Shown: positions 1 through 64,000 of the stretch, one piece after another | Numbering within the stretch: position 1 is the first letter of the stretch | How the letters are laid out: each line of letters opens with the position of its first letter | From: an uncultured delta proteobacterium | Lineage (GTDB): Bacteria; Myxococcota_A; UBA9160; SZUA-336 | Assembly (NCBI GenBank): GCA_963704165.1 | Contig: CAVPHD010000004.1 | Span: 1 to 64,000 of the forward strand | DNA length: 64,000 nucleotides | Direction of reading: 5' to 3' | Position numbers and translations under genes: made by a program | Notes under the pieces: generated by a model | Told to the model about the DNA's origin: nothing | The model's input: only the letters and a program-made list of their open reading frames with translations | The model's database searches: none

Positions 1-10
1 AGGGGGAGAT

Positions 11-637
11 GTGCGCGTAGCCGGGTTCAGATCCGACGGATTCCGCCGCGTCGCCCTCGCGGCCGCTGCCTCGTTGTTCTGCGCGTACGGCTACGGTCAG
101 GAGCAGGATCCGTTCATCGGGGCCTGGAAGCTCGTGGCGTCGGAGGCGAATCAGGGACGCTGGGACCAGGCGACCGCGGCGGCTCCGGACCTCGACGCCG
201 GACTCGCGGAGGTCGAGGACAGCTTCGGTTGGCCGCTTCGCGCCGAGATCCGATCCGCGCTCGTCTCCCACGACGCGCGCACGCTCGCCCGCGCGCTGAC
301 GGTCGCCGCCTGTGGTGCCGTTCTCCGGAAGCTCGACGCGTCCGCGCGCGAGGGATTGACCGACTACTACCGGGCGAAGTACCGGATCGAGGCGGCGCGC
401 ACGACCTACTCCGAGCTGCTCGCGCCACCTTTGCGACACCAGGACGCGACACGTCACGGGCATTCGCACGACGCCGTCTGGGACGGGCTCGCGCGAGCGC
501 AGACGGCCCTCGGTCGCCCCGGCTTTCTCGGCCGCGGGCAGGTCGCGCCCGATCGAGCCGCCTACTCGGCTGCAGAACGCGAGATCGAATCCGCACTGCG
601 AGCCGCCTTTCCGTTCGTACCGGAGGTGAAGCGATGA
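11..637 (+). CDS. Secreted helical hypothetical protein
   Basis: GGAG RBS before GTG; signal-peptide-like N-terminus; stop overlaps next start (ATGA). Confidence 0.65.
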   Translation: MRVAGFRSDGFRRVALAAAASLFCAYGYGQEQDPFIGAWKLVASEANQGRWDQATAAAPDLDAGLAEVEDSFGWPLRAEIRSALVSHDARTLARALTVAACGAVLRKLDASAREGLTDYYRAKYRIEAARTTYSELLAPPLRHQDATRHGHSHDAVWDGLARAQTALGRPGFLGRGQVAPDRAAYSAAEREIESALRAAFPFVPEVKR

Positions 638-1977
638 GAAGTCGAGCCGTCATGGGAATTCTCGCGCTGGTTCTGACGTGCGATGTCGCGCACGCAGAGA
701 GCGAGGTCGAGACGCTTCGAACTCGCGTGCGCGAGCTCGAGGAACGCCAGCAGCGGACCGACGCGGAACTCGATCAGCTTCGCGCGCTCCTCGTCGGCGA
801 GGCGCGCGAGCAGCGCACTCCCGATGTCAGCCAGGCTCCGCCCGGCGACGATATCGACCTCGGCGTGCTCGCGGGCCGGAGCGAAGGGTCGATCCTGAGC
901 CGGATCGATTTCCACGGCCACCTCGCCGTCGACTACGTCGGTATCGGGAAGCCCGGTGCCGCCAGCGTCGATACGCGCGTCGAGTCCGACGCGGAGCTCT
1001 TGCCGCGCAGCTCCTTCACCGCCTCGGACCTGACGTTCTTCGTCGGTCTGCCGATCTACGAGAACGTCTACGCAGCGACCGAGGTCGAGTACGAGAGCGG
1101 TGGCGACGAGATCTCGCTCGACCAGGCATTCGTACAGTGGGATCTCCTGCCGGACGAGCGCCTCTCCCTGCGCGGAGGCAAGTTCTACTTTCCGTTCGGC
1201 ATCGACCGTTTCCATCAGAACGCGCCGACCAACCCGCTCGTCGATCGGCCCGCACCGTTCCTGTTCGTGATTCCGGAGACGTACTCCGAGACCGGAATCG
1301 AGTTGCTCGGCGAGGCCGCGCTCTCGCATTCGCCCGAGGTGGTCGCCGAGTACGAGTTCGCACTGGTGAATGGGCTGGGCGAGCCTGCGTACTCGTCAGC
1401 GCGCGTCGCGCGACAGAACCGGGACGGGAACTCCGGGAAGTCCTACGGCGGCCGGCTCGGGTTGGTCTTCGATCGCTGGCTGCGCGTCGGTGCGTCGGGT
1501 CTCGCAGGGAACTACGACCGGACGAACGACGACGGTCTCTGGGCCGCGGGTGTCGATCTGCGCGCACAGTGGAATGCCTTCACGCTGCGAAGTGAGTGGG
1601 TGGTCTCGCGCCTGGAAAACCCCGACGCCGTCTCCGCCGACGGGACACCATGTCCGAAGCTGCCGTGCCCGGCGCTCGAACCCCTGACGCCGCTCGGTGG
1701 CAGCTTCCGCCGCCGCGGTTGGTACGTGGAAGGGGTCTGGCGGCCGCGACCGGTCTTCGCGGATTTCCTCGGCCCGCTCGACTACGTCCTCCGCTACGAC
1801 GTTCTCGACGACGATCAAGGTCTGGAGGCGACGCTCGACGGCCAGCGTTTCGCCGCCGGGATCGTCTTCCATCCCTATGAGCACTTCTCTCTGAAAGCCG
1901 AGTACGAGATCGTCGACGACGAATCGAGCGAGGTCGACAACAACGGCTTCCTGTTCCAGGGCGCGGTGGATTGGTGA
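634..1977 (+). CDS. Outer-membrane beta-barrel porin (OprO/OprP-like) with N-terminal coiled coil
   Basis: ATG 634 after GGAGG; signal peptide, coiled coil (LRTRVRELEERQ), amphipathic strands, GKFYFPFG, terminal aromatic residue (GAVDW). Confidence 0.75.
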   Translation: MRSRAVMGILALVLTCDVAHAESEVETLRTRVRELEERQQRTDAELDQLRALLVGEAREQRTPDVSQAPPGDDIDLGVLAGRSEGSILSRIDFHGHLAVDYVGIGKPGAASVDTRVESDAELLPRSSFTASDLTFFVGLPIYENVYAATEVEYESGGDEISLDQAFVQWDLLPDERLSLRGGKFYFPFGIDRFHQNAPTNPLVDRPAPFLFVIPETYSETGIELLGEAALSHSPEVVAEYEFALVNGLGEPAYSSARVARQNRDGNSGKSYGGRLGLVFDRWLRVGASGLAGNYDRTNDDGLWAAGVDLRAQWNAFTLRSEWVVSRLENPDAVSADGTPCPKLPCPALEPLTPLGGSFRRRGWYVEGVWRPRPVFADFLGPLDYVLRYDVLDDDQGLEATLDGQRFAAGIVFHPYEHFSLKAEYEIVDDESSEVDNNGFLFQGAVDW

Positions 1978-3350
1978 GCGACGTCGACGTAGCGGTGCTC
2001 GGCGCCGGCCCCGCGGGTCTCGCCTGCGCCTGGGAGCTCGCGACTCACGGCGCCCGGGTCACCTTGCTCGAAGCCGCGCCTCGGGTCGGCGGTCTCGCCG
2101 CTACGTTCGAGCGCGACGGCTACCGTTTCGACCAGGGTGGCCATCGCTTTCTCACGCGATGGCCCGAGCTGCTCGAACGGGTGAAGAAACTCCTCGGCGA
2201 AGAGCTCCTCGTCGTCGACCGACACAGCGTGGTCGTGAGCGAAGGACGGCGCTTCGGGTATCCACTCGAGCTCGCTGACCTGTTGCGAAACGTGCCGCTG
2301 CGTCGAGGCCTCCACTACGTCGCGAGCTGGGCGGGCGAGCGATTGCGTCGTCCGCTGCGCGACGAGACGAGCTTCGAGGGCTGGATGATTCGGCGCTTCG
2401 GCCCTGCGCTCTACGCCGAGTTCTTCGCGCCCTACTCGCGCAAGCTCTGGGGCATCGAGCCGTCGCGTCTCTCCTCCGACTGGGCGCCGCAGCGGATCGG
2501 AAGCTTCGACCTCGGCTTCGCCCTGAAGGGGCTCGTCGGGCTCGCGCGTTCACGCCCGCGCACGATCGCGCGCCGCTTTCTGTATCCCCGGTTGGGTATG
2601 GGGCAGCTCTTCGACGCGATCGCCGACGAGGTCGCGCGCCTGGGCGGAACGATCCGGCTCGGCGCGCCCGTCGAGTCGCTCGCGCTCGAGTGCGGGCGCG
2701 TGCGCGCCGCGCGCACAGCAGCGGGAGACATCGAGGCGCGCGCCTTCGTCTCGACGCTGCCACTGCCCGCGCTCGCGGGCTTTCTGGGTCTCGAGACCCG
2801 ACTGCGGTTTCGCGGTCTGCGATTCCTGAACGTGATGCTCGACGAACCCGCGAATCTCGGCAGCACCTGGGCGTATCTCTCCGACGGCGCCGGCCTGGTG
2901 TCGCGCGTACAGGAGCCGGCGCGGCGCAGTCCGTTCATGGTTCCACCCGGTCGTGGCTCTCTCCAGCTCGAGCTGCCCGGCTCGCCCGGCGACGAGGTCT
3001 TCGAGCTCTCTGACGACGATCTCTTCGCACGCGCCTGGCCCGAGGTCGCGCGCGCGGGGCTCGTGATCCCGGCCGGTGTCACCGGCTCGTTCACGCTCCG
3101 CGCGGCGTGTGCCTATCCGGTCCTCGAGCGTTCGACACGCACCGAGCTGGTGCGCGCGCACGAAGCGGCTTCGCGGGTCGCCAACCTCGAGATCGCGGGG
3201 CGCCAGGGGCGATTCTCGTACGTCTTCGCCGATCGGGCGATGGAGGAGGGGATCGCCGTCGCGCGGCGAATCGTAGGAGTTCCCGAGGGATTGCCCGATC
3301 CGGGTCGCGAAGAGCCGTGTCCGACCGAAGCGACCTCGCTGCTCGGCTGA
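1974..3350 (+). CDS. FAD-dependent oxidoreductase (HemY/amine oxidase/UDP-galactopyranose mutase-like)
   Basis: GAGPAGL Rossmann motif, VGGLA, FDQGGHRF, C-terminal GRQGRFSY; GTGA overlap. Confidence 0.85.
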   Translation: MSDVDVAVLGAGPAGLACAWELATHGARVTLLEAAPRVGGLAATFERDGYRFDQGGHRFLTRWPELLERVKKLLGEELLVVDRHSVVVSEGRRFGYPLELADLLRNVPLRRGLHYVASWAGERLRRPLRDETSFEGWMIRRFGPALYAEFFAPYSRKLWGIEPSRLSSDWAPQRIGSFDLGFALKGLVGLARSRPRTIARRFLYPRLGMGQLFDAIADEVARLGGTIRLGAPVESLALECGRVRAARTAAGDIEARAFVSTLPLPALAGFLGLETRLRFRGLRFLNVMLDEPANLGSTWAYLSDGAGLVSRVQEPARRSPFMVPPGRGSLQLELPGSPGDEVFELSDDDLFARAWPEVARAGLVIPAGVTGSFTLRAACAYPVLERSTRTELVRAHEAASRVANLEIAGRQGRFSYVFADRAMEEGIAVARRIVGVPEGLPDPGREEPCPTEATSLLG

Positions 3351-4636
3351 GCTCGCCAGCCGCCATCGGCTGGGCGGGCGGACTCCTGCTTCCGGTCCTG
3401 CTCGCACTCGGCCTGCCGTCCGAGCTCGACGGACAGGACAGCGTGAACTTCGCGCTCGGGCTCCTGGATTTCGATCCGGTGCTCGAGCAGCCGCACTTCC
3501 CCGGGTACCCGGTCTACATCGCCCTGTGTCGCTTGCTCGCGTGGTCGGGATGCTCTCACGCGGTCGCGCTGGCGCTTCCGGGCGTGCTCGCGAGCGCCGT
3601 GCTGATCCCGGCCCTGATCGTCTTCGCGCGGCGCCTCGAGGTGCCCGCGCGGGTTCTCCCGATCGCGGCATTCCTCGTCGTCGCCCAGCCACTCGTCCTT
3701 TTCGAGGGCCCGCGCCCGATGCCGGATCTGCTCGCGACCGCCTGTGTCTGGGCGTCCCTCGCGCTCGTCGCGAGCGAGCGGAGCGTCGCGGCCGGGGTCG
3801 TTCTCGGGCTCACGCTCGGGGTGCGGATCGACCTCGCGCCGCTCGCCTGCGTCGTCTTCGCGTTGCGACCGGGCGCGCGGGTCCACTTCGCCTCGGGGCT
3901 CGCGATCGGAATCGCGCTCTGGCTTCCCGCGTTCGCCGTCGCAATTCCGCCGGACGGATTCGCGAGAGGCGCTCGCTTCGCGATCGGACACTTCTCGGTG
4001 TGGGGGAGCACGGCTCTCTCGGGAGCGGGTCTTGCCCTCGCCGGAAGAGGGCTCCTGCTCGGGCTCGCCGCGCCGGTCCTGCCGCTGTTCGCACTCGTCG
4101 GCGGGTGGCACGCGCCCGCGAAGCTGCGCCGCGTTCTCGGCTTCGCACTCGGTCCCTACGCCGTCTGGGTTCTCGTCGGGCAGAACCTCGCCAGCGCGCG
4201 GCACTTCCTGCCGCTCGCCCCGGCGCTCGCGATCCTCGCCGCCTGCGCTCTCGCGGCGATCGAACGCCGTACCCTCCGGACGTCCGGCTACCTCGCGGTC
4301 GCGTGCGGCGCGATCGCAGTGTCGACCTTCGCGCCGCCCTCCCATCCGAACGGCCGGGAGCTCTTCGAGCGGGTCCGGGGTGCCTGTCCGGACTGCGAAG
4401 CGATCTTCGCCGGCCCGAGCGAGCGCGTGCTCGAGTACTACGCTCCCGCTGGCGCGCCGCTCTACCGAAGAAGCAGCATCGACGAGGTTCGTCGGGATCT
4501 CCGGGCCTGGCCCGAGCTGACCGGTTCGGTCGGAATCACGAGCGAGCTCTCGGGGAGCGCCGGGCTCGGCGCGGAGAAGGTGGAGGTCGCGTCGGAGCTC
4601 GGCCTGTACCGGATCGATGCCGCCGCGCTACGGTAG
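3317..4636 (+). CDS. Polytopic membrane protein, GT-C (PMT/ArnT/DUF2723-like) glycosyltransferase candidate
   Basis: DSVNFALG...QPHFPGYPVY loop, many TM segments, RHFLP motif; start estimated. Confidence 0.6.
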   Translation: MSDRSDLAARLSSPAAIGWAGGLLLPVLLALGLPSELDGQDSVNFALGLLDFDPVLEQPHFPGYPVYIALCRLLAWSGCSHAVALALPGVLASAVLIPALIVFARRLEVPARVLPIAAFLVVAQPLVLFEGPRPMPDLLATACVWASLALVASERSVAAGVVLGLTLGVRIDLAPLACVVFALRPGARVHFASGLAIGIALWLPAFAVAIPPDGFARGARFAIGHFSVWGSTALSGAGLALAGRGLLLGLAAPVLPLFALVGGWHAPAKLRRVLGFALGPYAVWVLVGQNLASARHFLPLAPALAILAACALAAIERRTLRTSGYLAVACGAIAVSTFAPPSHPNGRELFERVRGACPDCEAIFAGPSERVLEYYAPAGAPLYRRSSIDEVRRDLRAWPELTGSVGITSELSGSAGLGAEKVEVASELGLYRIDAAALR

Positions 4637-4641
4637 GCGCC

Positions 4642-6429
4642 TTGAGGTCCTTCAACCTCCTGCGTTACTTCACGGTCGCGAGCCTGGTCGTGATCGCGGC
4701 GCTCGCGCTCGCCACGGCGTGGGTCTTCTCGCGCAATCTCGAGAACAGCCTGACCGAGGAAGCCGGTCTGTACGCCGAAGAGATGGCCGCTTCGCTCAAT
4801 CGCGCGATCTTCCGCGACTTCCTCGATCCACTCGCACGCGAAGGTCGCGACGTGGATCTGGAGGACCCGACTCAGCGGGGCGATCTCGCGCGGATCGTCG
4901 AGGCCCATACCCGCGGTCTGCGCATACTCACCGTCAACGTCTTCGATCAGAGCGGGACGATCATCTTCAGCACGAACGGCGACTACATCGGCTACCGCTC
5001 GATCGACAACCCCGGACTCACACAGGCGCTCCAGGGTCAGACGACCTGGTTCCTGAAGCGCGCCGAGCTCGAGCTGGACCCGATCCGTCCGGGGCACGAT
5101 CTGCTCGAGTCGTACTCCCCGCTTCACGAGCTCGATGTCGAATCGGAGGAGTTCGGCCCGATCATCGGCGTGCTCGAGCTCTATCAGGACGCACGCCCGA
5201 TCACGGCCAAGATCGCGCAGGGTGAGCGCGAGATCGTACTACTCACGTCCGGACTGATGGGGGTGCTGTTCGTGGCGCTCTTCGAGATCGTGCGACGCGG
5301 ACACGTTCGCATCGCGCGGCTCTCGGAAGCACTGGCGCTCTCGAATCGCGAGCTCGAGGCCCGCGTCATCGCCCGCACGCGCGAGATCGAGCATGCGCGC
5401 GAGCGGCTCGAGTCGCTCTTCGACGGCATCACCGACGGCATCTCCGTGATCGAGCACGACTTCCGCGTGTCGGAATGGAATTCGGGGATCGAGCGGCTCT
5501 TCGGCGCTCCGCAGGTCGCAGGGCGGGATCTTGTGTCACGAGCGCTACGCGAAACGCGCGACGCCGTGCCTCGGTTGCCCGGCACGCAGGACGATGGCGA
5601 GCGGCGTCCAGGCGCAGCGTCGGTATCGCTGGCCCGCGCCCGATGGAACGCTGCGCGAGGTGGAGGTCGTCACGTTCCCCTACACATCGCGCGAGAACGA
5701 ACGGGCCGTGATCGAGGTCGTGCGCGACGTTTCGGAGCGCGGCGAGCTGGAGCGGCAGCTGGTGCAGAGTGAGAGCCTGGCGTCGCTCGGAGAGCTCGCG
5801 GCGGGTGTGGCGCACGAGATCCGGAATCCGATCGGCATGATCCGAAGCTCCGCTCAGCTCCTCGAGGGGTCGACCGGGTTGTCGGAGCACGAGCGCACCT
5901 TGCTCGGGGTGATCGAGACCGAGGCGACACGCGTCGCGGGTACGATCACCGAGTTCGTCGGCTTTGCCGCGCCGACGAAGCCGTCGATCTCGTCGTGCGA
6001 TGTCGAGCCGATGCTGGATCGTGCGCGCACGATGTTGGCGGCCGAGGCCGCGCGTCGCGGCATGCGGATCGACGTGGACGTCGAGCCGGACCTGCCGCGC
6101 GTGCTCGTCGATCCGGAGCTCCTGCACCGCGTGCTCGCGAACCTGGTCCTGAACGCGCTACAGGTCCAGAGCCGCGGCGGCTGGGTCGGGCTCTCGGCCC
6201 GCAGCGCCGGCCCCGGCGAGGTGGCCTTGCACGTCGCGGATCACGGACCGGGGATTCCCGAGGGCGATCTCGAGCGCATCTTCCAGCCGTTCTTCAGCCG
6301 CCGTGCCGGTGGCACCGGTCTCGGGCTCTCGATCGCGCAACGGATCGTCAGCGCGATCGGTGGACGCATCTCCGTCGAGAGCGGTCCGAACGGCAGCGAT
6401 TTCTCCCTCGTGTTTCCAGAGGCGGAGCC

Positions 6430-6433
<4 letters not shown>
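4642..6433 (+). CDS. Sensor histidine kinase (periplasmic sensor, PAS, HisKA, HATPase); one frameshift near 5520-5531
   Basis: Two TMs and PAS start in one frame; PCLGCP PAS half, H-box AHEIRNP, NLVLNA, DHGPG, GTGLGL in the next frame. Confidence 0.85.
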
Positions 6434-7806
<1,373 letters not shown>

Positions 7807-7871
7807 ACCCGACGCATTCCGCATCGACCCCGAGGGGATAGGAGTCCGCGCGCGCCGGTCCACGGGCGCTC

Positions 7872-7890
7872 GATTCAGGAATTCGAACTC
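7872..7890 (+). promoter_or_regulatory. Putative activator binding site, copy 1 (GATTCAGGAATTCGAACTC)
   Basis: 15/19 identical to 13475-13493; same 40-bp offset to the -24 GG. Confidence 0.65.
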
Positions 7891-7928
7891 CTGCCCGGTC
7901 GCCGGCGGCGGAGCGGCTCGATCGCTCG

Positions 7929-7944
7929 CGGCACGCGCCTTGCT
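7929..7944 (+). promoter_or_regulatory. Sigma54 -24/-12 promoter (CGGCACGCGCCTTGCT)
   Basis: GG-N10-GC spacing; matches TGGCACG-N4-TTGC; upstream of GGAGG RBS and ATG 7984. Confidence 0.8.
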
Positions 7945-7983
7945 CCTCCGCTCCTGGCGAAATCGCTGGGACGGAGGTTCTGC

Positions 7984-8379
7984 ATGCGTCGGTTGCTCTC
8001 GGTACTGCTCGCGATCGTTCCGCTCGCGGGCTGCTTCACGGTCCGCCACTCGTACACCGGGGACAAGGTGCTCACCACGGACCCCGCTCCACCCGGTCGT
8101 GGCGTCCGGCTCGTCCGTCACTTCACCGCGCACGACCGCCAGTTCTTTTGGATCCACGGTGGCTTTCCGGTCGGCGAGTCACTGAACGCGGCCGCGCTCG
8201 CGGCCAAGGAGGCGGGCGACCACGACGCGGTCGTCAACCTGAAGATCCGCGACGGGCAGAACATCACCGACCTCTTGATCTCGCACGTGCCGTGCGTGCT
8301 GACCCTGATCTGCGGCACCTGGTCGGCGTGGGCCGAGGGGGACGTCGTGGACTATCTGCCCGAGGAGATTTCGCGATGA
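7984..8379 (+). CDS. Small lipoprotein (Bor/TRL-like)
   Basis: Lipobox LAGC; GGAGG RBS. Confidence 0.7.
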   Translation: MRRLLSVLLAIVPLAGCFTVRHSYTGDKVLTTDPAPPGRGVRLVRHFTAHDRQFFWIHGGFPVGESLNAAALAAKEAGDHDAVVNLKIRDGQNITDLLISHVPCVLTLICGTWSAWAEGDVVDYLPEEISR

Positions 8380-8771
8380 GCCGCCTGCGATCGAGTGCCG
8401 TTCTCGCCGCGCTCTGCGCCGTGCTCTCGGCCGGCTGCTTCAACGTCAACCACCGACTCCCGCCGCACGCCTACTTCGGGACGCTGCCGGCATCGCCCGG
8501 AGAAACCTCGACGCGGTTCGAGCGCAGCGCGATGAAGAACTGGCTCCTGGCCGGTCTGTTTCCGTGGTCCCGCTTCAGCAGCGACAATCTGCTCGCGGAG
8601 AGCGCCTCGGGCGTGATTCGCTACGAGAACCTCGCGGTCGAGACCCGATTCAGCGTGATCGACACCATCATCTGGCTCGTTCCCGGGCAGTTCTACGGCT
8701 ACTACGTGTGGGCCCCTCGACACGTCTCGGTGTCGGGGGACGAGGTCCGGAACGGGGTGGCGCGGCGTTGA
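8376..8771 (+). CDS. Small lipoprotein (Bor-like), probable distant paralog of the upstream gene
   Basis: Lipobox SAGC; ATGA overlap; WLLAGLFP and YVWAPRHVSVSG segments. Confidence 0.7.
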   Translation: MSRLRSSAVLAALCAVLSAGCFNVNHRLPPHAYFGTLPASPGETSTRFERSAMKNWLLAGLFPWSRFSSDNLLAESASGVIRYENLAVETRFSVIDTIIWLVPGQFYGYYVWAPRHVSVSGDEVRNGVARR

Positions 8772-10000
8772 TTCCGAGGCTGCTCGGCGCGGTTCTTCTG
8801 CTCGCGCTCGCGCGCGGCTCGGGCGCGGTCGAGGCCCCGGAGCTCGAGAGCGTCGAGCTCGTGGTGGTGGCGATCGAGGGGTGTCCGGGCATTCCCTTCC
8901 CGCGTGCCACGCGCGAGCTGGTGATCGACGGCGACCGGGCGGTCGATCGCGCGGCGCGCTTCTGGGAGCTCGATCGACCGAACAGCTTCGCGAACGGCCG
9001 CGCGTCTCGGCGCTACCGGATCGGCAAAGGCGTGCTCTCGGTCGAGTCCGAGCTTTCGCCCGGGCTCGATCGCGAGACGATCCGGATGCGGATCGCGGAG
9101 CCGATCGCCGCCGAGTACCTGGCGACCTACCTGACGGGCACGAGTCTTCCCTGCGAACGCGAAGCGCACTACACCGTGCGGCGTCGGGGTCCCGTTCGTG
9201 GCGATCTCGCAGCGCTTGCGCGCTTCGATTCCGCGCTGCTCGAGGCGACCGAGCTGCTCTACGACGCTCGCTTCGCCGAGGCCGACGTACGACTGCGTGA
9301 GGCGATGGCGCTCCGGCCCGACGACCCGGCGCCGTACTGGATGATGGCCAGGCTTCTCTACCTCGCGATCGAGGGGCGCGCGGCGGACCTCTCCCGCTCC
9401 GAGCGGATCGCAGGCTACGAAGAGGCGGAGGGCTGGGCCGACCAGGCGGTTTCGCGCGCGCCCGGACGCTCCGAGGGATATCTCTGGCAATCGATCGCGC
9501 ACGGACGAATCGCGACCAGCACCGGCCCGGTCGTCCTGGCCGTGCGCGGCTGGGTCGGCGGACGCGGGCCGAGCTGGCTCGAGGCCACCATGCGCAAGGC
9601 GGTGTCCTTGCCCGAGGACTTCCGCTTCTTCGGGTTCTCGACCCGCGCCGACGCGCTGCACACCCTGGCACAGTTCTACCGCCTCGCACCGACGGGCTGG
9701 TACATGAGCCTGGTCGGCACGAGCGGGAATCTCGATCGCGCGATCGAGCTCTCGCGTGAGTCGGTCGGGCTTCAGCCCGTTCGCATCGAGTACCGCAAGG
9801 AGCTGGCGGTCGAGCTGCTCTGCCGCGGCGCCGATGGTGACCTGGCCGAGGCGCGAGCCGAGCTCGAAGCCGCGAGCGCGATCCCCGAGATCACGCCGAT
9901 CGACCGCATCGACCACGCCCACGCGCGCGCGCTCCTGCGCCGACCGCCGGCCGACGTCTGCGGGTACTCCCGCGACGCATTCCAGGAATCGGCGACGTGA
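8768..10000 (+). CDS. Secreted TPR-containing protein
   Basis: TTGA overlap; signal peptide; TPR-like helices (ALRPDDPAPYW, AVSRAPGRSEGYLW, LDRAIELSRESV). Confidence 0.7.
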   Translation: MIPRLLGAVLLLALARGSGAVEAPELESVELVVVAIEGCPGIPFPRATRELVIDGDRAVDRAARFWELDRPNSFANGRASRRYRIGKGVLSVESELSPGLDRETIRMRIAEPIAAEYLATYLTGTSLPCEREAHYTVRRRGPVRGDLAALARFDSALLEATELLYDARFAEADVRLREAMALRPDDPAPYWMMARLLYLAIEGRAADLSRSERIAGYEEAEGWADQAVSRAPGRSEGYLWQSIAHGRIATSTGPVVLAVRGWVGGRGPSWLEATMRKAVSLPEDFRFFGFSTRADALHTLAQFYRLAPTGWYMSLVGTSGNLDRAIELSRESVGLQPVRIEYRKELAVELLCRGADGDLAEARAELEAASAIPEITPIDRIDHAHARALLRRPPADVCGYSRDAFQESAT

Positions 10001-10470
10001 CCCGCTCGGCGCTCGCGCTCTCGATCATCGTGCTCTTGTCCCGGCTCGCGACCGCGCAGTCGGAAGCGGCTGCGGCACGGGTCTGGGAGATCAACGGCAT
10101 CCGCCTCGAGCCCGCCCAGATCGAGCGTCTCGCCGACGACATGGCCGGCCGAACGGTCGATGCCGTGCGGGAGAAGATCCCGGCGATCGCGCTTCGCGAC
10201 GGGCAGGCGGAGCAGATGCGCGCCGTCTACCGCGGCGTCGCGCTCGACGTGTTCTCCGACGTCGTCCGCGAGGTCGCGCGAGACGATCGGACCGACGCGG
10301 AAAAGGAGGCGCGCGTGCGCGAGCTCGTGCTCGCCGGCCAGGGTCGCAGTCACGCCGAGCTCGCGTCGGTTCTCGACGCGCGGCAGCTCGGCCTCTACGC
10401 GGCCTGGGAAGACCGACAGGTCGAGGCCTTCAAGAGCCGGCGCTGGAACGACCGCAAGCGGCGGAGGTGA
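9997..10470 (+). CDS. Secreted helical hypothetical protein
   Basis: GTGA overlap; signal peptide; coding-like composition. Confidence 0.6.
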   Translation: MTRSALALSIIVLLSRLATAQSEAAAARVWEINGIRLEPAQIERLADDMAGRTVDAVREKIPAIALRDGQAEQMRAVYRGVALDVFSDVVREVARDDRTDAEKEARVRELVLAGQGRSHAELASVLDARQLGLYAAWEDRQVEAFKSRRWNDRKRRR

Positions 10471-10473
10471 GCG

Positions 10474-11157
10474 ATGAAGTTCTTCCGGGATCGACTGCGT
10501 GCGTGCGTGCTCGTGCTCCTGATCGCCTGCGCGGCGACGGTCGCGCGCGCCGAAGAGGCGCCGGCGGTCGGCCTCGACTGGGAGGTTCACGAGGATCCCG
10601 CAGGGCCGCTCGTCTCGTGGCTGCGTGGTGTGCGCGACGGCGTTCTCGGTCTTCTCGACGACGTGACCGACGCGCAGCTCGGGGTCTTCTCCGAGCTTGC
10701 CATCGACAGCGGCGCGCTGCTCGAGCTCGGCTCCGACTGCGTCGGGCTCGTGGACGACAATCCGTTCTCGCAGCACCTGCTCAAGGGAATCGCGAGCAAG
10801 TCGCTCGCGAAGACCGCCTGGCTCTTCCACCTGGCCGGATCCGAGGCCGTGCTCGGCAGCCACGGGCTCGAGACCGAGAGCTGGATCGCGTCGAGCTTCG
10901 AAGAGCTGAACCCGCTTCTCGATCCCGACGAGGCACCCGCGCGCCTGCCGCTCGACCCGCTCGACTTCGTCGGCGAGGGCTGGATTCACGGCGAGGTCTA
11001 CACGGTTCATCTGCCCGGGTCGATCCTGCTCGCGACCGCGGCCGCGGATCTCGTCGTCCGGCCGATCGGGAATCTCGTTCGCATCGTCGGCTTTCACGGC
11101 ACGGCGGAAAGCATCGAGGCCGCGGGTAACGGACTGGTGCGCCGGACCGTGCGCTGA
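10474..11157 (+). CDS. Secreted or membrane-associated hypothetical protein
   Basis: GGAGG RBS; signal peptide ending ARA; coupled to the MMPL gene. Confidence 0.65.
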   Translation: MKFFRDRLRACVLVLLIACAATVARAEEAPAVGLDWEVHEDPAGPLVSWLRGVRDGVLGLLDDVTDAQLGVFSELAIDSGALLELGSDCVGLVDDNPFSQHLLKGIASKSLAKTAWLFHLAGSEAVLGSHGLETESWIASSFEELNPLLDPDEAPARLPLDPLDFVGEGWIHGEVYTVHLPGSILLATAAADLVVRPIGNLVRIVGFHGTAESIEAAGNGLVRRTVR

Positions 11158-13439
11158 TGCCGGTCCTTGCACGCCTCGAACGCATCGTCTCGAAGCACGG
11201 CGTCGCCTTGCTCGTCGCGACCGCGCTCGCGACCGCGGTGCTCGCATTCGGCTACGCGCGGCTCGACTGGACCAGCGATCCCGAGGTGATCACGCTCGAA
11301 GGCAGCGACGAGCTCGATTTCTATCGGGACTTCGTCTCGCGCTGGGGAAGCGACAAGTGGGTCGTCCTCGCCTGGGAGGTCGAGGACGCGTTCTCGCCCG
11401 ATAGCCTCGGGATCCTGCGCGAGCTGACGCGGACGTTGCAGGACATCCCCGGTGTCGCCTCGGTCAGCTCGCTCGATACCGCGGCCACGGTCGAGACCGG
11501 CCCGTTCGGTCCGTTCGTGCGGCCGCTCGTTCCCGACGAGATCGGTTCGGACCCGGAGCTGCGCGAGGCGGCGCTCGCAAACAGCTTCGTGCGCGACCAG
11601 CTCGTCTCGCGCGATGGTCGGCTCCTGCTCCTCGCGGTTCAGCTCGAGGCGGGCGAGCTCGACTCGACCGCGCTCGAACGCGAGGTGCTCGCCGGGATCG
11701 ACGCGCGACTCGCACTTCCGGCCTTCGAGGCGCTCGACATCCGGCGCGCTGGTTCGCCCGTCTTCAATCGCGAGCTCGAACGGCTGAACCGCCGCGACAA
11801 CGCGATCTTCACACCCCTCGCGCTGGGAATGATCGCGGTCGTGCTCTTCCTGCTCTTTCGCAGCGTGGTCGCGACCGGGCTCGCGCTCGCGACGATCGGA
11901 CTCACCGTCGTCTGGACGCAGGGACTGATGGGTTGGATCGGCGTGCCGATGAACATCACCACGTCACTCCTGCCGCCGCTCCTGATGGTGATCGCGGTCG
12001 CGTACTCGATCCACGTGATCTCGGGCTACGTCGAGCGGCTCGGCGAAGGCCTGACGCGCGAGCAGGCGCTGCACTGGACGCTGCACGAGATGCTTCCGTC
12101 GTGTTTCTGGACCGCCGCCACGACGGCGATCGGCTTCGCCTCGCTGCTCGCGGTGAGGATCGAGAGCGTGCGGATCTTCGGACTCTTCGCCGTTCTCGGC
12201 GTCGTGCTCGCATGGATTCACGGCTCGATCGTCCTGCCGGCGCTGCTCGTGCGGCTTCCGCTCGAATCCGTGGCCGAGCGCCGGGCCGAGCTCCCGTGGC
12301 TGCGCTTCGTCGTCGCCGGATCCCACCGCCGTTGGCCCGCGCTCTGCTTTCTCGCCGTCGTGATCGCGCTGGGCTGCTGGGGCGCACCGCGCGTCGAGGT
12401 CGCAACCCACGACGGCGAGTTCTTCCGCGCCGAGAATCCGATCAATCGGGCGTACCGGCTGATCGAGTCCCGGATCGGCGGAGTGACCCCATTCGAGGTC
12501 GAGCTGCGGGGACCGTCACCGGGCGCATTCCGAACCGCAGAGGGCGTCCGCACACTCGATGCGCTGCAGTCGCGGCTCGCGGGAGTTCCCGAGCTCTCGG
12601 CCGGCACGTCGCTCGTCGATCTCCTGCGCGCCTCCGATCCGCGTCTCGATCTCGGCGACGCCGACGCGATCCGGCGCGAGCTCTTCCTGCTCTCGGCCCT
12701 CGAGCCGTTCGAGATGGATCGGTTCCTTCGCGACGACGCGCGCCTCGCGCGCGTTTCCGCTCGTGCGATGGCGATGACCTCCGCACGCAGCGAGGAGATC
12801 CTGCACGAGCTTCGCGCCGACACCCGCCGCTTCCTGCCCGCGGGCTGGAGCGCCCGATTCACCGGGCTCGTGCCCGTCTTCGCGCAGATGGAGCAGTACC
12901 TGGTCACGGGCCAGCTCGCGAGCTACGGCTCGGCGATCCTGTCGGTCGGTCTGGTCTTCCTGTTCTTGCACCGCTCGCTTCGCGTCGCCGCGATCGCGCT
13001 CGTCGTGAACATCGCGCCGATCGGTCCGACCGCAGCGCTGATGGCCAGCCTCGGGATTCGCCTGGACGTGGCCACGATCATGGTCGCCTCGATCGCGCTC
13101 GGCATCGTGGTCGACGACACGATCCACGTCTTGCACGCCTGGCGGCGTGGGCTCGAGCTTCGCGGGAATGCGGACGGCGCGCTCGAGTACGCGCTCGGGG
13201 TCGCGGGAAGGCCGACGATTCTGACCGCCGTGATCCTGGTCTGCGGCTTCGGCATGCTGACGTTCTCGGACTTCCAGCCGACGTCGCACTTCGGCGGGCT
13301 CGTGGCGTTCACCGTCGCGGTTTCGCTCGCCGCGGAGCTCGTGCTGCTGCCGCCGGCCCTCGCCTGGCTCGCGAAGCGATCCCTGCCGAGCCCGCGTGCG
13401 AATCCTGGAACGGAGCCGATTCCCGCGCACCCGCCCTGA
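11157..13439 (+). CDS. MMPL/HAE3-type RND transporter
   Basis: Two RND repeats; TTAIGFASL, GIVVDDTIH motifs; 760 aa. Confidence 0.9.
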   Translation: MPVLARLERIVSKHGVALLVATALATAVLAFGYARLDWTSDPEVITLEGSDELDFYRDFVSRWGSDKWVVLAWEVEDAFSPDSLGILRELTRTLQDIPGVASVSSLDTAATVETGPFGPFVRPLVPDEIGSDPELREAALANSFVRDQLVSRDGRLLLLAVQLEAGELDSTALEREVLAGIDARLALPAFEALDIRRAGSPVFNRELERLNRRDNAIFTPLALGMIAVVLFLLFRSVVATGLALATIGLTVVWTQGLMGWIGVPMNITTSLLPPLLMVIAVAYSIHVISGYVERLGEGLTREQALHWTLHEMLPSCFWTAATTAIGFASLLAVRIESVRIFGLFAVLGVVLAWIHGSIVLPALLVRLPLESVAERRAELPWLRFVVAGSHRRWPALCFLAVVIALGCWGAPRVEVATHDGEFFRAENPINRAYRLIESRIGGVTPFEVELRGPSPGAFRTAEGVRTLDALQSRLAGVPELSAGTSLVDLLRASDPRLDLGDADAIRRELFLLSALEPFEMDRFLRDDARLARVSARAMAMTSARSEEILHELRADTRRFLPAGWSARFTGLVPVFAQMEQYLVTGQLASYGSAILSVGLVFLFLHRSLRVAAIALVVNIAPIGPTAALMASLGIRLDVATIMVASIALGIVVDDTIHVLHAWRRGLELRGNADGALEYALGVAGRPTILTAVILVCGFGMLTFSDFQPTSHFGGLVAFTVAVSLAAELVLLPPALAWLAKRSLPSPRANPGTEPIPAHPP

Positions 13440-13474
13440 GTTGCGCGACCGGGACGCAATCGTCCGAGCGCCCT

Positions 13475-13493
13475 GATTCGAAGATTCGAACTC
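13475..13493 (+). promoter_or_regulatory. Putative activator binding site, copy 2 (GATTCGAAGATTCGAACTC)
   Basis: Matches 7872-7890 with the same offset to the -24 element. Confidence 0.65.
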
Positions 13494-13531
13494 GCGCGGC
13501 TTCACGCGCCGCGCTTCGCGAATCCCGGGCG

Positions 13532-13547
13532 TGGCATGCGCCTTGCT
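13532..13547 (+). promoter_or_regulatory. Sigma54 -24/-12 promoter (TGGCATGCGCCTTGCT)
   Basis: GG-N10-GC; upstream of AAAGGAG RBS and ATG 13580. Confidence 0.85.
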
Positions 13548-13579
13548 CCGCTCGCCCCCACGAATTCGAAAGGAGCGCC

Positions 13580-14902
13580 ATGCAGATCGTCTCCACGCTG
13601 AGGAAACTCACGGGTCTCGCCGCGACACAGGCGAGGCTCGGCCTGTCGGCGCGAGAGCTCGAGCGCGTGCAGCTGCGCAAGCTCCAGCAGGTTCTGCGCC
13701 GGGCCTGGGATCGCGTTCCGCTCTACCGGGAGAAGTTCGAGAAGGCGAACGTGCGGCCCGCGGACCTCGAGACGCTCGCCGATCTCGTCCGTTTCCCGAT
13801 CACCGAGAAGGACGAAGTCCGCGACAGCTTTCCGCGCGGCTGCGTCGCCGCCGGGACCGATCTGGCGAGCTGTCGGATCCAGCAGACCTCCGGCTCGACC
13901 GGGCAGTGCATGGAGATCGCGCTCGACCAGCGAAGCGACGACATGCGCACGCTCTTCACGCAGCGGGTGTACGGAATGCAGGGATTCCGCTTCTGGCGCC
14001 GCATGGCGTACCTGTTCCCGTACGAGCTGCCGCTGCGCAAGGGCAATGCGGGTCTGTACCGGAATCGCTGGTTCTCGACCAAGCTCGAGCCCGAGGCGAT
14101 TCTCGCGGGGCTGCGCGCCTGGCGCCCACACCTGCTCGCGGCGACGCCGAGCGATCTGCTCGAGCTCTGCGACGGGCTCCGTGGAGACCTGCGCGATCTC
14201 GGGCTCGAGGCGATCTGCGTGCACTCCGAGCCGATGTCCCGTGACGAGCGGGAGCACGTCGCTTCGCGCTTCGGCTGCCGCATCGCGACGAATTACTACT
14301 GCAACGAGGTCTGGGCGATCGCCGCGGAGTGCCAGAGCGGCGCGCTTCACCAGTTCCCGGACAACGTCGTGCTCGAGATCGTGGACGACCTCGGTCGTCC
14401 GGTGCCGCGCGGCGAGCGCGGCCACGTGCTCGTGACGTCGCTGCACAACTACGTGCAGCCGTTCATTCGCTACCGACTCGGCGACATCGCCGCCTGGGAG
14501 CCCGACAGCGGCCCGTGCGGGTGCGGGCTCGACCTTCCTCGCGTGCGCGCGCTCGAGGGCCGGGACGACGACTACATCGAGTACCCCGACGGGCGCCGGA
14601 TGCACCCCGCGCGAATCACCGTCGCGGTGAAGAGCCCGTGCTTCGATCATCCGGGCGCGCAGATCTTCCGCGACTACCGGATCACACAGGACGGTCCGGC
14701 GCACGTGACGGTGCAGATCGTTCCCGGACGCGACGCGAGTTTCCTCCGAGGCTGCGCCGAAGCGGGGCGAGCGAATCTGTCACGCCTTCTCGGCGCGCCG
14801 TTCCAGGTCGATCTCGAGATCCACACGTCGCTGCCTCGCGGCAGCGGTGGAAAGCGCAAGATCGTCGAGCGTCGTCCCGCTCCGCGAGTCACGGCATCGT
14901 GA
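13580..14902 (+). CDS. Phenylacetate-CoA ligase (PaaK/CapK)-family adenylating enzyme
   Basis: QTSGSTG P-loop, FPITEKDEVR, PFIRYRLGD, EGRDDD, GKRK. Confidence 0.85.
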   Translation: MQIVSTLRKLTGLAATQARLGLSARELERVQLRKLQQVLRRAWDRVPLYREKFEKANVRPADLETLADLVRFPITEKDEVRDSFPRGCVAAGTDLASCRIQQTSGSTGQCMEIALDQRSDDMRTLFTQRVYGMQGFRFWRRMAYLFPYELPLRKGNAGLYRNRWFSTKLEPEAILAGLRAWRPHLLAATPSDLLELCDGLRGDLRDLGLEAICVHSEPMSRDEREHVASRFGCRIATNYYCNEVWAIAAECQSGALHQFPDNVVLEIVDDLGRPVPRGERGHVLVTSLHNYVQPFIRYRLGDIAAWEPDSGPCGCGLDLPRVRALEGRDDDYIEYPDGRRMHPARITVAVKSPCFDHPGAQIFRDYRITQDGPAHVTVQIVPGRDASFLRGCAEAGRANLSRLLGAPFQVDLEIHTSLPRGSGGKRKIVERRPAPRVTAS

Positions 14903-16647
14903 GCGGAGCCATCGGGCACCGATCTCCGGTCTCTTGCGCAGCCGCCCGCCGCGATGGACGCGTGATCGCGAGTGGCGGATACGATCGGCGCATCCTGCTC
15001 TGGGACGCCACGAGCGCTTCGGTGATCCGGGAGCTCGTCGGTCACACCGGGCTCGTGAACGCGGTCGACTGGGCGCCCGATGGACGGCTGCTCGCCTCCG
15101 CGTCGAGCGACCGGACCGCGCGGCTCTGGGATGCGAACACGGGAGTCGAGCTCGCGGCGCTCCGCGGCCACGACGACGACGTGAATTCCGTCCGCGTCTC
15201 GCCCGACGGACACCGGATCGCGACCGCGTCCTTCGACGGCAGCGTGCGCGTCTTCACGCGCTCGGGTGACTGCCTGCTCGTCGCTGCGCATCACGCGACC
15301 GACGTGAACTCGGTCGCCTGGTTTCCCGACGGGCGGCGTCTGGCCGCCGCCTCGGACGACGGCACGGTCTCGATCTTCGACTCGGGAACCGGACGCATCC
15401 GTCGCGTCCTGGCGGGGCACACCGACTGGGTCGACCACGTCGCCGTGCACCCGGCGGGCGTGCTCGTCGCGTCGGCCTCGCTCGACGGCAGCGTCGGGAT
15501 CTGGAACGCGGCGAGCGGCGCGCGCGTGGCGACGCTGGCGGACGCCACCTGCGTGGTGAAGGCCGTCGCGTTCTCGCCGGATGGCACGAGGCTCGCTTCG
15601 AGTTCGTACGACGGACGCGTGCGGGTCTACGACACCGGCGACTTCCGACGACTCGAGGAGCGATCCGCGCGGGGTCTCTGGAACCGCACGCTCTCGTGGA
15701 TGGATCGCGAGCTGGTCACGGGCAGCTTCGGTGGCGGCCCGGTCCTGCTCGGCGAGCGAGGCGAACGGCGCTTCGGCCGCTCGACGACCTCGGGTTTGAA
15801 CGGCTTCGCGCTCTCGCCCGATGTCCCGCGAGCCGTCGTCTGCTGCGATGACGGAAGGCTCTACGAGCTCGATCTCGAACGCCGTCGGGTGCTGCGTGTT
15901 CTCGGTGCGCACGACGGCGCCGTGCTCTGCGCGTCGTACTCGCCCGACGGGCGCCTCGTCGCGAGTGGCTCGTGGGACCGCACGGTCCGGATCTGGGATG
16001 TCGAGGACGGCCGTGCCGTGGCGGAGATCGGCGGATTCGGTCAGCCGATCAACGCCCTGGTCTGGAACCGGGGTGGTGCGGAGCTCTTCCTCGGCGGCTT
16101 CAACGGCGAGGTCACGATCCTCGATCCCGAGAGCGGCGAGCTGACCCGGGTCGGCACGCACGTCGGTTCGGTGAAGGGTCTCGCGCGTTCGGGCGAACGC
16201 GTGGCCTCGGTCGGGCGCGACGGCTGCGTGCAGCTCCTCGGGCCCAACCTGTCCACGCGCTTTCGGGCGGGTGAGTCGATCCTGAACGGTGTCGCTCTCT
16301 CCGAGAAGGGCGACCGTATCGCGACCGTTTCGCGACGCAACGGCGTCGAGCTCTGGAGCGAGGCCGGAGAGCGGCTCGCGAGTTTCCGCGAGCACGCCGG
16401 CTCGGCCAAGGCGGTGGCGTTCTCGCGCGACGAGGCGCTGATCGCGGCGGGCTACTACGACGGCTCACTCGCGCTTTGGAGCCCCGAAACCGGCGAAGCC
16501 CGCGTCGAACGCGTCTCCGACGCGAGCATCTCGCAGGTCGGTTTCGGAAGGCGCGAGCTCCTGGTCTCGACCTGGGACGAGCGCGGCACTCTCGTCTTCG
16601 TCGATCCATGCAAGGGTGTCATCGCGCGAGTCTCGGTGGCTGCATGA
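14899..16647 (+). CDS. WD40-repeat protein (582 aa, probably a double beta-propeller)
   Basis: Repeated GH...V..V..SPDG..LAS.S.D.T.R.WD units along the whole length. Confidence 0.9.
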   Translation: MSGAIGHRSPVSCAAARRDGRVIASGGYDRRILLWDATSASVIRELVGHTGLVNAVDWAPDGRLLASASSDRTARLWDANTGVELAALRGHDDDVNSVRVSPDGHRIATASFDGSVRVFTRSGDCLLVAAHHATDVNSVAWFPDGRRLAAASDDGTVSIFDSGTGRIRRVLAGHTDWVDHVAVHPAGVLVASASLDGSVGIWNAASGARVATLADATCVVKAVAFSPDGTRLASSSYDGRVRVYDTGDFRRLEERSARGLWNRTLSWMDRELVTGSFGGGPVLLGERGERRFGRSTTSGLNGFALSPDVPRAVVCCDDGRLYELDLERRRVLRVLGAHDGAVLCASYSPDGRLVASGSWDRTVRIWDVEDGRAVAEIGGFGQPINALVWNRGGAELFLGGFNGEVTILDPESGELTRVGTHVGSVKGLARSGERVASVGRDGCVQLLGPNLSTRFRAGESILNGVALSEKGDRIATVSRRNGVELWSEAGERLASFREHAGSAKAVAFSRDEALIAAGYYDGSLALWSPETGEARVERVSDASISQVGFGRRELLVSTWDERGTLVFVDPCKGVIARVSVAA

Positions 16648-17630
16648 AGCCCGACGCCCTGCGAGCGCTCGCATTCCGTTTTCGCGAGGCGCGCGCTCTC
16701 TTCGCCGGCGTCGAGCTCGGCGTCTTCGAGGCGCTCGGAAACGAATCGAAGGACGCGGACCAGCTCGCGGGCGTGCTCTCGCTCGACACACGCGCCACCG
16801 GAATTCTGCTCGAGGCGCTCGCCGCGCTCGGCGTCCTGGTTCGCGATGGAACGCGATACGCGATTCCCGCCGAGCTTCGGGGAACGCTGGTACCGGGGAG
16901 CGCCGAGTACGCGGGGAATCTCTTCCTTCACGACCTGTGGCACTGGACGAGCTGGGGACGGCTCGACTCGGTGCTGCGAGACGGGCAGGCCTGGACCCGC
17001 CGGGATGGAGACCCGCACCTCGCCAACCCCGAAGTGCTCCGTCGCTTCCTGCCGAACTACACGCTCGCGATGGAGCAGAGCGAGGGAGGCGCGAGCGAGA
17101 GGCTCGCGCAGCGCATCGCCGCGCTCGCACCTTCGCGCGTGCTCGATCTCGGTGGCGGCAGCGGGGGGCTGCTCATCGCGCTTCTCGGGATCCTGCCCGA
17201 GGCGCATGGGACGCTCGTCGAGCACGGCTTCTCGCTCGGGCGCGCAGCGGATCTCGTGGCGGGCTCGTCGGCGAGAGAGCGGATCACGCTTCTCGCGATG
17301 GACTTCGAGAAGGAGGAGATCCCGATCGGCCACGATCTCGTCGTGCTCTCGCGCGTGCTGATGGGGATGACGCCGGAGCGAGCGCGCTCGCTCGTCGGTC
17401 GAGCCGCGCTCGCGCTCGAATGCGGTGGCGCGCTGGTCATTCACGAATTCGACGCGACGACCCGCGTCGGCGCGTTGCTCTCCCTCGACATGCTGCTCCA
17501 CACCGGCGGCGCCTCGCACCCGCGAGCGGAGCTCGAGTCCTGGCTCGCGGGCTGCGGACTCGAGCTCGAGTCGTCGCGTCGCCTGCTTCCGTACACGCGC
17601 GCCTGGATCGCGAGGAAGGCTGCGCGATGA
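16644..17630 (+). CDS. SAM-dependent O-methyltransferase with dimerisation domain
   Basis: AGVELGVFEAL dimerisation domain; VLDLGGGSG motif I. Confidence 0.85.
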   Translation: MKPDALRALAFRFREARALFAGVELGVFEALGNESKDADQLAGVLSLDTRATGILLEALAALGVLVRDGTRYAIPAELRGTLVPGSAEYAGNLFLHDLWHWTSWGRLDSVLRDGQAWTRRDGDPHLANPEVLRRFLPNYTLAMEQSEGGASERLAQRIAALAPSRVLDLGGGSGGLLIALLGILPEAHGTLVEHGFSLGRAADLVAGSSARERITLLAMDFEKEEIPIGHDLVVLSRVLMGMTPERARSLVGRAALALECGGALVIHEFDATTRVGALLSLDMLLHTGGASHPRAELESWLAGCGLELESSRRLLPYTRAWIARKAAR

Positions 17631-18343
17631 GACTTCGGGATCGATGTGCCCTGGTCACCGGCGCGGGGAAGGGGCTCGGCCGCGCGATCGTCGAGGGCTT
17701 CGTCGCGGAGGGAGCGCGCGTTCTCGCGCTCGCGCGCACCGCGAGCGAGCTGGCCCGGCTCGAGGACGCCCACCCCGGCCGGGTCGTCGGGGCGGTGCTC
17801 GACGTGACTTCGCGAGATCAGGTCGACGGACTCCCGGATCTCGTCGACAAGTCGCTCGGTCGGCTCGATCTTCTGGTCAACAACGCGGGCGTCTGGATGG
17901 AGCGCGAGTTCCTCGCGTACACGCGCGCGGAGTGGGATCTCACGATCGCGACGAACCTCACCGCGATCTTCGACGTCACGCAGTCACTCCTTCCGACGCT
18001 GCTGCGCTCGGACTCGGCGCGCATCATCAACATCGCCTCCATCGATGGCGAGGTTGGCTTCCAGAAGCTCGTCGCCCAATGCGCCTCGAAGTTCGGCGTA
18101 GTCGGCTTCACGAAGGCGCTCGCGAAGGAGCTCTGGAACGCGCCGATCACCGTGAACGCGATCTGCCCGGCCGAGGTGGACAAGTCGGTGGCGTTCAGCG
18201 CGACGCCGGCACGCGGGCCCGCTCCGGAGCGGGCGCTTCCGTGGGACGTCGCGCGCGCGGCGATCTATCTCGCGAGCGACGAGGGGGTGCGCGTGAACGG
18301 TGCCTGCCTCGACGTGCACGGCATCGGATTCCTCGCGTCGTGA
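17627..18343 (+). CDS. SDR-family oxidoreductase with atypical active site (QxxxK)
   Basis: TGAGKGLG, NNAG, NIAS; QCASK where YxxxK is expected. Confidence 0.85.
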   Translation: MRLRDRCALVTGAGKGLGRAIVEGFVAEGARVLALARTASELARLEDAHPGRVVGAVLDVTSRDQVDGLPDLVDKSLGRLDLLVNNAGVWMEREFLAYTRAEWDLTIATNLTAIFDVTQSLLPTLLRSDSARIINIASIDGEVGFQKLVAQCASKFGVVGFTKALAKELWNAPITVNAICPAEVDKSVAFSATPARGPAPERALPWDVARAAIYLASDEGVRVNGACLDVHGIGFLAS

Positions 18344-20178
18344 GTCGAATTCGGCCGGTGCTTCCGTGGCTCGTCGCCGCGGTGATCCTCGCTCTTCTCT
18401 TCGCGCGCGTGGATCTAGAGGCGACGCTCGCCGCGCTCGGGACCGCGGACCTGTACGCGTACACGCCGATCGCCGTCGTGTTCACGGTTCTCTGGCTCGC
18501 GCTCGACGCGTTCGTGCTGCGCGCGGTGTTCGCGCGCGTGGGGGCGACTCTGTCGTTCCGCGAGATGGTGCTGGCGCGCGCCGCGACGTATCCGTGGATG
18601 GTGCTCTCGTTCGATCTGTCGAACGCCGCGCTCGTCGCGGGGTTGCGTCGAAGCAGCGGCGTTCCGGTCGCGAGTCTCGCCGCGGCGATGCTCGCGCACT
18701 ACGCCTGCGACCTCGTCGCGCTGGCCACGGTCGCGGCCGTCGGCGCGGTCGCTTCGGAGGGCGCGTTCGCCGCGGTGCTCCGGCCGATGCTGATCGGGCT
18801 CGCGCTCGTCGCCGCGGGGATTCTCGTCTCGGCCCGAATGGGCGTCGCGAGGTTCGGCCGCGGCAGGCTCGCCGACGCGGTGCGCGCATTTCGCCCGCGG
18901 GATCTCGCGCGCGTCGTCGCGTTGCGCTGGCTCTTCTACGCGAGCTTCGCGCTCTTCGTCTGGCTCACGCTGCCGTGCTTCGCGCTCGACGTGCCGTTCC
19001 TCGCCGTGCTCGCCCGGATGCCGGTGGTGCAGAGCATCGCCGCACTGCCGATCTCGCCCGGTGGCATCGGGACCGCGCAGGCGGCGATGGTCGCGCTATT
19101 CTCGGGCTTCGGTCCCGCGTCGAGCTGGCTTGCGTATTCACTCGTCTACAGCCTGACCCTCGTTCTGCTGCGGCTGCCGATCGGCTTCGCGGCCTGGGGC
19201 GGACGCGCGAGCTCGGCGGGAGAAAGGAAGACCCTGCAGCTTCTCGTGCTCGCGCTCGTTTTCGTCGCTGGCTGCAGCGTCCCGGTTCCGTTCGCGGACG
19301 ACCTGCTCTTCAGCCTCGATCGGCCGCAGCTCCCGGTTTCCGAGGACTGCCGCCGCTGTCACGGCGAGGTGGTCGAGGAATGGTCCGACTCGCCGCACGC
19401 GGGAGCCTGGACGTCTCCGCGTTTCGCGGCGCTGACCGCGGATCACGCGGCCGAGGCATGTCTCGGGTGTCACGCCCCCGCGCCGATCGGACGAGAGGGC
19501 GAGATCGCCCTGCGCTCGGATCACCGCGAGGAGGGAGTCACGTGCATCAGCTGTCATCTGATGCCCGATTCCGCTCCGCTGACGATGCGCGGCCCGCACG
19601 CGCGCACGTCTCCCGTCGAGGTTCACCCGATCGAGGTCGATCCGCTCTTCACGAAGCCCGACCTCTGCGGCACCTGTCACGCGGAGGTGCTCGAGCAATT
19701 CCGCGCCGCGCCCGCTCCGGCGGACGGCTCGGAGAAGGAGATCTGCCAGGGCTGTCACATGCCGGCCGTTCGCCGCACGATCGAGAGCTACGACACGTCT
19801 CGGCCGTACTCGCGCGTGCTGGTCGCGCTCGGCAAGCCGGTGGCGGGCCGCCGGCACCGCTTCGGCGTTCCGCTCGAGCCGTGGGAGGACATCGACCTCG
19901 ACAGCCGACGCGAGGCGGACCGTTGGATCGTCCGCGTTCGCAACAAGCTGCCGCACGCGCTTCCGACCGGAGCGTTCGGGCAGCGCGAGGTGCGGCTGCG
20001 CGCGGGCGACCAGGTGATTCGCCTGCGCGCCGATCTCGACCAGGCGATCCCCGCCGGAGAGGAGCGGGGCTTCGAGCTCGCGGCCGGCGCGAGCGCCGAG
20101 GTCGTGCTCGAACGGCGCAATCCGCGCACCGGCGCATACGAGCGGCTGGCTCCGGCACCCCCGGAGGCCGAGAAGTGA
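18340..20178 (+). CDS. LPG-synthase-TM/flippase-like (UPF0104) domain fused to a pentaheme c-type cytochrome
   Basis: LPISPGGIGTAQA motif and TMs, then FVAGC and five CxxCH (CRRCH, CLGCH, CISCH, CGTCH, CQGCH) in one frame. Confidence 0.75.
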   Translation: MSRIRPVLPWLVAAVILALLFARVDLEATLAALGTADLYAYTPIAVVFTVLWLALDAFVLRAVFARVGATLSFREMVLARAATYPWMVLSFDLSNAALVAGLRRSSGVPVASLAAAMLAHYACDLVALATVAAVGAVASEGAFAAVLRPMLIGLALVAAGILVSARMGVARFGRGRLADAVRAFRPRDLARVVALRWLFYASFALFVWLTLPCFALDVPFLAVLARMPVVQSIAALPISPGGIGTAQAAMVALFSGFGPASSWLAYSLVYSLTLVLLRLPIGFAAWGGRASSAGERKTLQLLVLALVFVAGCSVPVPFADDLLFSLDRPQLPVSEDCRRCHGEVVEEWSDSPHAGAWTSPRFAALTADHAAEACLGCHAPAPIGREGEIALRSDHREEGVTCISCHLMPDSAPLTMRGPHARTSPVEVHPIEVDPLFTKPDLCGTCHAEVLEQFRAAPAPADGSEKEICQGCHMPAVRRTIESYDTSRPYSRVLVALGKPVAGRRHRFGVPLEPWEDIDLDSRREADRWIVRVRNKLPHALPTGAFGQREVRLRAGDQVIRLRADLDQAIPAGEERGFELAAGASAEVVLERRNPRTGAYERLAPAPPEAEK

Positions 20179-20813
20179 CGCTTCGGCGCGTGCCTCGCTT
20201 TGGCCGGACCACGCGCTGGTTCCACTGGACCTTCGCGCTCTCGTTTCTCGGCCTCGCGTTCAGCGGTGGCCTGCTGCTCGTTCGCGCGGAGCTCGGCATC
20301 GACGCCGCGAACATCGCGTCGCTGATCGACGCCCACAAGATCATCGCGGTCGTCTTTCTCACCGCGCCGTGGTTGATCGGGCTGTCCGGTGATCGAAGCG
20401 CGTGGCTCCGCGACCTGTCGGAGACGGCGCGGCTCCGACGAGACGATCTGGTCTGGCTCGTCCGACAGCCGCTCGCGATGCTCGGCAAGGCGGAGCTTCC
20501 GCCCCAGGACAAGCTCAACGCCGGTCAGAAGCTGAACGCTCTCGCGGTCGCCGCGATCTCGGGCGCGATGGTCGTCACCGGGCTTCACATGTGGCAGGAG
20601 CCGGGGTCGTTTCTCGCGTTGGTCGTCCACGTGATCGGCTTTCTCGCCTGGATTCCCGCCTTCTGTGTCCACCTGTTCATGGCGTTGATCAACCCGAGCA
20701 CACGTCCGGCTCTGCCCGCGATGATTCGGGGCGACGTCGATCGTGACTGGGCCGCGCACCACCACGCGCGCTGGCTCGAGTCGGTCGAGCAGGAAGAGCG
20801 GGGGCCGAGGTGA
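20175..20813 (+). CDS. Membrane cytochrome b (FdnI-like)
   Basis: RWFHW, DKLNAGQKL, heme-ligand His residues in TMs, W..HHH..W tail. Confidence 0.85.
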   Translation: MTLRRVPRFGRTTRWFHWTFALSFLGLAFSGGLLLVRAELGIDAANIASLIDAHKIIAVVFLTAPWLIGLSGDRSAWLRDLSETARLRRDDLVWLVRQPLAMLGKAELPPQDKLNAGQKLNALAVAAISGAMVVTGLHMWQEPGSFLALVVHVIGFLAWIPAFCVHLFMALINPSTRPALPAMIRGDVDRDWAAHHHARWLESVEQEERGPR

Positions 20814-22219
20814 GACTCCGTCTCGTCCTGCTCGGCGTGATCGTGCTCGGGCCCGCGATCTTCGCGCTCCTGCTGCTGCGTTCGGGTGTGCGAAGCGATG
20901 CCGCGGCGGTCGAGCCGAAGCCACGCGCGGAGGCATCCGAACCGGGAATCGTCGCGACGGTCGATCGATGGCTCGGTGTCGCACTCGACCCCGGACCGCT
21001 CGCGAAGGCGCACGCGTCGCTCGTCGGTGTCGGAAGCTGTCTCGACTGCCACGGAAGCGCGAGCCAGGTGATCGACGCGCGTTGCATCGCCTGCCACGAG
21101 GAGATCGGAGTTCGGGCGCAGCGGAAGATCGGCTGGCACGGGACGTTCGCCGAGCCGTGCCACAGCTGTCACGCGGAACACCGCGGCGAGGACGCCGAGC
21201 TGATCGTGCTCGACCGCGACGCGTTCCAGCACGACCTCTCGCGTTTTCCGCTTCGCGGCGGTCACGTCGGCGCGAAGTGCGAGGACTGCCATCTTTCGAT
21301 TCCCCTCACCGGCTCCGAGGCCGAGGTCTTCCACTTCCAGGGGATACCGTCCGCCTCCTGCACGGGATGTCACGTCGATCCGCACGCGGGCGGAAGACGC
21401 ACGGACGAGAGCCTCGGCGCGATCCGACAGATCGCTCTAGACGAGCCCGACCCCCCGCCCGCGAAGCGCTCCGCCGAGCATCCGATCGCGGGCCGCGACT
21501 GCGCGAGCTGCCATCCGGAGTCTGGATGGCGCGCTGCACAGCTTCGGCGTCGGGGCTTCGATCACGAAGCGGACACGCTCTACGCGCTTCGAGGTGCACA
21601 TGCTTCGGTCAGCTGTCAGAGCTGCCATACCGAGAAGCAGCGGAAGCTCGAGCAGGAGTCGGGCGAGGCGCCGGGACGTGCCGCAGACGCCGACTGCGCG
21701 ACCTGCCACGAGGATCCGCACGAGGGTGAAATGCGCTCAGCGAACGGCTGCCGGTCCTGTCATTCCGAAGCCGGGTGGCGGAAGGGGTTCGACCACGACA
21801 GAGATACGCGCTTTCCGCTCGACGATCTGCACGCGCGCGTGGACTGCGCTGCTTGTCACCCGGACCAGCGCTTTCGAGCCCTGGGTCGGGAGTGCAGGGA
21901 CTGCCACGAAGATGCCGATCAGCTCCTCGTGGGTCGGTTCGCGGACGCGCACTTCGATCCGGACGTGCACGCGGAAGGCGTCCTCTGCACGGACTGTCAC
22001 GGTCCGACTCGCGCCTCGAACCGACCCGCCTCGCTGGCGAAGCGCTGCGCGGACTGCCACACGCCGGAGTTCGCGGAGCTGCTCGCGACCTGGAGCTCGG
22101 AGCTCGACGCGCTCGCCCGCCGGACGGCGCTCGATCCCGCGCTGGCCGAACGCCTGCGGCGAAGTGGCGCACACAATTTTGTGTTCGCTCGATCGCGCCT
22201 GGGCGAGCGAGCTCGCTGA
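20810..22219 (+). CDS. Membrane-anchored multiheme cytochrome c, 13 CxxCH
   Basis: N-terminal TM; 13 CxxCH counted; repeated F.H...F/YxL...H...CxxCH units. Confidence 0.9.
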   Translation: MRLRLVLLGVIVLGPAIFALLLLRSGVRSDAAAVEPKPRAEASEPGIVATVDRWLGVALDPGPLAKAHASLVGVGSCLDCHGSASQVIDARCIACHEEIGVRAQRKIGWHGTFAEPCHSCHAEHRGEDAELIVLDRDAFQHDLSRFPLRGGHVGAKCEDCHLSIPLTGSEAEVFHFQGIPSASCTGCHVDPHAGGRRTDESLGAIRQIALDEPDPPPAKRSAEHPIAGRDCASCHPESGWRAAQLRRRGFDHEADTLYALRGAHASVSCQSCHTEKQRKLEQESGEAPGRAADADCATCHEDPHEGEMRSANGCRSCHSEAGWRKGFDHDRDTRFPLDDLHARVDCAACHPDQRFRALGRECRDCHEDADQLLVGRFADAHFDPDVHAEGVLCTDCHGPTRASNRPASLAKRCADCHTPEFAELLATWSSELDALARRTALDPALAERLRRSGAHNFVFARSRLGERAR

Positions 22220-22276
22220 GCGCGCCGATCGGCTTCGGATCTGGCCGGCATCGCCGTGCTGCGGGATACTGGGGCG

Positions 22277-23335
22277 ATGAACGGGGTAGAGAAGGGCGCG
22301 GGTCTCGTCGTGGCGCGGGTACTCGTGGGCTTGGCGTTGTTCGCGGCGACGCTCTGGGTCCTGCAGCCGTTTCTCGTGCCGGGGGCCTGGGCCGCGATCA
22401 CGGCCTACGTGAGCTGGCCGGTCTACGCGCGAGCGCGGGCCTTCACGAAGCGGCCGGCCCTGACGGCCGGACTCTTCACGTTCGTGCTCGCGGCGATCGT
22501 CGCGGTGCCCGTCGGCTGGCTGCTCGTCGTGCTCGCCACCGAGGCGACGAACGTCGCGACGCAGCTTCAGGAGTGGACCGCACAGGGAGCTCCATTCCCC
22601 GATTTCGTCACGTCACGGCCCTGGCTCGATTCGCGCCTTCAGGAGCTGCGCGAGAACACTCTATTCGGTCAGGTGCGACTGAGCGAGTGGATCGGGCGCT
22701 ACGGCAGCGATCTCTCGTTTCGCGCGGTCGTGCTCACCGGGGGCATCGCGCGTAACGTCCTCGATTTCCTGATCACGATCGTCGTGCTCTTCGCGCTGTA
22801 CCTGGACGGCGAGCGCATCGGCCCGCAGGTGCGCCGCCTGGCCGTGGTCCTGATGCCGAGCAACGATCCGGGGCTCGTCGATCACGTCGGCGGAATCGTT
22901 CGCGCGGTGGTCTTCGGACTGCTCGGCACCGCGATCGTGCAGGGTGCTCTCGCGGGAATCGGGTTCTGGATCTTCGACGTTCCCTCCGCGGTCTTCCTCG
23001 GATTCGCGACGATTCTGACGGCGCTCCTTCCCGGAGGGCCGGCGCTGATCTGGGGCGCGACCTGCGTCTGGCTCTACTTCGAGGGACGCGTCGGGGCGAC
23101 GATCGGACTTGCGCTGTACGGAACGCTGATCGTCAGCACCGTCGACAACATCCTGCGCCCGATCCTGATCAGCGGCTCGACGCGGATCCCGTTCATCCTG
23201 GTCTTTCTCGGCGTGCTCGGCGGCCTCGCGAGTCTCGGACTTCTCGGCATGTTCGTCGGCCCGGTCCTGCTCGCGGTCGGATTCGGCCTGCTCGCGGAGT
23301 TCCCATACCGGGATCCCGCCGAGAGGGACGCCTGA
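22277..23335 (+). CDS. AI-2E (PerM/UPF0118) family transporter
   Basis: DNILRP, GVLGG...GMFVGP motifs; many TMs. Confidence 0.9.
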   Translation: MNGVEKGAGLVVARVLVGLALFAATLWVLQPFLVPGAWAAITAYVSWPVYARARAFTKRPALTAGLFTFVLAAIVAVPVGWLLVVLATEATNVATQLQEWTAQGAPFPDFVTSRPWLDSRLQELRENTLFGQVRLSEWIGRYGSDLSFRAVVLTGGIARNVLDFLITIVVLFALYLDGERIGPQVRRLAVVLMPSNDPGLVDHVGGIVRAVVFGLLGTAIVQGALAGIGFWIFDVPSAVFLGFATILTALLPGGPALIWGATCVWLYFEGRVGATIGLALYGTLIVSTVDNILRPILISGSTRIPFILVFLGVLGGLASLGLLGMFVGPVLLAVGFGLLAEFPYRDPAERDA

Positions 23336-23352
23336 TCGGAGGTCGCCAGACC

Positions 23353-25662
23353 ATGCAGCCCGACCCGATGCGCGATCCCGTGTGTGGCATGACCGCGCGC
23401 GTGGACACCCCCAACTCGCATACGCACGAAGGTGTCACGTACCGTTTCTGTTCGGCGCGTTGCCTCGCGAAGTTCCGAGAGGATCCGTCGCGCTACCTCG
23501 ATCCGGGAAAGGCGGAACCGCTCGCCCCGACGTCGCCCTCGACGCGCTGGACGTGCCCGATGCACCCCGAGATCGTTCGCGACGAGCCGGGCCCGTGCCC
23601 GATCTGCGGCATGGCGCTCGAACCGATCGGGATCTCGGCCGACGACGACGAACCCCGAGCTCGACGACATGACGCGCCGTTTCTGGATCAGCCTCGCGCT
23701 CACGGTCCCGGTCTTCGCCGTGGCGATGGGCGAGATGCTCCCGGCCTTCCACGACTTCGCGTCCGCTTCCGGCCACGCGCTCGCGTACTTCCAGCTCGCG
23801 CTCGGCACGCCGGTCGTGCTCTGGGGCGGCTGGCCGTTCTTCGCCCGCGGCTGCACGTCGCTCCGGACGCGACACCTCAACATGTTCACGCTGATCGCGA
23901 TCGGGACCGGCGCGGCGTGGGCGTACAGCGTGGTGGCGACGCTGGCGCCCGGGGTCTTTCCGGAATCGTTTCGCGGCATGGGCGGATGCGGTCGCCGTCT
24001 ACTTCGAGGCCGCGGCCGTGATCGTGACGCTCGTGCTGCTCGGACAGGTGCTCGAGCTGCGCGCGCGGAGCCAGACCGGCGCAGCCATTCGGGCGCTGCT
24101 CGGCCTCGCGCCCAAGACGGCGCGCCGTCTCGCGGACGACGGACGCGAAGAGGACGTCCCGCTCGAGTCGATGCGCAGGTCGGCGACCGCCTGCGCGTCC
24201 GACCGGGCGAGAAGGTCCCCGTCGACGGCGTCGTGCTCGAGGGCCAGAGCGCGGTCGACGAGTCGATGCTCACCGGCGAGCCGATCCCGGTGGCGAAGGC
24301 GTCGGGCGACCGCGTGACCGGCGCGACGGTGAACGGCACCGGCGCGCTCGTGATGCGCGCCGAGCGCGTCGGCGCGGAGACGCTGCTCGCGCAGATCGTG
24401 CAGATGGTGGCCGACGCGCAGCGCAGCCGCGCGCCGATCCAGCGGCTCGCGGACGTCGTCGCGGGCTACTTCGTGCCCGCGGTGATCGCCGTCGCCGCGC
24501 TGACGTTCGCGCTCTGGGCGTACCTCGGGCCCGGAGCCGCGCATGGCGTACGCGCTGATCAACGCCGTCGCGGTGCTGATCATCGCCTGTCCGTGCGCGC
24601 TCGGTCTCGCGACGCCGATGTCGATCATGGTCGCGACCGGGAAGGCGGCGACGGTGGGCGTGCTGTTCCGGAACGCCGAGGCGATCGAGCTCCTGCGCGA
24701 CGTCGACACGATCGTCGTCGACAAGACGGGGACGCTGACCGAGGGCAAGCCGAGGCTCGTGCGCGTCGCGGCGGCGCCGGGTTCGAGCGAGGACGAGGTG
24801 CTCCGGCTCGCGGCGACGCTCGAGCGCGCGAGCGAGCATCCGCTGGCCGCGGCGATCGTCGCGCGGCGCCGAAGACAAGCAGCTCGAGCTCGCGGACGCG
24901 AGCGAGTTCGAGTCGCGCACCGGGCGCGGCGTGGTCGGGCAGATCGACGGGACGCGCGCGTCGCGATCGGCAACGCGAAGCTGCTCGATGAGCTCGGCGT
25001 CGAGCGTCGGCACGCTCGCGAGCGATCGCGGACGAGATGCGCGCCGAGGCACAGACCGTGATGTTCGTCGCCGTGGACGCGAAGCTCGCGGGTCTCGTCG
25101 GCGTCGCCGACCCGATCAAGAGCTCGACGCCCGACGCCATCCGCCGTCTGCACGAGGAGGGGCTGCGCGTCGTCATGCTGACCGGCGACAACCGCACGAC
25201 CGCCGAGGCCGTCGCTGCGAAGCTCGGCCTCGACGAGGTCCTCGCCGACGTCCTGCCGGACCAGAAGGCCGAGGTCGTGAAGCGCTTCAGGCGGAGGGTC
25301 GCGTCGTCGCGATGGCGGGCGACGGCGTGAACGACGCACCGGCGCTGGCGCAGGCGCACGTCGGCATCGCGATGGGCACCGGCACCGACGTCGCGATGGA
25401 GAGCGCGGGCGTCACGCTCGTGCGCGGCGATCTGCGCGGCATCGTGCGCGCGCTGCAGCTCAGCCGCGCGACGATGCGGAACATCCGCCAGAACCTGTTC
25501 TTCGCGTTCGTCTACAACGCGCTCGGCGTGCCGATCGCGGCAGGCATCCTCTTCCTGCCGTTCGGTCTGCTGCTCAGTCCGATGATCGCGGCGGCGGCGA
25601 TGAGCCTGAGCTCGGTCTCGGTGATCGCGAACGCGCTCCGCCTGCGACGCCTTTCGGTGTGA
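23353..25662 (+). CDS. copA: Cu(I)-translocating P1B-type ATPase with YHS and heavy-metal-binding domains; several frameshifts
   Basis: DPVCGM, TCPMHP...[43 protein letters not shown] spread over shifting frames. Confidence 0.85.
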
Positions 25663-25672
25663 GCGGCGACGA

Positions 25673-27244
25673 TCAGATCGCGCGCTCGCGTCCGGCCCAG
25701 TACGGATCGCGCAGCTTGCGCTTGTAGAGCTTGCCGTTCGGGTCGCGCGGCATCTCGTCGATGAAGTCGATCGATCTTCGGCGTCTTGAACTTCGCGAGC
25801 TTGTCCTTGCAGAACTCGAGGATCTCGGCTGTCGAGCGCCGTCGACCGGCGTCGACGCCGACGGCCGGCTCGATCACGGCCTTCACCTCTTCGCCCCAGT
25901 CCTCGTTCGGGATGCCGAAGACCGCCGCGTCGGCGACCTTCGGGTGGGTGAGCAGCACGTTCTCGATCTCGGCCGGGTAGATGTTCGCGCCGCCCGAGAT
26001 GATCATGTCGATCTTGCGGTCGCACAGGAACAGGTAGCCCTCGTCGTTCAGGTAGCCGACGTCGCCGACGGTGAAGTAGTTGCCGATCCGGTTCTTCCGC
26101 GTCTTCTCCGTCGTCCTTGTGGTACTCGAAGTCCGCCTGTGCCGAGCAGCATGTACACGGTGCCCTGCTCGCCGGCGGCAAGCTCCTTGCTCGTCGTCGT
26201 CGAAGATCTTGATCTCGGCGCTGGGCCAGGCGCGGCCGACGGTGCCCGGATACTTCCGCCATTCCTGCGGCGTGACGAGCGTGCCGCCGCCCTCGGTCGC
26301 GGCGTAGTACTCGTAGATCGAGTCGCCCCACCAGTCGAGCATGCGGCGCTTCACGTCGGGCGGGCAGGGCGCCGCCGCGTGCACCATCGTGCGCGTCGAG
26401 CGAGCAGTCGTACTTCGCGCGCACGTCCGTCGGGCAGCGCGAGCATGCGGTGGAACTGCGTCGGCACCATGTGGCTCGTGGTGCACGCGGTGCTGCGTCG
26501 ATCAGGCGCAGGCATGTCCTCGGGCGTCCACTTCTCCATCAACACCACCGGGTGTCCGAAGTGCATCGACGACGACGCGAAGATCAGCACCGCCGTGTGG
26601 TAGAGCGGCGAGCCGACGATGTGGACGTTCTCGTCCTCGGGCTTGATGCCGAACATCGACGAGGAAGCCGGTGAAGAGCGTCGCGATCGTGTCGGGATCG
26701 AGCTGGCGGCAGCGGGCGCCGCACGCCCTTGGGCTTGCCGGTCGTGCCGGAGGTGTAGTTCATGACCGCACCCGCGGCGCGCTCGTCGGGCAGCGTCGTC
26801 GGGCTGGCCTGCGATGGAGCTCCTCGAACGGCTGGAAGCCGGCGAATCGATCCGATCGCGAAACGCGCCCGACGCGGGGAAGCGCGATCTCGTCGGCCGC
26901 GGCACGGCAGACGTCGGCGATCCGCTCCGACGCGACGAACGCCTTCGCCTCGCTGTCCGCCAGGATGTACGCGATCTCGGCGGGCGCGAGATGCCAGTTG
27001 ATCGGCACCAGGTACCAGCCCGACTGCGCACAGGCGAGATTCAGCGCGACGAACTCGGCGCAGTTCGGCAGCGCGACCGCGACCGCGTCGCCGTGCCGCA
27101 GTCCCGAGCGCGCGCAGACCGTGCGCGATCCGGTTCTGCAGCGCGAAGAGTTCGCCGCGCGTGTACGAGCGCCCGTCGGGCGCGACCAGCGCGAGCCGCG
27201 ACGGATCGCGCTCGCGCGTAGCTCCAGAATCCGTGTTCGGCCAT
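25673..27244 (-). CDS. Acyl-CoA synthetase (FadD family); several frameshifts
   Basis: Start MAEHGFW; YTSGTTGKPK, SPLYH, YYAATEGG, TVGDVGY, DRKIDMIISGGANIYPAEIE in fragments; ends DPYWAGRERAI. Confidence 0.8.
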
Positions 27245-27258
27245 GGCTTCGGTGTCTC

Positions 27259-28417
27259 CTAAGGCTTGTGGTCGGCGACGATGTAGGTGCTGAAGTACTG
27301 CGAGCCGCCGCCGTAGGCGTGGCCGAGCGCCTTGTGCACGCCGTCGACCTGGTGCTCGCCCGCCTGGCCGCGGACCTGCATCGCGGCCTCGGCGAAGCGG
27401 ATCAGTCCCGAGGCGCCGATCGGGTTCGACGAGAGCACGCCCCCCGACATGTTCACGGGCAGATCGCCGTCGAGCGCGGTCGCGCCCTCGTAGGTCATCT
27501 TCCAGCCCTGACCTTCCTCGGCAGAAGCCCATCGACTCCATCCACATCGGCTCGAACCAGCTGAACGGCACGTAGATCTCCGCGCAGTCGATTTCCTTGC
27601 GCGGGTTCGTGATGCCGGCCTTCGCGTACAGGTCCTTCGCGTTCATGCGCGCGGCGAGCGGGTTCACCTGATCGCGGCCGGCGAACATCGTCGGCTCGCA
27701 GCGCATCGCCGTGGCGTGGACCCAGGCGGGCTTGCCCGGCGACTTCGAAGCCGCACGCTCGCTCGCGAAGATCATCGCGCAGGCTCCGTCCGAAGACGGA
27801 CAGGTCTCGAGGTAGCGGATCGGGTCCCAGAGCATCGGCGAGTTCATCACCTGCTCGAACGTGATGCCGGGGATCTGCAGGTGCGCGTACGGATTCTTGA
27901 GCGCGTTCTGCCGGTCCTTCACCGCCACGCGGATGCCCGTGTCGTCGGGCGCGCCGGAGCGCCGGATGTAGGCGCGGATCAGCGGCGCGAAGTAGCCGCC
28001 CGCGCCGGCGACGACCGCGACGCTGAACGGCGGCGCGACCGTCAGCGCCCACATGGCGTTCGACTCCGACTGCTTCTCGAACGCCACGCACAGGACGCGC
28101 TCGAAGACGCCCGACTCGACCAGCGACGACGCGACGATTCCCGTCGAGCCGCCGACGCTGCCCGCGGTGTGCACGCGGATCATCGGCTTGCCGGCGCCGC
28201 CGAGCGCGTCGGCGAGGAAGAGCTCGGGCATCATCACGCCCTCGAACATGTCCGGCGCCTTTCCGATCACGAGCGCGTCGATGTCGCCGAAGGACAGGTC
28301 CGCGTCCTCGAGCGCGCGCAGCGCCGCTTCGCGCACGAGCCCGGGCATCGAGACGTCGATGCGCTTGGCGTCGTACTTCGTCTGTCCGATTCCGATGACT
28401 GCGCTCCGCTCGGCCAT
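27259..28417 (-). CDS. ltp3: Thiolase-like Ltp3 (sterol side-chain aldolase type); frameshift near 27520
   Basis: GKAPDMFEG, RVHTAGSVGGST, ETCPSSDGA, AEIYVPFSWFE, SNPIGASG, HAYGG. Confidence 0.85.
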
Positions 28418-29466
28418 CAGTCCCCCTCCAGAACGCAGACCAGGTTCTGCTGCAGGCACGGACCCTGCGTCGCGTGCGCGACCGCGCGATCGCCGCGCCG
28501 GGACGCGATCCGAAGCGCGGCCTCGCCGATCCGGATCAGACCCGCCGCCATCAGCGGATGCGATGCGAGCGCGCCGCCGGACGGATTGATCGCGACGTCA
28601 TCGCCGAGCCCGAGCGCGGCGCGCAGGATCAGCTCCTGGTGCGAGTACGGTGCGTGCAGCTCGGCGAAATCGATCTTGCCCTGGTGCACGCCGGCCTTCT
28701 TCGCCGCGATCTCCGTCGACGCGGAGCGCGTCAGGTCTCGCATTCCGAGCCCGAGCGGCTCGATCCGGTGATCGAAGCCGCGAATCCAGACCGGACGCGC
28801 GCAGAGCTTGCGAGCCCGGTCGCCGGCGACGACGACCATCGCGGATGCGCCGTCGGTGATCGGAGGCAGGTCGTGTGCGCGAAGCGGCGAGCGGACGTAC
28901 GGCTCCGCGAGCAGTTTCTCGATGTCCACCGCGCCGCTGACGACGGCGTGTGGATTCGCGACCGCGTTGCTCCGGCTCCGCGCGACGACTTCCGCCAGGC
29001 ATCGTTCGGACCGCCCCGTGGCTTCGAGGAACTGGCGCGCCTGGATCGCGGCGAGGCTGTCCGCGTCGGGCCAGAGCGGCGTCATCGTGTAGGGGTCGAG
29101 CTGCAGCGCCAGCACTTCGGACAGATCGCCCGGCGAGGACTTGCCGAACGAGTAGACGAGCGCCGAGTCGACGTCGCCGGTCTGGATCTTGATCCACGCC
29201 TCGTACAGCGCCCACGCGCCGTCCATCTCGACGTGGGATTCCTTGATCGGCGGCCACGCACCGACGGCATCGAGCGCGCCGACGAACGAGAAGCACTGTC
29301 CCGCCAGGTAGTCGCTCGAGCCCGAGCAGGTGAAGCCGATCTCCTGGCGCGGCAGTTTCGAGTTGCGCACGGCCTCCTGTACGACCGGCATCAGGATCTC
29401 GACCTCGTTGCGCGTATCGCGTGCGGCGGCCGACTGCGCGAACGAGACGATCGCCACCTCGCGCAT
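28417..29466 (-). CDS. ltp4: Thiolase-like Ltp4
   Basis: FTCSGSSDYLAG, AWPPIKESHVEMDGAWALYEAW, GPCLQQNLV. Confidence 0.85.
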   Translation of the reverse strand: MREVAIVSFAQSAAARDTRNEVEILMPVVQEAVRNSKLPRQEIGFTCSGSSDYLAGQCFSFVGALDAVGAWPPIKESHVEMDGAWALYEAWIKIQTGDVDSALVYSFGKSSPGDLSEVLALQLDPYTMTPLWPDADSLAAIQARQFLEATGRSERCLAEVVARSRSNAVANPHAVVSGAVDIEKLLAEPYVRSPLRAHDLPPITDGASAMVVVAGDRARKLCARPVWIRGFDHRIEPLGLGMRDLTRSASTEIAAKKAGVHQGKIDFAELHAPYSHQELILRAALGLGDDVAINPSGGALASHPLMAAGLIRIGEAALRIASRRGDRAVAHATQGPCLQQNLVCVLEGD

Positions 29467-29951
29467 CACAGGTGCTCCTTGTACGTATCGAACTCGGCAT
29501 CGGGCTCGGCGATCGGCTTGAAGTAGCGGATGCTCGACATCGTCGGCCCGAGCTCCTCTCGGGGAACCCAGACGGCCTGGACCCGCATGCCCATGCGCAC
29601 GTCCTCGAGCGCGCACTCCTGGAGCACGTGCATGAAGGGGATGTCCGCGCCGTCGAGAAGCACCGCGGCGCAGGTGAAGGGCGGCGCGAACGACAGGTTC
29701 TCGGATGGAACGCGCACGATGCAGAACGTCGTCACCGTGCCTTTGTCCGAGACCTGCACCTCTTCCTCGGTCCGGACGGCGCAGCGCGGGCAGGCGCCCC
29801 GCGACGGCACGTACACGCGTCTGCACTCGATGCAGCGCTGCCCGAGGATCCGGCCCTGCGCGATTCCGCGCAGGAAACGGCTCTGCGCGCGGCCCGTGAT
29901 GTAGTCGTAGTCGAGCGCGACCGGGCTCGTGATGCTCTTCACCAGCTCCAT
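29466..29951 (-). CDS. DUF35 zinc-ribbon/OB-fold protein
   Basis: CIEC...CPRC, GTVTTF, LLDGAD, VRMGMRV. Confidence 0.85.
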   Translation of the reverse strand: MELVKSITSPVALDYDYITGRAQSRFLRGIAQGRILGQRCIECRRVYVPSRGACPRCAVRTEEEVQVSDKGTVTTFCIVRVPSENLSFAPPFTCAAVLLDGADIPFMHVLQECALEDVRMGMRVQAVWVPREELGPTMSSIRYFKPIAEPDAEFDTYKEHL

Positions 29952-29953
29952 GA

Positions 29954-30415
29954 TCAGACCTCCGGCTCGAAGCAGGCGATGTCACCGATCTCGCCCTTCG
30001 TCTCTTCGCGCCAGCGCGGGCGCACGCGCATTCCCGTGCGCATCCGCGATTCGTCGCGCGCGTCGACCGCGTGCAGGAGCGGCGTGTCCGCGCCGTCGAG
30101 CAGGATCAACGCGAACGCGAACGGGTGCGGCAGCGGCTGCTTCGCGCGCGGCTTGGAAACCCAGGTCCAGCCCTTCACCGCGCCGCCCGGTCCCACCGGG
30201 ACGAAGTCCTCCGCGGTGGCCTCGCCGGTGTCGGGGTCGTACTCCGCCGGGGGCACCAGTACGCGTCCCTTGCGCGTGCGGATGCCTTCGATCCGCCGCT
30301 CGCGCAGGCCCGCGAAGAATCGGCCGAGCACCGGGCCGACCGAACGGCGGTAGGCGTACTCCAGATGGTGTACCGCCGTCAGCGGCTCGTCGGGGCTCTT
30401 CGAATCGGGTGCCAT
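29954..30415 (-). CDS. DUF35 OB-fold protein lacking the Zn ligands
   Basis: RSVGPVLGRF, VPPAEYDP, LLDGADTPLLH, MRTGMRV. Confidence 0.85.
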   Translation of the reverse strand: MAPDSKSPDEPLTAVHHLEYAYRRSVGPVLGRFFAGLRERRIEGIRTRKGRVLVPPAEYDPDTGEATAEDFVPVGPGGAVKGWTWVSKPRAKQPLPHPFAFALILLDGADTPLLHAVDARDESRMRTGMRVRPRWREETKGEIGDIACFEPEV

Positions 30416-30428
30416 GTATTCGTCCTCG

Positions 30429-31106
30429 TCATCCGCCCGCGGCGACGCGCGGGCCCTCGAGCATCAGCCGCGCGGCCGCACTCAGCTTGCGAAGGATCGA
30501 GTCGGGATCGGGCTCGTTGCCGATCACCCAGCCGATCAGCCCGGAGAACCAGATCGCGATCAGCGCGTCGGCGACCTCGCGTTCGGTCTCGCGCGGCGTG
30601 AACTCGCCGATCGCCGTCGACGGATCCACCGGCTCGTCCCGCAGGGACGCGACGACCGCGCGCGCGATCCGGCGGTTGCTGCTCGCGATCTGCACGGCGG
30701 TCTGTCGGTCTCCGCTCGTCATCGCGCGAACCAGGGCGCTGCCGAGCTGCGGATTCTGGAGCAGTCCGCGCGTGGCGCGGCGGAAGAACTCGATCACGCG
30801 TTCCAGTGGAGTGTCGCCACGCACGGGACGTTCGAAGAGATCCGTCTCGAGGCGGTCGAGCCCCTCGTCGAACGCGAACAGGAGGATGTCTTCCTTGCCG
30901 CGGAAGTACTTGTAGAGCGTGCCGAGAGCCACGTCGGAGCGGCCGGCCACGTCGCGCAGCCGCACGGCCTCGAAGCCGCCCTGTTCCGCCAGCTCGACGG
31001 CCGTATCGACGATCCGGCGCATGCGGCGGAGCTGGCTCGCGACCAGCTTCGCGACCGGGGGCTCGATCGCTTCGAACCCGGGCGCTTCGGGGAGAAGCCG
31101 GCTCAT
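30429..31106 (-). CDS. kstR: TetR-family regulator, KstR-like
   Basis: Q..R..RI.D....A..GGFEAV..R.VA.RSDVALGTLYKYF..K HTH; W...L..W C-terminus; sterol gene context. Confidence 0.7.
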   Translation of the reverse strand: MSRLLPEAPGFEAIEPPVAKLVASQLRRMRRIVDTAVELAEQGGFEAVRLRDVAGRSDVALGTLYKYFRGKEDILLFAFDEGLDRLETDLFERPVRGDTPLERVIEFFRRATRGLLQNPQLGSALVRAMTSGDRQTAVQIASSNRRIARAVVASLRDEPVDPSTAIGEFTPRETEREVADALIAIWFSGLIGWVIGNEPDPDSILRKLSAAARLMLEGPRVAAGG

Positions 31107-31114
31107 CGGCGAAT

Positions 31115-31128
31115 TAGAACACGTTCCA
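31115..31128. promoter_or_regulatory. KstR operator (TAGAACACGTTCCA)
   Basis: Exact match to TnnAACnnGTTnnA, in the divergent gap next to the kstR-like start. Confidence 0.8.
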
Positions 31129-31215
31129 GTGAACGGTGTCCACGCGCAGCCGTCGCCGCGTTGTCTGTAAGATGGCACGAGAGGGCGAGTGACTTCGTCC
31201 CTCGAAAGGACGCCC

Positions 31216-32223
31216 ATGAAGCTCGGACTCCAGCTCGGCTACTGGCAGGCCCAGCCGCCGACGAATCACGTCGCGCTCGCACAGGAAGCCGAGCGGCTCG
31301 GCTATGACTCCGTCTGGACCGCGGAAGCCTGGGGCTCGGACGCGTTCACGCCGCTGGCGTGGATCGGGGCGCAGACTTCGAAGATCAAGCTCGCCACCGG
31401 AATCGTGCAGATCTCGGCGCGCACGCCCGCGTCCACCGCGATGCACGCGCTCACGCTCGATCATCTCTCGCACGGTCGCCTGATTCTCGGGCTCGGCGTT
31501 TCCGGTCCGCAGGTCGTCGAGGGCTGGTACGGTCAGCCCTTCGACAAGCCGCTCGCGCGAACCCGCGAGTACGTCTCGATCATCCGCAAGATCCTGCGCC
31601 GAGAGGCGCCGGTTTCGAACGACGGACCGCACTACCCGCTTCCGTATCAGGGCGCGGGCGCGTGGGGGCTGGGAAAGCCGTTGCGTTCGATCGTGCACCC
31701 GCTTCGCGCGGATCTGCCCATCTACCTCGGCGCGGAGGGACCGAAGAACGTCGCGCTCGCGGCCGAGATCTGCGACGGCTGGACGCCGCTCTACTACTCG
31801 CCGTTCCGTCCGGAGGTCTACGCGGAATCCCTCGCCGGCGCCAAGCCGGGTTTCCAGATCGCGCAGGGTCTCGCGGTGAACGTCACGAGCGACATCGCGG
31901 CGGGTCTGGCGCCCGTGAAGGCGATGCTCGGCTTCTACATCGGCGGGATGGGCGCGAAGCAGCGCAACTTCCACAAGGAGCTGATGAGCCGGATGGGCTT
32001 CGAAGCCGAGGCGACGAAGATCCAGGACCTGTTTCTCGAGGGGAAGCGCGCGGAGGCGATCGCTTCGGTGCCGGACCAGTTCGCCGACGAGGTCTCTCTC
32101 GTCGGGCCGATCGAGCGCATCCGCGACCGGCTGCAGGCCTGGAAGAGGACGCCCGTCACCACGCTTCTCGTCGGGGCGCACGACCCGGCGGTGATGCGCA
32201 CGATGGCCGAGCTCGTGCTGTAG
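31216..32223 (+). CDS. LLM-class F420-dependent oxidoreductase (Rv3520c-like)
   Basis: AEAWGSDA, GLGVSGPQVVEGWYG, GAEGPKN, YIGGMG; AAAGGA RBS. Confidence 0.9.
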   Translation: MKLGLQLGYWQAQPPTNHVALAQEAERLGYDSVWTAEAWGSDAFTPLAWIGAQTSKIKLATGIVQISARTPASTAMHALTLDHLSHGRLILGLGVSGPQVVEGWYGQPFDKPLARTREYVSIIRKILRREAPVSNDGPHYPLPYQGAGAWGLGKPLRSIVHPLRADLPIYLGAEGPKNVALAAEICDGWTPLYYSPFRPEVYAESLAGAKPGFQIAQGLAVNVTSDIAAGLAPVKAMLGFYIGGMGAKQRNFHKELMSRMGFEAEATKIQDLFLEGKRAEAIASVPDQFADEVSLVGPIERIRDRLQAWKRTPVTTLLVGAHDPAVMRTMAELVL

Positions 32224-32230
32224 CCGCGAC

Positions 32231-32938
32231 GTGGAGAAACTCGTCTATCTGCTATGGAAGCGCGACTCCGACGGGGTCGAGCGTTTCCGCGAGCAGCTGC
32301 TCGAGACCGCGGCCCCGAAGCTTCTCTCGGACGGCGCGCTCGCGCTCGTCGCGAACGTCTCCGATCTGCACGGGCAGCTCGGTCCGCGCAACCCGCTGGT
32401 GGTCGGTGACGGCCGCGAGATCTCGGCGAGCGTCTCCGTCTGGCTCGATTCGCTGGACGCGCGGCTCGCGCTCGAAGCGACGCTCTCCGGTGTCGCATCG
32501 CGCGTTCACGGCTACTCGGTCACGGAGTCGGTGCCGTTGCGCTGCCCCGATCGCGACTGGGCCGACGGCGAGCGCAGCCCCGGCGTCACCCTCTGGACCG
32601 CGTTCCCCAAGCCCGAGCGGCTCAGCGACGCGGAGTTCTTCGCGCACTGGTACGGCTCGCACACGCCGCTCTCGTTCGAGATCCATCCGCTCTGGCAGTA
32701 CGTGCGGAACGCCGTCGTGCGGCCGCTCACGCCCGGCTCGAAGCCGTTCCGCGCGATCGTAGAGGAACGCTTCCGGTCGCTCGAAGAGATCCTCGACCTG
32801 AAGCACTTCTTCGGGGGCGACCTCGCGAACATCAAGCGGGTGACGGACGACCTGGCGGCCTTCACCGAGATGGCGACGATGAACACGACACCGATGAGCG
32901 AGTTCATCGTGAAGAGCGAGCCGTGGATTTCGATCTGA
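32231..32938 (+). CDS. EthD-domain protein
   Basis: FFAHWYGSHTPL, YVRNAV, AIVEE. Confidence 0.75.
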   Translation: MEKLVYLLWKRDSDGVERFREQLLETAAPKLLSDGALALVANVSDLHGQLGPRNPLVVGDGREISASVSVWLDSLDARLALEATLSGVASRVHGYSVTESVPLRCPDRDWADGERSPGVTLWTAFPKPERLSDAEFFAHWYGSHTPLSFEIHPLWQYVRNAVVRPLTPGSKPFRAIVEERFRSLEEILDLKHFFGGDLANIKRVTDDLAAFTEMATMNTTPMSEFIVKSEPWISI

Positions 32939-32969
32939 GGCGCGGCGTTTCCGCGCGGAGGGTTCACCG

Positions 32970-34061
32970 ATGAGTGACCTGGCGCAACGGTGGGCCGCGC
33001 TTCGGGCTCGCTTGCCGGAACAGCTGATCGCGCGCTCGCTGGCCGACGTGAAGGTCGTGCGGCTGCCCGCGAACGTTCCACCCTGGACCGACATCGACGT
33101 CCGCGCCGCGAAGGGCGACGAGATCACGATTCTCGCCGAGGGGCGCGCGATCGTCTCGGTCGAAGCCGGTCTGACGTCGCGACCGCGCTACGCGCTCTGG
33201 GCGCGGCTCGGCGGACGCGGTCCGATCTGGACCGGCACGCGCGACACGCAGAGTTTCCGCTGCGACCGCGACGGAGCGCTCGAGCTCGCGATCTACAACG
33301 GCGAGTGGAAGTCGCCCGACGGTGTGCTCGCGACTCCGACCGAGGCGTACGCGGGTCTCACGGGCGCGATCGATGCGCTCGTGCTTCACTGGCGCGGCGA
33401 GGCGCGCGACGGACTCGAGGCGCTTGCGCGAGCTGCGCCCGGGGAGCCGCTCATCGAGGCGGAACTCGCGCGCTTGGCGGCCCCGGCCGTGCGCCCCGCG
33501 GGCTGGAACTACCTGTGGTTCCTCGGCCAGAGCGACACCTTCCGCGCGCACCGTCCGCGCGACGGACAATCCTGCATCGCCTGCGTGACCGACGACGACG
33601 TCGCGATCCTGCGTCGGCCCGTTTCGCTACCTCTCGGTCCCGACACGGAGATCCGCTGGCGCTGGCGCGTCGCCTCGCTCCCCTCGAGTCGGCCCGAAGA
33701 CAGTCTTCTGTGTCACGACTACCTCTCGGTCGCGGTCGAGTTCGACAACGGCCGCGATCTGTCCTGGTACTGGAGCTCGACGCTCCCGACCGGGACGCAC
33801 TTCGCGTGTCCGATTCCGCAGTGGAACCCGCGCGAGACGCATCTCGTCGTGCGCTCGGGTGCGGAAGGTCTCGGGGCGTGGCAGACCGAGCAGCGCGACG
33901 TCCTCGCCGATTACGCCCGGACGATGGGTGAGCCGCCCGCGCGGATCGTCGCGGTCTGGCTGATCGCGGTGAGCATGTTCCAGCACGGTCGCGGCGAAGC
34001 CGAGTTCGCCGACATCGTGCTGTCTTCCGCCGGCGAACGCGTGGAGATCGCGGGCCGGTGA
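32970..34061 (+). CDS. DUF3047-domain protein
   Basis: WRWRV, HDYLSVAVEF, WYWS, VVRSG, W.TEQRDV.ADY. Confidence 0.75.
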   Translation: MSDLAQRWAALRARLPEQLIARSLADVKVVRLPANVPPWTDIDVRAAKGDEITILAEGRAIVSVEAGLTSRPRYALWARLGGRGPIWTGTRDTQSFRCDRDGALELAIYNGEWKSPDGVLATPTEAYAGLTGAIDALVLHWRGEARDGLEALARAAPGEPLIEAELARLAAPAVRPAGWNYLWFLGQSDTFRAHRPRDGQSCIACVTDDDVAILRRPVSLPLGPDTEIRWRWRVASLPSSRPEDSLLCHDYLSVAVEFDNGRDLSWYWSSTLPTGTHFACPIPQWNPRETHLVVRSGAEGLGAWQTEQRDVLADYARTMGEPPARIVAVWLIAVSMFQHGRGEAEFADIVLSSAGERVEIAGR

Positions 34062-35074
34062 GTCGGATCGATGTGCGCGACCTCGCGCCGGCGGATCTCG
34101 AGTCCGCTTCGCGGCTGCTCTCGACGCGTCTCTCGCACGCGCACGCGCTTTCGGAGAATCCCGGCTTCGCGGCGCGCGACACGGCGGAGTGTCGGAAGTC
34201 GCTCGAGAAGCTCGCTTCGGGAAAGTACGCGCGCGGCGCGATCGCAACGGCGGCGGGCGAGCCGGTCGGCTTCCTGTTCGCGGAGCGGAACCTGACCGCT
34301 CCGGACTCGCCGCAGGCCTACTTCAGCCCGGCGTTCTCGGTCGCGAGTCCGCTCCAGGGCCACGCCGTGGCCCCGGACCGGAACCCCGGCGCGATCTACC
34401 GCGCGCTCTACGCGCACCTCGCCGGCGACCTCGTGCGGGACGGATTCCTCGATTTCGGCGTCGGCGTGCTCGCTTCCGAGCACGAGGCCCACGACGCGTG
34501 GGTGAATCTGGGCTTCGGACGTCACTTCACGCTGGCCTTGCGAGGCGTCGAGCCCCTCGCCGAGCCGTCGCGCGGCGACGTCGAGATCCGCGAGGCGACG
34601 GAGAAGGAGCTTCCCGACGTCTTCGCGTTGCTGGCCGAGCAGCGGGCATTCCACGCCCGTGCTCCGATGTTCCTGCCCGACCTGCGCATCCTCCATGGCC
34701 CGCAGGAGGAGATGGCGCGCTCGATGTTCGGGCAGCCGCGCTGCCCGATCTTCATCGCCTGGCGCGATCGCGAAGCGCTCGGCATGCAGCTCTTCGCACC
34801 GCGCGCGTTCGTTTCCTGGCCGGTGCGCGACGAGGGGACGGTCTACCTCTTCCACGGCGTGGTTCGCGAGCGGGAGCGCGGCTCGGGCGTCGGCGCTTCG
34901 CTGCTCGAGCACTCGCTGGCCTGGATGCGCCGTGAAGGCGTGACCCGCTGCGGGTTACACTACCTGTCCGCGAACCCGTCCGGCTCGGTCTTCTGGACGA
35001 GACACGGATTCCGGCCGGCCGAGCACTACCTTCACCGCGCGGTCGATGCACGCATGGCATGGAGTGCCCGGTGA
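34058..35074 (+). CDS. GNAT N-acetyltransferase (tandem domains)
   Basis: ERGSGVG acetyl-CoA motif, N.....FW...GF; second W...GF in the N-terminal half. Confidence 0.8.
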   Translation: MSRIDVRDLAPADLESASRLLSTRLSHAHALSENPGFAARDTAECRKSLEKLASGKYARGAIATAAGEPVGFLFAERNLTAPDSPQAYFSPAFSVASPLQGHAVAPDRNPGAIYRALYAHLAGDLVRDGFLDFGVGVLASEHEAHDAWVNLGFGRHFTLALRGVEPLAEPSRGDVEIREATEKELPDVFALLAEQRAFHARAPMFLPDLRILHGPQEEMARSMFGQPRCPIFIAWRDREALGMQLFAPRAFVSWPVRDEGTVYLFHGVVRERERGSGVGASLLEHSLAWMRREGVTRCGLHYLSANPSGSVFWTRHGFRPAEHYLHRAVDARMAWSAR

Positions 35075-38000
35075 ACGAACGCGCGACCCACCGCTTCGGC
35101 AAGTTCGTCGTGCGTCAGCGCCACGCGATCGCTCTGCTCCTGGCGCTCGCGACGCTCTTCTTCCTGTACCCGACCGTGAACGCGGTCTCGACCGGGCTCG
35201 GGCGAAAGCTTCCCGGGCCGACCGTTCGGATCGGCAGCGACGCGCGCGCCCAGCTCCCCGATCACGCCTTCATTCACGCGCAGAACAAGTTCGCGGGCGA
35301 GTTCGGCAACTCGACGCTCGTCGCGATCTCGCTCGTGGTCGAAGACGGCACGATCTGGACGCCCGAGGCGCTCGCGAAGATCGACGCGATCACGAAGTCG
35401 CTCGATGGCTGGGACTACGACGCCCGCACGGACGAGCGCAAGCACGCGCGCGCGGAGCTCGAGCAGGCGGGCCGGCTCGGACGCGAAGAGATCCGCGCCG
35501 AGCTCGATCGCCGCTTCCCGCCGTACCCGGTGAACCACGACCACGTCCGATCGATCACGCACATGTCGGCGCGCGTCGTGCAGATGGAGAAGGACGGCAC
35601 GATCACGGCGGAGCTTCTGATGGAGGATCCGCCCGAGACGCAGGAGGATGCGGACGAGACCCGCCGGCGCGCGCTCGAGCTGATGCCGGACCAGATGCTC
35701 CGGATGCTCGTGTCCCGCGACGAGAAGGCGGCGCTGATCACCGCCGGCTTCGTCACGCACAGGCTGAACGGGCTCGAGGTGTATCGGGCGGTCTTCGATC
35801 ACCTGCGGGCGCTGCAGGAGCGCGAGCAGGACGATCGGCACCGTGTCTACGTGACCGGCGCGCCGCTCGCGGTCGGCTATCTGATCTCGCACGCCTGGCA
35901 GCTGGTGCTCTCGGTCGTGGCCGCGGTGCTGGCGATCTTCGCTCTGCTCTGGGCGTACTTCCGCCGCTGGCACGGCGTGCTGATCCCGATGATCGCGGCG
36001 GCGGTGACGGTGATCTGGGGCACGGGCTTCACCGGCTGGGCGGGAATCGCATTCGACCCGCTCGTGATCGTGATTCCGATGCTGATCACCGCGCGCGCCG
36101 TCTCGCACACGGTGCAGATGGCCGAGCGGTTCTTCGAGGACTACGAGCGGCTCTATCCACTCTACCAGGACCGCGAGCGCGCGAAGCTCGAGGCCGCGGC
36201 CGTCGCGATGGGCGAGCTGGTCGTGCCGGGAACGCTCGGCATCCTGACCGACGTCGCGGGTCTGCTCGTGATCCTCGTGACCACGATCCCGCAGATGCGC
36301 GACCTCGGCATCTTCGGCGCGTTCTGGGTCGCGTCGATCGTCGCCACCGTCGAGATCCTGCACCCGATTCTGATCTGCTTCCTGCCCGCACCGAAGGAGT
36401 TCCGGCACTACACGCCCGCGTTGATGACGCGCTACGTCGGCTGGGTCGCCGATTTCGTCACGCATCCGCGCGGGCGTTGGATCGTCGCGGGCACGTTCGC
36501 CTTGGTCTTCGTCGTCTCGGGCTGGGCGACGCTGCGCTGGTCCACGATCGGCGAGGCGCGTCCGGGCATTCCGCTCTTCTGGCCGGATCATCCGTTCAAC
36601 GTCGCGACGGGGGTGATCGGCGAGAAGTTCGGCGGCGCCGACGCGCTGGTGATCTACGCCGAGGGCGACCGCGACGAATCGGCGGGGGAGTCCGAGGTGC
36701 TGAACAAGATGCAGGACCTCGAGCGCGAGCTGCGCGCGAAGACCGGCGCGGTCGCCGTGATCTCACCGGTTCCGCTCGTGCGCGCGGCGAACCGCTCGTT
36801 CCGCTACGGCGAGCCGAAGCAGGAGATCATTCCCGAGAACGCACGCGCGCTGCTGATCTTCCTGCGCTTCAACAGCCCACCCGGTGCGCTCTCGTCGATC
36901 GTCACGGCCAACGGCCGCGCCTCGACGCTGACGGCGATCTATCCCGATCACAAGGGCGAGACGATTCGACGCGCGGTGGAGGTATCCGAGGACTTCATCG
37001 CGAAGAACCCGATGGGTGCGATCTCGATCCGGCTCGCCGAGAACCACGCCGGTCCGGACGACGTCTGGTGGAAGCCCGAGCGGGTGAAGGATTTCGTCTA
37101 CTACATGCTCGGCCCGCTCCTCCCCGCGCGCGCACACACGCTGCGCGTGCTGCGGAAGGAAGACGGCGAGTACGTGCCCTTCGAGGTCAAGACCGTCGCG
37201 CGCGATGGCGCACCCGAGTGGCTCGAGGAGTTTCGCGCCGCGGCGCACGCGAAGTACGCGAAGGAGGCGAGCTCACGCCGCCCGGGCCGCATGTTCAACT
37301 GGCCCGCTGAGCTCGAGGACTGGCAGGCCTCCGACGTCGATCAGTGGTTCGAGAACGAGAAGCTGCGGATCCGCGCGGTGGCCGTCCACACGAAGGATCT
37401 TCTGGTCCAGGATCGGAAGTCGCAGGGATCCGCGCCGACCTACCAGCCGACGCAGCAGTGGACGCGCGGCGTGCAGCTGGTCATGGCCGGCGGTCCGCTC
37501 GGCATGCTCGCCGCCGTGAACGACGAGGTCGAGCGCGGCCACCTCGCGAACATCTCGCTGATCCTGTTCGTGATCTTCGTGCTGCACTCCGTCACCTATC
37601 GCTCGACGATCTCGGGCGGGATCATCTTCCTGCAGCTCGCCACGGCGACGCTGCTCTCGCTCGCGTTCATGGCCGTGCGCGGCGTGGGTCTGAACATCAA
37701 CACGTTGCCGGTGCAGGCGGTCGGCGTCGGAATCGGCGTCGACTACGCGATCTACATCGTCGATCGCATCCGTCAGGAGCTCGCGGTTCGGGGGAACCTG
37801 GAGGAAGCGATCCGCGCATCGGTGCGGACGACGGGCATGGCGGTGACGTTCACCGGCACCACGGTGGTGGGCGGGATCGGCTTCTGGGTCCTCTCGGACC
37901 TGCGGTTCCAGGCCGAGATGGCGCAGCTTCTGATCGTGCTGATGGCGATCAACATGCTGGCCGCGGTCACGTTGGTGCCGGCGCTGTACGCGATTCTGCG

Positions 38001-38079
38001 TCCTGGCGTTCCGCGTTCGCGAGGGAATCGGGAATCGACATCTGGAGCGGCCGAGTCGGCCGTGGAGGAGGCGGCATGA
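35071..38079 (+). CDS. MMPL/HAE3 RND transporter, enlarged (about 1002 aa)
   Basis: ARAVSHTVQ, GILTD.AG, GIGVDYAIY, FQAEM. Confidence 0.9.
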   Translation: MNERATHRFGKFVVRQRHAIALLLALATLFFLYPTVNAVSTGLGRKLPGPTVRIGSDARAQLPDHAFIHAQNKFAGEFGNSTLVAISLVVEDGTIWTPEALAKIDAITKSLDGWDYDARTDERKHARAELEQAGRLGREEIRAELDRRFPPYPVNHDHVRSITHMSARVVQMEKDGTITAELLMEDPPETQEDADETRRRALELMPDQMLRMLVSRDEKAALITAGFVTHRLNGLEVYRAVFDHLRALQEREQDDRHRVYVTGAPLAVGYLISHAWQLVLSVVAAVLAIFALLWAYFRRWHGVLIPMIAAAVTVIWGTGFTGWAGIAFDPLVIVIPMLITARAVSHTVQMAERFFEDYERLYPLYQDRERAKLEAAAVAMGELVVPGTLGILTDVAGLLVILVTTIPQMRDLGIFGAFWVASIVATVEILHPILICFLPAPKEFRHYTPALMTRYVGWVADFVTHPRGRWIVAGTFALVFVVSGWATLRWSTIGEARPGIPLFWPDHPFNVATGVIGEKFGGADALVIYAEGDRDESAGESEVLNKMQDLERELRAKTGAVAVISPVPLVRAANRSFRYGEPKQEIIPENARALLIFLRFNSPPGALSSIVTANGRASTLTAIYPDHKGETIRRAVEVSEDFIAKNPMGAISIRLAENHAGPDDVWWKPERVKDFVYYMLGPLLPARAHTLRVLRKEDGEYVPFEVKTVARDGAPEWLEEFRAAAHAKYAKEASSRRPGRMFNWPAELEDWQASDVDQWFENEKLRIRAVAVHTKDLLVQDRKSQGSAPTYQPTQQWTRGVQLVMAGGPLGMLAAVNDEVERGHLANISLILFVIFVLHSVTYRSTISGGIIFLQLATATLLSLAFMAVRGVGLNINTLPVQAVGVGIGVDYAIYIVDRIRQELAVRGNLEEAIRASVRTTGMAVTFTGTTVVGGIGFWVLSDLRFQAEMAQLLIVLMAINMLAAVTLVPALYAILRPGVPRSRGNRESTSGAAESAVEEAA

Positions 38080-38903
38080 GGCTTTCGGGGAAGATCGCGA
38101 TCGTGACGGGTGGCGCGCGGGGGATCGGTGCGGGAATCGCACGTTGTCTCGCGGCCGACGGTGCGAAGGTCGGAATCGTCGACATCGACGGTGCGGAGGC
38201 CGAGAAGACGGCGGCCTCGCTCGGCGTCGCCGCGCTCGGTGTCGCGGCGGACGTTTCGGACGAGCGCGCGATCGCGGACGCGACCGCGCGCATCCACGCG
38301 GAGCTCGGCGGGCTCGACATCTTCGTGAACAACGCGGGCGCGGGGACCGGCGTGATCCGGCCGGAGGAGATCCCGACCGGGCCGGGGCTCGAGAACCTTC
38401 CGCAGGCCTCCTGGGATTCGCAGCTCGCGAACAACCTGCGGACGACGTTCGCGGGCTGCAAGGCCGCGATCCCGCGACTGCGCGCGCGCGGGGGCGGCGC
38501 GATCGTGAACATCGCCTCGATCGCGGCGCTGGTGCCCTCGCCGCAGCTCGCCGCCTACGGCGCCGCGAAGGCGGGCGTCGTGCACCTCTCGAAGTCGCTC
38601 GCGCTCGAGCTCGGTCCCTCGAACATCCGCGTGAACGCGATCTGTCCGGGCTTCCTCTGGACGCGCGCCTGGGAGGGGCTGGCGACGGTGATGAAGCTGA
38701 CCCGGCCGGAGTACCGCGACATGGAGCCGCGGCAGATCTTCCTCGCTGCGGTGAAGCAGGCCGCGCCGCTCGGCCGCGAGCAGACGCCCGAGGACATCGG
38801 CAAGCTCGTCTGTTTTCTCGCGAGCGACGACGCGATCAACATCACCGGACAGGAGATCAAGGTCGACGGCGGCATCACGCTGCGGACCGGCGCCGGAGTC
38901 TGA
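38076..38903 (+). CDS. SDR oxidoreductase
   Basis: TGGARGIG, NNAG, YGAAK. Confidence 0.9.
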   Translation: MRLSGKIAIVTGGARGIGAGIARCLAADGAKVGIVDIDGAEAEKTAASLGVAALGVAADVSDERAIADATARIHAELGGLDIFVNNAGAGTGVIRPEEIPTGPGLENLPQASWDSQLANNLRTTFAGCKAAIPRLRARGGGAIVNIASIAALVPSPQLAAYGAAKAGVVHLSKSLALELGPSNIRVNAICPGFLWTRAWEGLATVMKLTRPEYRDMEPRQIFLAAVKQAAPLGREQTPEDIGKLVCFLASDDAINITGQEIKVDGGITLRTGAGV

Positions 38904-40838
38904 TCAGAACAGCGCGAGCTGATCGGTTTCGGGGCGGCGGAAGGCGGCGGTGTTGAGCGTCGGGCCCGATGCTTCCATTCCGCTTCGACGGCGCGCGAGC
39001 GCGACGAGCTCTGCGATCTGCCCGGCCCAGATCCCGGTTCCGCGGTGGCGGAGGCCGAAGCGCGACTCGTTCGACTTCCCGCCGCGCAGATCCGCGAGCC
39101 GGTGCAGGATCTTCTCGCGCCGGTCCGGTTCGTGATCTTCGAGCCACTGCGCGAACAGGTCCTTCACCGCCCAGGGCAGACGCAGGAGCTGCCAGCCCGC
39201 CCACGCTGCGCCCGACGCGCCGGCCGCGGCGACGAGCGCGGGGATCTCGTGCTCGGTCAGCCCCGGGACGATCGGTGCCAGGTTCACGCCGACGGGAATT
39301 CCCGCGCGGGCCAGCTGCTCGATCGCCCAGAGCCGCGCGCGAGGTTGCGCGGCGCGCGGCTCCATCCGGCGCGCGAGCTCGGGGTCGAGCGTGGTGAGCG
39401 AGATCGTCACCGACACCGCATCGTGTCGGGCGAGCTCCTGCAGCACGTCGCCGTCCCGCACGATCAGCCGGCTCTTGGTGATGATCGCGCAGGGATTTCG
39501 GAAGTCCGCGAGCACTTCGAGCGATCGCCGCGTGATCCGCAGCTTCCGCTCGATCGGCTGGTAGGCGTCGGTCACGCCCGAGATGCCGATCGGCTGCGGC
39601 TTCCAGCTCTTCGCGGACAGCGCTCCGCGCAGAAGCTCGGGCAGTTCGTGCTTCACCAGGATTCGCGTCTCGAAGTCGAGGCCGGCCGAGTAGCCGAGGT
39701 ATTCGTGGGTCGGTCTCGCGTAGCAGTTGTGCGTCGCAAGGCCCGCGGCGAAGAACGTGCCGGTGGAGGTCTGGATGTCGACCACGTCGAGATCGCCTTC
39801 GCGCACGATCGCGTGAATTCGCTCCGGTGAGGTCGGTGGCACGTGCCCGAAGAGCGACTCGCGATGCCGCGCCGCGGCGGGCGCGACCGTCGAGACGAAG
39901 CGCAGTCGCTCGGCGCCGGAACCCACGCGGCCGGGATCGAAGCCGAGCGACCGCGCATAGCCGTGCGCGCGAGCGCTCGCTTCTCCGCGTCCGCTCGCGT
40001 CGAGGTGCCCCGCGAGGAATCCGCGGCGGTAGCCGCGGCTCGAGCGCTCGACGTCGATCAGCTTGAAGAGGATCGCGAGGCTCGCGAGCGAGCGGACCTC
40101 GAGCGTCGAAGCCGGAAGAACGGAAACGGAGACGCCGAATCCCGCGAGGCAGGCGACGAGTCGCGCGCGCGTTTCGCGGTCGGGAAGCGCGATGCGGTAA
40201 TACGCCTTCCTCGGATCGAAGCGATGGCCCCGGCCGAGCGAGAGCCCGGCGACGTAACCGGCTCGGTAGTCGTCGTCGATCGGCTCCGCGATCACGACCG
40301 GCAGGTGCCGCAACGTCGCTCCGACCTCGAGCTGATCCGTGCGCGACCAGCGGAATCCCCGAGCGCGCAGCCAGCGGTGCTCGGCCGTGGTCACGACCTC
40401 CGCGTGCTCGGTCACGAGCCGAACGCCGGGCTTGCGCGCGGACCAGACGGCCAGAACGGAAGACGGCCGCAGCTTCCATCTCGAGCCCGGACGCGGAACC
40501 TCGTCGAAGCCCGCGAGCACGTCCCCGCGCTTCACCTCCCCGAGCGGTCGCCACGCGAGATCGGCGTAGAGCACGGGCGTGTCGGGCGCGAGGCAGTAGA
40601 TGCAGCCGTGCTCGCAGCCGCGGTACGGATTGATCCCCACCTCGAAGCCGACATCCGGACTCTGGTTTCGCGACAGCGCGCTGCGCGAAGCGTCCGCGAT
40701 GAAGCGGGTGCGCGGATCGGGGGTCTCGTCGTCCGCAAAACCGCTCGCGGGATCGGGCTCGAAGCGCGCGGTCTCGAACCGGTTCGGGAGCGTCTGATTC
40801 GTGCCCCGTCCGCGGATCGGCTCCCGAAACTGCGCCAC
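38904..40838 (-). CDS. PA0069/Rv2578c-family radical SAM protein (SPL-like), intein-containing
   Basis: INPYRGCEHGCIY-[intein]-CYARPTHEY, TDAYQP.E, LARRMEP, APIVPG. Confidence 0.9.
   Translation of the reverse strand: MAQFREPIRGRGTNQTLPNRFETARFEPDPASGFADDETPDPRTRFIADASRSALSRNQSPDVGFEVGINPYRGCEHGCIYCLAPDTPVLYADLAWRPLGEVKRGDVLAGFDEVPRPGSRWKLRPSSVLAVWSARKPGVRLVTEHAEVVTTAEHRWLRARGFRWSRTDQLEVGATLRHLPVVIAEPIDDDYRAGYVAGLSLGRGHRFDPRKAYYRIALPDRETRARLVACLAGFGVSVSVLPASTLEVRSLASLAILFKLIDVERSSRGYRRGFLAGHLDASGRGEASARAHGYARSLGFDPGRVGSGAERLRFVSTVAPAAARHRESLFGHVPPTSPERIHAIVREGDLDVVDIQTSTGTFFAAGLATHNCYARPTHEYLGYSAGLDFETRILVKHELPELLRGALSAKSWKPQPIGISGVTDAYQPIERKLRITRRSLEVLADFRNPCAIITKSRLIVRDGDVLQELARHDAVSVTISLTTLDPELARRMEPRAAQPRARLWAIEQLARAGIPVGVNLAPIVPGLTEHEIPALVAAAGASGAAWAGWQLLRLPWAVKDLFAQWLEDHEPDRREKILHRLADLRGGKSNESRFGLRHRGTGIWAGQIAELVALARRRSGMEASGPTLNTAAFRRPETDQLALF
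39726..40595 (-). mobile_element. Intein, 290 aa, with degenerate LAGLIDADG endonuclease remnant
   Basis: Block A CLAPDTPV, block B TAEHRW, YVAGLSLG and FLAGHLDASG, block F DIQTSTGTF, block G HN followed by Cys+1. Confidence 0.92.
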
Positions 40839-40844
40839 GTTCGC

Positions 40845-40868
40845 AGCCTAGACGAAGAAAAAGCGAAT
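40845..40868 (-). promoter_or_regulatory. TAGGCT -10 box (leaderless start) with adjacent TTCG direct repeat of 11-bp period
   Basis: Minus strand ATTCGCTTTTTCTTCGTC-TAGGCT-6 nt-GTG; no RBS. Confidence 0.45.
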
Positions 40869-40936
40869 ATCCAGCCGGTCCGGCAAGTGCCCGTCTTCGC
40901 TGATAGGATCAGCCTTCGATCCAAAGGAGATCCACG

Positions 40937-41723
40937 ATGGGCGAGCTGCTCTACGAGAAAGACGGTCCGATCGCGACGATCACCCTGAACCGCCCCGAGC
41001 GCATGAACACGATCTCGGGCCCGATGCTCGCCGAGCTTTCCGAGCGGCTTCTCGAGGCGAACGCCGACCGCGAAGTGCGCGCGATCATTCTCACCGGATC
41101 GGGCCGCGCGTTCTGCGCGGGGCTCGATCTACAGGACGCTTCGAGCGGCACCGGAATTGGCGGCGGCGGATCGATGGGCGTGACGCTCGACCTCCGGGAC
41201 GCGCCACCCACGGTTCTGCACAAGCTCGACACGCCGGTGATCTGCGCGCTGAACGGCGGCGCGGCCGGTTACGGCATGGATCTCGCGCTCGGCTGCGACA
41301 TCCGCATCGCGAGCACGCGCGCGAAGCTCGCCGCCGCGTTCACGCAAGCGCGGCGTGCTGCCCGAATCGGGTGGAACCTGGATCCTGCCTCGGCTCGTCG
41401 GCTGGTCGAAGGCGGCCGAGATCATCTTCACGGGCCGCACGCTCGACGCAGATCAGTGTCTGGCGGAAGGCCTCGTGAGCCAGGTCGTGCCCGAGGAGAG
41501 CCTGATGGATTCCGCGCGCGCGCTCGCGAACGAGATCGCGTCGAACGCGCCGCTCGCGGTGCAGGGCGCCAAGCGCATGATGAGGATCGGCCTCTCGGAA
41601 CAGTTCGACGACCACGTCCACCACGTCTTCCTCCAGCTCCTGCCGCTCTTCCAGTCCCAGGACTTCCGCGAGGGCATGAAGAGCTTCCTCGAGAAGCGCG
41701 AGCCGAAGTTCCACGGGAAGTAG
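40937..41723 (+). CDS. Enoyl-CoA hydratase/isomerase; frameshift near 41345
   Basis: LNRPERMN, AFCAGLDL, GGAAGYG..LAL.CD; PESGG and EGMKSFLEKR in the next frame. Confidence 0.85.
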
Positions 41724-41728
41724 GGTCG

Positions 41729-42664
41729 ATGCCGCTCGATCCGCAGGCGCGGCAGATCCTCGATCTCCTGGCCGCGGTCGGAATGCCGGATCCGTGGACG
41801 ATCGATCCGGCGGTCTTCCGCGCGCAGGTCCGCGAGATGCGCGGGGTCGCGCAGACGGTTTCGATCGGCAGCGTCGAGGACCGCGAAGTCCCCGGGCCCG
41901 CGGGAGCGATCCCCGTTCGCGTCTACGCGCCGCTCGAGTGCGAGTCGGGCCCGCTGCCGGTGCTCGCCTTCTTCCACGGCGGTGGCTTCGTGATCGGCGA
42001 TCTCGATTCGCACGACGGCATCTGCCGCGAGCTCGCGAACGCCGCGCGCTGCGCGGTCGTGTCGGTGGACTACCGCCTCGCGCCGGAGGCGAAGTACCCG
42101 GCGGCGGCCGAGGACTGCTACGCCGCCACCTGCTGGATCGCCGCGAACGCCACCGATCTGGGATTCGACGCGTCGCGCATCGCGGTCGGCGGCGACAGCG
42201 CGGGCGGAAATCTCGCCGCCGTCACGGCGCTTCTCGCACGCGACCGGAGCGGGCCGCGACTCGTGCACCAGCTCCTCGTCTATCCGGTGGCGGACTGCGC
42301 CTTCGACACCGCCTCCTATCGCGAGAACGCCGAGGGATTCTTCCTGACCCGCGAGATGATGCGCTGGTTCTGGCACCACTATCTCGAGAAGCCCGAGCAC
42401 GCGGCCGACCCGTACGCCTCGCCGCTCCGCGCCGCGACGCTCGTCGGTGTCGCTCCCGCGACGGTGATCACGGCCGAGTACGACCCGCTCCGCGACGAGG
42501 GCGAGGCCTACGCCGAACGGCTGCGAGACGCCGGCGTGTCGACCTCACTCACGCGCTACGACGGAGTGATCCACGGCTTCTTCGGCATGGGCGACGCGAT
42601 CGACAAGGCCCGGCTCGCGATCGCGCAGGCCGCCGCCGAGCTGCGGCTGGCGTTCGCGAGATAG
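41729..42664 (+). CDS. HSL-family esterase/lipase
   Basis: HGGG, VDYRLAPE, GDSAGG, DPLRDEG, IHGF. Confidence 0.92.
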   Translation: MPLDPQARQILDLLAAVGMPDPWTIDPAVFRAQVREMRGVAQTVSIGSVEDREVPGPAGAIPVRVYAPLECESGPLPVLAFFHGGGFVIGDLDSHDGICRELANAARCAVVSVDYRLAPEAKYPAAAEDCYAATCWIAANATDLGFDASRIAVGGDSAGGNLAAVTALLARDRSGPRLVHQLLVYPVADCAFDTASYRENAEGFFLTREMMRWFWHHYLEKPEHAADPYASPLRAATLVGVAPATVITAEYDPLRDEGEAYAERLRDAGVSTSLTRYDGVIHGFFGMGDAIDKARLAIAQAAAELRLAFAR

Positions 42665-42680
42665 GCGCGCGCAAGCCGCG

Positions 42681-43259
42681 CTACCGCGGGACGAGCGGCT
42701 GCACCACCTCGCAGAACTCCTCGATCGGCTTCACCTGGATCTCGCCCGGACCCCGGCTGGCGTGACGGACGGTGAAGATCGGCTCGGTCTCGGCCGTTCC
42801 CGCGAAGTTCGCGGCAAGTCGATCGGAGAACGGGATCTCGGGCGTGAAGAGCATCACCGTCACCTGCGCGGGCGAGAGCAGAGCGGTGATGCGCACGTCC
42901 TCGGCGCCGCCGACCCAGTAGCAGTCCATCGTGCGCCCGCGGACGTCGGCCCCGGGATACTTGACGAGCTCGATCGCCTGAATCACGCCGAGTCGGACGA
43001 TGATGTCGACGGGCTGCTGCTTCGGCCACCAGCTCAGGTACGGGTCGAACCAGTGCCGCGCGATGTGATTGCGCTCCTCGGCGTCGAGCGGGAGCATCTC
43101 CGCGGTGACGTCGAGGACGGTCTCCTTCCACGTTCCGTCGGGTTTCTTCGCCTTGAAGCGGTCGAGGAACTTCTCGCGCGTCGCGTTCGCGTTCAGGACG
43201 AGGTCGAGCTTCCGCATGAAGCTCCCCTTCGAGACATTTCCCACCATCGGTCCGGGCAT
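42681..43259 (-). CDS. Hypothetical protein, 192 aa
   Basis: AAGGAG RBS; balanced, non-shadow amino acid composition. Confidence 0.7.
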   Translation of the reverse strand: MPGPMVGNVSKGSFMRKLDLVLNANATREKFLDRFKAKKPDGTWKETVLDVTAEMLPLDAEERNHIARHWFDPYLSWWPKQQPVDIIVRLGVIQAIELVKYPGADVRGRTMDCYWVGGAEDVRITALLSPAQVTVMLFTPEIPFSDRLAANFAGTAETEPIFTVRHASRGPGEIQVKPIEEFCEVVQPLVPR

Positions 43260-43274
43260 CCCTGAGTTCTCCTT

Positions 43275-46200
43275 CTAGACTGCAAGCGATTCGACCAACC
43301 TCTGCGCCTCCTTGGCGAGAGGTCGGAGTGCGAGTTCGCTCGCGATCGAGGCCGCTTCGGCGAGGTCCGCGGCCGCGCGCGGCGCGTCGCGGCCGGCGAG
43401 CAGTCCCGCCCGGCCGACGAGGGAGAGCGCGAGCTCGATCCTCGCGGGCGCGGCGCGCGACGTCGCGATGGCGCGCTCGTACCCGAGCTCGGCCTCGTCG
43501 ACTCGTCCCGTCGCGGCCGCGCAGCCGGCGAGAAGCCTCGGGATCGACTGCACCCAGCCGGCGGTGAAGACGACGCCGTGGTCGTCGGCGAGCCGCAGCA
43601 TCCGCTCGCAGCCCGTCGTGAGCTCCGGCGCGCCGACGCGAAGGGCGGTCTCGACCAGCGCGCAGAGCGGCGCGAGCAGGTGGATGTCGCTTGGCGCCGC
43701 GCAGGCCAGCTTCAGCAGGTTGGCGAGTCTCGGCAGCTCGACCGACGCCGGATCGCGCAGCGCCGCGACGAGCTCCCGATACGAGGCGACGACGAGCTGG
43801 ATCAGGGGCGCGGGCGCGTCGAAGATCGGGCCCTTGGCGGCGAGCATCGCGAGACTCGTCTCGGCCTCTCGCCACGCGCCGCGGTGGGCATCGGCGCACG
43901 CGCGTGCGCCGACGACCAGCGGGCCGCCCCATGGGTAGCGAGAGCGTTGGATGGCGAGCAACGCCGCGCGCGAGGTGGTCTCGACCGCCTCGAAGTTCCC
44001 GCGCGCGACGTGGAGGCACGCCTGCTGCGAGAGGACCAGCGAGAGATCCATCAGGTTCTGGGCTCCGCGCGCGAGTCGCTCCGCTTCTTCGGCGGTCTCG
44101 ATCCCCTCGTCGAGCCGCCCCAGATGGAGCAGCCCGAGAGAGATGCGCGTGGCCGCGAAGCTGGCGAGCCACGAGTCGCGCGCCCGGCGCGCGTGGGCGA
44201 GCTCGCCGCGCCAACCCTCGATCGCGTCGCGGACCTTCATCAGCGAGAAGCGCGCCAGCGCGAGCCCCATCGACGCCTGGCGGCAGACGGCGTCGTCGTC
44301 GATCCGGCGTCCCATTCCGAGCGCGCGCTCCGCGTAGGCCTCCGCGCGCGCGGCGTCCCCGGCCGTCCAGCAGGCCTCCGAGAGCGTCTCGAGGATCAGA
44401 GCGCTGATCGCCGGCTGCTCGTCGGAGAGCTTCATGCCGAGCTCCGTCAGCCCGCCGACATCGACGGGCTCGCCGTACTCCGCCCCGGAGCTCGTGATCT
44501 GCGCCCGGAGCAGCAGCATGAGCACGCGCGCCCGTCCGGAGTCGTCGCCGATCCGCGCGAAGAGCTCGGCTGCGTTCGTGAGGTGACGCCGGCACGACTC
44601 CGCGTCGGTGTCGCGGTTCGCGGCGACTCCGGCGCGGAAGTGCAGCGCTGCGCGCTCGGCGGGGGGCAGCACCTCCGTCGCGCGGGTCGCGGCGTCGTAG
44701 AAGCGCGCGGCATCGCGCCACGCACAGATGGCGAAGGCCTGGTCGGCGGCGCGGCGCGCGTAGTCGAGCAGGCGCTTCTGGTCGATCCCGCTACCGGCGA
44801 GGATCAAGTGATGCGCGATCTCGAGCGCGTGCTCGCCCGTGGCGCTCGCATACAGATCCTCGAGGACGTCCGCGAGATCGCCGTGGATCTCTTCGCGCTC
44901 GGCGGGGAGCATGGAGTCGAGCAGAACCTCGCGCACGAGCGGGTGCGCGAAGCGGAAGCTGCGGCGCTCGCCGGTGAGAACGCCCGCGTCGACGGCTTCG
45001 GAGACCGCCGCCGCGATCGCTTCGGCGCTCATGCGGCAGGCGGCTCCGAGCGCAAGCAGACCGAAGCGATCGCCGATCATCGCTGCGACCGTGAGGACGG
45101 CTCGGGTACGGCTGCGCAGGCTCCCGATCCGGGAGCCAAGCGCACCACGCAGCTCTGTCGGCCGAGGAAGGGAAGATCCGGCCGCTCTGCTGCCGCGTCC
45201 GCGCCTGGCCGCGCGAACTCGCGGTCTACCCTGGCCGCCCTCACGGATACATTCGCGAATGAAGAGCGGATTCCCGCCGGTGGCCGCTGCAATCTGCCTC
45301 GCTCCGCGTGCGGGAAGAGACGCGACACCCAGACACTCCGCGAGTTCGCGGACCTCATCGACGTCGAGGCCGCCGAGATCGAGCCGATCGCAGATCGACT
45401 CGCGCTCCAGTTCCTCGACCGCGCGCGCGATCCGATCATCGTCCGTCGGCGGACGCAGCGTCGCGACCAGAAGCAGCGGCAGTGGTCCCGTGGTTCGGGC
45501 ATCGGACATCGCGCCGACGAGATGGCCGAGCAGGTCGAGCGACGCGGCATCCGCGCAGTGCAGATCCTCGATCACGAGCACGAGTGGGCGGCGCTGCGCG
45601 AGCTGCTCGAAGACGCGGTAGATCGCGGTGAAGAGCTCCGCGCGTCTGCGTTCCCCGCTCGAGGTCTCCGCGTCCAGCACCGATGGGGCCGCGTCGGAGT
45701 CGGGTTGCAGCAGCCGGCGAACGATGCCCAGATCGCCGCCGAGCAGACGATCCAACGTCTCGTCGTTCTGCAGCAGCCACTGACTCAGCGCCTCGACGAA
45801 GGGCAGATACGGCAGAGAGGCCTCGACCTGGCAGCGTCCGGTGATGACTTCGAAGTCGTCACAGGCCGGCTCGCGTTCGAGCTGCTCGATCAGTCGCGTC
45901 TTGCCGATTCCGGCCTCGCCGACGACGAGTGCGACACGCGGCCGGCCACCGGCGACCTCGACGACCCGGTCGATCAACCAATCCAGCTCGCGCGCTCGGC
46001 CGACGAGCGCCGGCAGCTCGGGGAGACTCCGCGCGCCGGACGCATCGCGCCCGTGGACCGACGTCGGAGCGACCTCGCGATTGCGCACCCGGGCGGCGAA
46101 GCGATAGCCGCGGCGCCGCAAGGTCCGGATCACTTGCTGGCGCGCGCCGTCGTCGCCGATCGCACGGCGCAGATCCTTGAGCGCGCTCGAGAGGGCGGTC

Positions 46201-46400
46201 TCGCTGACGAACACGTCCGGCCAGAGCTGCTCCAGCAGCTCCCGCTTGGGCACCGCGCGCGTGCGGTGCTGGGCCAGGTAGATCAGGAGCGCGAGAGGCT
46301 TCGGTGCCACCTCGACGTACTGGCCGGCGCGGCGCAAGACGCCCCGCTCACAGTCGAGCTGGAAGTCCCCGAACGAAATGCTGAGACCGGCCGCCTTCAC
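43275..46400 (-). CDS. Transcriptional regulator: winged HTH + AAA ATPase + TPR-like region
   Basis: FGDFQLD...LW...LRRAIGD...RRGYRF; LVGRAREL, GEAGIGKT, IEDLH, TGGNPLF, F.HPL; start estimated at GTG 46400. Confidence 0.85.
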   Translation of the reverse strand: MKAAGLSISFGDFQLDCERGVLRRAGQYVEVAPKPLALLIYLAQHRTRAVPKRELLEQLWPDVFVSETALSSALKDLRRAIGDDGARQQVIRTLRRRGYRFAARVRNREVAPTSVHGRDASGARSLPELPALVGRARELDWLIDRVVEVAGGRPRVALVVGEAGIGKTRLIEQLEREPACDDFEVITGRCQVEASLPYLPFVEALSQWLLQNDETLDRLLGGDLGIVRRLLQPDSDAAPSVLDAETSSGERRRAELFTAIYRVFEQLAQRRPLVLVIEDLHCADAASLDLLGHLVGAMSDARTTGPLPLLLVATLRPPTDDDRIARAVEELERESICDRLDLGGLDVDEVRELAECLGVASLPARGARQIAAATGGNPLFIRECIREGGQGRPRVRAARRGRGSRAAGSSLPRPTELRGALGSRIGSLRSRTRAVLTVAAMIGDRFGLLALGAACRMSAEAIAAAVSEAVDAGVLTGERRSFRFAHPLVREVLLDSMLPAEREEIHGDLADVLEDLYASATGEHALEIAHHLILAGSGIDQKRLLDYARRAADQAFAICAWRDAARFYDAATRATEVLPPAERAALHFRAGVAANRDTDAESCRRHLTNAAELFARIGDDSGRARVLMLLLRAQITSSGAEYGEPVDVGGLTELGMKLSDEQPAISALILETLSEACWTAGDAARAEAYAERALGMGRRIDDDAVCRQASMGLALARFSLMKVRDAIEGWRGELAHARRARDSWLASFAATRISLGLLHLGRLDEGIETAEEAERLARGAQNLMDLSLVLSQQACLHVARGNFEAVETTSRAALLAIQRSRYPWGGPLVVGARACADAHRGAWREAETSLAMLAAKGPIFDAPAPLIQLVVASYRELVAALRDPASVELPRLANLLKLACAAPSDIHLLAPLCALVETALRVGAPELTTGCERMLRLADDHGVVFTAGWVQSIPRLLAGCAAATGRVDEAELGYERAIATSRAAPARIELALSLVGRAGLLAGRDAPRAAADLAEAASIASELALRPLAKEAQRLVESLAV

Positions 46401-46693
46401 ACCCCCCGCCCCGGCGCGGAAGCCGCCGACCGACGAGTCGGTCCGGGGCACCGCCCGATGGATTTTCGCACGAGAGGGCCGTGTCTGCCGATTGAGAAAT
46501 GCTGGAATCGGACTCCTCACGGGCACGGATGAACACGGTAGCGAGGCTCGGACCACTGAACTTGGGAGCAACTTGGGATCTCGTCTCGCGAGCGAGGATC
46601 GAGTGAATTCCCACGAAGAGCCCAAGTCGCGGCGTCGACGCGCCGCTACGGTCGATCCCCAGTGGGTTTCGTCCACTCGAGCACGGGGGGTCG

Positions 46694-46918
46694 ATGAAGT
46701 CGGAAGTCAGGCAGTACTGCCTTCGCCTTCCCAGTCAGGTCTACGTCGATGTCGTCGATCTGGCGGGGATGTTTGATTTGAGCGCCAACGAGTTCCTGCT
46801 CACGGCGGTCCGCGAGTACGTCGAGATGCAGCTTCGCCAGGAACCGGCTCGCACCGCGATCGCGAAGCTGCGCGAAGCGCGTCAGGTGCACCAAGGTCGA
46901 CGAATGGCGGCGAGCTGA
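46694..46918 (+). CDS. Small ribbon-helix-helix (Arc/CopG-like) protein
   Basis: YCLRLP strand then helix-S.NE-helix pattern; 74 aa. Confidence 0.55.
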   Translation: MKSEVRQYCLRLPSQVYVDVVDLAGMFDLSANEFLLTAVREYVEMQLRQEPARTAIAKLREARQVHQGRRMAAS

Positions 46919-46945
46919 TCGCTCGCAGCCGTCGCGCGGACACGC

Positions 46946-47395
46946 TCAGCCGCCGTAGGCCTTCCGGTAGTCGACGCTGAGCCAGCGCTCGGGGCGCATC
47001 CGCACGACGATGCTGCCGTCGGTCTCGTCGCTCGCGCCGGTGGCCTTGATGTAGGCGTCGCCGCCTTCCGTGCCGAGGTAGCGGCGGGCCAACACTCGTG
47101 TGTGTCGTTCGACCTCGGCCCGCTCGAGCGCGACGATCGGGCCCTCGACCGACACGTACTCGTAGGGCGGCGTTTCCGTCTGCGCGCACAGGCTGAAGCG
47201 GTCGGCCTTCATCAGGAGCTTGCCCTTGCGCGACTCCCGGTCCGTGACGATCCAGAGCTCGCCGCCGGGCTCGTACCCGTACCAGATCGGCACCGTGAGC
47301 GGGCCGCGGTCGCCGTCGGCGATGCTGATCACGCCCACGCGCACCGCGGCCAGGAACTTCTCGCGCTCGGCGCGCGACATCGCGAGTGAAGCCAT
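46946..47395 (-). CDS. Pyridoxamine 5'-phosphate oxidase-like (possibly F420-dependent) protein
   Basis: PLTVPIWY, SRK, PYEYVSVEG, RMRPERWLS.DY. Confidence 0.85.
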   Translation of the reverse strand: MASLAMSRAEREKFLAAVRVGVISIADGDRGPLTVPIWYGYEPGGELWIVTDRESRKGKLLMKADRFSLCAQTETPPYEYVSVEGPIVALERAEVERHTRVLARRYLGTEGGDAYIKATGASDETDGSIVVRMRPERWLSVDYRKAYGG

Positions 47396-47416
47396 CCGAA
47401 TTCTTCCTTGTCGGGA

Positions 47417-48505
47417 TCAGCCGTCGAAAACGACGACGCTGCGGGCGGCGGCGCCCTTGCGCATCTCATCGAAGGCGTGGTTGATCCGGTCGAGCGGGAG
47501 CCGCGCCGAGATCATCTCGTCGAGCTTGAGCTGTCCGGAGAGGTAGAAGTCGACGTAACGCGGCATGTCGGTGCGGAAGCGGTTGTCGCCCATCATCGAC
47601 CCGATCACCTTCTTGCCGCTCAGCACGAGGTCGAGTCCGGGCAGCTCGATCGTCTGGCCGATCGGAACGACGCCGACCATGATCGCGCTGCCGCCCTTCT
47701 TGATCATGCCGAACGCCTGCGCGGCGGTCTGCTTCGAGCCGAGACACTCGAACGAGTAGTCGACGCCGCCCGGAATCAGGCCGTGCAGCTGCATCAGCGC
47801 GTCGCCCTCCTTCGCGTTCAACCCGTCCGTCGCTCCGAGGGATTTCGCGAGCTCGAGCTTCCACTCCATGGTGTCGACGGCGACGATCCGGCTCGCACCG
47901 GCGATCCGGCAGCCCTGGATCGCCGCCAGGCCGACGCCCCCGCAGCCGATCACGACACAGGTACTGCCGGCCGGGATGTGGGCGGTGTTCAGCACGGCAC
48001 CGAGACCCGTCGTCACGCCGCAGCCGATCAGCGCGGCGCGGTCGAGCGGCATGTCCTTGCGGATCTTCACGATCGCGTTCTCGTGCACGAGCATCTGCTC
48101 GGCGAACGACGCGAGGTGCGCGAACTGGTTGATCGCCTCGGCCCCCTTCGAGAGCCGCGAGGGCTCATCGGCCTTTCGCATCGTCGCGGCGCCGCCGCAG
48201 AGATTGGGTTTGCCGGAGAGGCAGAACTCGCAATTCCCGCAGAACACCGAGAGGCAGCCGATCACGTGGTCGCCGGGAACGACGTGCGTCACGTCCGCGC
48301 CGACGGCCTCGACGACGCCCGCCGGCTCATGGCCGAGCACGAGCGGTGGCGGCACGGGCAGTCCCGCCTCGATCACGTGCAGGTCGCTGTGACAGACACC
48401 GGTCGCCACCGTGCGCACGAGCACCTCGCGCGGTCCGGGCTTGCTGACCTCGATATCCTCGAGCTGTAGCGGCGCATTGAATGCGCGCATGACGGCGGCC
48501 TTCAT
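47417..48505 (-). CDS. Zn-dependent alcohol dehydrogenase
   Basis: CHSD, GHEPAG, CGNCEFC...C, GCGVTTG, GCGGVG. Confidence 0.93.
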   Translation of the reverse strand: MKAAVMRAFNAPLQLEDIEVSKPGPREVLVRTVATGVCHSDLHVIEAGLPVPPPLVLGHEPAGVVEAVGADVTHVVPGDHVIGCLSVFCGNCEFCLSGKPNLCGGAATMRKADEPSRLSKGAEAINQFAHLASFAEQMLVHENAIVKIRKDMPLDRAALIGCGVTTGLGAVLNTAHIPAGSTCVVIGCGGVGLAAIQGCRIAGASRIVAVDTMEWKLELAKSLGATDGLNAKEGDALMQLHGLIPGGVDYSFECLGSKQTAAQAFGMIKKGGSAIMVGVVPIGQTIELPGLDLVLSGKKVIGSMMGDNRFRTDMPRYVDFYLSGQLKLDEMISARLPLDRINHAFDEMRKGAAARSVVVFDG

Positions 48506-48566
48506 CGGGGGCTCCTTCGATCGTCGGTGTGACCCTGAGTCTCTCACGTCGTGGTACAAAACCGAA

Positions 48567-49403
48567 ATGCGAGACCTGGCAGGCAAGGTGGCGGTGGTGA
48601 CCGGTGGGGGAAGCGGGATCGGCGCCGCGCTCGCGCGTGCGCTCGCGAGCGAAGGCATGGATCTGGTCGTCGCCGACATCCAGGCGGACGCCGCCGAGAG
48701 GGTCGCGTCGGAGCTTCGCGCGATCGGGCGTCGTGCGCTCGCGCTGGAGGTCGACGTCTCGAGCGGCGAATCGGTCGAGGCCCTGGCTTCGCGTACGTTC
48801 GCCGAGTTCGGCGCCTGTCACGTGCTCTGCAACAACGCGGGCGTGCTGGTGATGGGCGGTCTCGAGTCGCGCACGCGCAAGGACTGGGAGTGGGTGCTCG
48901 GCGTGAATCTTTGGGGCGTCGTCAACGGGGTGCTCGCGTTCGTGCCGAGAATGCTCGCGACGCCCGGCGAGAAGCAGATCGTGAACACGGGTTCGACGTC
49001 GGGAATCATGGCCGCGCCGGGGGTGGGCGTGTACGGGACCGCGAAGTACGGCGTCGTCGGGCTCTCGGAGCATCTGCGTCACGACCTGGCGCGCCACGGA
49101 ATCGGAGTCTCGGTGCTCTGCCCCGGTGGCGTGCAGACGAACATCCTGCGCAGCGAGCGCAATCGTCCGGCGGATCTGGGCAAGTCGAAGGTCTCGCGCG
49201 AGGACGTCGAGCTCATGATCGGCCGCGGCCCCCTGCACCCCGACGAGATGCAGCCACCCGAGGCGATCGCCGCGGCCGTCGTCGAGGGCATTCGCGCGAA
49301 CGACGCCTTCATCGTCACGCATGCGCACTACCGCGCATCGGTCGAGGCGCGCCACGTGGAGCTGATGCGCGCGTTCGACAAGGCCGAAGCGAGGAAGCGC
49401 TAG
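48567..49403 (+). CDS. SDR oxidoreductase
   Basis: TGGGSGIG, NNAG, YGTAK. Confidence 0.9.
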   Translation: MRDLAGKVAVVTGGGSGIGAALARALASEGMDLVVADIQADAAERVASELRAIGRRALALEVDVSSGESVEALASRTFAEFGACHVLCNNAGVLVMGGLESRTRKDWEWVLGVNLWGVVNGVLAFVPRMLATPGEKQIVNTGSTSGIMAAPGVGVYGTAKYGVVGLSEHLRHDLARHGIGVSVLCPGGVQTNILRSERNRPADLGKSKVSREDVELMIGRGPLHPDEMQPPEAIAAAVVEGIRANDAFIVTHAHYRASVEARHVELMRAFDKAEARKR

Positions 49404-49470
49404 TCCGGAGCGACGCGCGCGAGCCCTTCGCGCGCCGCCGCCGGATCGGCCGGCGCGAAGCCCCTCGACG

Positions 49471-50481
49471 TCAATCGGGCGTGGAACCCATCAGCCGGTC
49501 CGCGAGCCAGCGACGCTGCTCCATGGCATCTCCGTACGCGGGCCGCGAGCTCTGCGCGCGCTTCAGATACAGGTGCGCGTCGCAGTCGAGCGTGAAGCCG
49601 AAGCCGCCGTGCAGCTGTACCGCGCGCGAGGCCGCGAAGACGTACACCTCGCAGGCGTGCGCCTTCGCCATCCGCGCGAGCGTCTCGGCGTCCGCAGCGT
49701 CGGAGTCGAGCGCGGTCGCGGCCGCGTACACGAGCGAGCGCAGGCTCTCCACGCCGATCAGCACGTTCACCAGCGGGTGCTTCACCGCCTGAAAGGACCC
49801 GATCGGTTTTCCGAACTGCTCTCGCGTCGCGGCGTAGGCGGAGGTCAGCGCGAGCAGTGCGTCGGCGCCGCCCGCCATCTCGGCCGCGAGCGCGACGCGG
49901 GCGCGGGCCGCCAGGCGATCCGACGGGGGACCGACCTCGAGAGCTACGCCGCGACGGGTCACGCGCGCGCTTCGGCGCGTCCGGTCGAGAACGATCTCGG
50001 GCTCGGTCGCGAATCCGCCCGCGCTCCGCTCGATGACTTCGAGCCCGTCGCGAGAGGGGACGACCAGCGCGTCGGCGTGCTCCGCTCCCCAGACCGATGC
50101 GGACCTCGCGTACACCGCGCGGATCTCGCCCGAGACGATCCCGGGCAGGAACTTCTCGCGCTGCGCCTCGCTGCCGTCGAGCACGAGCGCGAGCGCGGCG
50201 AGCGTCGACGGGAGGAGCGGCGAGGGCAGGAGCCTTCGCCCCGTCTCTTCCATCAACACCGCCAGGTCGGTCGCGCCGAGCTCCGCGCCGCCGAACTTCT
50301 CGGGAACGACGAGCCCGAGCCAGCCGAGTCCGGCGAGCGCCTTCCAATCCGAGAAGTCCTCCCCGGCGTCCGTCTCGGCCAGGCTGCGCACGCGCGCGAT
50401 CGGAAAGCGCTCGTCGAGCCAGCGCCGCGCCTCGGCGCGAAGCAGCGCGTGCTCCTCCGCGTAGCGAAGCTGCGGATTCAT
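49471..50481 (-). CDS. Acyl-CoA dehydrogenase, short beta-type subunit
   Basis: REQFGKPIGSFQAVKH, QLHGGFGFT; 336 aa. Confidence 0.88.
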   Translation of the reverse strand: MNPQLRYAEEHALLRAEARRWLDERFPIARVRSLAETDAGEDFSDWKALAGLGWLGLVVPEKFGGAELGATDLAVLMEETGRRLLPSPLLPSTLAALALVLDGSEAQREKFLPGIVSGEIRAVYARSASVWGAEHADALVVPSRDGLEVIERSAGGFATEPEIVLDRTRRSARVTRRGVALEVGPPSDRLAARARVALAAEMAGGADALLALTSAYAATREQFGKPIGSFQAVKHPLVNVLIGVESLRSLVYAAATALDSDAADAETLARMAKAHACEVYVFAASRAVQLHGGFGFTLDCDAHLYLKRAQSSRPAYGDAMEQRRWLADRLMGSTPD

Positions 50482-51671
50482 CGCGTCTTCGGGAGCCCGA
50501 GCACCCGTTCCCCGAGGATGTTGCGCAGGATCTCGCTGGTGCCGCCCGCGATCGTCCCCGCGAACGAGTTCAGGTACGAGCGCTGCCACGCCGAGCTCTC
50601 GATCGCGCCGGGATCGCCGAGCCAGAGCGCGGCCGCGTCTCCCTCGAGCTCGCAGGCGAAGTCGGAGAGCGCCTGCACGTGCTCCGTCCCGGTGACCTTC
50701 TGCATCAGCGGCAGCGCGTCGGGTCGATCCGAGACGAGCCCGGGAATCCGCGAGCGCTGGGAGTTCGCGCGCAACGCGGTCTCCCGGATCCAGAAATCCG
50801 CGAGCCGGTCGCGCACGATCGGATCGGCGTCGCGCTTCAGCGCGCGCGCGAGCTCGAGCACGCGCGCGACCTGCTCGGAGGCTCCACCGGATCCTCCCGC
50901 GGAGCCCTCGGCCGCACCGCGCTCGAAGAGCAGCGTCGCGGTGGCGATCTCCCAGCCCTGACCCTCGCGGCCGAGGAGCGCGTCCGATGGGATTCGAACC
51001 TGGTCCCAGATCACCTGGTTGAAGCCGCCCTCACCGGTCATCTTGATCAGCGGCTGCACGTCGATGCCGGCGATCTTCATCGGCGCGAGGAAGAACGAGA
51101 TGCCAGCGTGCTTCGCGGCGTCCGGATCGGTCCGCGCGAGCAGAATGCACCAATCGGCGTAGCGCCCGAGGGTGGTCCAGACCTTGTGGCCCTCGATCCG
51201 CCACGAATCCCCCGATCGCGTCGCCTTCGTGCGCAGCGAGGCCAGGTCGCTGCCCGCGCCGGGCTCGCTGAATCCCTGACACCAGATTGCGTCAGCGCGC
51301 AGGAGCGGCGGAATCAGCTGCTTCTTCTGGGCCTCGGTGCCGAAGCGCAGGATCACCGGCCCGGCCCAGGAGAGCCCGACCGTGTTCAGCAGAAACGGCG
51401 CGCCGGCCCGTGCGATCTCCTGGTCGATCACGCGCTGCGCGCCGCGCTCGCGCCCGAAGCCGCCGTACTCGCTCGGCCACTCCGCACCGACGTAGCCGGC
51501 GTCGTAGAGCTTCTGCTGCCAGGCGCGAAGCCAGTGGAACTGCCGGTCCTCGGCGACTTCGAGCACGCCCTGGGGCAGCTTGAAGCCGGGATCACCCGGG
51601 TGATTCGCGGCGATCCAGGCTCGGACCTCCGCGCGCAGCGCGTCCATCGGGTCGGATCGGCCGACGCTCAA
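50478..51671 (-). CDS. Acyl-CoA dehydrogenase, alpha-type subunit
   Basis: WCQGFSEPGAGSDLASL, KVWT, FNQV, TIAGGTSEILRN. Confidence 0.9.
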   Translation of the reverse strand: MSVGRSDPMDALRAEVRAWIAANHPGDPGFKLPQGVLEVAEDRQFHWLRAWQQKLYDAGYVGAEWPSEYGGFGRERGAQRVIDQEIARAGAPFLLNTVGLSWAGPVILRFGTEAQKKQLIPPLLRADAIWCQGFSEPGAGSDLASLRTKATRSGDSWRIEGHKVWTTLGRYADWCILLARTDPDAAKHAGISFFLAPMKIAGIDVQPLIKMTGEGGFNQVIWDQVRIPSDALLGREGQGWEIATATLLFERGAAEGSAGGSGGASEQVARVLELARALKRDADPIVRDRLADFWIRETALRANSQRSRIPGLVSDRPDALPLMQKVTGTEHVQALSDFACELEGDAAALWLGDPGAIESSAWQRSYLNSFAGTIAGGTSEILRNILGERVLGLPKTR

Positions 51672-52477
51672 CCGTTGACCTCTTCGAGCGGGTTCTCGCC
51701 CGCGGCCGAGACCGCGCCGAAGACGGCGTTCAGTCCGCCATCGACGCTGAGCGCGACCCCGGTGATGAACGACGCCTCATCGGAAAGCAGGAACGCGACG
51801 GTGCGGCCGACGTCCACCGGCTCGCCGACGCGCCCGATCGGGTGGATCCGCGCGAAGATTCCCTCGGTGAAGACCTTGTTTCCGTGAAGCGGGCCGAGGA
51901 TCGGTGTGTCGATCACGCCGGGGCAGACGGCGTTCACGCGGATCTTGTGGGGTGCAAGGTCGGCCATCGCGCACTTCATCAGGCCGAGCACGCCGTGCTT
52001 CGACGCGCAGTAGCTGCCCATCGCCCCGCCGCCGCGCAGCCCCGCGTCGGACGACGTGATCACGATCGCCCCGCCGCCCGCGTCACGGATCGCGCGGGCC
52101 GACGCCTGCAGTCCGTAGAAGACGCCCGAGAGATTCACGGCGATCGTTTTCGCCCACTCGTCGAGCGGCGTGTCGAGCACGTTCGATGTGGCCGCGATGC
52201 CCGCGTTCAGGTGCGCGAGCTCGAGCTTCCCGAAGTGCTTGCGCGTCGCTTCGACCGCGCGAAGGTTGTCGTCGGGATCGGTCACGTCGAGGCGCAGGCC
52301 GATCGCCTCTCCGCCCGCGCGCGCGATTTCCTTCGCGACCGCCTCGGCGCCCTCCGCGTTCAGATCCGCGCACGCCACGCGTGCGCCCTCGCTCGCGAGT
52401 ACGAGCGCGCTGCCACGGCCGATGCCCGACGCTGCGCCCGTCACCAGTGCCACCTTGCCCGAGAGTCGCCCCGCCAT
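51668..52477 (-). CDS. SDR oxidoreductase
   Basis: TGAASGIG, NAG, YCASK. Confidence 0.9.
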   Translation of the reverse strand: MAGRLSGKVALVTGAASGIGRGSALVLASEGARVACADLNAEGAEAVAKEIARAGGEAIGLRLDVTDPDDNLRAVEATRKHFGKLELAHLNAGIAATSNVLDTPLDEWAKTIAVNLSGVFYGLQASARAIRDAGGGAIVITSSDAGLRGGGAMGSYCASKHGVLGLMKCAMADLAPHKIRVNAVCPGVIDTPILGPLHGNKVFTEGIFARIHPIGRVGEPVDVGRTVAFLLSDEASFITGVALSVDGGLNAVFGAVSAAGENPLEEVNG

Positions 52478-52568
52478 CGCCTGTCCTCCGTGTTCCGCCG
52501 AGCATATCCCGGACGGACGTCTCGTTGCGAGGCGCGAGGCGCGGCTTCGCTCGGCTATCCTGCGCACC

Positions 52569-53480
52569 GTGGGGAAGCCCGTCGTCTCGTCTCGACGCGT
52601 GGTCGTCGTGTCGCTCCTGGTCGACGTCCTCGACGTCGTCACCACGCTGGTCGTCGCCGTCCTCACCGGCAGCGCGGTCGTCTTCGCGGAGATGGTCCAG
52701 GGGATCGCGGACGTCGCGGGGTCCTCTCTTCTCGTCGTCGGCGAGCGTCGCTCGCGCTTGCCCGGCGATGCCGCGTACCCGTTTGGATATCGACGCGAGA
52801 TCTTCTTCTGGTCGCTGCTCTCGGCCGTGATCATGCTCTTCGTCGGTGGCGGGCTTTCCTTCTGGCGCGGCTACCGGCAGCTCGTCGAGCCCGGAGTCGT
52901 GAGTCACCCGCTTCTCGCGCTCGCGGTGCTCGTCCTGTCGGTAGTCACGAACGCGTACGCGGTGGGACTGAGCGCGCGCCGGCTCGTCGCGATGCAGGGC
53001 AGCCTGCTCGTCGCCCTGCGCACGCACGGACATCCGTTGGTGAAGACCGCGTTTCTGCGCGACGCCGTCGGGACGACCTCCGCGGTACTCGGCTCGGTCG
53101 CCCTGATCCTGCATGCTGCGTACGGGGCCGTCTACTTCGACGCCCTGGGGGCCCTGGTCGTGGCGGTCCTATTGGTTGCTTTCTCGCTCGTGGTGATCGT
53201 CCAGGCGCGAGCGCTGATCGCGGGACGAGCCGTCCCGGCGCACGAACTCGAGCGAATCCGCGAGGCGGTTTGCGAGACCCCCGGCGTCGTCGCGCTGAAC
53301 CGGCTGGCGGCGGTCCACTCCGGGGCCTCCGAGGTCCACGTCGAGCTCGACCTCGACCTCGACGCCGATCTCGACACGACGGGAATCGAGGGCCTGCTCG
53401 ACGAGATCCAGCGACGCATCCGCGCCGTCGTTCCCGGGACCGACTCCGTTCGCGTGGACTTGAACTCGCCGCATCCCTGA
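52569..53480 (+). CDS. Cation diffusion facilitator transporter
   Basis: TGS....AE......D, YPFGYRRE.FFW, C-terminal dimerisation domain. Confidence 0.85.
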   Translation: MGKPVVSSRRVVVVSLLVDVLDVVTTLVVAVLTGSAVVFAEMVQGIADVAGSSLLVVGERRSRLPGDAAYPFGYRREIFFWSLLSAVIMLFVGGGLSFWRGYRQLVEPGVVSHPLLALAVLVLSVVTNAYAVGLSARRLVAMQGSLLVALRTHGHPLVKTAFLRDAVGTTSAVLGSVALILHAAYGAVYFDALGALVVAVLLVAFSLVVIVQARALIAGRAVPAHELERIREAVCETPGVVALNRLAAVHSGASEVHVELDLDLDADLDTTGIEGLLDEIQRRIRAVVPGTDSVRVDLNSPHP

Positions 53481-53574
53481 TCGCGGCCGGTCGGGGGTCC
53501 TGCGTCAACCTGCCGCATCCGCATTTCGGGTATGCGCCGCTAGCTTGCGTCGGAACATCGCGGATGGCATCGGG

Positions 53575-54387
53575 ATGAACGGCTTCGAGAACACGCTCGC
53601 CACGACGACGGCACACGCGGGGATCGCGGGCCTCTTTCCGCGCGCTCGCGGTGGCCCCGTCGCTCGTCGCGTGCCGACCCGACTCGTCGCTCCGGAGCCG
53701 CTGCCGCCGGGACGTCGCTCGCGAAACGGTGGCTGGCTCGCTCTCTCCGTGCTCCTGCACGCCGTCGTGCTCGCCGTTCTTCTGCTCTGGCCGGTTCGAC
53801 ACGAAAATGTGTCGACCGAGGTGATCCCGATCGCCTGGGTGCTCGTCGAGCCCGAGCCGGAATTCGCGCCCGCCTCGTTCGCGCCCGTTGCGCGGGCCGA
53901 GCCCGTGCCGGTGCCGGAGCAGGCGCTGCCGCGCCATGGCCCCACCACACGCCCGCCCGCAAAGCCGCAGCCGCTCCGCGACGCGACTCCGGCGCCCGCC
54001 GCCCCGCCCGCGCCGACGTCGGCAGCGGCGGATCCGCAGTCGGCCGCCGAGGCGGCCACCGCGCCGGTCGGAGAGGGCGGCCGCACACGGGCCGGACACG
54101 GCGCGGGCAGGGTGCGCACCTGGATGCCCCGTGGCGGGTCGCAGCCGCCGCCCGTCTACCCGGCCCGCGCGCGGCGCGCCGGGATCGAAGGCACGGCGGA
54201 GGTCGAGCTCTTGCTCGAGTCCAGTGGCCGCGTTTCGCAGGTGCGGCTGCACGGCTCGTCTGGCGACGAGGGTCTCGACGTCGCGGCCCTCGATGCGGTT
54301 CGGCGCTGGCGCTTCGACCGGCCGCCGTCGGAGGCGAGCTGGCGCGGTCGTTGGTTCCTGGTCCCGATCAAGTTCAGGCTGGAGTGA
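53575..54387 (+). CDS. tonB: TonB energy transducer
   Basis: SVLLH TM, Pro-rich linker, YP..ARR.GIEG, SSG...LD.AA...VRRWRF; start uncertain. Confidence 0.88.
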   Translation: MNGFENTLATTTAHAGIAGLFPRARGGPVARRVPTRLVAPEPLPPGRRSRNGGWLALSVLLHAVVLAVLLLWPVRHENVSTEVIPIAWVLVEPEPEFAPASFAPVARAEPVPVPEQALPRHGPTTRPPAKPQPLRDATPAPAAPPAPTSAAADPQSAAEAATAPVGEGGRTRAGHGAGRVRTWMPRGGSQPPPVYPARARRAGIEGTAEVELLLESSGRVSQVRLHGSSGDEGLDVAALDAVRRWRFDRPPSEASWRGRWFLVPIKFRLE

Positions 54388-54441
54388 GTGGACGTTCGCC
54401 AGCCTGGGAATGCCGATCACAAGCAATCAGTGGAGATACGC

Positions 54442-55284
54442 ATGTTCGGAAGCCAGATCCATTCGAGGTTCGCAAGCCGGTGGCTCGTACTGGCCGCGGC
54501 TGTCGCTCTTCTCGGGCATGCAGCCGCTGCATCGGCCGCCTCGATGCCACCCTCGTGGATGCCCATGACGATGCTGGTCGTGTCCTACGACACGGCCACG
54601 CAGCGCCTCGACGTCCAGGACCCATCGGCGCCAGTGCTGTTGGCGTACGACACGAACGCCATGGGCGGGCCGGATTGGACCGCTTCGACGTTTGCGGACT
54701 TCGATCCCGTCGAGCCCTGGTCGGTGCTGCAGAACAGCGCGTTCAGCCGGCAGCTCGGTTGGTGGGCCGGCAGCGGATCCGCATCGATCACGCTGCAGTC
54801 GGACATCGAGGCCGCCTTCGGGCCGGGAGCGAGCATCTGGATCCAATCGATCTCGATCTCGCACGGTCTGGAGAGCTACCTCGCCGTCGGGCGGTACGGG
54901 GTGAATGTCGACAACACGACGACGGTCGACCCCAACGCTGACGGCTACTCGGGCATCTTCGGTACTGCGGGCAGCAGCGCGCGATGGCAGTGGGACTATC
55001 AGATGGACCACAACACCTACGCCGTGTCCTGGGACCACCTGGCGCCGAACCAGCAGTACTCGGCCACGTACAAGGTCTACATCGGAGATGCCTCCGGCAC
55101 CGAACTCGCTGGCGCGGTCGCTGCGAGCAGCATCGAGACGTGGACCTGGTCGGCACCGGCCTCGGTTCCGGTACCCGAGCCCGCGATGGGCGGCCCCCTG
55201 CTGGCGGGTCTGGTCGGACTGCTCGCGTTCGGCAGGCGGCGAGTCATCCGCGCGGATTCCTCGAAGAAGAAACCCGGAGCATGA
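54442..55284 (+). CDS. Met-rich PEP-CTERM surface protein
   Basis: Signal peptide; VPEP + TM + RRR tail; SMPPSWMPMTML and QMDH. Confidence 0.85.
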   Translation: MFGSQIHSRFASRWLVLAAAVALLGHAAAASAASMPPSWMPMTMLVVSYDTATQRLDVQDPSAPVLLAYDTNAMGGPDWTASTFADFDPVEPWSVLQNSAFSRQLGWWAGSGSASITLQSDIEAAFGPGASIWIQSISISHGLESYLAVGRYGVNVDNTTTVDPNADGYSGIFGTAGSSARWQWDYQMDHNTYAVSWDHLAPNQQYSATYKVYIGDASGTELAGAVAASSIETWTWSAPASVPVPEPAMGGPLLAGLVGLLAFGRRRVIRADSSKKKPGA

Positions 55285-55955
55285 CGAAGGCGATTCTGAT
55301 CGCGAGCCTGCTCTCGCTCCTTGCCGTCGCTCCTGTTGGAGAGGCCGGTGTCACGACATATCTCGTCGTTGCGACTTTCCGCGAGCCCGATACCCAGCCC
55401 AACGACACGATCTTCACGGGTTCGTTCGTGTACGACGATGTGCTTCTGCAGGTGTCGAGTCTGCAGGGTCAGCTCACTGAGTCGATGACCGGAATGCCGG
55501 GCGGAGGCGGCATGAATCAGCTCGTGCTCGGCCATCAGCTCTCGTCGATCCACCACGCAGCGCTCGGCGGCCTGCTCGTGACCACGTTCCTGAGGAACTC
55601 CACGCCGACCCTCTCGACGATGGGCGGCGGCGACGGGTGGACGCCGGGTACCGGATATGGGCTCTATTACGGCTTCCCCGGCGCCAATCCCGGAAACGCC
55701 TACGTCAGGATCTTCGTCAACACGGCGAATCCGACGGCGCCGCCGACGCAAGCCCAGATCGACAAGCTCGCGTATGCGGACTGCGCTCCCAACGGAATGA
55801 TGGGCGCGACCTGCATGACGGGAACGACGGTGGCGGGGTACGGCACGATCGGAACGATGAGCGGGTACCCCATCTCGCAGGTGATCACGGCGATGCCGGC
55901 CGTTCCCGTCTTTCCGCTGGGCGCGGATCGCAGGACGACAGAGTCCGCCTGGTGA
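55281..55955 (+). CDS. Secreted Met/Cys-containing protein
   Basis: ATGA overlap; signal peptide; ESMTGM, DCAPNGMMGATCMTG, GTMSG. Confidence 0.75.
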   Translation: MTKAILIASLLSLLAVAPVGEAGVTTYLVVATFREPDTQPNDTIFTGSFVYDDVLLQVSSLQGQLTESMTGMPGGGGMNQLVLGHQLSSIHHAALGGLLVTTFLRNSTPTLSTMGGGDGWTPGTGYGLYYGFPGANPGNAYVRIFVNTANPTAPPTQAQIDKLAYADCAPNGMMGATCMTGTTVAGYGTIGTMSGYPISQVITAMPAVPVFPLGADRRTTESAW

Positions 55956-56037
55956 GTCCGGCGGGTTGAGGGTGCCGCCACGAGTCTCGTGGGAACGTCG
56001 CCTCCACTGAGTCACGAGCCCATGGAGCGCCATTCGC

Positions 56038-58303
56038 ATGTCCCTAGCTCTCTTGCTCGCCGTGCTTCTCGTTGCGACTTCGTTCGAGGTCTCGGCAGAG
56101 GAGCCAGCGACGGACTCGGACGCAACCACGCCCATCGAATCGACGGAATCGTCCGACGAGGACGCCGCGCCGGTCTCACTCGACGAGGTCGTCGTCACGG
56201 GTGCCAAGCCAAGCGAGTCACCCGTGTCAGGCACGCGCATTGGTGAGCCAGAGCTCGCCTCGCGCCGCGCGTCGGCGACCGACACCGCACGCCTGCTGGA
56301 AGACGTTCCCGGCGTGAGCCTCTACGGCGGCGGTGGCATTTCGAGCCAGCCCGCGATCCATGGTCTGGCCGACGATCGGTTGCGCGTCCAGGTGGACGGG
56401 ATGGACGTCACCTCCGCGTGCTCCAACCACATGAACTCGCCGCTCTCGTACATCAGCCCGAGCCAGGTTCGCAGCGTCACCGTATTCGCCGGCCTCACGC
56501 CGGTCAGCGTCGGCGGAAACAGCGTCGGCGGCACGATCCAGGTCGAGTCCGCTCCGCCCGAGTTCGCAAGCGCACCGGACGAGGTTCTCACCCGCGGGCA
56601 TCTCGGCGGTTTCGTGCGCAGCAATGGCAACGGCATCGGGTACGACGTCGCCGCAGCGGTCGCAGGACGGGATCTGCGTGTCTCGTACAGTGAGTCGACC
56701 GCGCGATCCGACGACTACTTCGCCGGCGACTCGTTCAAGGCCGCGGGTCAGGCCGCGCCTCTGCGCGGTTGGCTGGACGGGGACGAGGTGGGATCGAGCG
56801 CCTGGGACGGCACCACGAACCGCGACGTCGGGCTCGCGTTCCGGCGCGAAGGGCATCTGCTGCAGCTGAACCTCGGCCGACAGAACGTCGGCTTCGAGGG
56901 CTTTCCGAACCAACGCATGGACCTGACCTCCAACGAGAACACGCTCGGCAACTTGCGCTACACGGGGCAGTTCGATTGGGGCGCGCTGCAGGTGCGGCTC
57001 TTCGACCAGGACACGCGCCACGAGATGGACATGGGTCCGGACCGGTTCTTCTACGGCTTCGGCATGCCGATGGACTCGGAGGCGACGAATCGAGGCGCGA
57101 ACGTGAAGGCGAGCATCGAGCTCTCGGACCGACACGTTCTGGGCGTGGGAAGTGAGTACCTGACGTACCGTCTCGACGACTGGTGGTCGCCGGTCGGGGC
57201 CAGCGGCTCGATGTGCTGCGAGAAGTTCTGGAACGTGAGAGATGGTGAGCAGAGCCGCCTCGGAGCCTACGCAGAGTGGGAAGCGCGCTGGAGTCCGACG
57301 TGGCTCAGCCTGGTGGGAGTTCGCTGGGATCTCGTGTCCTCCGATGCGGGAGACGTGCAGGGCTACAACGACAGCATGTCGATCTGGAGCAACGACGCCG
57401 CGGCGTTCAATGCGCGCGACCATCGCCGATCGGACAGCCACGTCGATCTGGTGGCGCTGCTTCGCTGGGTCCCGCACGAGATGGCCACGATCGAAGGCGG
57501 CTACGCGCGAAAGACCCGCTCACCGAACCTGTACGAGCGTTACGCATGGTCGACGAACGCCATGGCCGCGTTGATGAACAACTTCGTCGGCGACGGTAAC
57601 GGCTACATCGGCCGGATCGATCTCGAGCCGGAGGTCGCCCACACGCTGAGCGCTTCGGGCGAGCTGCACGACGCGGACCAGAGCGCATGGAGCGTGAAGG
57701 CGACGTTGTACGCGACCAGGATCAACGACTTCATCGACGCTCGCCGCTGTGACTTCGGCCAGTGCAGCGCGGCGAACTCCACGGCGATCGACTCCTTCGT
57801 CTTTCTCCAGTACGCGAATCAGTCGGCGTGGCTCCATGGGGTGGACCTCTCCGGTCACTGGCTCCTGGGGCGATCCGATCGATTCGGCGGCATCACGGCG
57901 CGGGGTTCGCTCAGCTACGTGCGCGGACGGAACCGGAAGACGGACGACGATCTCTACAACATCATGCCGCTCAACGGAAAGCTCGCGCTGGTGCACGACC
58001 TCGGCGGCTGGACCAGCGCCGTCGAGTTCAGTGCGGTCGCATCGAAGACGCGGGTCTCGTCGGTGCGGAACGAAGTGCAGACGGGCAACTATTCTCTGGT
58101 CGACCTGCGCACCAGCTACACGTTCGCCCACGCCCGCGTCGACCTCTCGCATCGAGAACCTCTTCGACCGCTTCTACTCGGAGCCTCTGGGGGGCGCCTA
58201 CCTCGGACAGGGACTCTCGATGTCTACGTTCACCATCCCCTGGGGAACCCCGGTTCCCGGCGCGGGACGGTCGGTGAACGTCGCACTGAGCCTCGACTTC
58301 TGA
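56038..58303 (+). CDS. TonB-dependent receptor, OprC-type copper transporter; frameshift near 58148
   Basis: TonB box DEVVVTG; plug ACSNHMNSP (CxxxM); HEMD (HxM); IENLFD...GRSVNVALSLDF tail in the next frame. Confidence 0.88.
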
Positions 58304-58408
58304 GCGCACGCCGAGCGGCTCTGCGGATTCGAGCACCGAGCTCGATCCGCGCGTTCGGGGTCGAACCGGTACTTCCATTCGAGAGCGGGTCGCGCCCGTG
58401 GCGGGATC

Positions 58409-59776
58409 TCAGGCGGCGATCGCGGAGATCGGCCAGCGCAACGTCACCGCGAGCCCGTTCCCGCCCGGCCCCGCGTCGAGCTCGAGTGCGGCCCCGTGGA
58501 GCGTGGCGATCCGCTTCGCGATCGCAAGGCCGAGGCCGGCGCCGCCCTCGTCGTTTCCGAGACCGCGGTAGAAGCGATCGAGAACCCGCGCGCGCTCCGC
58601 GGCCGGAATTCCCGGGCCCTGGTCGAGGACTCGCAGCCAGGCCTGCGACGGGCTGCGTCCGATCTCGATTCTCACCTCGCTTCCTCCGATTCCGTAGCGG
58701 AGCGCGTTGTCGGCAAGGTTGCGAATCAACACGTGCAGGAGAGGCGCGTCGGCGCGCACCGTGATCGGCGCCTCCTCCCGGAGCTCCATGTTCACACCGC
58801 GAGAGTGCGCGCTCGGGGCGATCTCGGCGAGCACTTCACGCGCGATGCGTCCGAGGTCACAGGGCGCGAGCCGCTCGCGGAACTCTCCTGCCTCGAGGCG
58901 CGCGAGCGTGAGAAGCTGCTCGGAGAGACGAGCGGCGCGGTCACAGCCCGAGATCACCTGATCGAGCGCGTGCGCACGCTCGTCGTCGCTTCGCGAAGCG
59001 CGTGCCACCTGCGCCTGCGCGCGGATCGCGGCCAGCGGCGTCCGCAGCTCGTGCGCGGCATCGGCGGTGAAGGCGCGCTCCCGCTCGAGCGATGCCTCGA
59101 TTCGCGCGAAGAGCTCGTTCAGTCGATCGACCAGGATGCGCACCTCGCGCGGAACGCGATCGATCCCGACCGGCTCGAGGCGCTGCGGATCGCGTGCGGC
59201 GACGGCTTCGGCGAGCGATCGCAGGGGGGCGAGCGCGCGCCCGATCGCGAGGATCAGGCCTGCGCCGAGGAGTGGCAGCGCGACCACGAGCGGTACGAGC
59301 AGGTGTCGTCCAATCTGTGCGCTGACCGCTTCCCGCGCGTCGACTCGTTCGGCCATCTGCACGAGCACGCGGCGATCCAGCGCCCAGGTGCTGAAGACCC
59401 GCCAGCGCACGCCGTCGATCCTGGCGTGACTGAAGCCCGTCTCCTTCGCAGAGAGCTTCTTTCGCGGCGCGTTCTTCGAGTGCAGGCGAAGAGCGCGACC
59501 GTGCTCCCAAACCTGGAACGCGACGTTTCGCGCGTAGCGGTGGAGCTCGGGCGCGTGCTCGAGTTCGAGTTCGTCGTCGTCGTCGTCGTCGTCACCGCCC
59601 TCGGAGATCTGCGCGACGAGCAGGGCGGCCGATTGCGCGAGATGGGCGTCGAAGAGATCGTCCATCTCGTGGCGCGCGCGCAGCCAACCTGCGAGCGACA
59701 CGCCGAGCCACACGATCGACACCGCGCCGAGGACGGCACCGACGAGTCTGCCGCGGAGCGAGGCGGACCGGCTCAC
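58409..59776 (-). CDS. Sensor histidine kinase, QseC/PmrB-like
   Basis: DAAHELRTPL, NLADNALRY, DQGPG, RFYR, GAGLGL. Confidence 0.92.
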   Translation of the reverse strand: MSRSASLRGRLVGAVLGAVSIVWLGVSLAGWLRARHEMDDLFDAHLAQSAALLVAQISEGGDDDDDDDELELEHAPELHRYARNVAFQVWEHGRALRLHSKNAPRKKLSAKETGFSHARIDGVRWRVFSTWALDRRVLVQMAERVDAREAVSAQIGRHLLVPLVVALPLLGAGLILAIGRALAPLRSLAEAVAARDPQRLEPVGIDRVPREVRILVDRLNELFARIEASLERERAFTADAAHELRTPLAAIRAQAQVARASRSDDERAHALDQVISGCDRAARLSEQLLTLARLEAGEFRERLAPCDLGRIAREVLAEIAPSAHSRGVNMELREEAPITVRADAPLLHVLIRNLADNALRYGIGGSEVRIEIGRSPSQAWLRVLDQGPGIPAAERARVLDRFYRGLGNDEGGAGLGLAIAKRIATLHGAALELDAGPGGNGLAVTLRWPISAIAA

Positions 59777-60438
59777 GTCAAGTCCTTCGGCAGCAGGTAG
59801 CCTACACCGCGAATGGTCACGATCACCTCGGGCGCGAGCTTTCGGCGCAGATGATGGACGTGGACCTCGATGGCATTCGACTCGACCTCCTCGCCCCAGC
59901 CGTACACGCGCTCGGCCAGCTGCTCCTTCGAGAGAACTCGCCCCGCGCTTCGCGCCAGCTCGTGCAGGAGCGCGAACTCGCGAACCGGGAGATCGACCGA
60001 GTGGCCGCGAAAGCGAACCGAGTGCGCGGAGGGATCGATCTCGAGCGGACCGACGGCGAGCACCGGCGCGGCCCGGCCGGCGGAGCGCCGGACCAGTGCG
60101 CGCAGCCGCGCCGCGAGTTCGCCGAGATCGACCGGTTTCACGAGATAGTCGTCAGCGCCCGCGTCGAGACCCGCGATGCGATCTGGAATGGCGTCGCGCG
60201 CGGTCAGGATCAGCACCGGAACGGCATTTCCCGCCGCCCGCAGGCGCTTCAGCAAGTCCAACCCCGAGAGCTTCGGGAGCCCGAGGTCGAGCACGACGGC
60301 CGCAAACGGCCCGCCCGCGAGCGCGTCGAGCCCCGCGCTGCCGTCCCGCACCCAGTCCGCCGTGAAGCCGGCCTGCGCGAGGCCGACGCGAAGCGCGTCG
60401 CCGAGCAGTCGATCGTCTTCGACGACGAGCACTCGCAT
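59773..60438 (-). CDS. OmpR-family response regulator, QseB/PmrA-like
   Basis: VEDD, LDLGLP, GADDYLVKP, SNAIEVHVHHLRRKL, TIRGVGY. Confidence 0.93.
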   Translation of the reverse strand: MRVLVVEDDRLLGDALRVGLAQAGFTADWVRDGSAGLDALAGGPFAAVVLDLGLPKLSGLDLLKRLRAAGNAVPVLILTARDAIPDRIAGLDAGADDYLVKPVDLGELAARLRALVRRSAGRAAPVLAVGPLEIDPSAHSVRFRGHSVDLPVREFALLHELARSAGRVLSKEQLAERVYGWGEEVESNAIEVHVHHLRRKLAPEVIVTIRGVGYLLPKDLT

Positions 60439-60467
60439 CGGCCGTTTCTTCCCCCGCGCTCTCGCGC

Positions 60468-61166
60468 TCAGTCCCTGTGCCCCGAGCGTACCCCTGAATG
60501 CTCGGTCGTCGCGGCGATGGAGACGCTCTGCAGGTTCGCCGCCAGCCGCCGCTCTCGGCCAATGATCCCCGGCAGCCACAGACCCGCCAGCGCAACCAGC
60601 AGCAGAAGCGCGGCGAGCGGACGCGAGCTCCGAATCCCGTCCTCCGGCGATCCGCGCTTGCGGCCCGTGACCAGCGAGAGCGCGAGGTTCTCGCGCTGCA
60701 ACACGCTCAACGCCACGACGCCGAGCACGTGCCCGACGACGGTGATGAGCATGACCGTGGCCGCGATCTCGTGGGCCTCTTCCAGCCACTCGCCGCCGAG
60801 CTCCGCATAGACCGCCCATCCCGAAGCCGCCACGGCGAAGCCGAGTCCGAGCAGCAGGGGGATCATCACGACCCCGGCCGGGCTGTGTCCGGCATGCCGT
60901 TCGGCTCGTCCCTGCACCAGCGACACCAGATAGGACCGGACCTTTGCGGGTCCGAAGCGCAGCGCCGAGAAACGCGCGTGGCGGCTGCCGACGAAGCCCC
61001 ACACGAGGCGGAACGCGATCGACGCCGCGAACGTGTAGCCGAAGAGGAGGTGCAGGTCGCGCAGTCGCTCGCTCTCCGCCGTCAGGAACGCCCCGACGAA
61101 GCTCGAAGCGAGCACCCAGTGGTAGATCCGTAGCGGCAGGTCCCATACGAGAATTCGCTCGTTCAT
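60468..61166 (-). CDS. Cytochrome b/b6-domain protein
   Basis: VWDLPLRIYHW, FRLVWGFVG, GHSP.G, HE..A, HV.GV, ENL. Confidence 0.9.
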   Translation of the reverse strand: MNERILVWDLPLRIYHWVLASSFVGAFLTAESERLRDLHLLFGYTFAASIAFRLVWGFVGSRHARFSALRFGPAKVRSYLVSLVQGRAERHAGHSPAGVVMIPLLLGLGFAVAASGWAVYAELGGEWLEEAHEIAATVMLITVVGHVLGVVALSVLQRENLALSLVTGRKRGSPEDGIRSSRPLAALLLLVALAGLWLPGIIGRERRLAANLQSVSIAATTEHSGVRSGHRD

Positions 61167-61645
61167 TTCGTCTGTTCCTTCTTTGGCAGCCGCAGGCTGC
61201 GTTCGGAGTAGGAGCCCTGCGCGGCGCCGCGATGGCAGGCCGCGCAATTCGAGGGCTTCAGGGCGTCGGGTTCCCGCCAGAGGCGGTCGGGAACCTCGTC
61301 GTGCTCGTGGCGGAACCAGCGGGTCTCGGTGATGCGGAGGAGCGGAGCTCCGCCGTCGGCCGTCGGCCGGGATCGAGCGGAGCTCGACAGATGGGCGCGA
61401 ATCGTCTCGAGCGCGATCGGATCTACGCTCGCGTCGACGCCGAAGTGCCGATCGAGTCCGCCCAGGACGGCGCTCCACGAAGCCGCATCGAGCATTCGGC
61501 CGGGAAACGCGACGTGACAGGATCCGCATTCCTCGACGTAGTCCGGCGGAAGCGGCACGCGCGGCGAATCCGCTCGGCCCGAGTCCGATGCGAGAATCGA
61601 GACTGCGATGCTCGACAGGATCAGGCTCTTGATGCGGGTGCTCAT
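61163..61645 (-). CDS. dhc: Diheme cytochrome c (DHC)
   Basis: ECGSCH, HFG.DAS, RITETRWF..EH, SNCAACH. Confidence 0.88.
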   Translation of the reverse strand: MSTRIKSLILSSIAVSILASDSGRADSPRVPLPPDYVEECGSCHVAFPGRMLDAASWSAVLGGLDRHFGVDASVDPIALETIRAHLSSSARSRPTADGGAPLLRITETRWFRHEHDEVPDRLWREPDALKPSNCAACHRGAAQGSYSERSLRLPKKEQTK

Positions 61646-62061
61646 CGCGCGCCTCCTTCGCCCACCGTCATCAGCCAGACCAGTAGATCGCCCTTCTCCT
61701 GCGCGCTGCAGGGTCGCTTCAGGACGTCGTTGCAGTTGCGCCTGAACCACTTCTCGACGGTCGCGGGCCGGCTGAATCGCTTGGGATTCGCGGCGGGAGC
61801 GAGCGGCTCGATCGCCTGCCCGGTGACGACGTGCCTACCGGCCGCGCTCGGATTGCTGCCGTGACAGGAAGCGCAGCTCCAATCGCCACCGTGCGTGGCT
61901 CCGTAGAACGATTGACCCCGCGCGGCCGAGAAGCCAGCGAACGCGGGATCGGCGCTGCGCGCTTCGGTCGCCAGCGCGGCTTCGAAGTCCGCGGGCCGCT
62001 CGGCGCGAGCGGGCGAGACGCCGAGCGTCAGCGCCGCGGCGATCAAGATCGTGGATCGCAT
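61642..62061 (-). CDS. shp: Sphaeroides heme protein (SHP/DUF1924)
   Basis: SCASCH, PLAPAANP.RF, VEKWFRRNCNDV..R.C. Confidence 0.88.
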   Translation of the reverse strand: MRSTILIAAALTLGVSPARAERPADFEAALATEARSADPAFAGFSAARGQSFYGATHGGDWSCASCHGSNPSAAGRHVVTGQAIEPLAPAANPKRFSRPATVEKWFRRNCNDVLKRPCSAQEKGDLLVWLMTVGEGGAR

Positions 62062-62113
62062 GGGCAGGAACCTCCGTCGAGGGATTCGACGGGGGGAATG
62101 CTCACGGCCGCTG

Positions 62114-62130
62114 CTTAAGCGATGCTTAGG
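62114..62130. promoter_or_regulatory. PmrA/QseB-type direct-repeat box CTTAAG-N5-CTTAGG
   Basis: 11-bp-period hexamer repeat about 52 bp upstream of shp, in an operon encoding a PmrA/QseB-like regulator. Confidence 0.7.
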
Positions 62131-62196
62131 GCGCCGTTCGGATCGTCAGGCGGTGCGTTATCCACTGAGGACACCGAGTGCGGACGGAGGCCCGAG

Positions 62197-62649
62197 ATGA
62201 AGCTCGAGTACCTGATGACCTACCGCGTCGAGCTCGCACCGCCGGTCGCCGTCGGTGCCGGGCCGTTCGGCATGCGCCAGATCTTCGACGTCACGGGCGG
62301 TAGCTTCGAAGGCCCGGGGCTGCGCGGCAGATTTCTGCCGAGCGGTGCCGACTGGATCCTGATCGGCCCCGACGGCGTCGGCCGCCTCGACGTGCGCGGC
62401 ACGCTCGAGACCGACGACGGCGCACTCATCTATGTGCAGTACTGCGGCGTGCTCGACTTCGAAACGGTGATGGCGAAGTTCGCTCGCGGCGAGGCCACCG
62501 AGTTCGGCGAGATCTACTTCATGACCGCACCGCGCTTCGAGACCGGTGACGCGCGCTACGCCTGGCTGAACAAGCTGGTCTGCGTCGGCGAAGGGCGCGC
62601 GGGTCCGGGCTGGGTCGAGTACCGCGTCCACCAGGTCGTGAACGGCTGA
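62197..62649 (+). CDS. DUF3237 (UPF0311) protein
   Basis: TGGSFEG, GADW, LDVR..LETDDG, PRFETGD.RY.WLN. Confidence 0.88.
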   Translation: MKLEYLMTYRVELAPPVAVGAGPFGMRQIFDVTGGSFEGPGLRGRFLPSGADWILIGPDGVGRLDVRGTLETDDGALIYVQYCGVLDFETVMAKFARGEATEFGEIYFMTAPRFETGDARYAWLNKLVCVGEGRAGPGWVEYRVHQVVNG

Positions 62650-62694
62650 GCAGATCCGATCCGTCGGCGCGATGCCGAGCTTCCGTTGTGGTAC

Positions 62695-63561
62695 ATGACG
62701 GGCATGCTCGACCGAATCGACCGCGTGCAGATGGCGGTGCCCGATCGAAAGGCCGCCGCGGCGTGTTGGATCGCGATTCTCGGCGCCGAGCCGGATCGAG
62801 AGGATCGCGTTACGACGCTCGCGGCCCGGCGGACCCGCCTCCGGATCGGGCAGGGGTTCGTCGAGATCCTCGAGCCGGACGGCGAGGGTGCGATCGCCGA
62901 AGCCGTCCGGGCGAACGGCGCTCACCTGTTCGCGGCGGGCGCGAGCTCTCCCGATCTCGACGCGCTCCTCGCGCGCATCCGATCGCGCGGCGGATCGGCC
63001 GTCGTCGAGGACGGGCAGGCGTACCTCGGAGCCGACGCGGGTCTTCCGGGACTCCGCGTCGTGCTCGCTCCGAGCGAGCGGCGCCCGCCGGTCGGCGCCG
63101 TCGATCTGCTCTACGAGGTGACCTACCTCGTCGCCGACGCGCCCGAAGTCGTCGCGCGCTGCGCCGACGTCTTCGGACTCGACGCGAGTCACTTCGTTCC
63201 GATCGAATCGCCGCACTACGGCTATCGCGGCACGCTCACGCTCTTCGATCCCGGCCGTCTCGACCGCTTCGAGATCGTCCACCCGGGCGTCGCGACGAAG
63301 ACGATGGGCCGCTTCTTCGCGAAGCGCGGCGCTTCTCTGTACATGGCCTTTGCCGAGAGCGGTTCACTCGCCGCGATCGAGGACCGCGCACGCTCGCGCG
63401 GTGCCGGCTGCACGGCCTTCCCGCCCGCGAATCAGCGCGACGCGCACGGGATGCAGACGCTCTTCCTGCACCCGCCGGCCCTCGGCGGAATGATGCTCGG
63501 CATCTCCCGGCGGAACTGGGCCTGGACCTGGTCGGGAAGCCCGGAGCGCGCGCAAAGCTGA
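62695..63561 (+). CDS. VOC/glyoxalase-fold protein (tandem domains)
   Basis: IDRVQMAV.D, VEILEP, RFEIV.P, FLHP; start may be 62704. Confidence 0.7.
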   Translation: MTGMLDRIDRVQMAVPDRKAAAACWIAILGAEPDREDRVTTLAARRTRLRIGQGFVEILEPDGEGAIAEAVRANGAHLFAAGASSPDLDALLARIRSRGGSAVVEDGQAYLGADAGLPGLRVVLAPSERRPPVGAVDLLYEVTYLVADAPEVVARCADVFGLDASHFVPIESPHYGYRGTLTLFDPGRLDRFEIVHPGVATKTMGRFFAKRGASLYMAFAESGSLAAIEDRARSRGAGCTAFPPANQRDAHGMQTLFLHPPALGGMMLGISRRNWAWTWSGSPERAQS

Positions 63562-63613
63562 ACGGTCGGACCGAGCCGGCTTCGGTCGCCTGACCCTCGG
63601 GTTGCCTTATTTG

Positions 63614-63641
63614 TGAACACGATCATAATTGATCTCGTTCA
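63614..63641. promoter_or_regulatory. Inverted-repeat operator overlapping a sigma70-like promoter
   Basis: TGAACACGATCA-TAAT-TGATCTCGTTCA (10/12 arm match); TTGCCT-16 nt-CATAAT. Confidence 0.6.
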
Positions 63642-63680
63642 TCAGCTCTCGAGCGCCGCAACCAGAAGGAAGGGACGAAG

Positions 63681-64000
63681 ATGCGCTTCCGAACCGTTCT
63701 CGATCTCTGGCGCCAGGGCCAGCTTCGCGCCCTCGTCTCGGCGCAGCGCATCTCGGGACCGTACTACCGGCTGCTCTGGCTCGTCGCGGCTTTTCGCGCC
63801 GGGGTGCTGCGCCGCCTTGCGCAGGAGTCCGCGACTCTCGACGCGCTGAGTGCCGAGCGCGTGCGGAATCCGGCGGACCTCGAATGGTTCGAGCGTTGGC
63901 TCGAGCTCGGCGTGCGCGTCGGTGCGCTCCGCTTCGATGGCTCTCGCTACTCGCTACGCAGCCGGCTCGCGCGCGCGCTCGCCGAGCCGCGGAACGACGC
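63681..64000 (+). CDS. Partial CDS, probable N-terminal wHTH domain of a SAM methyltransferase
   Basis: ATG 63681 after a purine-rich RBS; open to window end (MRFRTVLDLWRQ...WLELGVRVGALRFDGSRYSL). Confidence 0.55.
   Translation, partial: MRFRTVLDLWRQGQLRALVSAQRISGPYYRLLWLVAAFRAGVLRRLAQESATLDALSAERVRNPADLEWFERWLELGVRVGALRFDGSRYSLRSRLARALAEPRND

Follow-up and report, generated by a model that had tools for sequence, protein, structure and literature searches.

A gene cluster of uncultured Myxococcota for the likely synthesis and export of a redox-active heterocycle, with a multiheme cytochrome chain

Self-made electron shuttles are known from Shewanella, which uses flavins with Mtr, and from Pseudomonas, which makes phenazines. 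The redox-active heterocycle toxoflavin is specified by the tox cluster (toxABCDE/toxFGHI), present in Burkholderia glumae, Pseudomonas protegens Pf-5 and, on a plasmid, in Yersinia pseudotuberculosis IP31758; the accessible text of PMC1959361 calls the Yersinia plasmid cluster tox-like. According to the accessible parts of three papers, toxoflavin undergoes redox cycling and owes its N-N-bonded azapteridine ring to ToxC and ToxD (PMC13755311, PMC13684122, PMC10708333), and the N-N bond chemistry of ToxC is still only proposed (PMC13755311, PMC13684122). That ribA restores a toxB mutant is stated in the title of a paper cited in PMC13755311.

Here we describe a locus in which 19 genes run in one direction (intact relatives have 20), at positions 11..22219, plus strand, of a 64,000-nt stretch of DNA from an uncultured delta proteobacterium, hereafter the window (Table 1). 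Since relatives of ToxC and ToxD lie beside an exporter and a cytochrome chain, the cluster's product is likely a redox-active heterocycle that is exported and that the cytochromes would recharge from the quinone pool. As proposed here, this resembles the self-made shuttles in having a secreted redox heterocycle recharged from quinones, but the ring system is another one, and synthesis, export and reductase chain are united in a single cluster. The first-pass annotation had suggested a lipophilic or redox-active compound or an envelope decoration; its redox-active branch gains a concrete basis through ToxC/ToxD, while a passage of heme electrons to the product stays a proposal.

The genes form three units (g01-g06, g07-g12 and g13-g19). 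Twelve of the 18 junctions are 4-nt overlaps, with one further overlap of 1 nt and one of 34 nt; two junctions have gaps of 3-5 nt and two are true intergenic gaps (177 and 140 nt). The first-pass picture of 19 co-directional, mostly overlapping genes in three units is thus borne out, as are its family calls (Pfam/NCBIfam). Its gene list needed three corrections. Firstly, the window begins at a contig end, and a second contig, C5, is identical to window positions 1-620 over C5:299319-299938 and supplies a divergent, ToxD-like gene immediately upstream of g01, which the window lacks and the annotation had missed. Farther along C5, past this gene, lower-GC DNA and a second rpoB indicate a chimeric join. 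Secondly, the single flippase/pentaheme open reading frame (g17, 612 aa) corresponds to two separate genes in G010, G003, G013, G020, G007, G017 and L127, and the fusion is a local feature. Thirdly, the kinase g05 is interrupted by a frameshift, as the intact 596-aa orthologue from G010 aligns in two frames; this is probably an assembly error. For the remainder of unit 1, g01 has no Pfam or NCBIfam match and an Atlas search returns unnamed clusters only; the G010 orthologue of g02 scores above the Porin_O_P cut-off; g03 is present only in type I loci; and g04 is supported by PF11028 in the G013 orthologue only (E 0.008, below cut-off).

Table 1. Genes and promoters of the cluster (window coordinates unless a contig is given).
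Feature	Position	Strand	Assignment
ToxD-like	C5:298298-299245	-	ToxD-like protein, on contig C5
g01	11..637	+	Secreted helical protein, no known family
g02	634..1977	+	Outer-membrane porin, OprO/P-like; OMP beta-barrel match weak
g03	1974..3350	+	FAD oxidoreductase, PRK07208-like; 354 bits vs cut-off 380
g04	3317..4636	+	Polytopic GT-C-like protein (TMEM260-like, weak); at least 7 TM segments
g05	4642..6433	+	Sensor histidine kinase with PAS domain; split by frameshift near 5515-5530 in the assembly
g06	6430..7806	+	Sigma-54-dependent response regulator; D53, GAFTGA at 218
Unit 2 promoter	7872..7944	+	GATTC-N4-ATTCGAA upstream motif, 58 bp before -24/-12 element (7929-7944)
g07	7984-8379	+	Small lipoprotein, paralogue of g08
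g08	8376-8771	+	Small lipoprotein, paralogue of g07
g09	8768..10000	+	Secreted beta-domain + TPR protein
g10	9997..10470	+	Secreted helical protein, no known family
g11	10474..11157	+	Helical protein; directly before MMPL gene wherever found
g12	11157..13439	+	MMPL/HAE3 RND transporter, 12 TM; PF03176 above cut-off
Unit 3 promoter	13475..13547	+	Upstream motif identical to that of unit 2, 58 bp before -24/-12 element (13532-13547)
g13	13580..14902	+	PaaK-like adenylating enzyme, discrete clade, altered acyl pocket
g14	14899..16647	+	Double WD40 propeller, ToxC family
g15	16644..17630	+	SAM methyltransferase family 2 (RedM/MmcR/DnrK type)
g16	17627..18343	+	Atypical SDR; catalytic Tyr -> Gln (QCxxK)
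g17	18340..20178	+	LPG_synthase_TM flippase-like domain (about 18340-19210) and pentaheme c-type lipoprotein (about 19234-20178), fused in frame
g18	20175..20813	+	FdnI-like di-heme cytochrome b, 4 TM, four conserved His
g19	20810..22219	+	Membrane-anchored 13-heme c7-type cytochrome

The ToxD-like protein matches PDB 7SPQ with an E-value of 6e-63 in a single-sequence search (next match 2e-19) and of 1.8e-90 with a profile (next match 9e-34). Its matches to true FGE or EgtB proteins are far weaker than to ToxD, and these assignments were rejected. ToxD-like genes without a g14 match occur in G521 and G522.

For the WD40 protein g14, a profile built from nine cluster-type WD40s yielded 41 diagnostic columns; as these were picked for rarity in generic WD40s, the counts are independent for the tox-locus proteins only. 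Five WD40s of tox-type plasmid loci, chosen by locus context and not by name, retain 22-26 of the 41 columns, compared to 1-10 in generic WD40s (n=36) and 3-7 in the cluster's own second WD40. Three of these five can be aligned in register over their full length, and in a tree the cluster and tox WD40s split from all others with a support of 100. Best-domain bit scores overlap (107-275 in the tox-locus comparison, 130-248 for generic WD40s), and no protein named ToxC is found among the best 120 of 840 matches. Judged on its sequence, g14 belongs to the ToxC family as a divergent member, and it probably acts as an enzyme and not as a scaffold. This probable biosynthetic role of the WD40 protein had gone unseen in the first pass.

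The second WD40 gene lies between the flippase and pentaheme genes in G010, G003 and L127 and is absent from the window. A paralogous WD40 pair sits in a nitrite-reductase island.

Tox-type plasmid loci with a ToxD-like gene also carry ribA and/or ribD, at least one of which is nearby in 5/5 loci. By contrast, toxB (ribA) and toxE (ribD) have no match in any cluster locus, with housekeeping copies on contigs C9 and C3. This absence of rib genes, the low identity of g14 to the tox-locus WD40s (25-30%), the 19 of 41 cluster-specific columns not common to all four close tox-locus WD40s and the paralogous pair just mentioned would fit homologues that have changed substrate, with a non-azapteridine compound or a modified lipid as product. 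We consider this very unlikely: cluster-type and tox-locus WD40s have 22 residues, mostly polar ones, in common at positions that align in register, the ToxD-type RRHG motif is retained in 11/11 aligned sequences, and the ToxC and ToxD families co-occur as they do in tox loci.

The locus thus shares with the tox cluster a ToxC-family WD40, a ToxD-family enzyme, a SAM methyltransferase and an exporter. Unlike the tox cluster, it has no toxA, toxB or toxE orthologue and includes the second WD40 (lost in the window), a PaaK-like ligase, a Tyr-less SDR, a flippase and a cytochrome chain; an MMPL/HAE3 transporter and a sigma-54 two-component pair stand in place of the classical ToxFGHI-type RND efflux and the LysR regulator. 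No cluster locus has a toxA orthologue. The methyltransferase at the ToxA position of the Azospirillum locus matches neither g15 nor anything in the genome, and g15, a family 2 enzyme, was rejected as ToxA.

The adenylating enzyme g13 shares the ANL fold, P-loop and terminal Lys motifs with PaaK, NatL2 and AjiA1, but its pocket motifs are changed to HSEP (92/94 homologues) and YYCNE (90/94). It is not a phenylacetate-CoA ligase PaaK, since both the family score (129 bits vs a cut-off of 646) and the aryl-pocket motifs fail. Similarly, g16 is not a classical SDR of the FabG type, as the Ser-Tyr-Lys triad is broken: QCxxK is found in the window and in 14/14 other cluster loci, and the Ser is replaced by Ala in 5/14.

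The export module postulated in the first pass is supported; its transporter is the MMPL protein g12. The combination of an MMPL-type RND protein with a secreted TPR-fold protein is shared with the sterol transporter BstABC and the TPAT protein TatT, as described in the accessible part of PMC10942540. Unlike BstABC, the cluster has no recognised BstB-type binding protein, and g09 has an extra N-terminal beta domain. A BstA-specific model gives 35 vs 1400 bits on g12, far below its cut-off, and neither a BstB-type periplasmic binding protein nor adjacent sterol genes are present among the 21 proteins scanned. The predicted structure of g09 (pLDDT 89.8) resembles lipid-carrier TPRs (BstC, TatT, PTPIP51), with best matches to 7cc7 (Z 17.3), 8g52 (16.8) and 7t1s (16.3; rmsd 3.8 over 220 aligned residues), but is tied with generic TPRs (2pl2, 16.1; OGT, 15.1). 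The lipobox Cys of g07/g08 is invariant in 14/14 aligned sequences. No family assignment was obtained for g10 in Pfam/NCBIfam. Two remote homologues of g11 are fused to an OmpA domain; Foldseek gives no match at E 0.001 and Atlas no usable one, and an MlaA-like identity was rejected because no fold matched clearly (best Z 9.0, for 83 residues).

The MMPL and TPR fold suggest lipid-like cargo, and this, together with the flippase in all complete loci, weak F390-synthetase-type matches of g13 and the presence beside the core of a type III PKS (G039) or of FabF and ACP (G015), could point to a flavin-like cofactor or envelope decoration. Here, g13 would activate the heterocycle and the LPG_synthase_TM protein flip it, for attachment to a lipid or to lipoproteins (by g04 in type I loci) and use in place by the heme chain. 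This is rather improbable, however, given that g04 is not found in G039, G368, G529 or G017, that PKS and FabF each occur in one genome only, and that the type III PKS of G039 finds no match in the genome of the window. An aryl-polyene, flexirubin or alkylresorcinol cluster was rejected, with no ketosynthase or ACP in the window and the type III PKS only in G039.

Within the heme chain, the pentaheme and the 13-heme cytochrome claimed in the first pass do carry five and 13 CxxCH motifs. The cytochrome b g18 has the four TM helices and four heme-ligating His of the FdnI-type quinone-linked family, all four His being present in 14/14 sequences; its score against the formate dehydrogenase gamma model is below the cut-off (71.5 vs 115.85). 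The pentaheme protein resembles MccSep/ExtKL and the Thermochromatium pentaheme c552 (5ZE8, E 1.8e-7) in its five CxxCH motifs and C-terminal beta domain. Compared with the accessible part of 10.1101/2025.11.18.688581, it is not an MccSep-type sulfur/polysulfide reductase, since no Cys or Sec is conserved outside the heme motifs and lipobox (n=13). No Mtr-type outer-membrane porin-cytochrome pair was identified. The first-pass proposal of a quinol-linked heme chain is supported, and the chain accompanies the enzymes across genomes. Nine of the ten SDR-bearing cluster genomes have it; it was not found in G015 (73% complete).

Could the chain be an independent quinol-linked respiratory module that merely shares a regulon or mobile island and does not act on the product? 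An SDR match is lacking in four of the 13 genomes with a pentaheme gene, and G007 retains the chain after deletion of g01-g16. Moreover, at least two further genomes (G420 and G425) have the chain beside futalosine (mqn) genes, an SCP2 protein, an MMPL and a ligase, and the link in G425 may be housekeeping, because these are its only MqnA/D matches and no menD was found. Against this, the chain and the enzyme genes share a transcription unit in the window, where they overlap by 4 nt, and the chain is kept through the full rearrangement between the two gene orders; one deep split (support 100/99-100) recurs in the trees of the pentaheme protein, cytochrome b, SDR and methyltransferase; and in both contexts an MMPL is present together with an adenylating enzyme, the clades being different. 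We regard a separate module as quite unlikely.

These sister loci, for which we found no description in the open-licence literature, have orthologous pentaheme, cytochrome b and c7-type cytochromes, an MMPL and an adenylating enzyme in common with the cluster, and G425 also a TPR gene and response regulator. They differ in having mqnEACD futalosine (naphthoate) genes in place of ToxC/ToxD, an EhpF-type ligase (best PDB match of the G425 ligase EhpF, E 1e-28) and an MMPL only 31% identical. It is possible, if doubtful, that porin, two-component pair, MMPL with lipid carrier, adenylating enzyme and quinol-to-multiheme chain form a modular chassis for shuttle respiration that takes different heterocycle pathways, azapteridine here and naphthoate in G420/G425. 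A cluster that replaces menaquinone was rejected, as menD is present in G000, G010, G013, G039 and G368; the host of the window has menD, while G020 and G529 gave no match to menD or MqnA/D.

This cluster of uncultured Myxococcota occurs in 10/225 genomes of its class, in two gene orders. All six matches in a phylum sample of 401 genomes fall within the class. Five of the 80 best GTDB loci matching the SDR profile are cluster loci and the others generic SDRs; as only these best 80 loci are covered, the range outside the class rests on the 401-genome sample. The neighbourhood is conserved and co-regulated, not a scatter of homologues. That no described cluster has this composition holds for the whole, but not for the core, which is related to toxoflavin ToxC/ToxD; in the open-licence literature (subscription journals and supplements lie outside it), we found no paper on the cluster or on azapteridines with multiheme chains.

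Within its genus the cluster is patchy (3/12 genomes), which, with the deletion in G007, is typical of secondary metabolism. Together with the known role of ToxC/ToxD products (accessible parts of PMC13684122 and PMC10708333), this could indicate a toxoflavin-like redox-cycling antibiotic against prey or competitors, exported by the MMPL, with the heme chain protecting the producer or setting the redox state. However, efflux in known tox loci is of the classical RND or MFS kind, and these loci have VOC-family genes and LysR or quorum control instead of a 20-heme chain; the same chain also accompanies menaquinone genes, making an antibiotic unlikely.

The proposed sigma-54 control holds for units 2 and 3. 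Their joint promoter motif occurs twice in the genome against about 0.001 expected, a figure that is indicative only because the pattern was derived from the very two sites counted. A GAFTGA activator (g06), -24/-12 promoters and rpoN (contig C9) are all present. Unit 1 has a different conserved element and no sigma-54 promoter, and sigma-54 control is absent in the second gene order. From these motifs, g05 and g06 may turn on units 2 and 3 via sigma-54.

Our tentative reading of the gene families is that the cell exports a tailored azapteridine, which serves as an electron shuttle and is recharged by menaquinol. The housekeeping RibA and RibD would supply the ribitylamino-uracil precursor. 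Given its family, g14 might close the triazine ring and form the N-N bond, an activity that is only proposed even for ToxC, and by homology the ToxD-like enzyme would take off the ribityl chain. Methylation by g15 could follow, g13 may adenylate a carboxylic acid, which would either be attached to the ring or take the place of glycine, and g16 would transfer hydride without an acid catalyst. Flippase, MMPL, g09-g11 and g07/g08 would carry the product to the envelope, where the porin would pass it. Finally, the cytochrome b, by its motifs, would take electrons from menaquinol and deliver them via the 13-heme and 5-heme cytochromes to the product.

The cluster type is hidden from Pfam/NCBIfam labels (WD40, FGE-sulfatase). 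The divergent branch, with 81 cluster-type sequences, narrows attention to 22 residues shared with tox-locus proteins and so allows direct active-site tests. Toxoflavin-type compounds are known as toxins; the ring enzymes together with a quinol-linked multiheme chain suggest a respiratory use in non-pathogenic environmental bacteria, and the cluster suggests a new tailored azapteridine. Should the modular reading be true, this would be the first azapteridine to carry electrons in respiration, and it would have a dedicated reductase chain; the tailored azapteridine would be one not described before.

The 19 genes at the start of contig C4 of the host genome (G000; 3.87 Mb, 84% complete) are co-directional, as the first-pass annotation had proposed; 12 of the 18 junctions are 4-nt overlaps, and intergenic gaps (177 and 140 nt) occur at two. 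The gene labels of that annotation match the Pfam and NCBIfam results. The single flippase/pentaheme ORF (g17) it described is present in the window, but corresponds to two separate genes in seven other loci; aligned with the related genome G020, the junction has a sense codon in place of the stop and lacks some bases. A frameshift breaks the kinase gene near window positions 5515-5530, where its unbroken G010 counterpart aligns across two frames, and further G000 genes are also split in this assembly. The cluster extends upstream onto contig C5, whose overlap with window positions 1-620 is exact and which carries, upstream of g01, a divergent gene with an FGE-sulfatase domain. Past the overlap, the C5 end is chimeric foreign DNA (GC 0.60-0.63) with frameshifted rpoB and rpoC genes, this rpoB being 57% identical to G000's own copy on C9.

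On the 3' side, an AI-2E transporter gene follows the cluster within the genus (G010, G003, G007 and locus L127), not in other genera, and is probably a neighbour rather than a cluster member. Beyond it, the genes for an acyl-CoA synthetase and a heavy-metal P-type ATPase are each broken over several frames; G010 has an unbroken copy of the synthetase, and local indel errors are the likely cause. Translations read by eye indicate a 1006-aa MMPL-like protein among steroid/lipid catabolism-type genes and, further on, cytochrome b and diheme cytochrome-like genes accompanying a two-component pair.

Locations of the cluster and of other features discussed in the text
Feature	Location	Strand	Locus coordinates
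Cluster g01-g19	window 11-22219	+	
ToxD-like (FGE-like) gene	G000 C5:298298-299245	-	
Paralogous gene pair	G000 C5:296591-298278		L025:7591-9281
Chimeric contig end	G000 C5:299939-308904		L025:10939-19904
AI-2E transporter	window 22277-23335		
ATPase and synthetase, broken frames	window 23353-27250		
Steroid/lipid catabolism-type genes	window 27041-38903		
Two-component pair and cytochromes	window 58409-62061		
Second ToxC-family/WD40-B pair	G000 C4:222001-242000 (outside window)		L122
Multiheme c7-type cytochromes	G000 C4:395261-404408		L124:7261-16408
Deletion derivative	G007 C8:53617-53859		L174
DUF1702/PKS cassette	G007 C32		L020:557-13961
SDR-to-13-heme segment	G020 C111:46136-52686		
Sister locus	G425 C75		L177:386-13688
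Sister locus	G420 C234		L176

A profile of the FGE-like proteins matches ToxD (7SPQ) at E 1.8e-90 (next family, 9e-34), and the G000 protein itself hits 7SPQ at 6e-63 versus 2e-19 for the next structure. It is 38-44% identical to five plasmid-encoded proteins, with which it has an RRHG motif in common. Their loci carry ribA and/or ribD together with a WD40 or propeller gene, three of the five also have a methyltransferase, and the cluster on the Yersinia plasmid is described as toxoflavin-like in an excerpt of PMC1959361. Two paralogous genes on C5 converge on the ToxD-like gene; they have no Pfam matches, are kinase-like by eye only, adjoin a nitrile hydratase-like operon and are seen in the genus only.

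The WD40 protein g14 was compared with the tox-locus proteins using a profile built solely from 9 cluster-type sequences. To count as diagnostic, a column had to be conserved in at least 95% of the 81 cluster-type proteins but in no more than 30% of generic WD40s, which gave 41 columns. The tox-locus WD40s keep 22-26 of these columns and twelve low-identity database matches 23-26; the corresponding values are 3-7 for WD40-B, a second WD40 gene of intact relatives, and 1-10 for 36 long generic WD40s. Three of the five tox-locus proteins align in register end to end, and FastTree splits cluster and tox proteins from WD40-B and generic ones at support 100. Identity between g14 and the tox-locus WD40s is only 25-30%, and bit scores alone fail to part the groups.

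In toxoflavin synthesis, as set out in excerpts of two reviews (PMC13755311, PMC13684122), ToxB and ToxE produce ribitylamino-uracil, glycine addition and triazine ring closure are proposed for ToxC, the ribityl chain is split off by ToxD, and ToxA acts as methyltransferase; an excerpt of PMC10708333 has toxoflavin transferring electrons from NADH to oxygen. The core of our cluster would work alike, and the cluster departs from the tox cluster in toxA, toxB/E, efflux and regulation. Orthologues of ribA, ribD and toxA are all missing from it, and G000 has housekeeping copies of the first two on C9 and C3. Counting together all readings that assume one, an azapteridine is the probable product. 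We found no published account of the cluster in the open-licence literature, so the initial view that it is undescribed stands for the whole as far as our search went, but not for its toxoflavin-like core.

A second ToxC-family/WD40-B pair, its ToxC-like gene frameshifted in this assembly, adjoins a NarI-like/4Fe-4S gene and a Crp/Fnr gene elsewhere on C4. The island includes cytochrome d1-domain, NirDL-like, radical SAM, copper nitrite reductase-like, SCO and hemerythrin genes, and the same pair is also present in G007, G022 and G039. An N-N-forming family beside a likely NO source is of interest.

Each of the two intergenic gaps contains a -24/-12 element with GATTC-N4-ATTCGAA 58 bp upstream, a motif with no other site in G000. 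The joint pattern, defined post hoc, has 2 genomic matches against about 0.001 expected, and both elements are kept at equal spacing in 8 promoters from 5 genomes. The regulator g06 has both the GAFTGA motif and the receiver Asp, rpoN is found in G000, and g06 may bind the upstream motif. Unit 1 (g01-g06) has a conserved TTGACG element in place of these. The unit 3 promoter is confined to the genus; the MMPL and ligase genes overlap in G013 and G020.

Among 225 genomes of the class, 10 match the SDR profile, 13 the pentaheme profile and 12 have the FGE-like gene. In a 401-genome sample of the phylum, the 6 ligase-positive genomes all fall inside the class. With the ligase profile and an E-value limit of 1e-60, 94 proteins are retrieved, each at least 52% identical, and 12 of 13 metagenome loci have at least one further cluster gene, the remaining locus being just 1.5 kb long. 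The window's order (type I) recurs in G010, G003, G013 and G020, and in G015 without unit 1 and the hemes. Type II loci (G418, G419 and L131) run pentaheme, cytochrome b, 13-heme, g09-g11, MMPL, WD40-B, ligase, g14, FGE-like, methyltransferase, SDR and flippase, usually with g07/g08 as well; G418 has an OmpR-type pair. Trees of the pentaheme, cytochrome b, SDR and methyltransferase each separate the two types (support 100/99-100), although they are unrooted and related genomes among the tips are not independent.

Distribution is patchy, with the cluster in 3 of 12 genomes of the genus. At the identical chromosomal site, G007 has a deletion derivative that lost g01-g16; all that is left from the ToxD-like gene to the flippase is the SDR's final 47 residues. 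Another G007 contig carries DUF1702, ASPIC/UnbV, iterative PKS, thioesterase and MMPL-LolA fusion genes, which we take to be an enediyne-type cassette. In G020, identity to the window is 63-76% for the SDR-to-13-heme genes and 50-68% for the upstream genes, g09 is absent and a 336-aa gene is inserted ahead of the SDR; together these features suggest recombination inside that cluster.

The ligase g13 is an ANL enzyme, nearest to PaaK among solved structures, with pocket motifs altered relative to PaaK in about 90 of 94 homologues. The methyltransferase g15 groups with natural-product N/O-methyltransferases, and Gln replaces the catalytic Tyr of the SDR (g16) in all 15 cluster loci seen. The predicted model of the TPR protein g09 (pLDDT 89.8) resembles the TPR domain of PTPIP51, a lipid-transfer protein (Z 17.3, rmsd 3.2, 217 aligned), a TPAT protein (16.8, 4.9, 227) and the sterol transporter 7t1s (16.3, 3.8, 220), but a generic TPR (16.1, 3.0, 194) ties with these lipid-carrier folds, and Foldseek ranks generic TPRs first. 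BstC partners an MMPL-family RND protein, according to an excerpt of PMC10942540. The fold of g11 is confidently predicted, and a fold search gave no clear structural match.

All 14 sequences of the cytochrome b (g18) keep four His, and g19 carries the 13 hemes first assigned to it and one N-terminal TM. In the pentaheme, a lipoprotein, four extra His are invariant and a fifth nearly so, and the aligned sequences have no catalytic Cys; judged against an excerpt of 10.1101/2025.11.18.688581, this pattern fits a putative electron wire rather than an MccSep enzyme. Elsewhere on C4, 21-heme and 19-heme c7-type cytochromes, paralogues of g19, flank a ferredoxin/NAD(P)-FAD oxidoreductase. The heme chain occurs in 9 of 10 SDR-bearing genomes, on the same contig in eight; in G039 it lies at another contig end, followed by a g09 homologue, and G015 (73% complete) has no match. 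Four genomes have the chain without an SDR match: G007 (the deletion derivative), G420, G425 and G392.

In G425 and G420, a sister locus combines the heme chain with SCP2/UbiT, an MMPL (31% identical), an EhpF-like ligase and mqn genes, of which G425 has mqnE-A-C-D and G420 has mqnE at the end of its contig. The G425 ligase has as its best match EhpF, which is linked to phenazines; EhpF-like genes (33-35% identity) also occur in 5 genomes of other classes in the 401-genome sample. G392 is too fragmented, with an EhpF-like ligase and MqnA/D elsewhere in the genome. The sister locus could likewise be read as serving a shuttle, but its mqn genes are the sole MqnA/D matches in G425 and menD was not found there, which counts against this.

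The cluster itself is borne out as one conserved, co-regulated system that joins members of the ToxC and ToxD families to an MMPL module and a cytochrome chain inherited along with them. Its probable azapteridine product might, we tentatively suggest, act as a shuttle that the cytochrome chain would recharge.

Follow-up and report, generated by a model that had tools for sequence, protein, structure and literature searches.

Twin palindromes at predicted sigma54 promoters as candidate enhancer sites of an adjacent NtrC-family activator in an uncultured Myxococcota bacterium

Two predicted sigma54 promoters, P1 and P2, each carry a pair of 16-bp palindromes. These are very probably enhancer sites at which the NtrC-family activator of the 6430-7806 gene acts, and through them it would switch on both halves of the gene cluster downstream. 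Both promoters lie in the window, i.e., the whole stretch of 64,000 nucleotides that was analysed. Judged from sequence, the system appears to be an ordinary NtrC-family two-component mini-regulon with a somewhat unusual layout, in which we infer that the activator binds the palindromes.

Twin palindromes and their promoters

A sequence-only reading had pointed to a 19-mer present as GATTCAGGAATTCGAACTC at 7872-7890 and as GATTCGAAGATTCGAACTC at 13475-13493, and both copies were found there. As it had also stated, the GG of a GG-N10-GC element begins at 7930 and 13533, in both cases 40 bp past the last base of the 19-mer. The GC follows 12 bp after the GG, and this arrangement is kept in 12 distinct orthologous promoters. 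The -24/-12 consensus given in the available text of two papers is TGGCACG-N4-TTGCW (PMC3707914, PMC9765219), and rpoN is encoded in the genome (PF04552, E 2.5e-63). P1 and P2 are predicted to be sigma54 promoters, with +1 expected from spacing alone near 7955 for P1, upstream of a GGAGG at 7973-7977, and near 13558 for P2. A simple scan of positions 1-20000 detected neither sigma70 promoters nor intrinsic terminators in the vicinity of the sites, and no Rfam families were found in 1-25000. The elements are as follows.

7793..7808, no strand assigned: P1 distal palindrome GTTCGAAAGCTTGAAC, at about -162 to -147, overlapping the last codons and stop of the activator gene
7873..7888, no strand assigned: P1 proximal palindrome ATTCAGGAATTCGAAC, at about -82 to -67, the core of the 19-mer
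7929..7945, plus strand: P1 predicted sigma54 -24/-12 element, GG at 7930-7931 and GC at 7942-7943
13396..13411, no strand assigned: P2 distal palindrome GTGCGAATCCTGGAAC, within the 3' end of the MMPL gene
13476..13491, no strand assigned: P2 proximal palindrome ATTCGAAGATTCGAAC, the best-scoring site of the genome
13532..13548, plus strand: P2 predicted sigma54 -24/-12 element, GG at 13533-13534 and GC at 13545-13546

Exact matches to the 19-mer occur only twice in the 3.87-Mb genome, both at P1/P2, and none of the 11 further genome matches with one or two mismatches has a same-strand sigma54-like element downstream. Within the window, ten matches were found at three mismatches or fewer (1.73 expected). 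When the 26 strong sigma54-like sites of the genome were compared in all 325 pairs, P1/P2 had the highest in-register upstream identity over 19 bp (15; runner-up 13). The shared GCGCCTTGCT, which had been read as a common feature of the two promoters, is present at both but is mostly genome-wide sigma54 consensus, since 4 of the 26 sites contain it and 14 contain TTGCTC; solely the complete 12-mer GCGCCTTGCTCC sets the P1/P2 pair apart (2/26).

Comparison of orthologues revealed that the conserved core of the 19-mer is real but that its boundaries and symmetry had been misjudged: the flanking G and TC are unconserved, and the core is a 16-bp dyad, RTTC-N8-GAAC, with the ideal form GTTCGAAnnTTCGAAC. 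Further sites upstream had been predicted, and a full second palindrome was indeed found 80 bp upstream in both promoters. Site centres lie at about -74 and -154 at both P1 and P2, consistent with the UAS pattern of dyad sites, usually two, about 70-160 bp ahead of the start. The suggestion that the site is unusually close to the promoter was overstated, as -74 is at or just beyond the lower limit of roughly 70 bp quoted for NtrC in the accessible part of PMC7408454. In Desulfovibrio, according to the main text of PMC4641369, the largest fraction of sigma54 promoters lies less than 100 nt from the nearest site.

Examination of orthologous upstream regions and of the rest of the genome, which had been proposed as a check, showed that the motif is kept upstream of orthologues. 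The orthologous P1/P2 set comprised 14 promoters, or 12 after removal of two near-duplicates, and all 12 contain two dyads. The distance from the end of the proximal dyad to the GG is 41 bp in ten of them, 42 bp in one, and 39 bp in one. The gap between the two sites is 53-65 bp across orthologues and 4 bp in one derived lineage. An unconstrained scan of the orthologous promoters recovered the same sites, and the last four positions of the logo are set by the site-selection rule.

A matrix trained on the sites of relatives was applied to 1171 sigma54-like positions and ranked P1 (45.7), P2 (36.4), and a third promoter, P3 (35.7), above the next position (20.2). P3 shares the contig of P1 and P2 and precedes WD40 genes with 50-60% identity to those of the cluster; it recurs in genomes G007 and G013. 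Only three loci of this build occur in the genome of the window (G000). A chance likeness of two GC-rich intergenic regions with no functional element might be considered, as the motif is short and was chosen post hoc in a 68% GC genome, and a relaxed two-site pattern has chance matches in 15 unrelated genomes at about the control level. However, none of the 15 chance matches has a sigma54 element nearby, the 12 orthologous promoters are conserved against divergent flanks, and P3 was found independently; the probability of mere chance is negligible.

A different question is whether the proximal palindrome could be the sole enhancer, with coding overlap or an origin of P2 as a copy of P1 accounting for the conservation of the distal copy and the spacer. 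Both distal sites of the window fall on genes, one across the activator stop codon and one within the MMPL gene, and that of P2 is weak, with 219 positions of the genome scoring as high. P2 is also missing in G013, G015, G020, and G022, where the MMPL gene abuts the ligase gene, so P2 arose recently, possibly by duplication of P1; it was probably added in one genus as an internal promoter. On the other hand, the distal site is kept yet non-coding in G013 P1 (120 bp from GG), G020 P1 (110 bp), and every one of the three P3 promoters. At P2, G000, G003, and G010 share an identical distal site despite an MMPL identity of 79%, and this site forces the use of rare codons (CGT 8%, AAA 7%, GCT 5%, CCT 4%, and AAT 18% of their amino acid). 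Moreover, one derived lineage lost 60 bp of spacer and retained both sites, now 20 bp apart. Hence a proximal-only enhancer seems improbable, and we favour two functional sites per promoter.

A direct-repeat reading (8-bp TTCGAA repeats, similar to the Nla28 half-sites described in the available text of PMC9765219) was rejected: it fits the P2 proximal site only, and orthologues favour the dyad. Literature searches for the motif in connection with sigma54 activators gave no match, and TTC-N8-GAA came up in one unrelated paper. The motif is apparently undescribed in the literature text compared, which for PMC4641369 was the main text.

The adjacent regulator, its targets and their distribution

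The regulator genes and the genes behind P1 and P2 are arranged as follows.

4642..6433, plus strand: sensor histidine kinase (Pfam: PAS, HisKA, HATPase_c) with a periplasmic domain between two transmembrane segments
6430..7806, plus strand: NtrC-family sigma54 activator with receiver Asp, Walker A/B, GAFTGA, and HTH_8
7984..13439, plus strand: genes after P1, encoding two lipoprotein-like ORFs, a TPR protein, two hypothetical proteins, and an MMPL/RND transporter
13580..22219, plus strand: genes after P2, encoding a PaaK-like AMP ligase, a WD40 protein, an O-methyltransferase, an SDR, a fusion of a flippase-like domain with cytochrome c554, cytochrome b561, and a multiheme cytochrome c

The receiver, AAA+ domain, and Fis-type HTH of the activator are all intact, and its domains (PF00072, PF00158, PF25601, and PF02954) all score above cut-off, as in group I enhancer-binding proteins. 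Its best NCBIfam match is AtoC with 506 bits, below the cut-off of 714, with NtrC at 438/559 (score/cut-off) and ZraR at 409/760, and the best match of the G010 kinase is AtoS (212 of 646). Because all of these scores are below the family cut-offs, the two proteins fall outside the AtoC, NtrC, ZraR, and AtoS equivalogs. The kinase gene overlaps the activator gene and is split in this assembly by a 1-base frameshift near 5515-5535 (net one extra base relative to G010 and L081); it is a single open 600-aa frame in G010 and is also open in G013, G020, and L081. The PAS domain of the kinase bears a C-H-x8-9-C-x2-C-P cluster. Autoregulation was considered and rejected, as the regulator operon has no site pair ahead of its first gene in G010, G013, or G020. 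A separate sigma70-type promoter that lacks the palindromes likely drives the regulator genes.

With regard to the targets, the first lipoprotein-like ORF is Bor-like (Atlas lead, Bor in 41-58% of cluster members). For the TPR protein, Atlas leads score under 0.9, and the single-sequence fold has a pLDDT of 44.8, too low for use. Our best guess is that the cluster is an envelope lipid or small-molecule synthesis/export module that may respond to a redox or metal cue, given the PAS cysteines. A heavy-metal ATPase gene is located just beyond the P1/P2 genes, with no site pair before it.

The host is an uncultured Myxococcota, a soil/freshwater-type bacterium. Of the 225 class genomes compared, 14 have the first target gene and five have the HTH region of the activator; the site pair plus sigma54 promoter precedes the first target gene in exactly these five. 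No pair was found in 14 regions examined from the other nine genomes with the first target gene. In G017, G202, and L093 the cluster is led by an OmpR-type regulator. In metagenomes (31 loci), the promoter occurs at 6/6 loci with the tail of the activator upstream and at 0/21 loci that have upstream DNA but no activator tail. The relaxed two-site pattern occurs at 26 loci over the 225 genomes; 11 have a sigma54 element within 130 bp, all in the five activator genomes or G007. The pattern of proximal site plus promoter gave seven matches outside the cluster versus five in the control, and two of the three inspected are plausible unrelated sigma54 promoters. Because all five genomes with the activator belong to one family, their co-occurrence is worth about one or two events.

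An alternative would keep the sigma54 promoters but assign the palindromes to another activator or to a repressor, the adjacent activator being a bystander or using other sites. The genome has about 16 sigma54-activator genes, and a repressor with a GTTC/GAAC dyad, such as a LexA-type protein, would be a further candidate. G007 (97% complete) has P3 (sigma54 element 18/18 and proximal site 16/16 identical to P3 of the window's genome, with gapless spacing) and no detectable activator, kinase, or cluster. It carries, however, a clean deletion on one contig, where the cluster's upstream neighbour gene now abuts the 3' end of the SDR gene, and hence the loss of the activator looks recent; its P3 remains a counter-example, though one whose missing activator the deletion would explain. 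No other activator-lacking genome of the 225 shows the site pair with a sigma54 element, and the three loci of G000 are unlike a global regulator. Furthermore, no site pair was found within 1.5 kb of activators whose recognition helix differs (26 loci), and none of the other activators of G000 and G007 has a similar HTH (17/39 residues at most). A different binder is thus a poor candidate. The original proposal, that the palindromes are candidate binding sites and mark a mini-regulon of the adjacent GAFTGA activator, appears to be the best reading in view of the intact activator and the 5/225 co-occurrence.

If the adjacent activator is the binder, the neighbouring kinase would phosphorylate it, and both halves of the downstream cluster would be switched on. 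Extrapolating from established sigma54 biology, activator dimers would occupy both palindromes, oligomerise, and remodel sigma54-RNA polymerase via GAFTGA. The proximal site, centred near -74, would make contact with the polymerase across a short GC-rich loop that has no IHF-like sequence.

The spacer between the two sites

Conserved A/T patches were observed in the spacers.

7809..7872, no strand assigned: P1 64-bp spacer, its A/T patches occupying positions 8-10 and 28-31
13412..13475, no strand assigned: P2 64-bp spacer, with the same patches, ATTCC at 13419-13423 and AGTTG at 13439-13443

A/T is present in 80-90% of the 12 spacers at positions 8-10 and 30-31, while GC makes up 72-90% of the 41-bp stretch between the proximal site and the GG, where no A/T element is conserved. 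It is possible, with slightly less than even confidence, that the patches form an IHF/HU site that bends the DNA so that two dimers meet. An IHF-type U-turn in the 62-65-bp spacer would join two dimers 78-81 bp apart (about 7.5 turns; 69 bp in one genus), and the active ring would be assembled right at the minimum looping distance (-74); the natural 60-bp deletion form, with sites 20 bp apart, would be its bending-independent counterpart. Two IHF/HU-family genes (PF00216) are present in the genome, not distinguished as IHF or HU.

The even-odds alternative concerns solely this weakest step: both sites would be bound by the activator, and the patches would reflect intrinsic curvature, extended activator contacts, or a second-regulator site. 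Compared with the E. coli IHF consensus (WATCAA-N4-TTR in the consulted portion of PMC1874591), the 12 spacers match at 4-6 of nine positions (p 0.07-0.93 versus genome windows), which is not significant; the spacers fit the consensus no better than expected by chance (p 0.05-0.93), and the central WATCAA element is missing. Instances of the spaced pattern elsewhere in the genome also have no interior A/T enrichment. Against this alternative, the patches fall at the places of the IHF outer elements (A-tract and TTR) in three non-orthologous promoters, and the whole segment is dispensable once the sites are adjacent. The spaced pattern, chosen post hoc from the spacers, also peaks in non-coding DNA genome-wide with our own promoters excluded (63 versus 39 +/- 7 at other spacings). 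A literature search found no description of IHF between two enhancer sites, and a sigma54 design with the bending protein there rather than in the stretch from enhancer to promoter is a rather doubtful proposition.

Known systems and implications

The closest parallels were found in Myxococcus xanthus. According to the sections available, the NmpR regulon also has an NtrC-like response regulator with two dyad sites (S1 and S2) upstream of a sigma54 promoter and is likewise small, including genes beside the regulator; its motif is GCGCA-N5-TGCGC with sites mostly 14-15 bp apart, in contrast to RTTC-N8-GAAC with 53-65 bp between (PMC11841059). CorSR/curA, as described in the text at hand, resembles our system in having a kinase and sigma54 activator beside a multi-gene cluster with several predicted internal sigma54 promoters, but it comprises copper-tolerance genes, and that text gives no binding motif for it; the P1/P2 genes include no multicopper oxidase or P-type ATPase (PMC3707914). 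A copper-responsive CorSR identity, prompted by the nearby heavy-metal ATPase, was therefore rejected, no CorSR-type targets being present behind P1/P2.

AtoS-AtoC and ZraS-ZraR of E. coli and enteric NtrC at glnAp2 share the receiver-AAA+-Fis HTH order with GAFTGA and the presence of two activator sites per promoter, although targets and motif differ. The IHF-assisted promoters nifH, Pu, Po, pspA, and glnHp2 similarly combine a distant enhancer with possible help from a bending protein, but in the excerpts available IHF is placed between enhancer and promoter, whereas conserved A/T is found here only between the enhancer sites (PMC2709558, PMC13682980). In the Desulfovibrio sigma54 activator regulons, which are from a different phylum, were compared by main text and may include a similar motif, regulators are likewise co-localised with the promoter and control 1-4 operons, the nearest site is often within 100 nt, and many motifs are unique to a regulator (PMC4641369).

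These observations do not overturn what is known of sigma54 promoters. For an uncharacterised two-component system of an uncultured Myxococcota, they provide a testable candidate motif and a putative regulon of three promoters, and they link the 16-gene envelope/cytochrome cluster with a distant pair of WD40 genes in one putative response. The same cluster stands under an OmpR-type system in other lineages, which clearly exemplifies the swapping of regulators. Site spacings (20, 69, 78, and 80-81 bp) and promoter distances (39-42, 51, and 85 bp) vary naturally, and this series would be well suited to testing enhancer geometry and DNA bending in sigma54 activation.

Paired palindromes at two sigma54 promoters

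Features of the locus (window positions, contig C4 of the uncultured Myxococcota_A genome G000)
Upstream of the kinase: four co-oriented genes leading into it
4642-6433: histidine kinase, frameshifted in the G000 assembly
6430-7806: NtrC-family activator (receiver, AAA+, GAFTGA, Fis-type HTH)
7793-7808: P1 distal palindrome, spanning the activator's stop codon
GG at 7930: promoter P1, after the activator and before two lipoprotein-like genes, a TPR protein, two unknowns and an MMPL transporter
13396-13411: P2 distal palindrome, within the MMPL gene
GG at 13533: promoter P2, before a PaaK-like ligase, WD40 protein, O-methyltransferase, SDR, flippase-like/cytochrome c554 fusion, cytochrome b561 and multiheme cytochrome
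G000:C4:236879-240816 (= L111:6880-10817), outside the window: promoter P3 and a tandem WD40 pair, the second gene frameshifted

Re-reading of the sequence bore out the coordinates that a sequence-only reading had given for two copies of a 19-mer and for both -24/-12 elements, with the GG lying 40 bp past the last base of the 19-mer in each promoter (predicted +1 at 7955 and 13558). G000 (3.87 Mb, 84% complete, 68% GC; the window is the initial 64 kb of C4) carries rpoN, two genes of the IHF/HU family and ~16 genes for sigma54 activators, some of which are fragmented. The 19-mer has two exact matches genome-wide, and among 325 pairs from 26 strong sigma54-like sites, P1 and P2 showed the top in-register upstream identity (15/19; runner-up 13). 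The shared GCGCCTTGCT is present at both promoters but adds little weight, being found in 4 of the 26 sites; TTGCTC occurs in 14 of them.

In orthologous promoters a 16-bp dyad core of the 19-mer is kept, RTTC-N8-GAAC (ideal form GTTCGAAnnTTCGAAC), whereas the flanking G and TC are variable. The earlier reading had allowed for further upstream sites, and a scan without distance limits indeed revealed, at each promoter, a second palindrome exactly 80 bp above the first. We collected 14 orthologous P1/P2 promoters from five genomes and six metagenome contigs, and dropped two near-duplicates. In the remaining 12, tabulated with GAAC demanded and the proximal site sought 36-46 bp from the GG, so that both features are fixed by rule, the proximal site ends 41 bp from the GG in ten promoters, and 39 and 42 bp from it in one promoter each; neither the unlimited-distance scan nor a genome-wide matrix scan imposed this window. 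The site-to-site pitch is 80 bp in eight of the 12 and 20 bp in two, with single cases of 69 and 81 bp. In a tree of 11 target-gene sequences, the 20-bp forms group together (95/95) inside the 80-bp forms, which points to a single 60-bp deletion sparing both sites.

Judging by sequence comparison, the distal site is not merely a by-product of coding sequence, since it is non-coding in two genomes (G013 and G020), the window copies use rare codons (CGT 8%, AAA 7%, GCT 5%, CCT 4%), and three genomes share an unchanged P2 copy although their MMPL proteins are 79% identical. The activator's C-terminal tail (…HGRSKA, 7789-7806) traverses the distal palindrome in this genus, and the G013 and G020 proteins end short of the palindrome; the tail may have been extended across a site that was already there.

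The site centres lie at about -74 and -154 from the predicted +1. The proximal site had been considered unusually near the promoter, but its distance is not anomalous, because it is close to the ~70-bp lower limit for NtrC and inside the common range at Desulfovibrio sigma54 promoters (PMC7408454 and PMC4641369, respectively). The 39-42-bp stretch between proximal site and promoter is 72-90% GC, without a conserved A/T element. In all three promoter types, the long spacers between the sites carry A/T at positions 8-10 and 28-31, which agree in position with the outer elements of an IHF site whose core is missing; the E. coli IHF consensus, as given in PMC1874591, is not matched above chance in the spacers. 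Across the non-coding DNA of the genome, this spaced A/T pattern is most frequent at the same spacing (63 vs 39 +/- 7, with a crude gene mask and a post hoc pattern). We consider a bending protein bound between the two enhancer sites less likely than not.

Distribution of the promoter, activator and gene cluster

Among the 225 genomes of the class, the first target gene (the first lipoprotein-like gene downstream of P1) is present in 14 and the activator's HTH region in five (G000, G003, G010, G013 and G020), in all of which a sigma54 element with the site pair precedes the target gene. The site pair was not found in 14 regions fetched from nine target-gene genomes without the activator (3-20 kb, some clipped by contig ends). 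In metagenome loci (31 of 33 analysed; two weak hits left out), the promoter was detected in 6/6 with the activator tail upstream and in 0/21 others with upstream DNA, four more having no upstream DNA. Nor was a site pair present within 1.5 kb of more distantly related activators whose recognition helix differs (26 loci). All five activator genomes come from a single family, so the co-occurrence represents one or two evolutionary events, not five. Among orthologous loci compared, P2 is confined to the genus.

An OmpR-type regulator heads the cluster in genomes G017 and G202 and in metagenome locus L093. In activator-less lineages such a regulator lies beside the cluster where visible, and TTCAT/TTAA-type repeats precede the cluster, upstream of the first lipoprotein gene (L038:2236-2330, L093, L106:1-110, L039 and L043). 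This pattern reads as an exchange of regulators, with sigma54 control giving way to a two-component system that probably works with sigma70. One activator orthologue, P0024, has the same recognition helix and degenerate GAFTGA and Walker A regions; it may be a non-activating variant.

The kinase gene is split by one extra base (5515-5535), likely an assembly error, since it is one open frame in four relatives (G010, G013, G020 and locus L081) and several other G000 genes are likewise split. A PAS cysteine cluster, seen in G000, G010, G020 and L081 (G013 had no match to the search pattern), may offer a lead to redox or metal sensing by the kinase. A single 612-aa ORF (18340-20178) joins the flippase-like (LPG synthase TM) domain to cytochrome c554; the two are separate genes in G007, G013 and G020, and in G003 and G010 a WD40 gene separates them. 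A heavy-metal P-type ATPase gene (23353-25662; YHS, metal-binding N-terminus), located downstream of the AI-2E gene, is broken into several frames, and is missing from the corresponding position in G007 and G008. Window positions 1-620 are duplicated at 100% identity in G000:C5:299319-299938, past which C5 continues into a second rpoB/rpoC region, ~71% identical to the C9 copy; this likely reflects contamination or a chimeric end of the contig. C5 carries the genuine sequence upstream of the first gene, including a TTGACG -35-like box kept in G007, G010, G013 and G020.

A third promoter and its probably orphaned counterpart

A matrix of 14 relatives' sites, after removal of three identical to window sites, was applied to 1171 sigma54-like positions of G000. 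P1 scored 45.7, P2 36.4 and C4:236909/236987 (P3) 35.7, followed by 20.2. The P1 and P2 scores are raised partly by homology; P3 is an independent find. Its pitch is 78, an extra half-site lies 30 bp further up, and its sigma54 element follows the proximal site by 85 bp; it precedes two WD40 genes 50-60% identical to cluster WD40 genes in relatives. The arrangement recurs in G013, an activator genome of another genus: the pitch is again 78, a half-site again lies 30 bp up, and the GG comes 51 bp past the proximal site, ahead of a WD40 gene that is 51% identical. Like classical promoters (PMC2709558), the 85-bp P3 form contains an A/T-rich IHF-like stretch between site and promoter (p 0.05-0.13 vs genome windows). 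Pitches of 69, 78 and 80-81 are near half-integer helical turns and 20 is near two turns, and the distances to the promoter (41, 51 and 85) keep approximately the same phase; with few independent values, this phasing is suggestive only. The P3 locus adjoins a Crp/Fnr-like regulator gene, and its G007 neighbourhood also contains hemerythrin-like genes (labels read from translations), a hint that the setting may be stress from oxygen or nitric oxide.

A relaxed two-site pattern matched in 21/225 genomes, with a control background about as large. Eleven of its 26 loci have a sigma54 element within 130 bp, all in the five activator genomes or G007; the other 15 have none within that distance. In an unrelated genome without link to this regulon, a strong sigma54 element precedes an lpxC-like gene (L070, G111:C165), with a TTC-N8-GAA-type site similarly distant.

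G007 (97% complete) runs counter to the link between site pair and activator: it keeps P3 nearly intact, and no orthologue of the activator, kinase, lipoprotein or methyltransferase was found there. Its flanking AI-2E gene is the closest match to that of G000 (87%). On one contig (G007:C8; L198:13735), DNA just upstream of the cluster's first gene joins the 3' end of the SDR gene directly, a clean deletion of ~18 kb that removed kinase, activator, P1 and P2, after which a truncated SDR gene and the cytochrome genes remain. The simple reading is that P3 in G007 would be a recently orphaned promoter. Conceivably, a second protein binds its sites; no G007 activator has an HTH similar to the activator's, the best sharing 17/39 residues.

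Comparison with known systems and proposed mechanism

As far as sequence shows, P1 and P2 have the features of sigma54 promoters equipped with an activator enhancer, and the regulon would work in the manner of the NmpR, CorR, AtoC and NtrC regulons. The activator's top NCBIfam match is AtoC, under the cut-off, and the protein falls outside the AtoC, NtrC and ZraR equivalogs. The literature searched, with partial coverage, yielded no description of the RTTC-N8-GAAC motif (Desulfovibrio motif logos were outside the comparison) or of IHF between two enhancer sites.

The elements, their spacing, their conservation and their co-occurrence with the activator are directly observed. By analogy with established sigma54 biology, the kinase would phosphorylate the activator, whose dimers on both palindromes would oligomerise to open the sigma54 promoter; the two sites might, uncertainly, be brought together by a bending protein bound in the spacer. 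P2 would boost the second half of a cluster that elsewhere reads as one long operon.

Follow-up and report, generated by a model that had tools for sequence, protein, structure and literature searches.

KstR-type control has, to our knowledge, been described as actinobacterial only, and Myxococcota are better known for making sterols. The accessible part of the mycobacterial study lists Rv3520c/Rv3521, Rv3503c/Rv3504, Rv3515c/Rv3516, Rv3545c/Rv3546 and kstR as EMSA-positive KstR sites, and there the kstR site overlaps the −10 region (Kendall 2007, PMC1995591). The steroid regulators named for Gram-negative Proteobacteria in the available text of two papers are TesR/TeiR, RepA, HsdR (Comamonas) and EdcR (Caenibius) (PMC6678751, PMC8700777); they are set apart from the system reported here by description, since that text of the first paper mentions no KstR operator for them (PMC6678751). 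Steroid-degrader surveys name, in their accessible sections, only Actinobacteria and Proteobacteria (PMC4810484, PMC5790920), and CYP125 is described within Actinomycetota in those of a further paper (PMC12100521). A literature search returned no paper joining KstR with Myxococcota; supplementary MAG tables or subscription papers could mention such genes.

The locus described here lies in a window, by which we mean the whole analyzed stretch of 64,000 nucleotides, from a diderm, non-actinobacterial genome. We consider it probable that a Myxococcota-type KstR homolog binds a palindrome in its own promoter and represses a small sterol side-chain regulon until a sterol-derived CoA thioester releases it.

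The repressor gene (30429..31106, minus strand; predicted to be leaderless and first in its operon) encodes a protein of 225 aa with a TetR_N (PF00440) and a TetR_C_20 (PF17925) domain according to Pfam. Its best PDB match is M. tuberculosis KstR (E 8e-23), its structure model (pLDDT 91) has KstR for all top 10 Foldseek matches, and the model superposes on DNA-bound KstR with a TM score of 0.92-0.93 and an rmsd of 1.6, all of which agrees with the KstR-like TetR of the original prediction. In NCBIfam, the protein reaches 110.3 bits with NF033703, the KstR equivalog (cut-off 280), and 37.5 bits with the next family; in this resource as in PDB the match is to KstR and not to KstR2, and the operator is likewise of KstR type. 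The window protein is outside the curated KstR equivalog and is a KstR-like TetR in the broad sense. NF033703 is matched by 15 of 121 Actinomycetota genomes at E<=1e-15 and three of these pass the cut-off, which is therefore narrow; the KstR of Nocardioides dubius also falls below it (271.5 bits).

Fold, TetR_C_20 domain, recognition helix and operator core are those of KstR (Rv3574 / MSMEG_6042; PDB 3MNL, 5CW8, 5FMP, 5UA2). In a comparison of 28 actinobacterial rows with 16 and 46 rows from two Myxococcota groups (clades A and B, see below), recognition helix 3, VA[LV]GT[LV]Y[KR][YR]F (V59-F68), and R51 are common to all three, with variation at K/R66 and Y/R67 within the helix. What differs from mycobacterial KstR, apart from the diderm Myxococcota host and the separate sister clade, is an overall identity of 26-29% and, just before helix 2, R/L in place of Q49/M50 of the actinobacterial proteins. 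In the ligand domain, tryptophan W186 is invariant. The residue six positions before it, variable even among actinobacteria, is Asp in the window protein and arginine in mycobacterial KstR, where we take it to be a ligand contact; by this comparison, the ligand domain has diverged from that of mycobacterial KstR. Three cluster representatives (P0153, 381 aa; P0229; P0236) are longer KstR-like proteins, possibly with a second domain fused.

A KstR tree of 47 rows picked from 99 dereplicated ones (IQ-TREE, LG+G4), from which partial sequences, outgroups and long branches were excluded, puts 17 actinobacterial proteins on one side of a split with 100/100 support and 30 others on the opposite side. 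The non-actinobacterial side consists of clade A, with the window protein (99/97), and clade B, from the same class and from Polyangia (97/87), including a few records under other NCBI labels, e.g., Spirochaetaceae. Close homologs that bear names are labelled Myxococcota, and a homolog from a genome titled UBA9160 belongs to the same clade as the window protein, so the class of the host is probably UBA9160. The split persists in a larger tree with 131 of 150 cluster representatives added, in which 110 rows fall with the Myxococcota proteins and 68 with the actinobacterial ones, counts biased by the query. The KstR proteins of Nocardioides, Acidimicrobiia and other non-mycolate Actinomycetota are closer in sequence (34% identity for N. 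dubius, which also has the same motif), but still fall on the actinobacterial side of the split, and N. dubius has canonical HsaC, HsaA and KstD. The original prediction had looked for a place in the KstR clade; the protein is not inside the actinobacterial one but in its sister group. In these trees, the window protein is part of an old radiation within Myxococcota, and the sister group of that radiation comprises all sampled actinobacterial KstR. Rooting with four distant TetRs from the same genome left the root as a three-way split on long branches, and therefore we claim no donor; Myxococcota KstR may stem from ancient transfer or from shared ancestry.

Recent import deserves separate discussion, as the original prediction had allowed for either a transferred or an ancient regulon. 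High G+C, the actinobacteria-like order with an Rv3520c-like gene divergent from DUF35-ltp4-ltp3, and a foreign tail elsewhere in the bin (on contig C5) could all suggest that the locus was recently acquired from an actinobacterium or sits on a chimeric contig. However, 42 of the 55 window genes of at least 100 aa match a congener, G010, at >=55% identity with the order kept, and homologs of the repressor (E<1e-30) occur in 47 of 60 sampled relatives from the class. An AU test with the window protein and one congener held together with seven Actinomycetes proteins, a group named after the tree had been seen, rejected this nesting (p-AU 0.0003). The intact RpoB of the host clusters with the class relatives and neighbors those of Polyangiaceae- and Kofleriaceae-labelled genomes, whereas Nocardioides stands apart. 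The AU test and the 100/100 split refute recent transfer from Actinomycetes, and we regard a recent import or a chimeric contig as extremely improbable; the circuit itself is old in Myxococcota.

The genome comes from a diderm member of the Myxococcota. Its phylum, its LpxC and TonB genes and its collinearity with the congener show that the contig is not chimeric. Diderm markers in the window include a TonB-dependent receptor (56038-58764) and TonB_C (53575-54387), and there is a sigma54 activator (6430-7806), with RpoN and LpxC elsewhere in the genome; of the markers proposed originally, only the porin has weak backing (22.9 bits versus a cut-off of 28.7). The TonB-receptor cluster of G010 has no match in the host genome, though the host has a TonB receptor of its own. 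The foreign tail (C5:300000-308904), where G+C drops from 0.68 to 0.60-0.64, carries an additional rpoB, frameshifted and about 50-57% identical to that of the host genome. A plasmid search yielded only five records, all actinobacterial, and no sequencing run contained more than a 0.10 share of the locus.

The candidate operator, TAGAACACGTTCCA at 31115-31128, is an imperfect palindrome that fits the consensus TnnAACnnGTTnnA and lies 8 bp from the ATG of the TetR gene (31106, minus strand), exactly as originally predicted. It is the sole match in the window, where 0.06 are expected and six of 100 shuffles contain one. Across the host genome, this loose consensus has 25 matches and no enrichment over similar palindromes (12, 21, 25, 47 and 77 for five of them; ten other controls gave 0-8 and a shorter one gave 22). 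The palindrome match alone is therefore weak, and support comes from conservation.

As with mycobacterial and rhodococcal KstR, the site lies on the repressor's own −10 region, with the promoter being a predicted one here. The putative −10 box TCTAAT (31113..31118, minus strand) occupies positions −12 to −7 from the ATG, is overlapped by the operator and is non-canonical at −11, where the usual A is missing; we predict that it belongs to a leaderless promoter. A peak of TAnnnT at −12 from start codons is a mark of leaderless promoters, and among the 3167 genes of the host genome it reaches 115 over a background of 12; at about tenfold enrichment, such promoters look widespread in this genome. 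The likely −35 box, TGGACA (31137..31142, minus strand), stands 18 bp from the −10 box, and an alignment of ten loci is conserved only in the operator, the AAT after it and this TGGACA/TAGACA block. For the divergent gene, a possible −10 box, TAAGAT (31168..31173, plus strand), common to three congeners, lies 40 bp from the operator. A strict sigma70 scan found no promoter at the locus and missed the predicted −10 box, and an Rfam search of the window had no matches. The only terminator-like match of the scan is the operator region itself and was discarded. A longer ORF, to 31217, was rejected as the repressor start, because orthologs start 7-13 bp after their operator.

The operator consensus is found upstream in 26 of the 29 best orthologous loci from other genomes; of the remaining three, one is truncated at a contig end, another carries a variant with two mismatches, and the third lacks a site. 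Operator and start are separated by 7-13 bp at 23 of the 25 loci for which this gap was computed. Within the class, 44 of 47 genomes with a repressor homolog contain a strict 16-mer, as do two of 13 without one, a tally in which the autoregulatory site itself accounts for many matches and related genomes are not independent. A reversed-pattern control gives two matches in 61 genomes versus about 200 real strand matches, and is fairer than a coding-DNA simulation, whose training set is biased to high GC3 and understates chance. It could be argued that the palindrome is a chance match or a mere promoter element, given the unremarkable 25 genome matches of the loose consensus and the overlap of one arm with the −10 box. 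The preservation of both arms while the flanks diverge, the reversed control and the near-absence of sites from genomes without the repressor speak strongly against this explanation, which we consider extremely improbable.

The first genes downstream of 22 non-autoregulatory sites in class relatives, assigned by N-terminal likeness, are fadE26-like in seven cases, echA19-like in four and cyp125-like in three. In a second class, represented by 151 genomes around the Kofleriaceae-labelled G063, 18 genomes have a homolog and 13 of these have 12-27 sites, while the 133 genomes without homolog have at most five. All 12 ltp4 carriers among the 151 are within these 13, with homolog and at least 12 sites; the five other homolog carriers have 0-3 sites and no ltp4. 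By these counts, the repressor, its predicted sites and sterol genes are found together in two classes of Myxococcota.

A group of Polyangiaceae-labelled genomes, G062 (L281-L315) and its relatives G466-G468 (L344-L362), has clade B KstR in three of four genomes and 10-24 strict sites (reversed control 0-2). Despite 10-24 sites, no fadE26 was found in G062, G466-G468 and G386 (Polyangiaceae-type/second-class), nor was ltp4 found in G062. In G062, 23 of 35 sites lie inside unrelated genes, including dnaN, glmM, 2-oxoacid dehydrogenase E2, UDP-glucose dehydrogenase, malate synthase and lycopene cyclase. The glmM-internal site is common to G062 and G466, and promoter sites before kstR and an acyltransferase-like gene are common to G062 and relatives. 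Possibly, KstR has been repurposed for a chromosome-wide binding role in this group.

In the window, the repressor gene heads an operon on the minus strand, as had been proposed. It continues with two ChsH2/DUF35 genes identified by domain search, for an OB-fold protein (29954..30415), presumably the first half of an Rv3521-like pair, and for a zinc-ribbon plus OB-fold protein (29466..29951). Then come genes for an Ltp4-like thiolase-fold protein (28417..29466; PRK07937, which we take to be ltp4; NF005924, 529 bits, cut-off 419), a frameshifted Ltp3-like thiolase-fold protein (27259..28420; PRK08313, which we take to be ltp3; NF006180, 510 bits over the first 301 aa) and an acyl-CoA ligase not of FadD19 type (25670..27250, ends approximate; domain search), which has several frameshifts. 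The frameshifts in the last two genes, probably long-read errors, are absent in G010, where the Ltp3-like ortholog is intact (NF006180, 665 bits, cut-off 514), as is the ligase ortholog (516 aa; best match PRK12406/FadD4, below cut-offs).

Divergent from the repressor gene are a gene for an Rv3520c-family F420-dependent LLM oxidoreductase (31216..32223, plus strand; TIGR03559, 456 bits, cut-off 335) and one for an EthD-domain protein (32231..32938, plus strand; weak Pfam EthD match, collinear in G010), which is probably co-transcribed with it. The claim of divergent sterol-catabolic operons holds for the DUF35-ltp4-ltp3 side; on the other side, it is the first gene alone that can be tied to sterol clusters. 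In contrast to mycobacteria, the Rv3520c-like gene and the DUF35-ltp4-ltp3 operon here have the repressor gene between them, at the head of the operon.

The window has several further features of note. A heavy-metal P-type ATPase gene with YHS domain and several frameshifts (23353-25662, plus strand) is inserted right after the ligase gene and absent there in G010. A cluster for multiheme cytochrome c (c554/c7) and cytochrome b561 (18358-22219, plus strand) begins with a cytochrome apparently fused to an LPG-synthase membrane domain, the two being separate in G010. A PA0069-family radical SAM gene (38904-40838, minus strand; 644 aa) has a split match and also matches the intein-containing Rv2578c model, so an intein is possible. 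Two genes encode MMPL/HAE3-type RND transporters (11157-13439 and 35059-38079, plus strand), the first with a match to a sterol-sensing domain; the matrix search described next found no operator before either.

For the host genome, we used a site matrix built from 23 sites of other genomes, with a threshold of >18 bits. The window site scores 28.3 bits, and there are seven matches in the genome, as opposed to 0, 0 and 1 in three simulated genomes. Two of them, C1:319981 and C4:111352, were rejected as targets, both being inside coding genes. The other five are intergenic: besides the window site, they comprise a pair between P450 and EchA19-like hydratase genes (C5:267332 and C5:267377), a site before a fadE26/27-like acyl-CoA dehydrogenase pair (C5:270532) and one (C5:276503) preceding a choice-of-anchor-V / LLM / CasG-like operon. 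The genome-wide scan suggested with the original prediction thus had a mixed outcome, the loose consensus not being enriched and the matrix sites preceding sterol-gene homologs. In G010, the P450 ortholog best matches CYP125 (E 2e-145 for a reconstructed ancestor, 1.5e-94 for a natural enzyme), and the acyl-CoA dehydrogenase ortholog best matches PDB 4X28 (E 6e-139), which we take to be FadE26/ChsE4. The CasG match, at 710-726 bits, is just under the cut-off of 750. Judged by such homologies, the five host promoter sites repeat Kendall's EMSA-positive intergenic set, plus the casG-like operon. As in mycobacteria and rhodococci, sites precede Rv3520c/Rv3521-, fadE26-, echA19- and cyp125-like genes and, in relatives, distantly kshA-like ones; their number, however, is five in the host versus 17 and 32 in two mycobacteria. 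Window positions 1-620 are identical to C5:299318-299937, so contig C5 probably extends into the window, which would place the entire regulon within about 65 kb. At C5:255-300 kb, 37 of 44 genes are likewise collinear with G010, where both blocks abut. The first gene after the C5:276503 operator encodes a small protein of secreted type that has a choice-of-anchor V domain; this gene and the operator are kept together in another genus (orthologs L037, L259).

A paralog of the repressor, a clade B KstR gene at C8:50258-50839 (L067), adjoins a ferredoxin gene. Its recognition helix is near-identical, so that the sites could be common to both proteins, and genomes with only the paralog's clade also carry sites. 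One could therefore suspect that the main reader of the sites is a different protein, for instance this one, with the window gene merely a target. This is improbable in our opinion: it is the window gene whose own promoter carries a site, the usual arrangement in TetR autorepression, whereas the paralog has no operator upstream and has Asp where Val stands in 94-100% of each group. In relatives, the operator lies between fadE26 and a divergent gene for a similar ferredoxin (L040, L043).

The catabolic gene content bears on what the regulon is for. The host has a FadA5-type thiolase (618 bits, cut-off 515). Its contig C11 has genes resembling the actinobacterial KstR2 regulon (C/D-ring, HIP-CoA): FadD3 (743 bits, NCBIfam cut-off 657), PRK07801 (724/591), PRK07831 (424/336) and PRK07938 (356/260), together with a CoA-transferase pair and an NMO gene, which besides fadD3 we take to be fadA6, ipdF, echA20 and ipdABC. 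KstR sites are absent from this host C/D-ring set, as are intergenic matches to the KstR2 box, which sets it apart from the KstR2 regulon. In two Polyangiaceae-labelled genomes, KstR-type sites separate echA20-like from ipdA-like genes and also precede genes resembling fadD3 and ipdF, and in Polyangia one KstR may cover the C/D-ring genes too, a task that falls to KstR2 in actinobacteria. C/D-ring genes directly follow KstR-type sites at L333, L102 and L090 (G465, G464).

The A/B-ring genes present a different picture. KshA_C has no match in the host genome, which is 84% complete, and is present in 41 of 61 class genomes. HsaC is above cut-off in none of the 61, 42 of which have no match at 1e-50, and KstD is above cut-off in none of four Myxococcota genomes tested; N. 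dubius passes both cut-offs. By homology, the host has side-chain and C/D-ring genes, and canonical A/B-ring genes such as the kstD and hsaC of mycobacteria were not found in it. In ten congeners, 25 of 43 genes for KshA_C-domain Rieske proteins have a strict site 360-422 bp upstream of the domain, hence just before the gene. The operator marks up to four such divergent, KshA-like oxygenases per genome, and beside one of them are genes for a secreted KstD-family flavoprotein and an SDR. One operator-marked Rieske protein (321 aa) matches KshA at E 3.5e-45 and is thus divergent; in G010, its gene is followed by one for a flavoprotein distantly related to KstD. The collinear part of the host lacks two G010 segments with operator-marked Rieske genes, which suggests that their loss in the host species is real. 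Stronger KshA_C matches occur in G035 (C99, L241; E 1e-71) and G042 (C39, L242; E 3e-68); one of these genes is near an extradiol dioxygenase, and a true KshA is possible.

The failure to find canonical A/B-ring genes, the ligand-domain residues that differ from KstR, the operon ligase that is not FadD19-like and the statement, in the available text of one paper, that KstR may govern lipids beyond cholesterol (PMC6678751) leave room for a real repressor-operator pair that serves another lipid (branched-chain, isoprenoid, hopanoids, other triterpenoids) or sterol side chains only, and responds to another inducer. We regard this as unlikely, though it deserves to be taken seriously. The predicted targets make up a steroid-specific set (CYP125-like, 4X28-like, EchA19, CasG-like), the host C/D-ring genes exceed their cut-offs, and in Polyangia the operator is directly before C/D-ring genes.

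Together, our data suggest the following model for the sterol regulon that we favor. A dimer of KstR type would bind the palindrome on its own predicted promoter and occlude the −10 box of the leaderless transcript's promoter, so that the operon represses itself. The four other promoter sites, before the cyp125-, echA19-, fadE26- and casG-like genes, would be repressed likewise. The divergent Rv3520c-like gene may also be controlled, though its likely promoter is 40 bp from the operator. By analogy with complexes of KstR with CoA thioesters, a steroid-CoA intermediate produced by the CYP125-like P450 and a CoA ligase would be the inducer; sterols are presumably the substrate.

The mechanism itself, TetR autorepression, is already familiar. 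What the comparison of genomes adds is that a KstR-type control circuit likely also runs in a second bacterial phylum, with a DNA-binding code that appears unchanged across phyla at <30% protein identity. More tentatively, and with considerable doubt, the Myxococcota circuit could be ancient, independently diversified and as deep as the actinobacterial one, with operators that point to an undescribed attack on the A/B rings and a single-regulator state in Polyangia that is possibly ancestral. The repressor is open to in vitro tests without culturing the host, and the operator may serve as a genome-mining tag for uncharacterized Rieske oxygenases and further enzymes suitable for steroid assays; interest would be greater if the operator-marked Rieske enzymes proved to be a new ring-opening route. 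The conserved presence of repressor, operator and targets in two classes of Myxococcota makes this a likely third phylum among sterol users.
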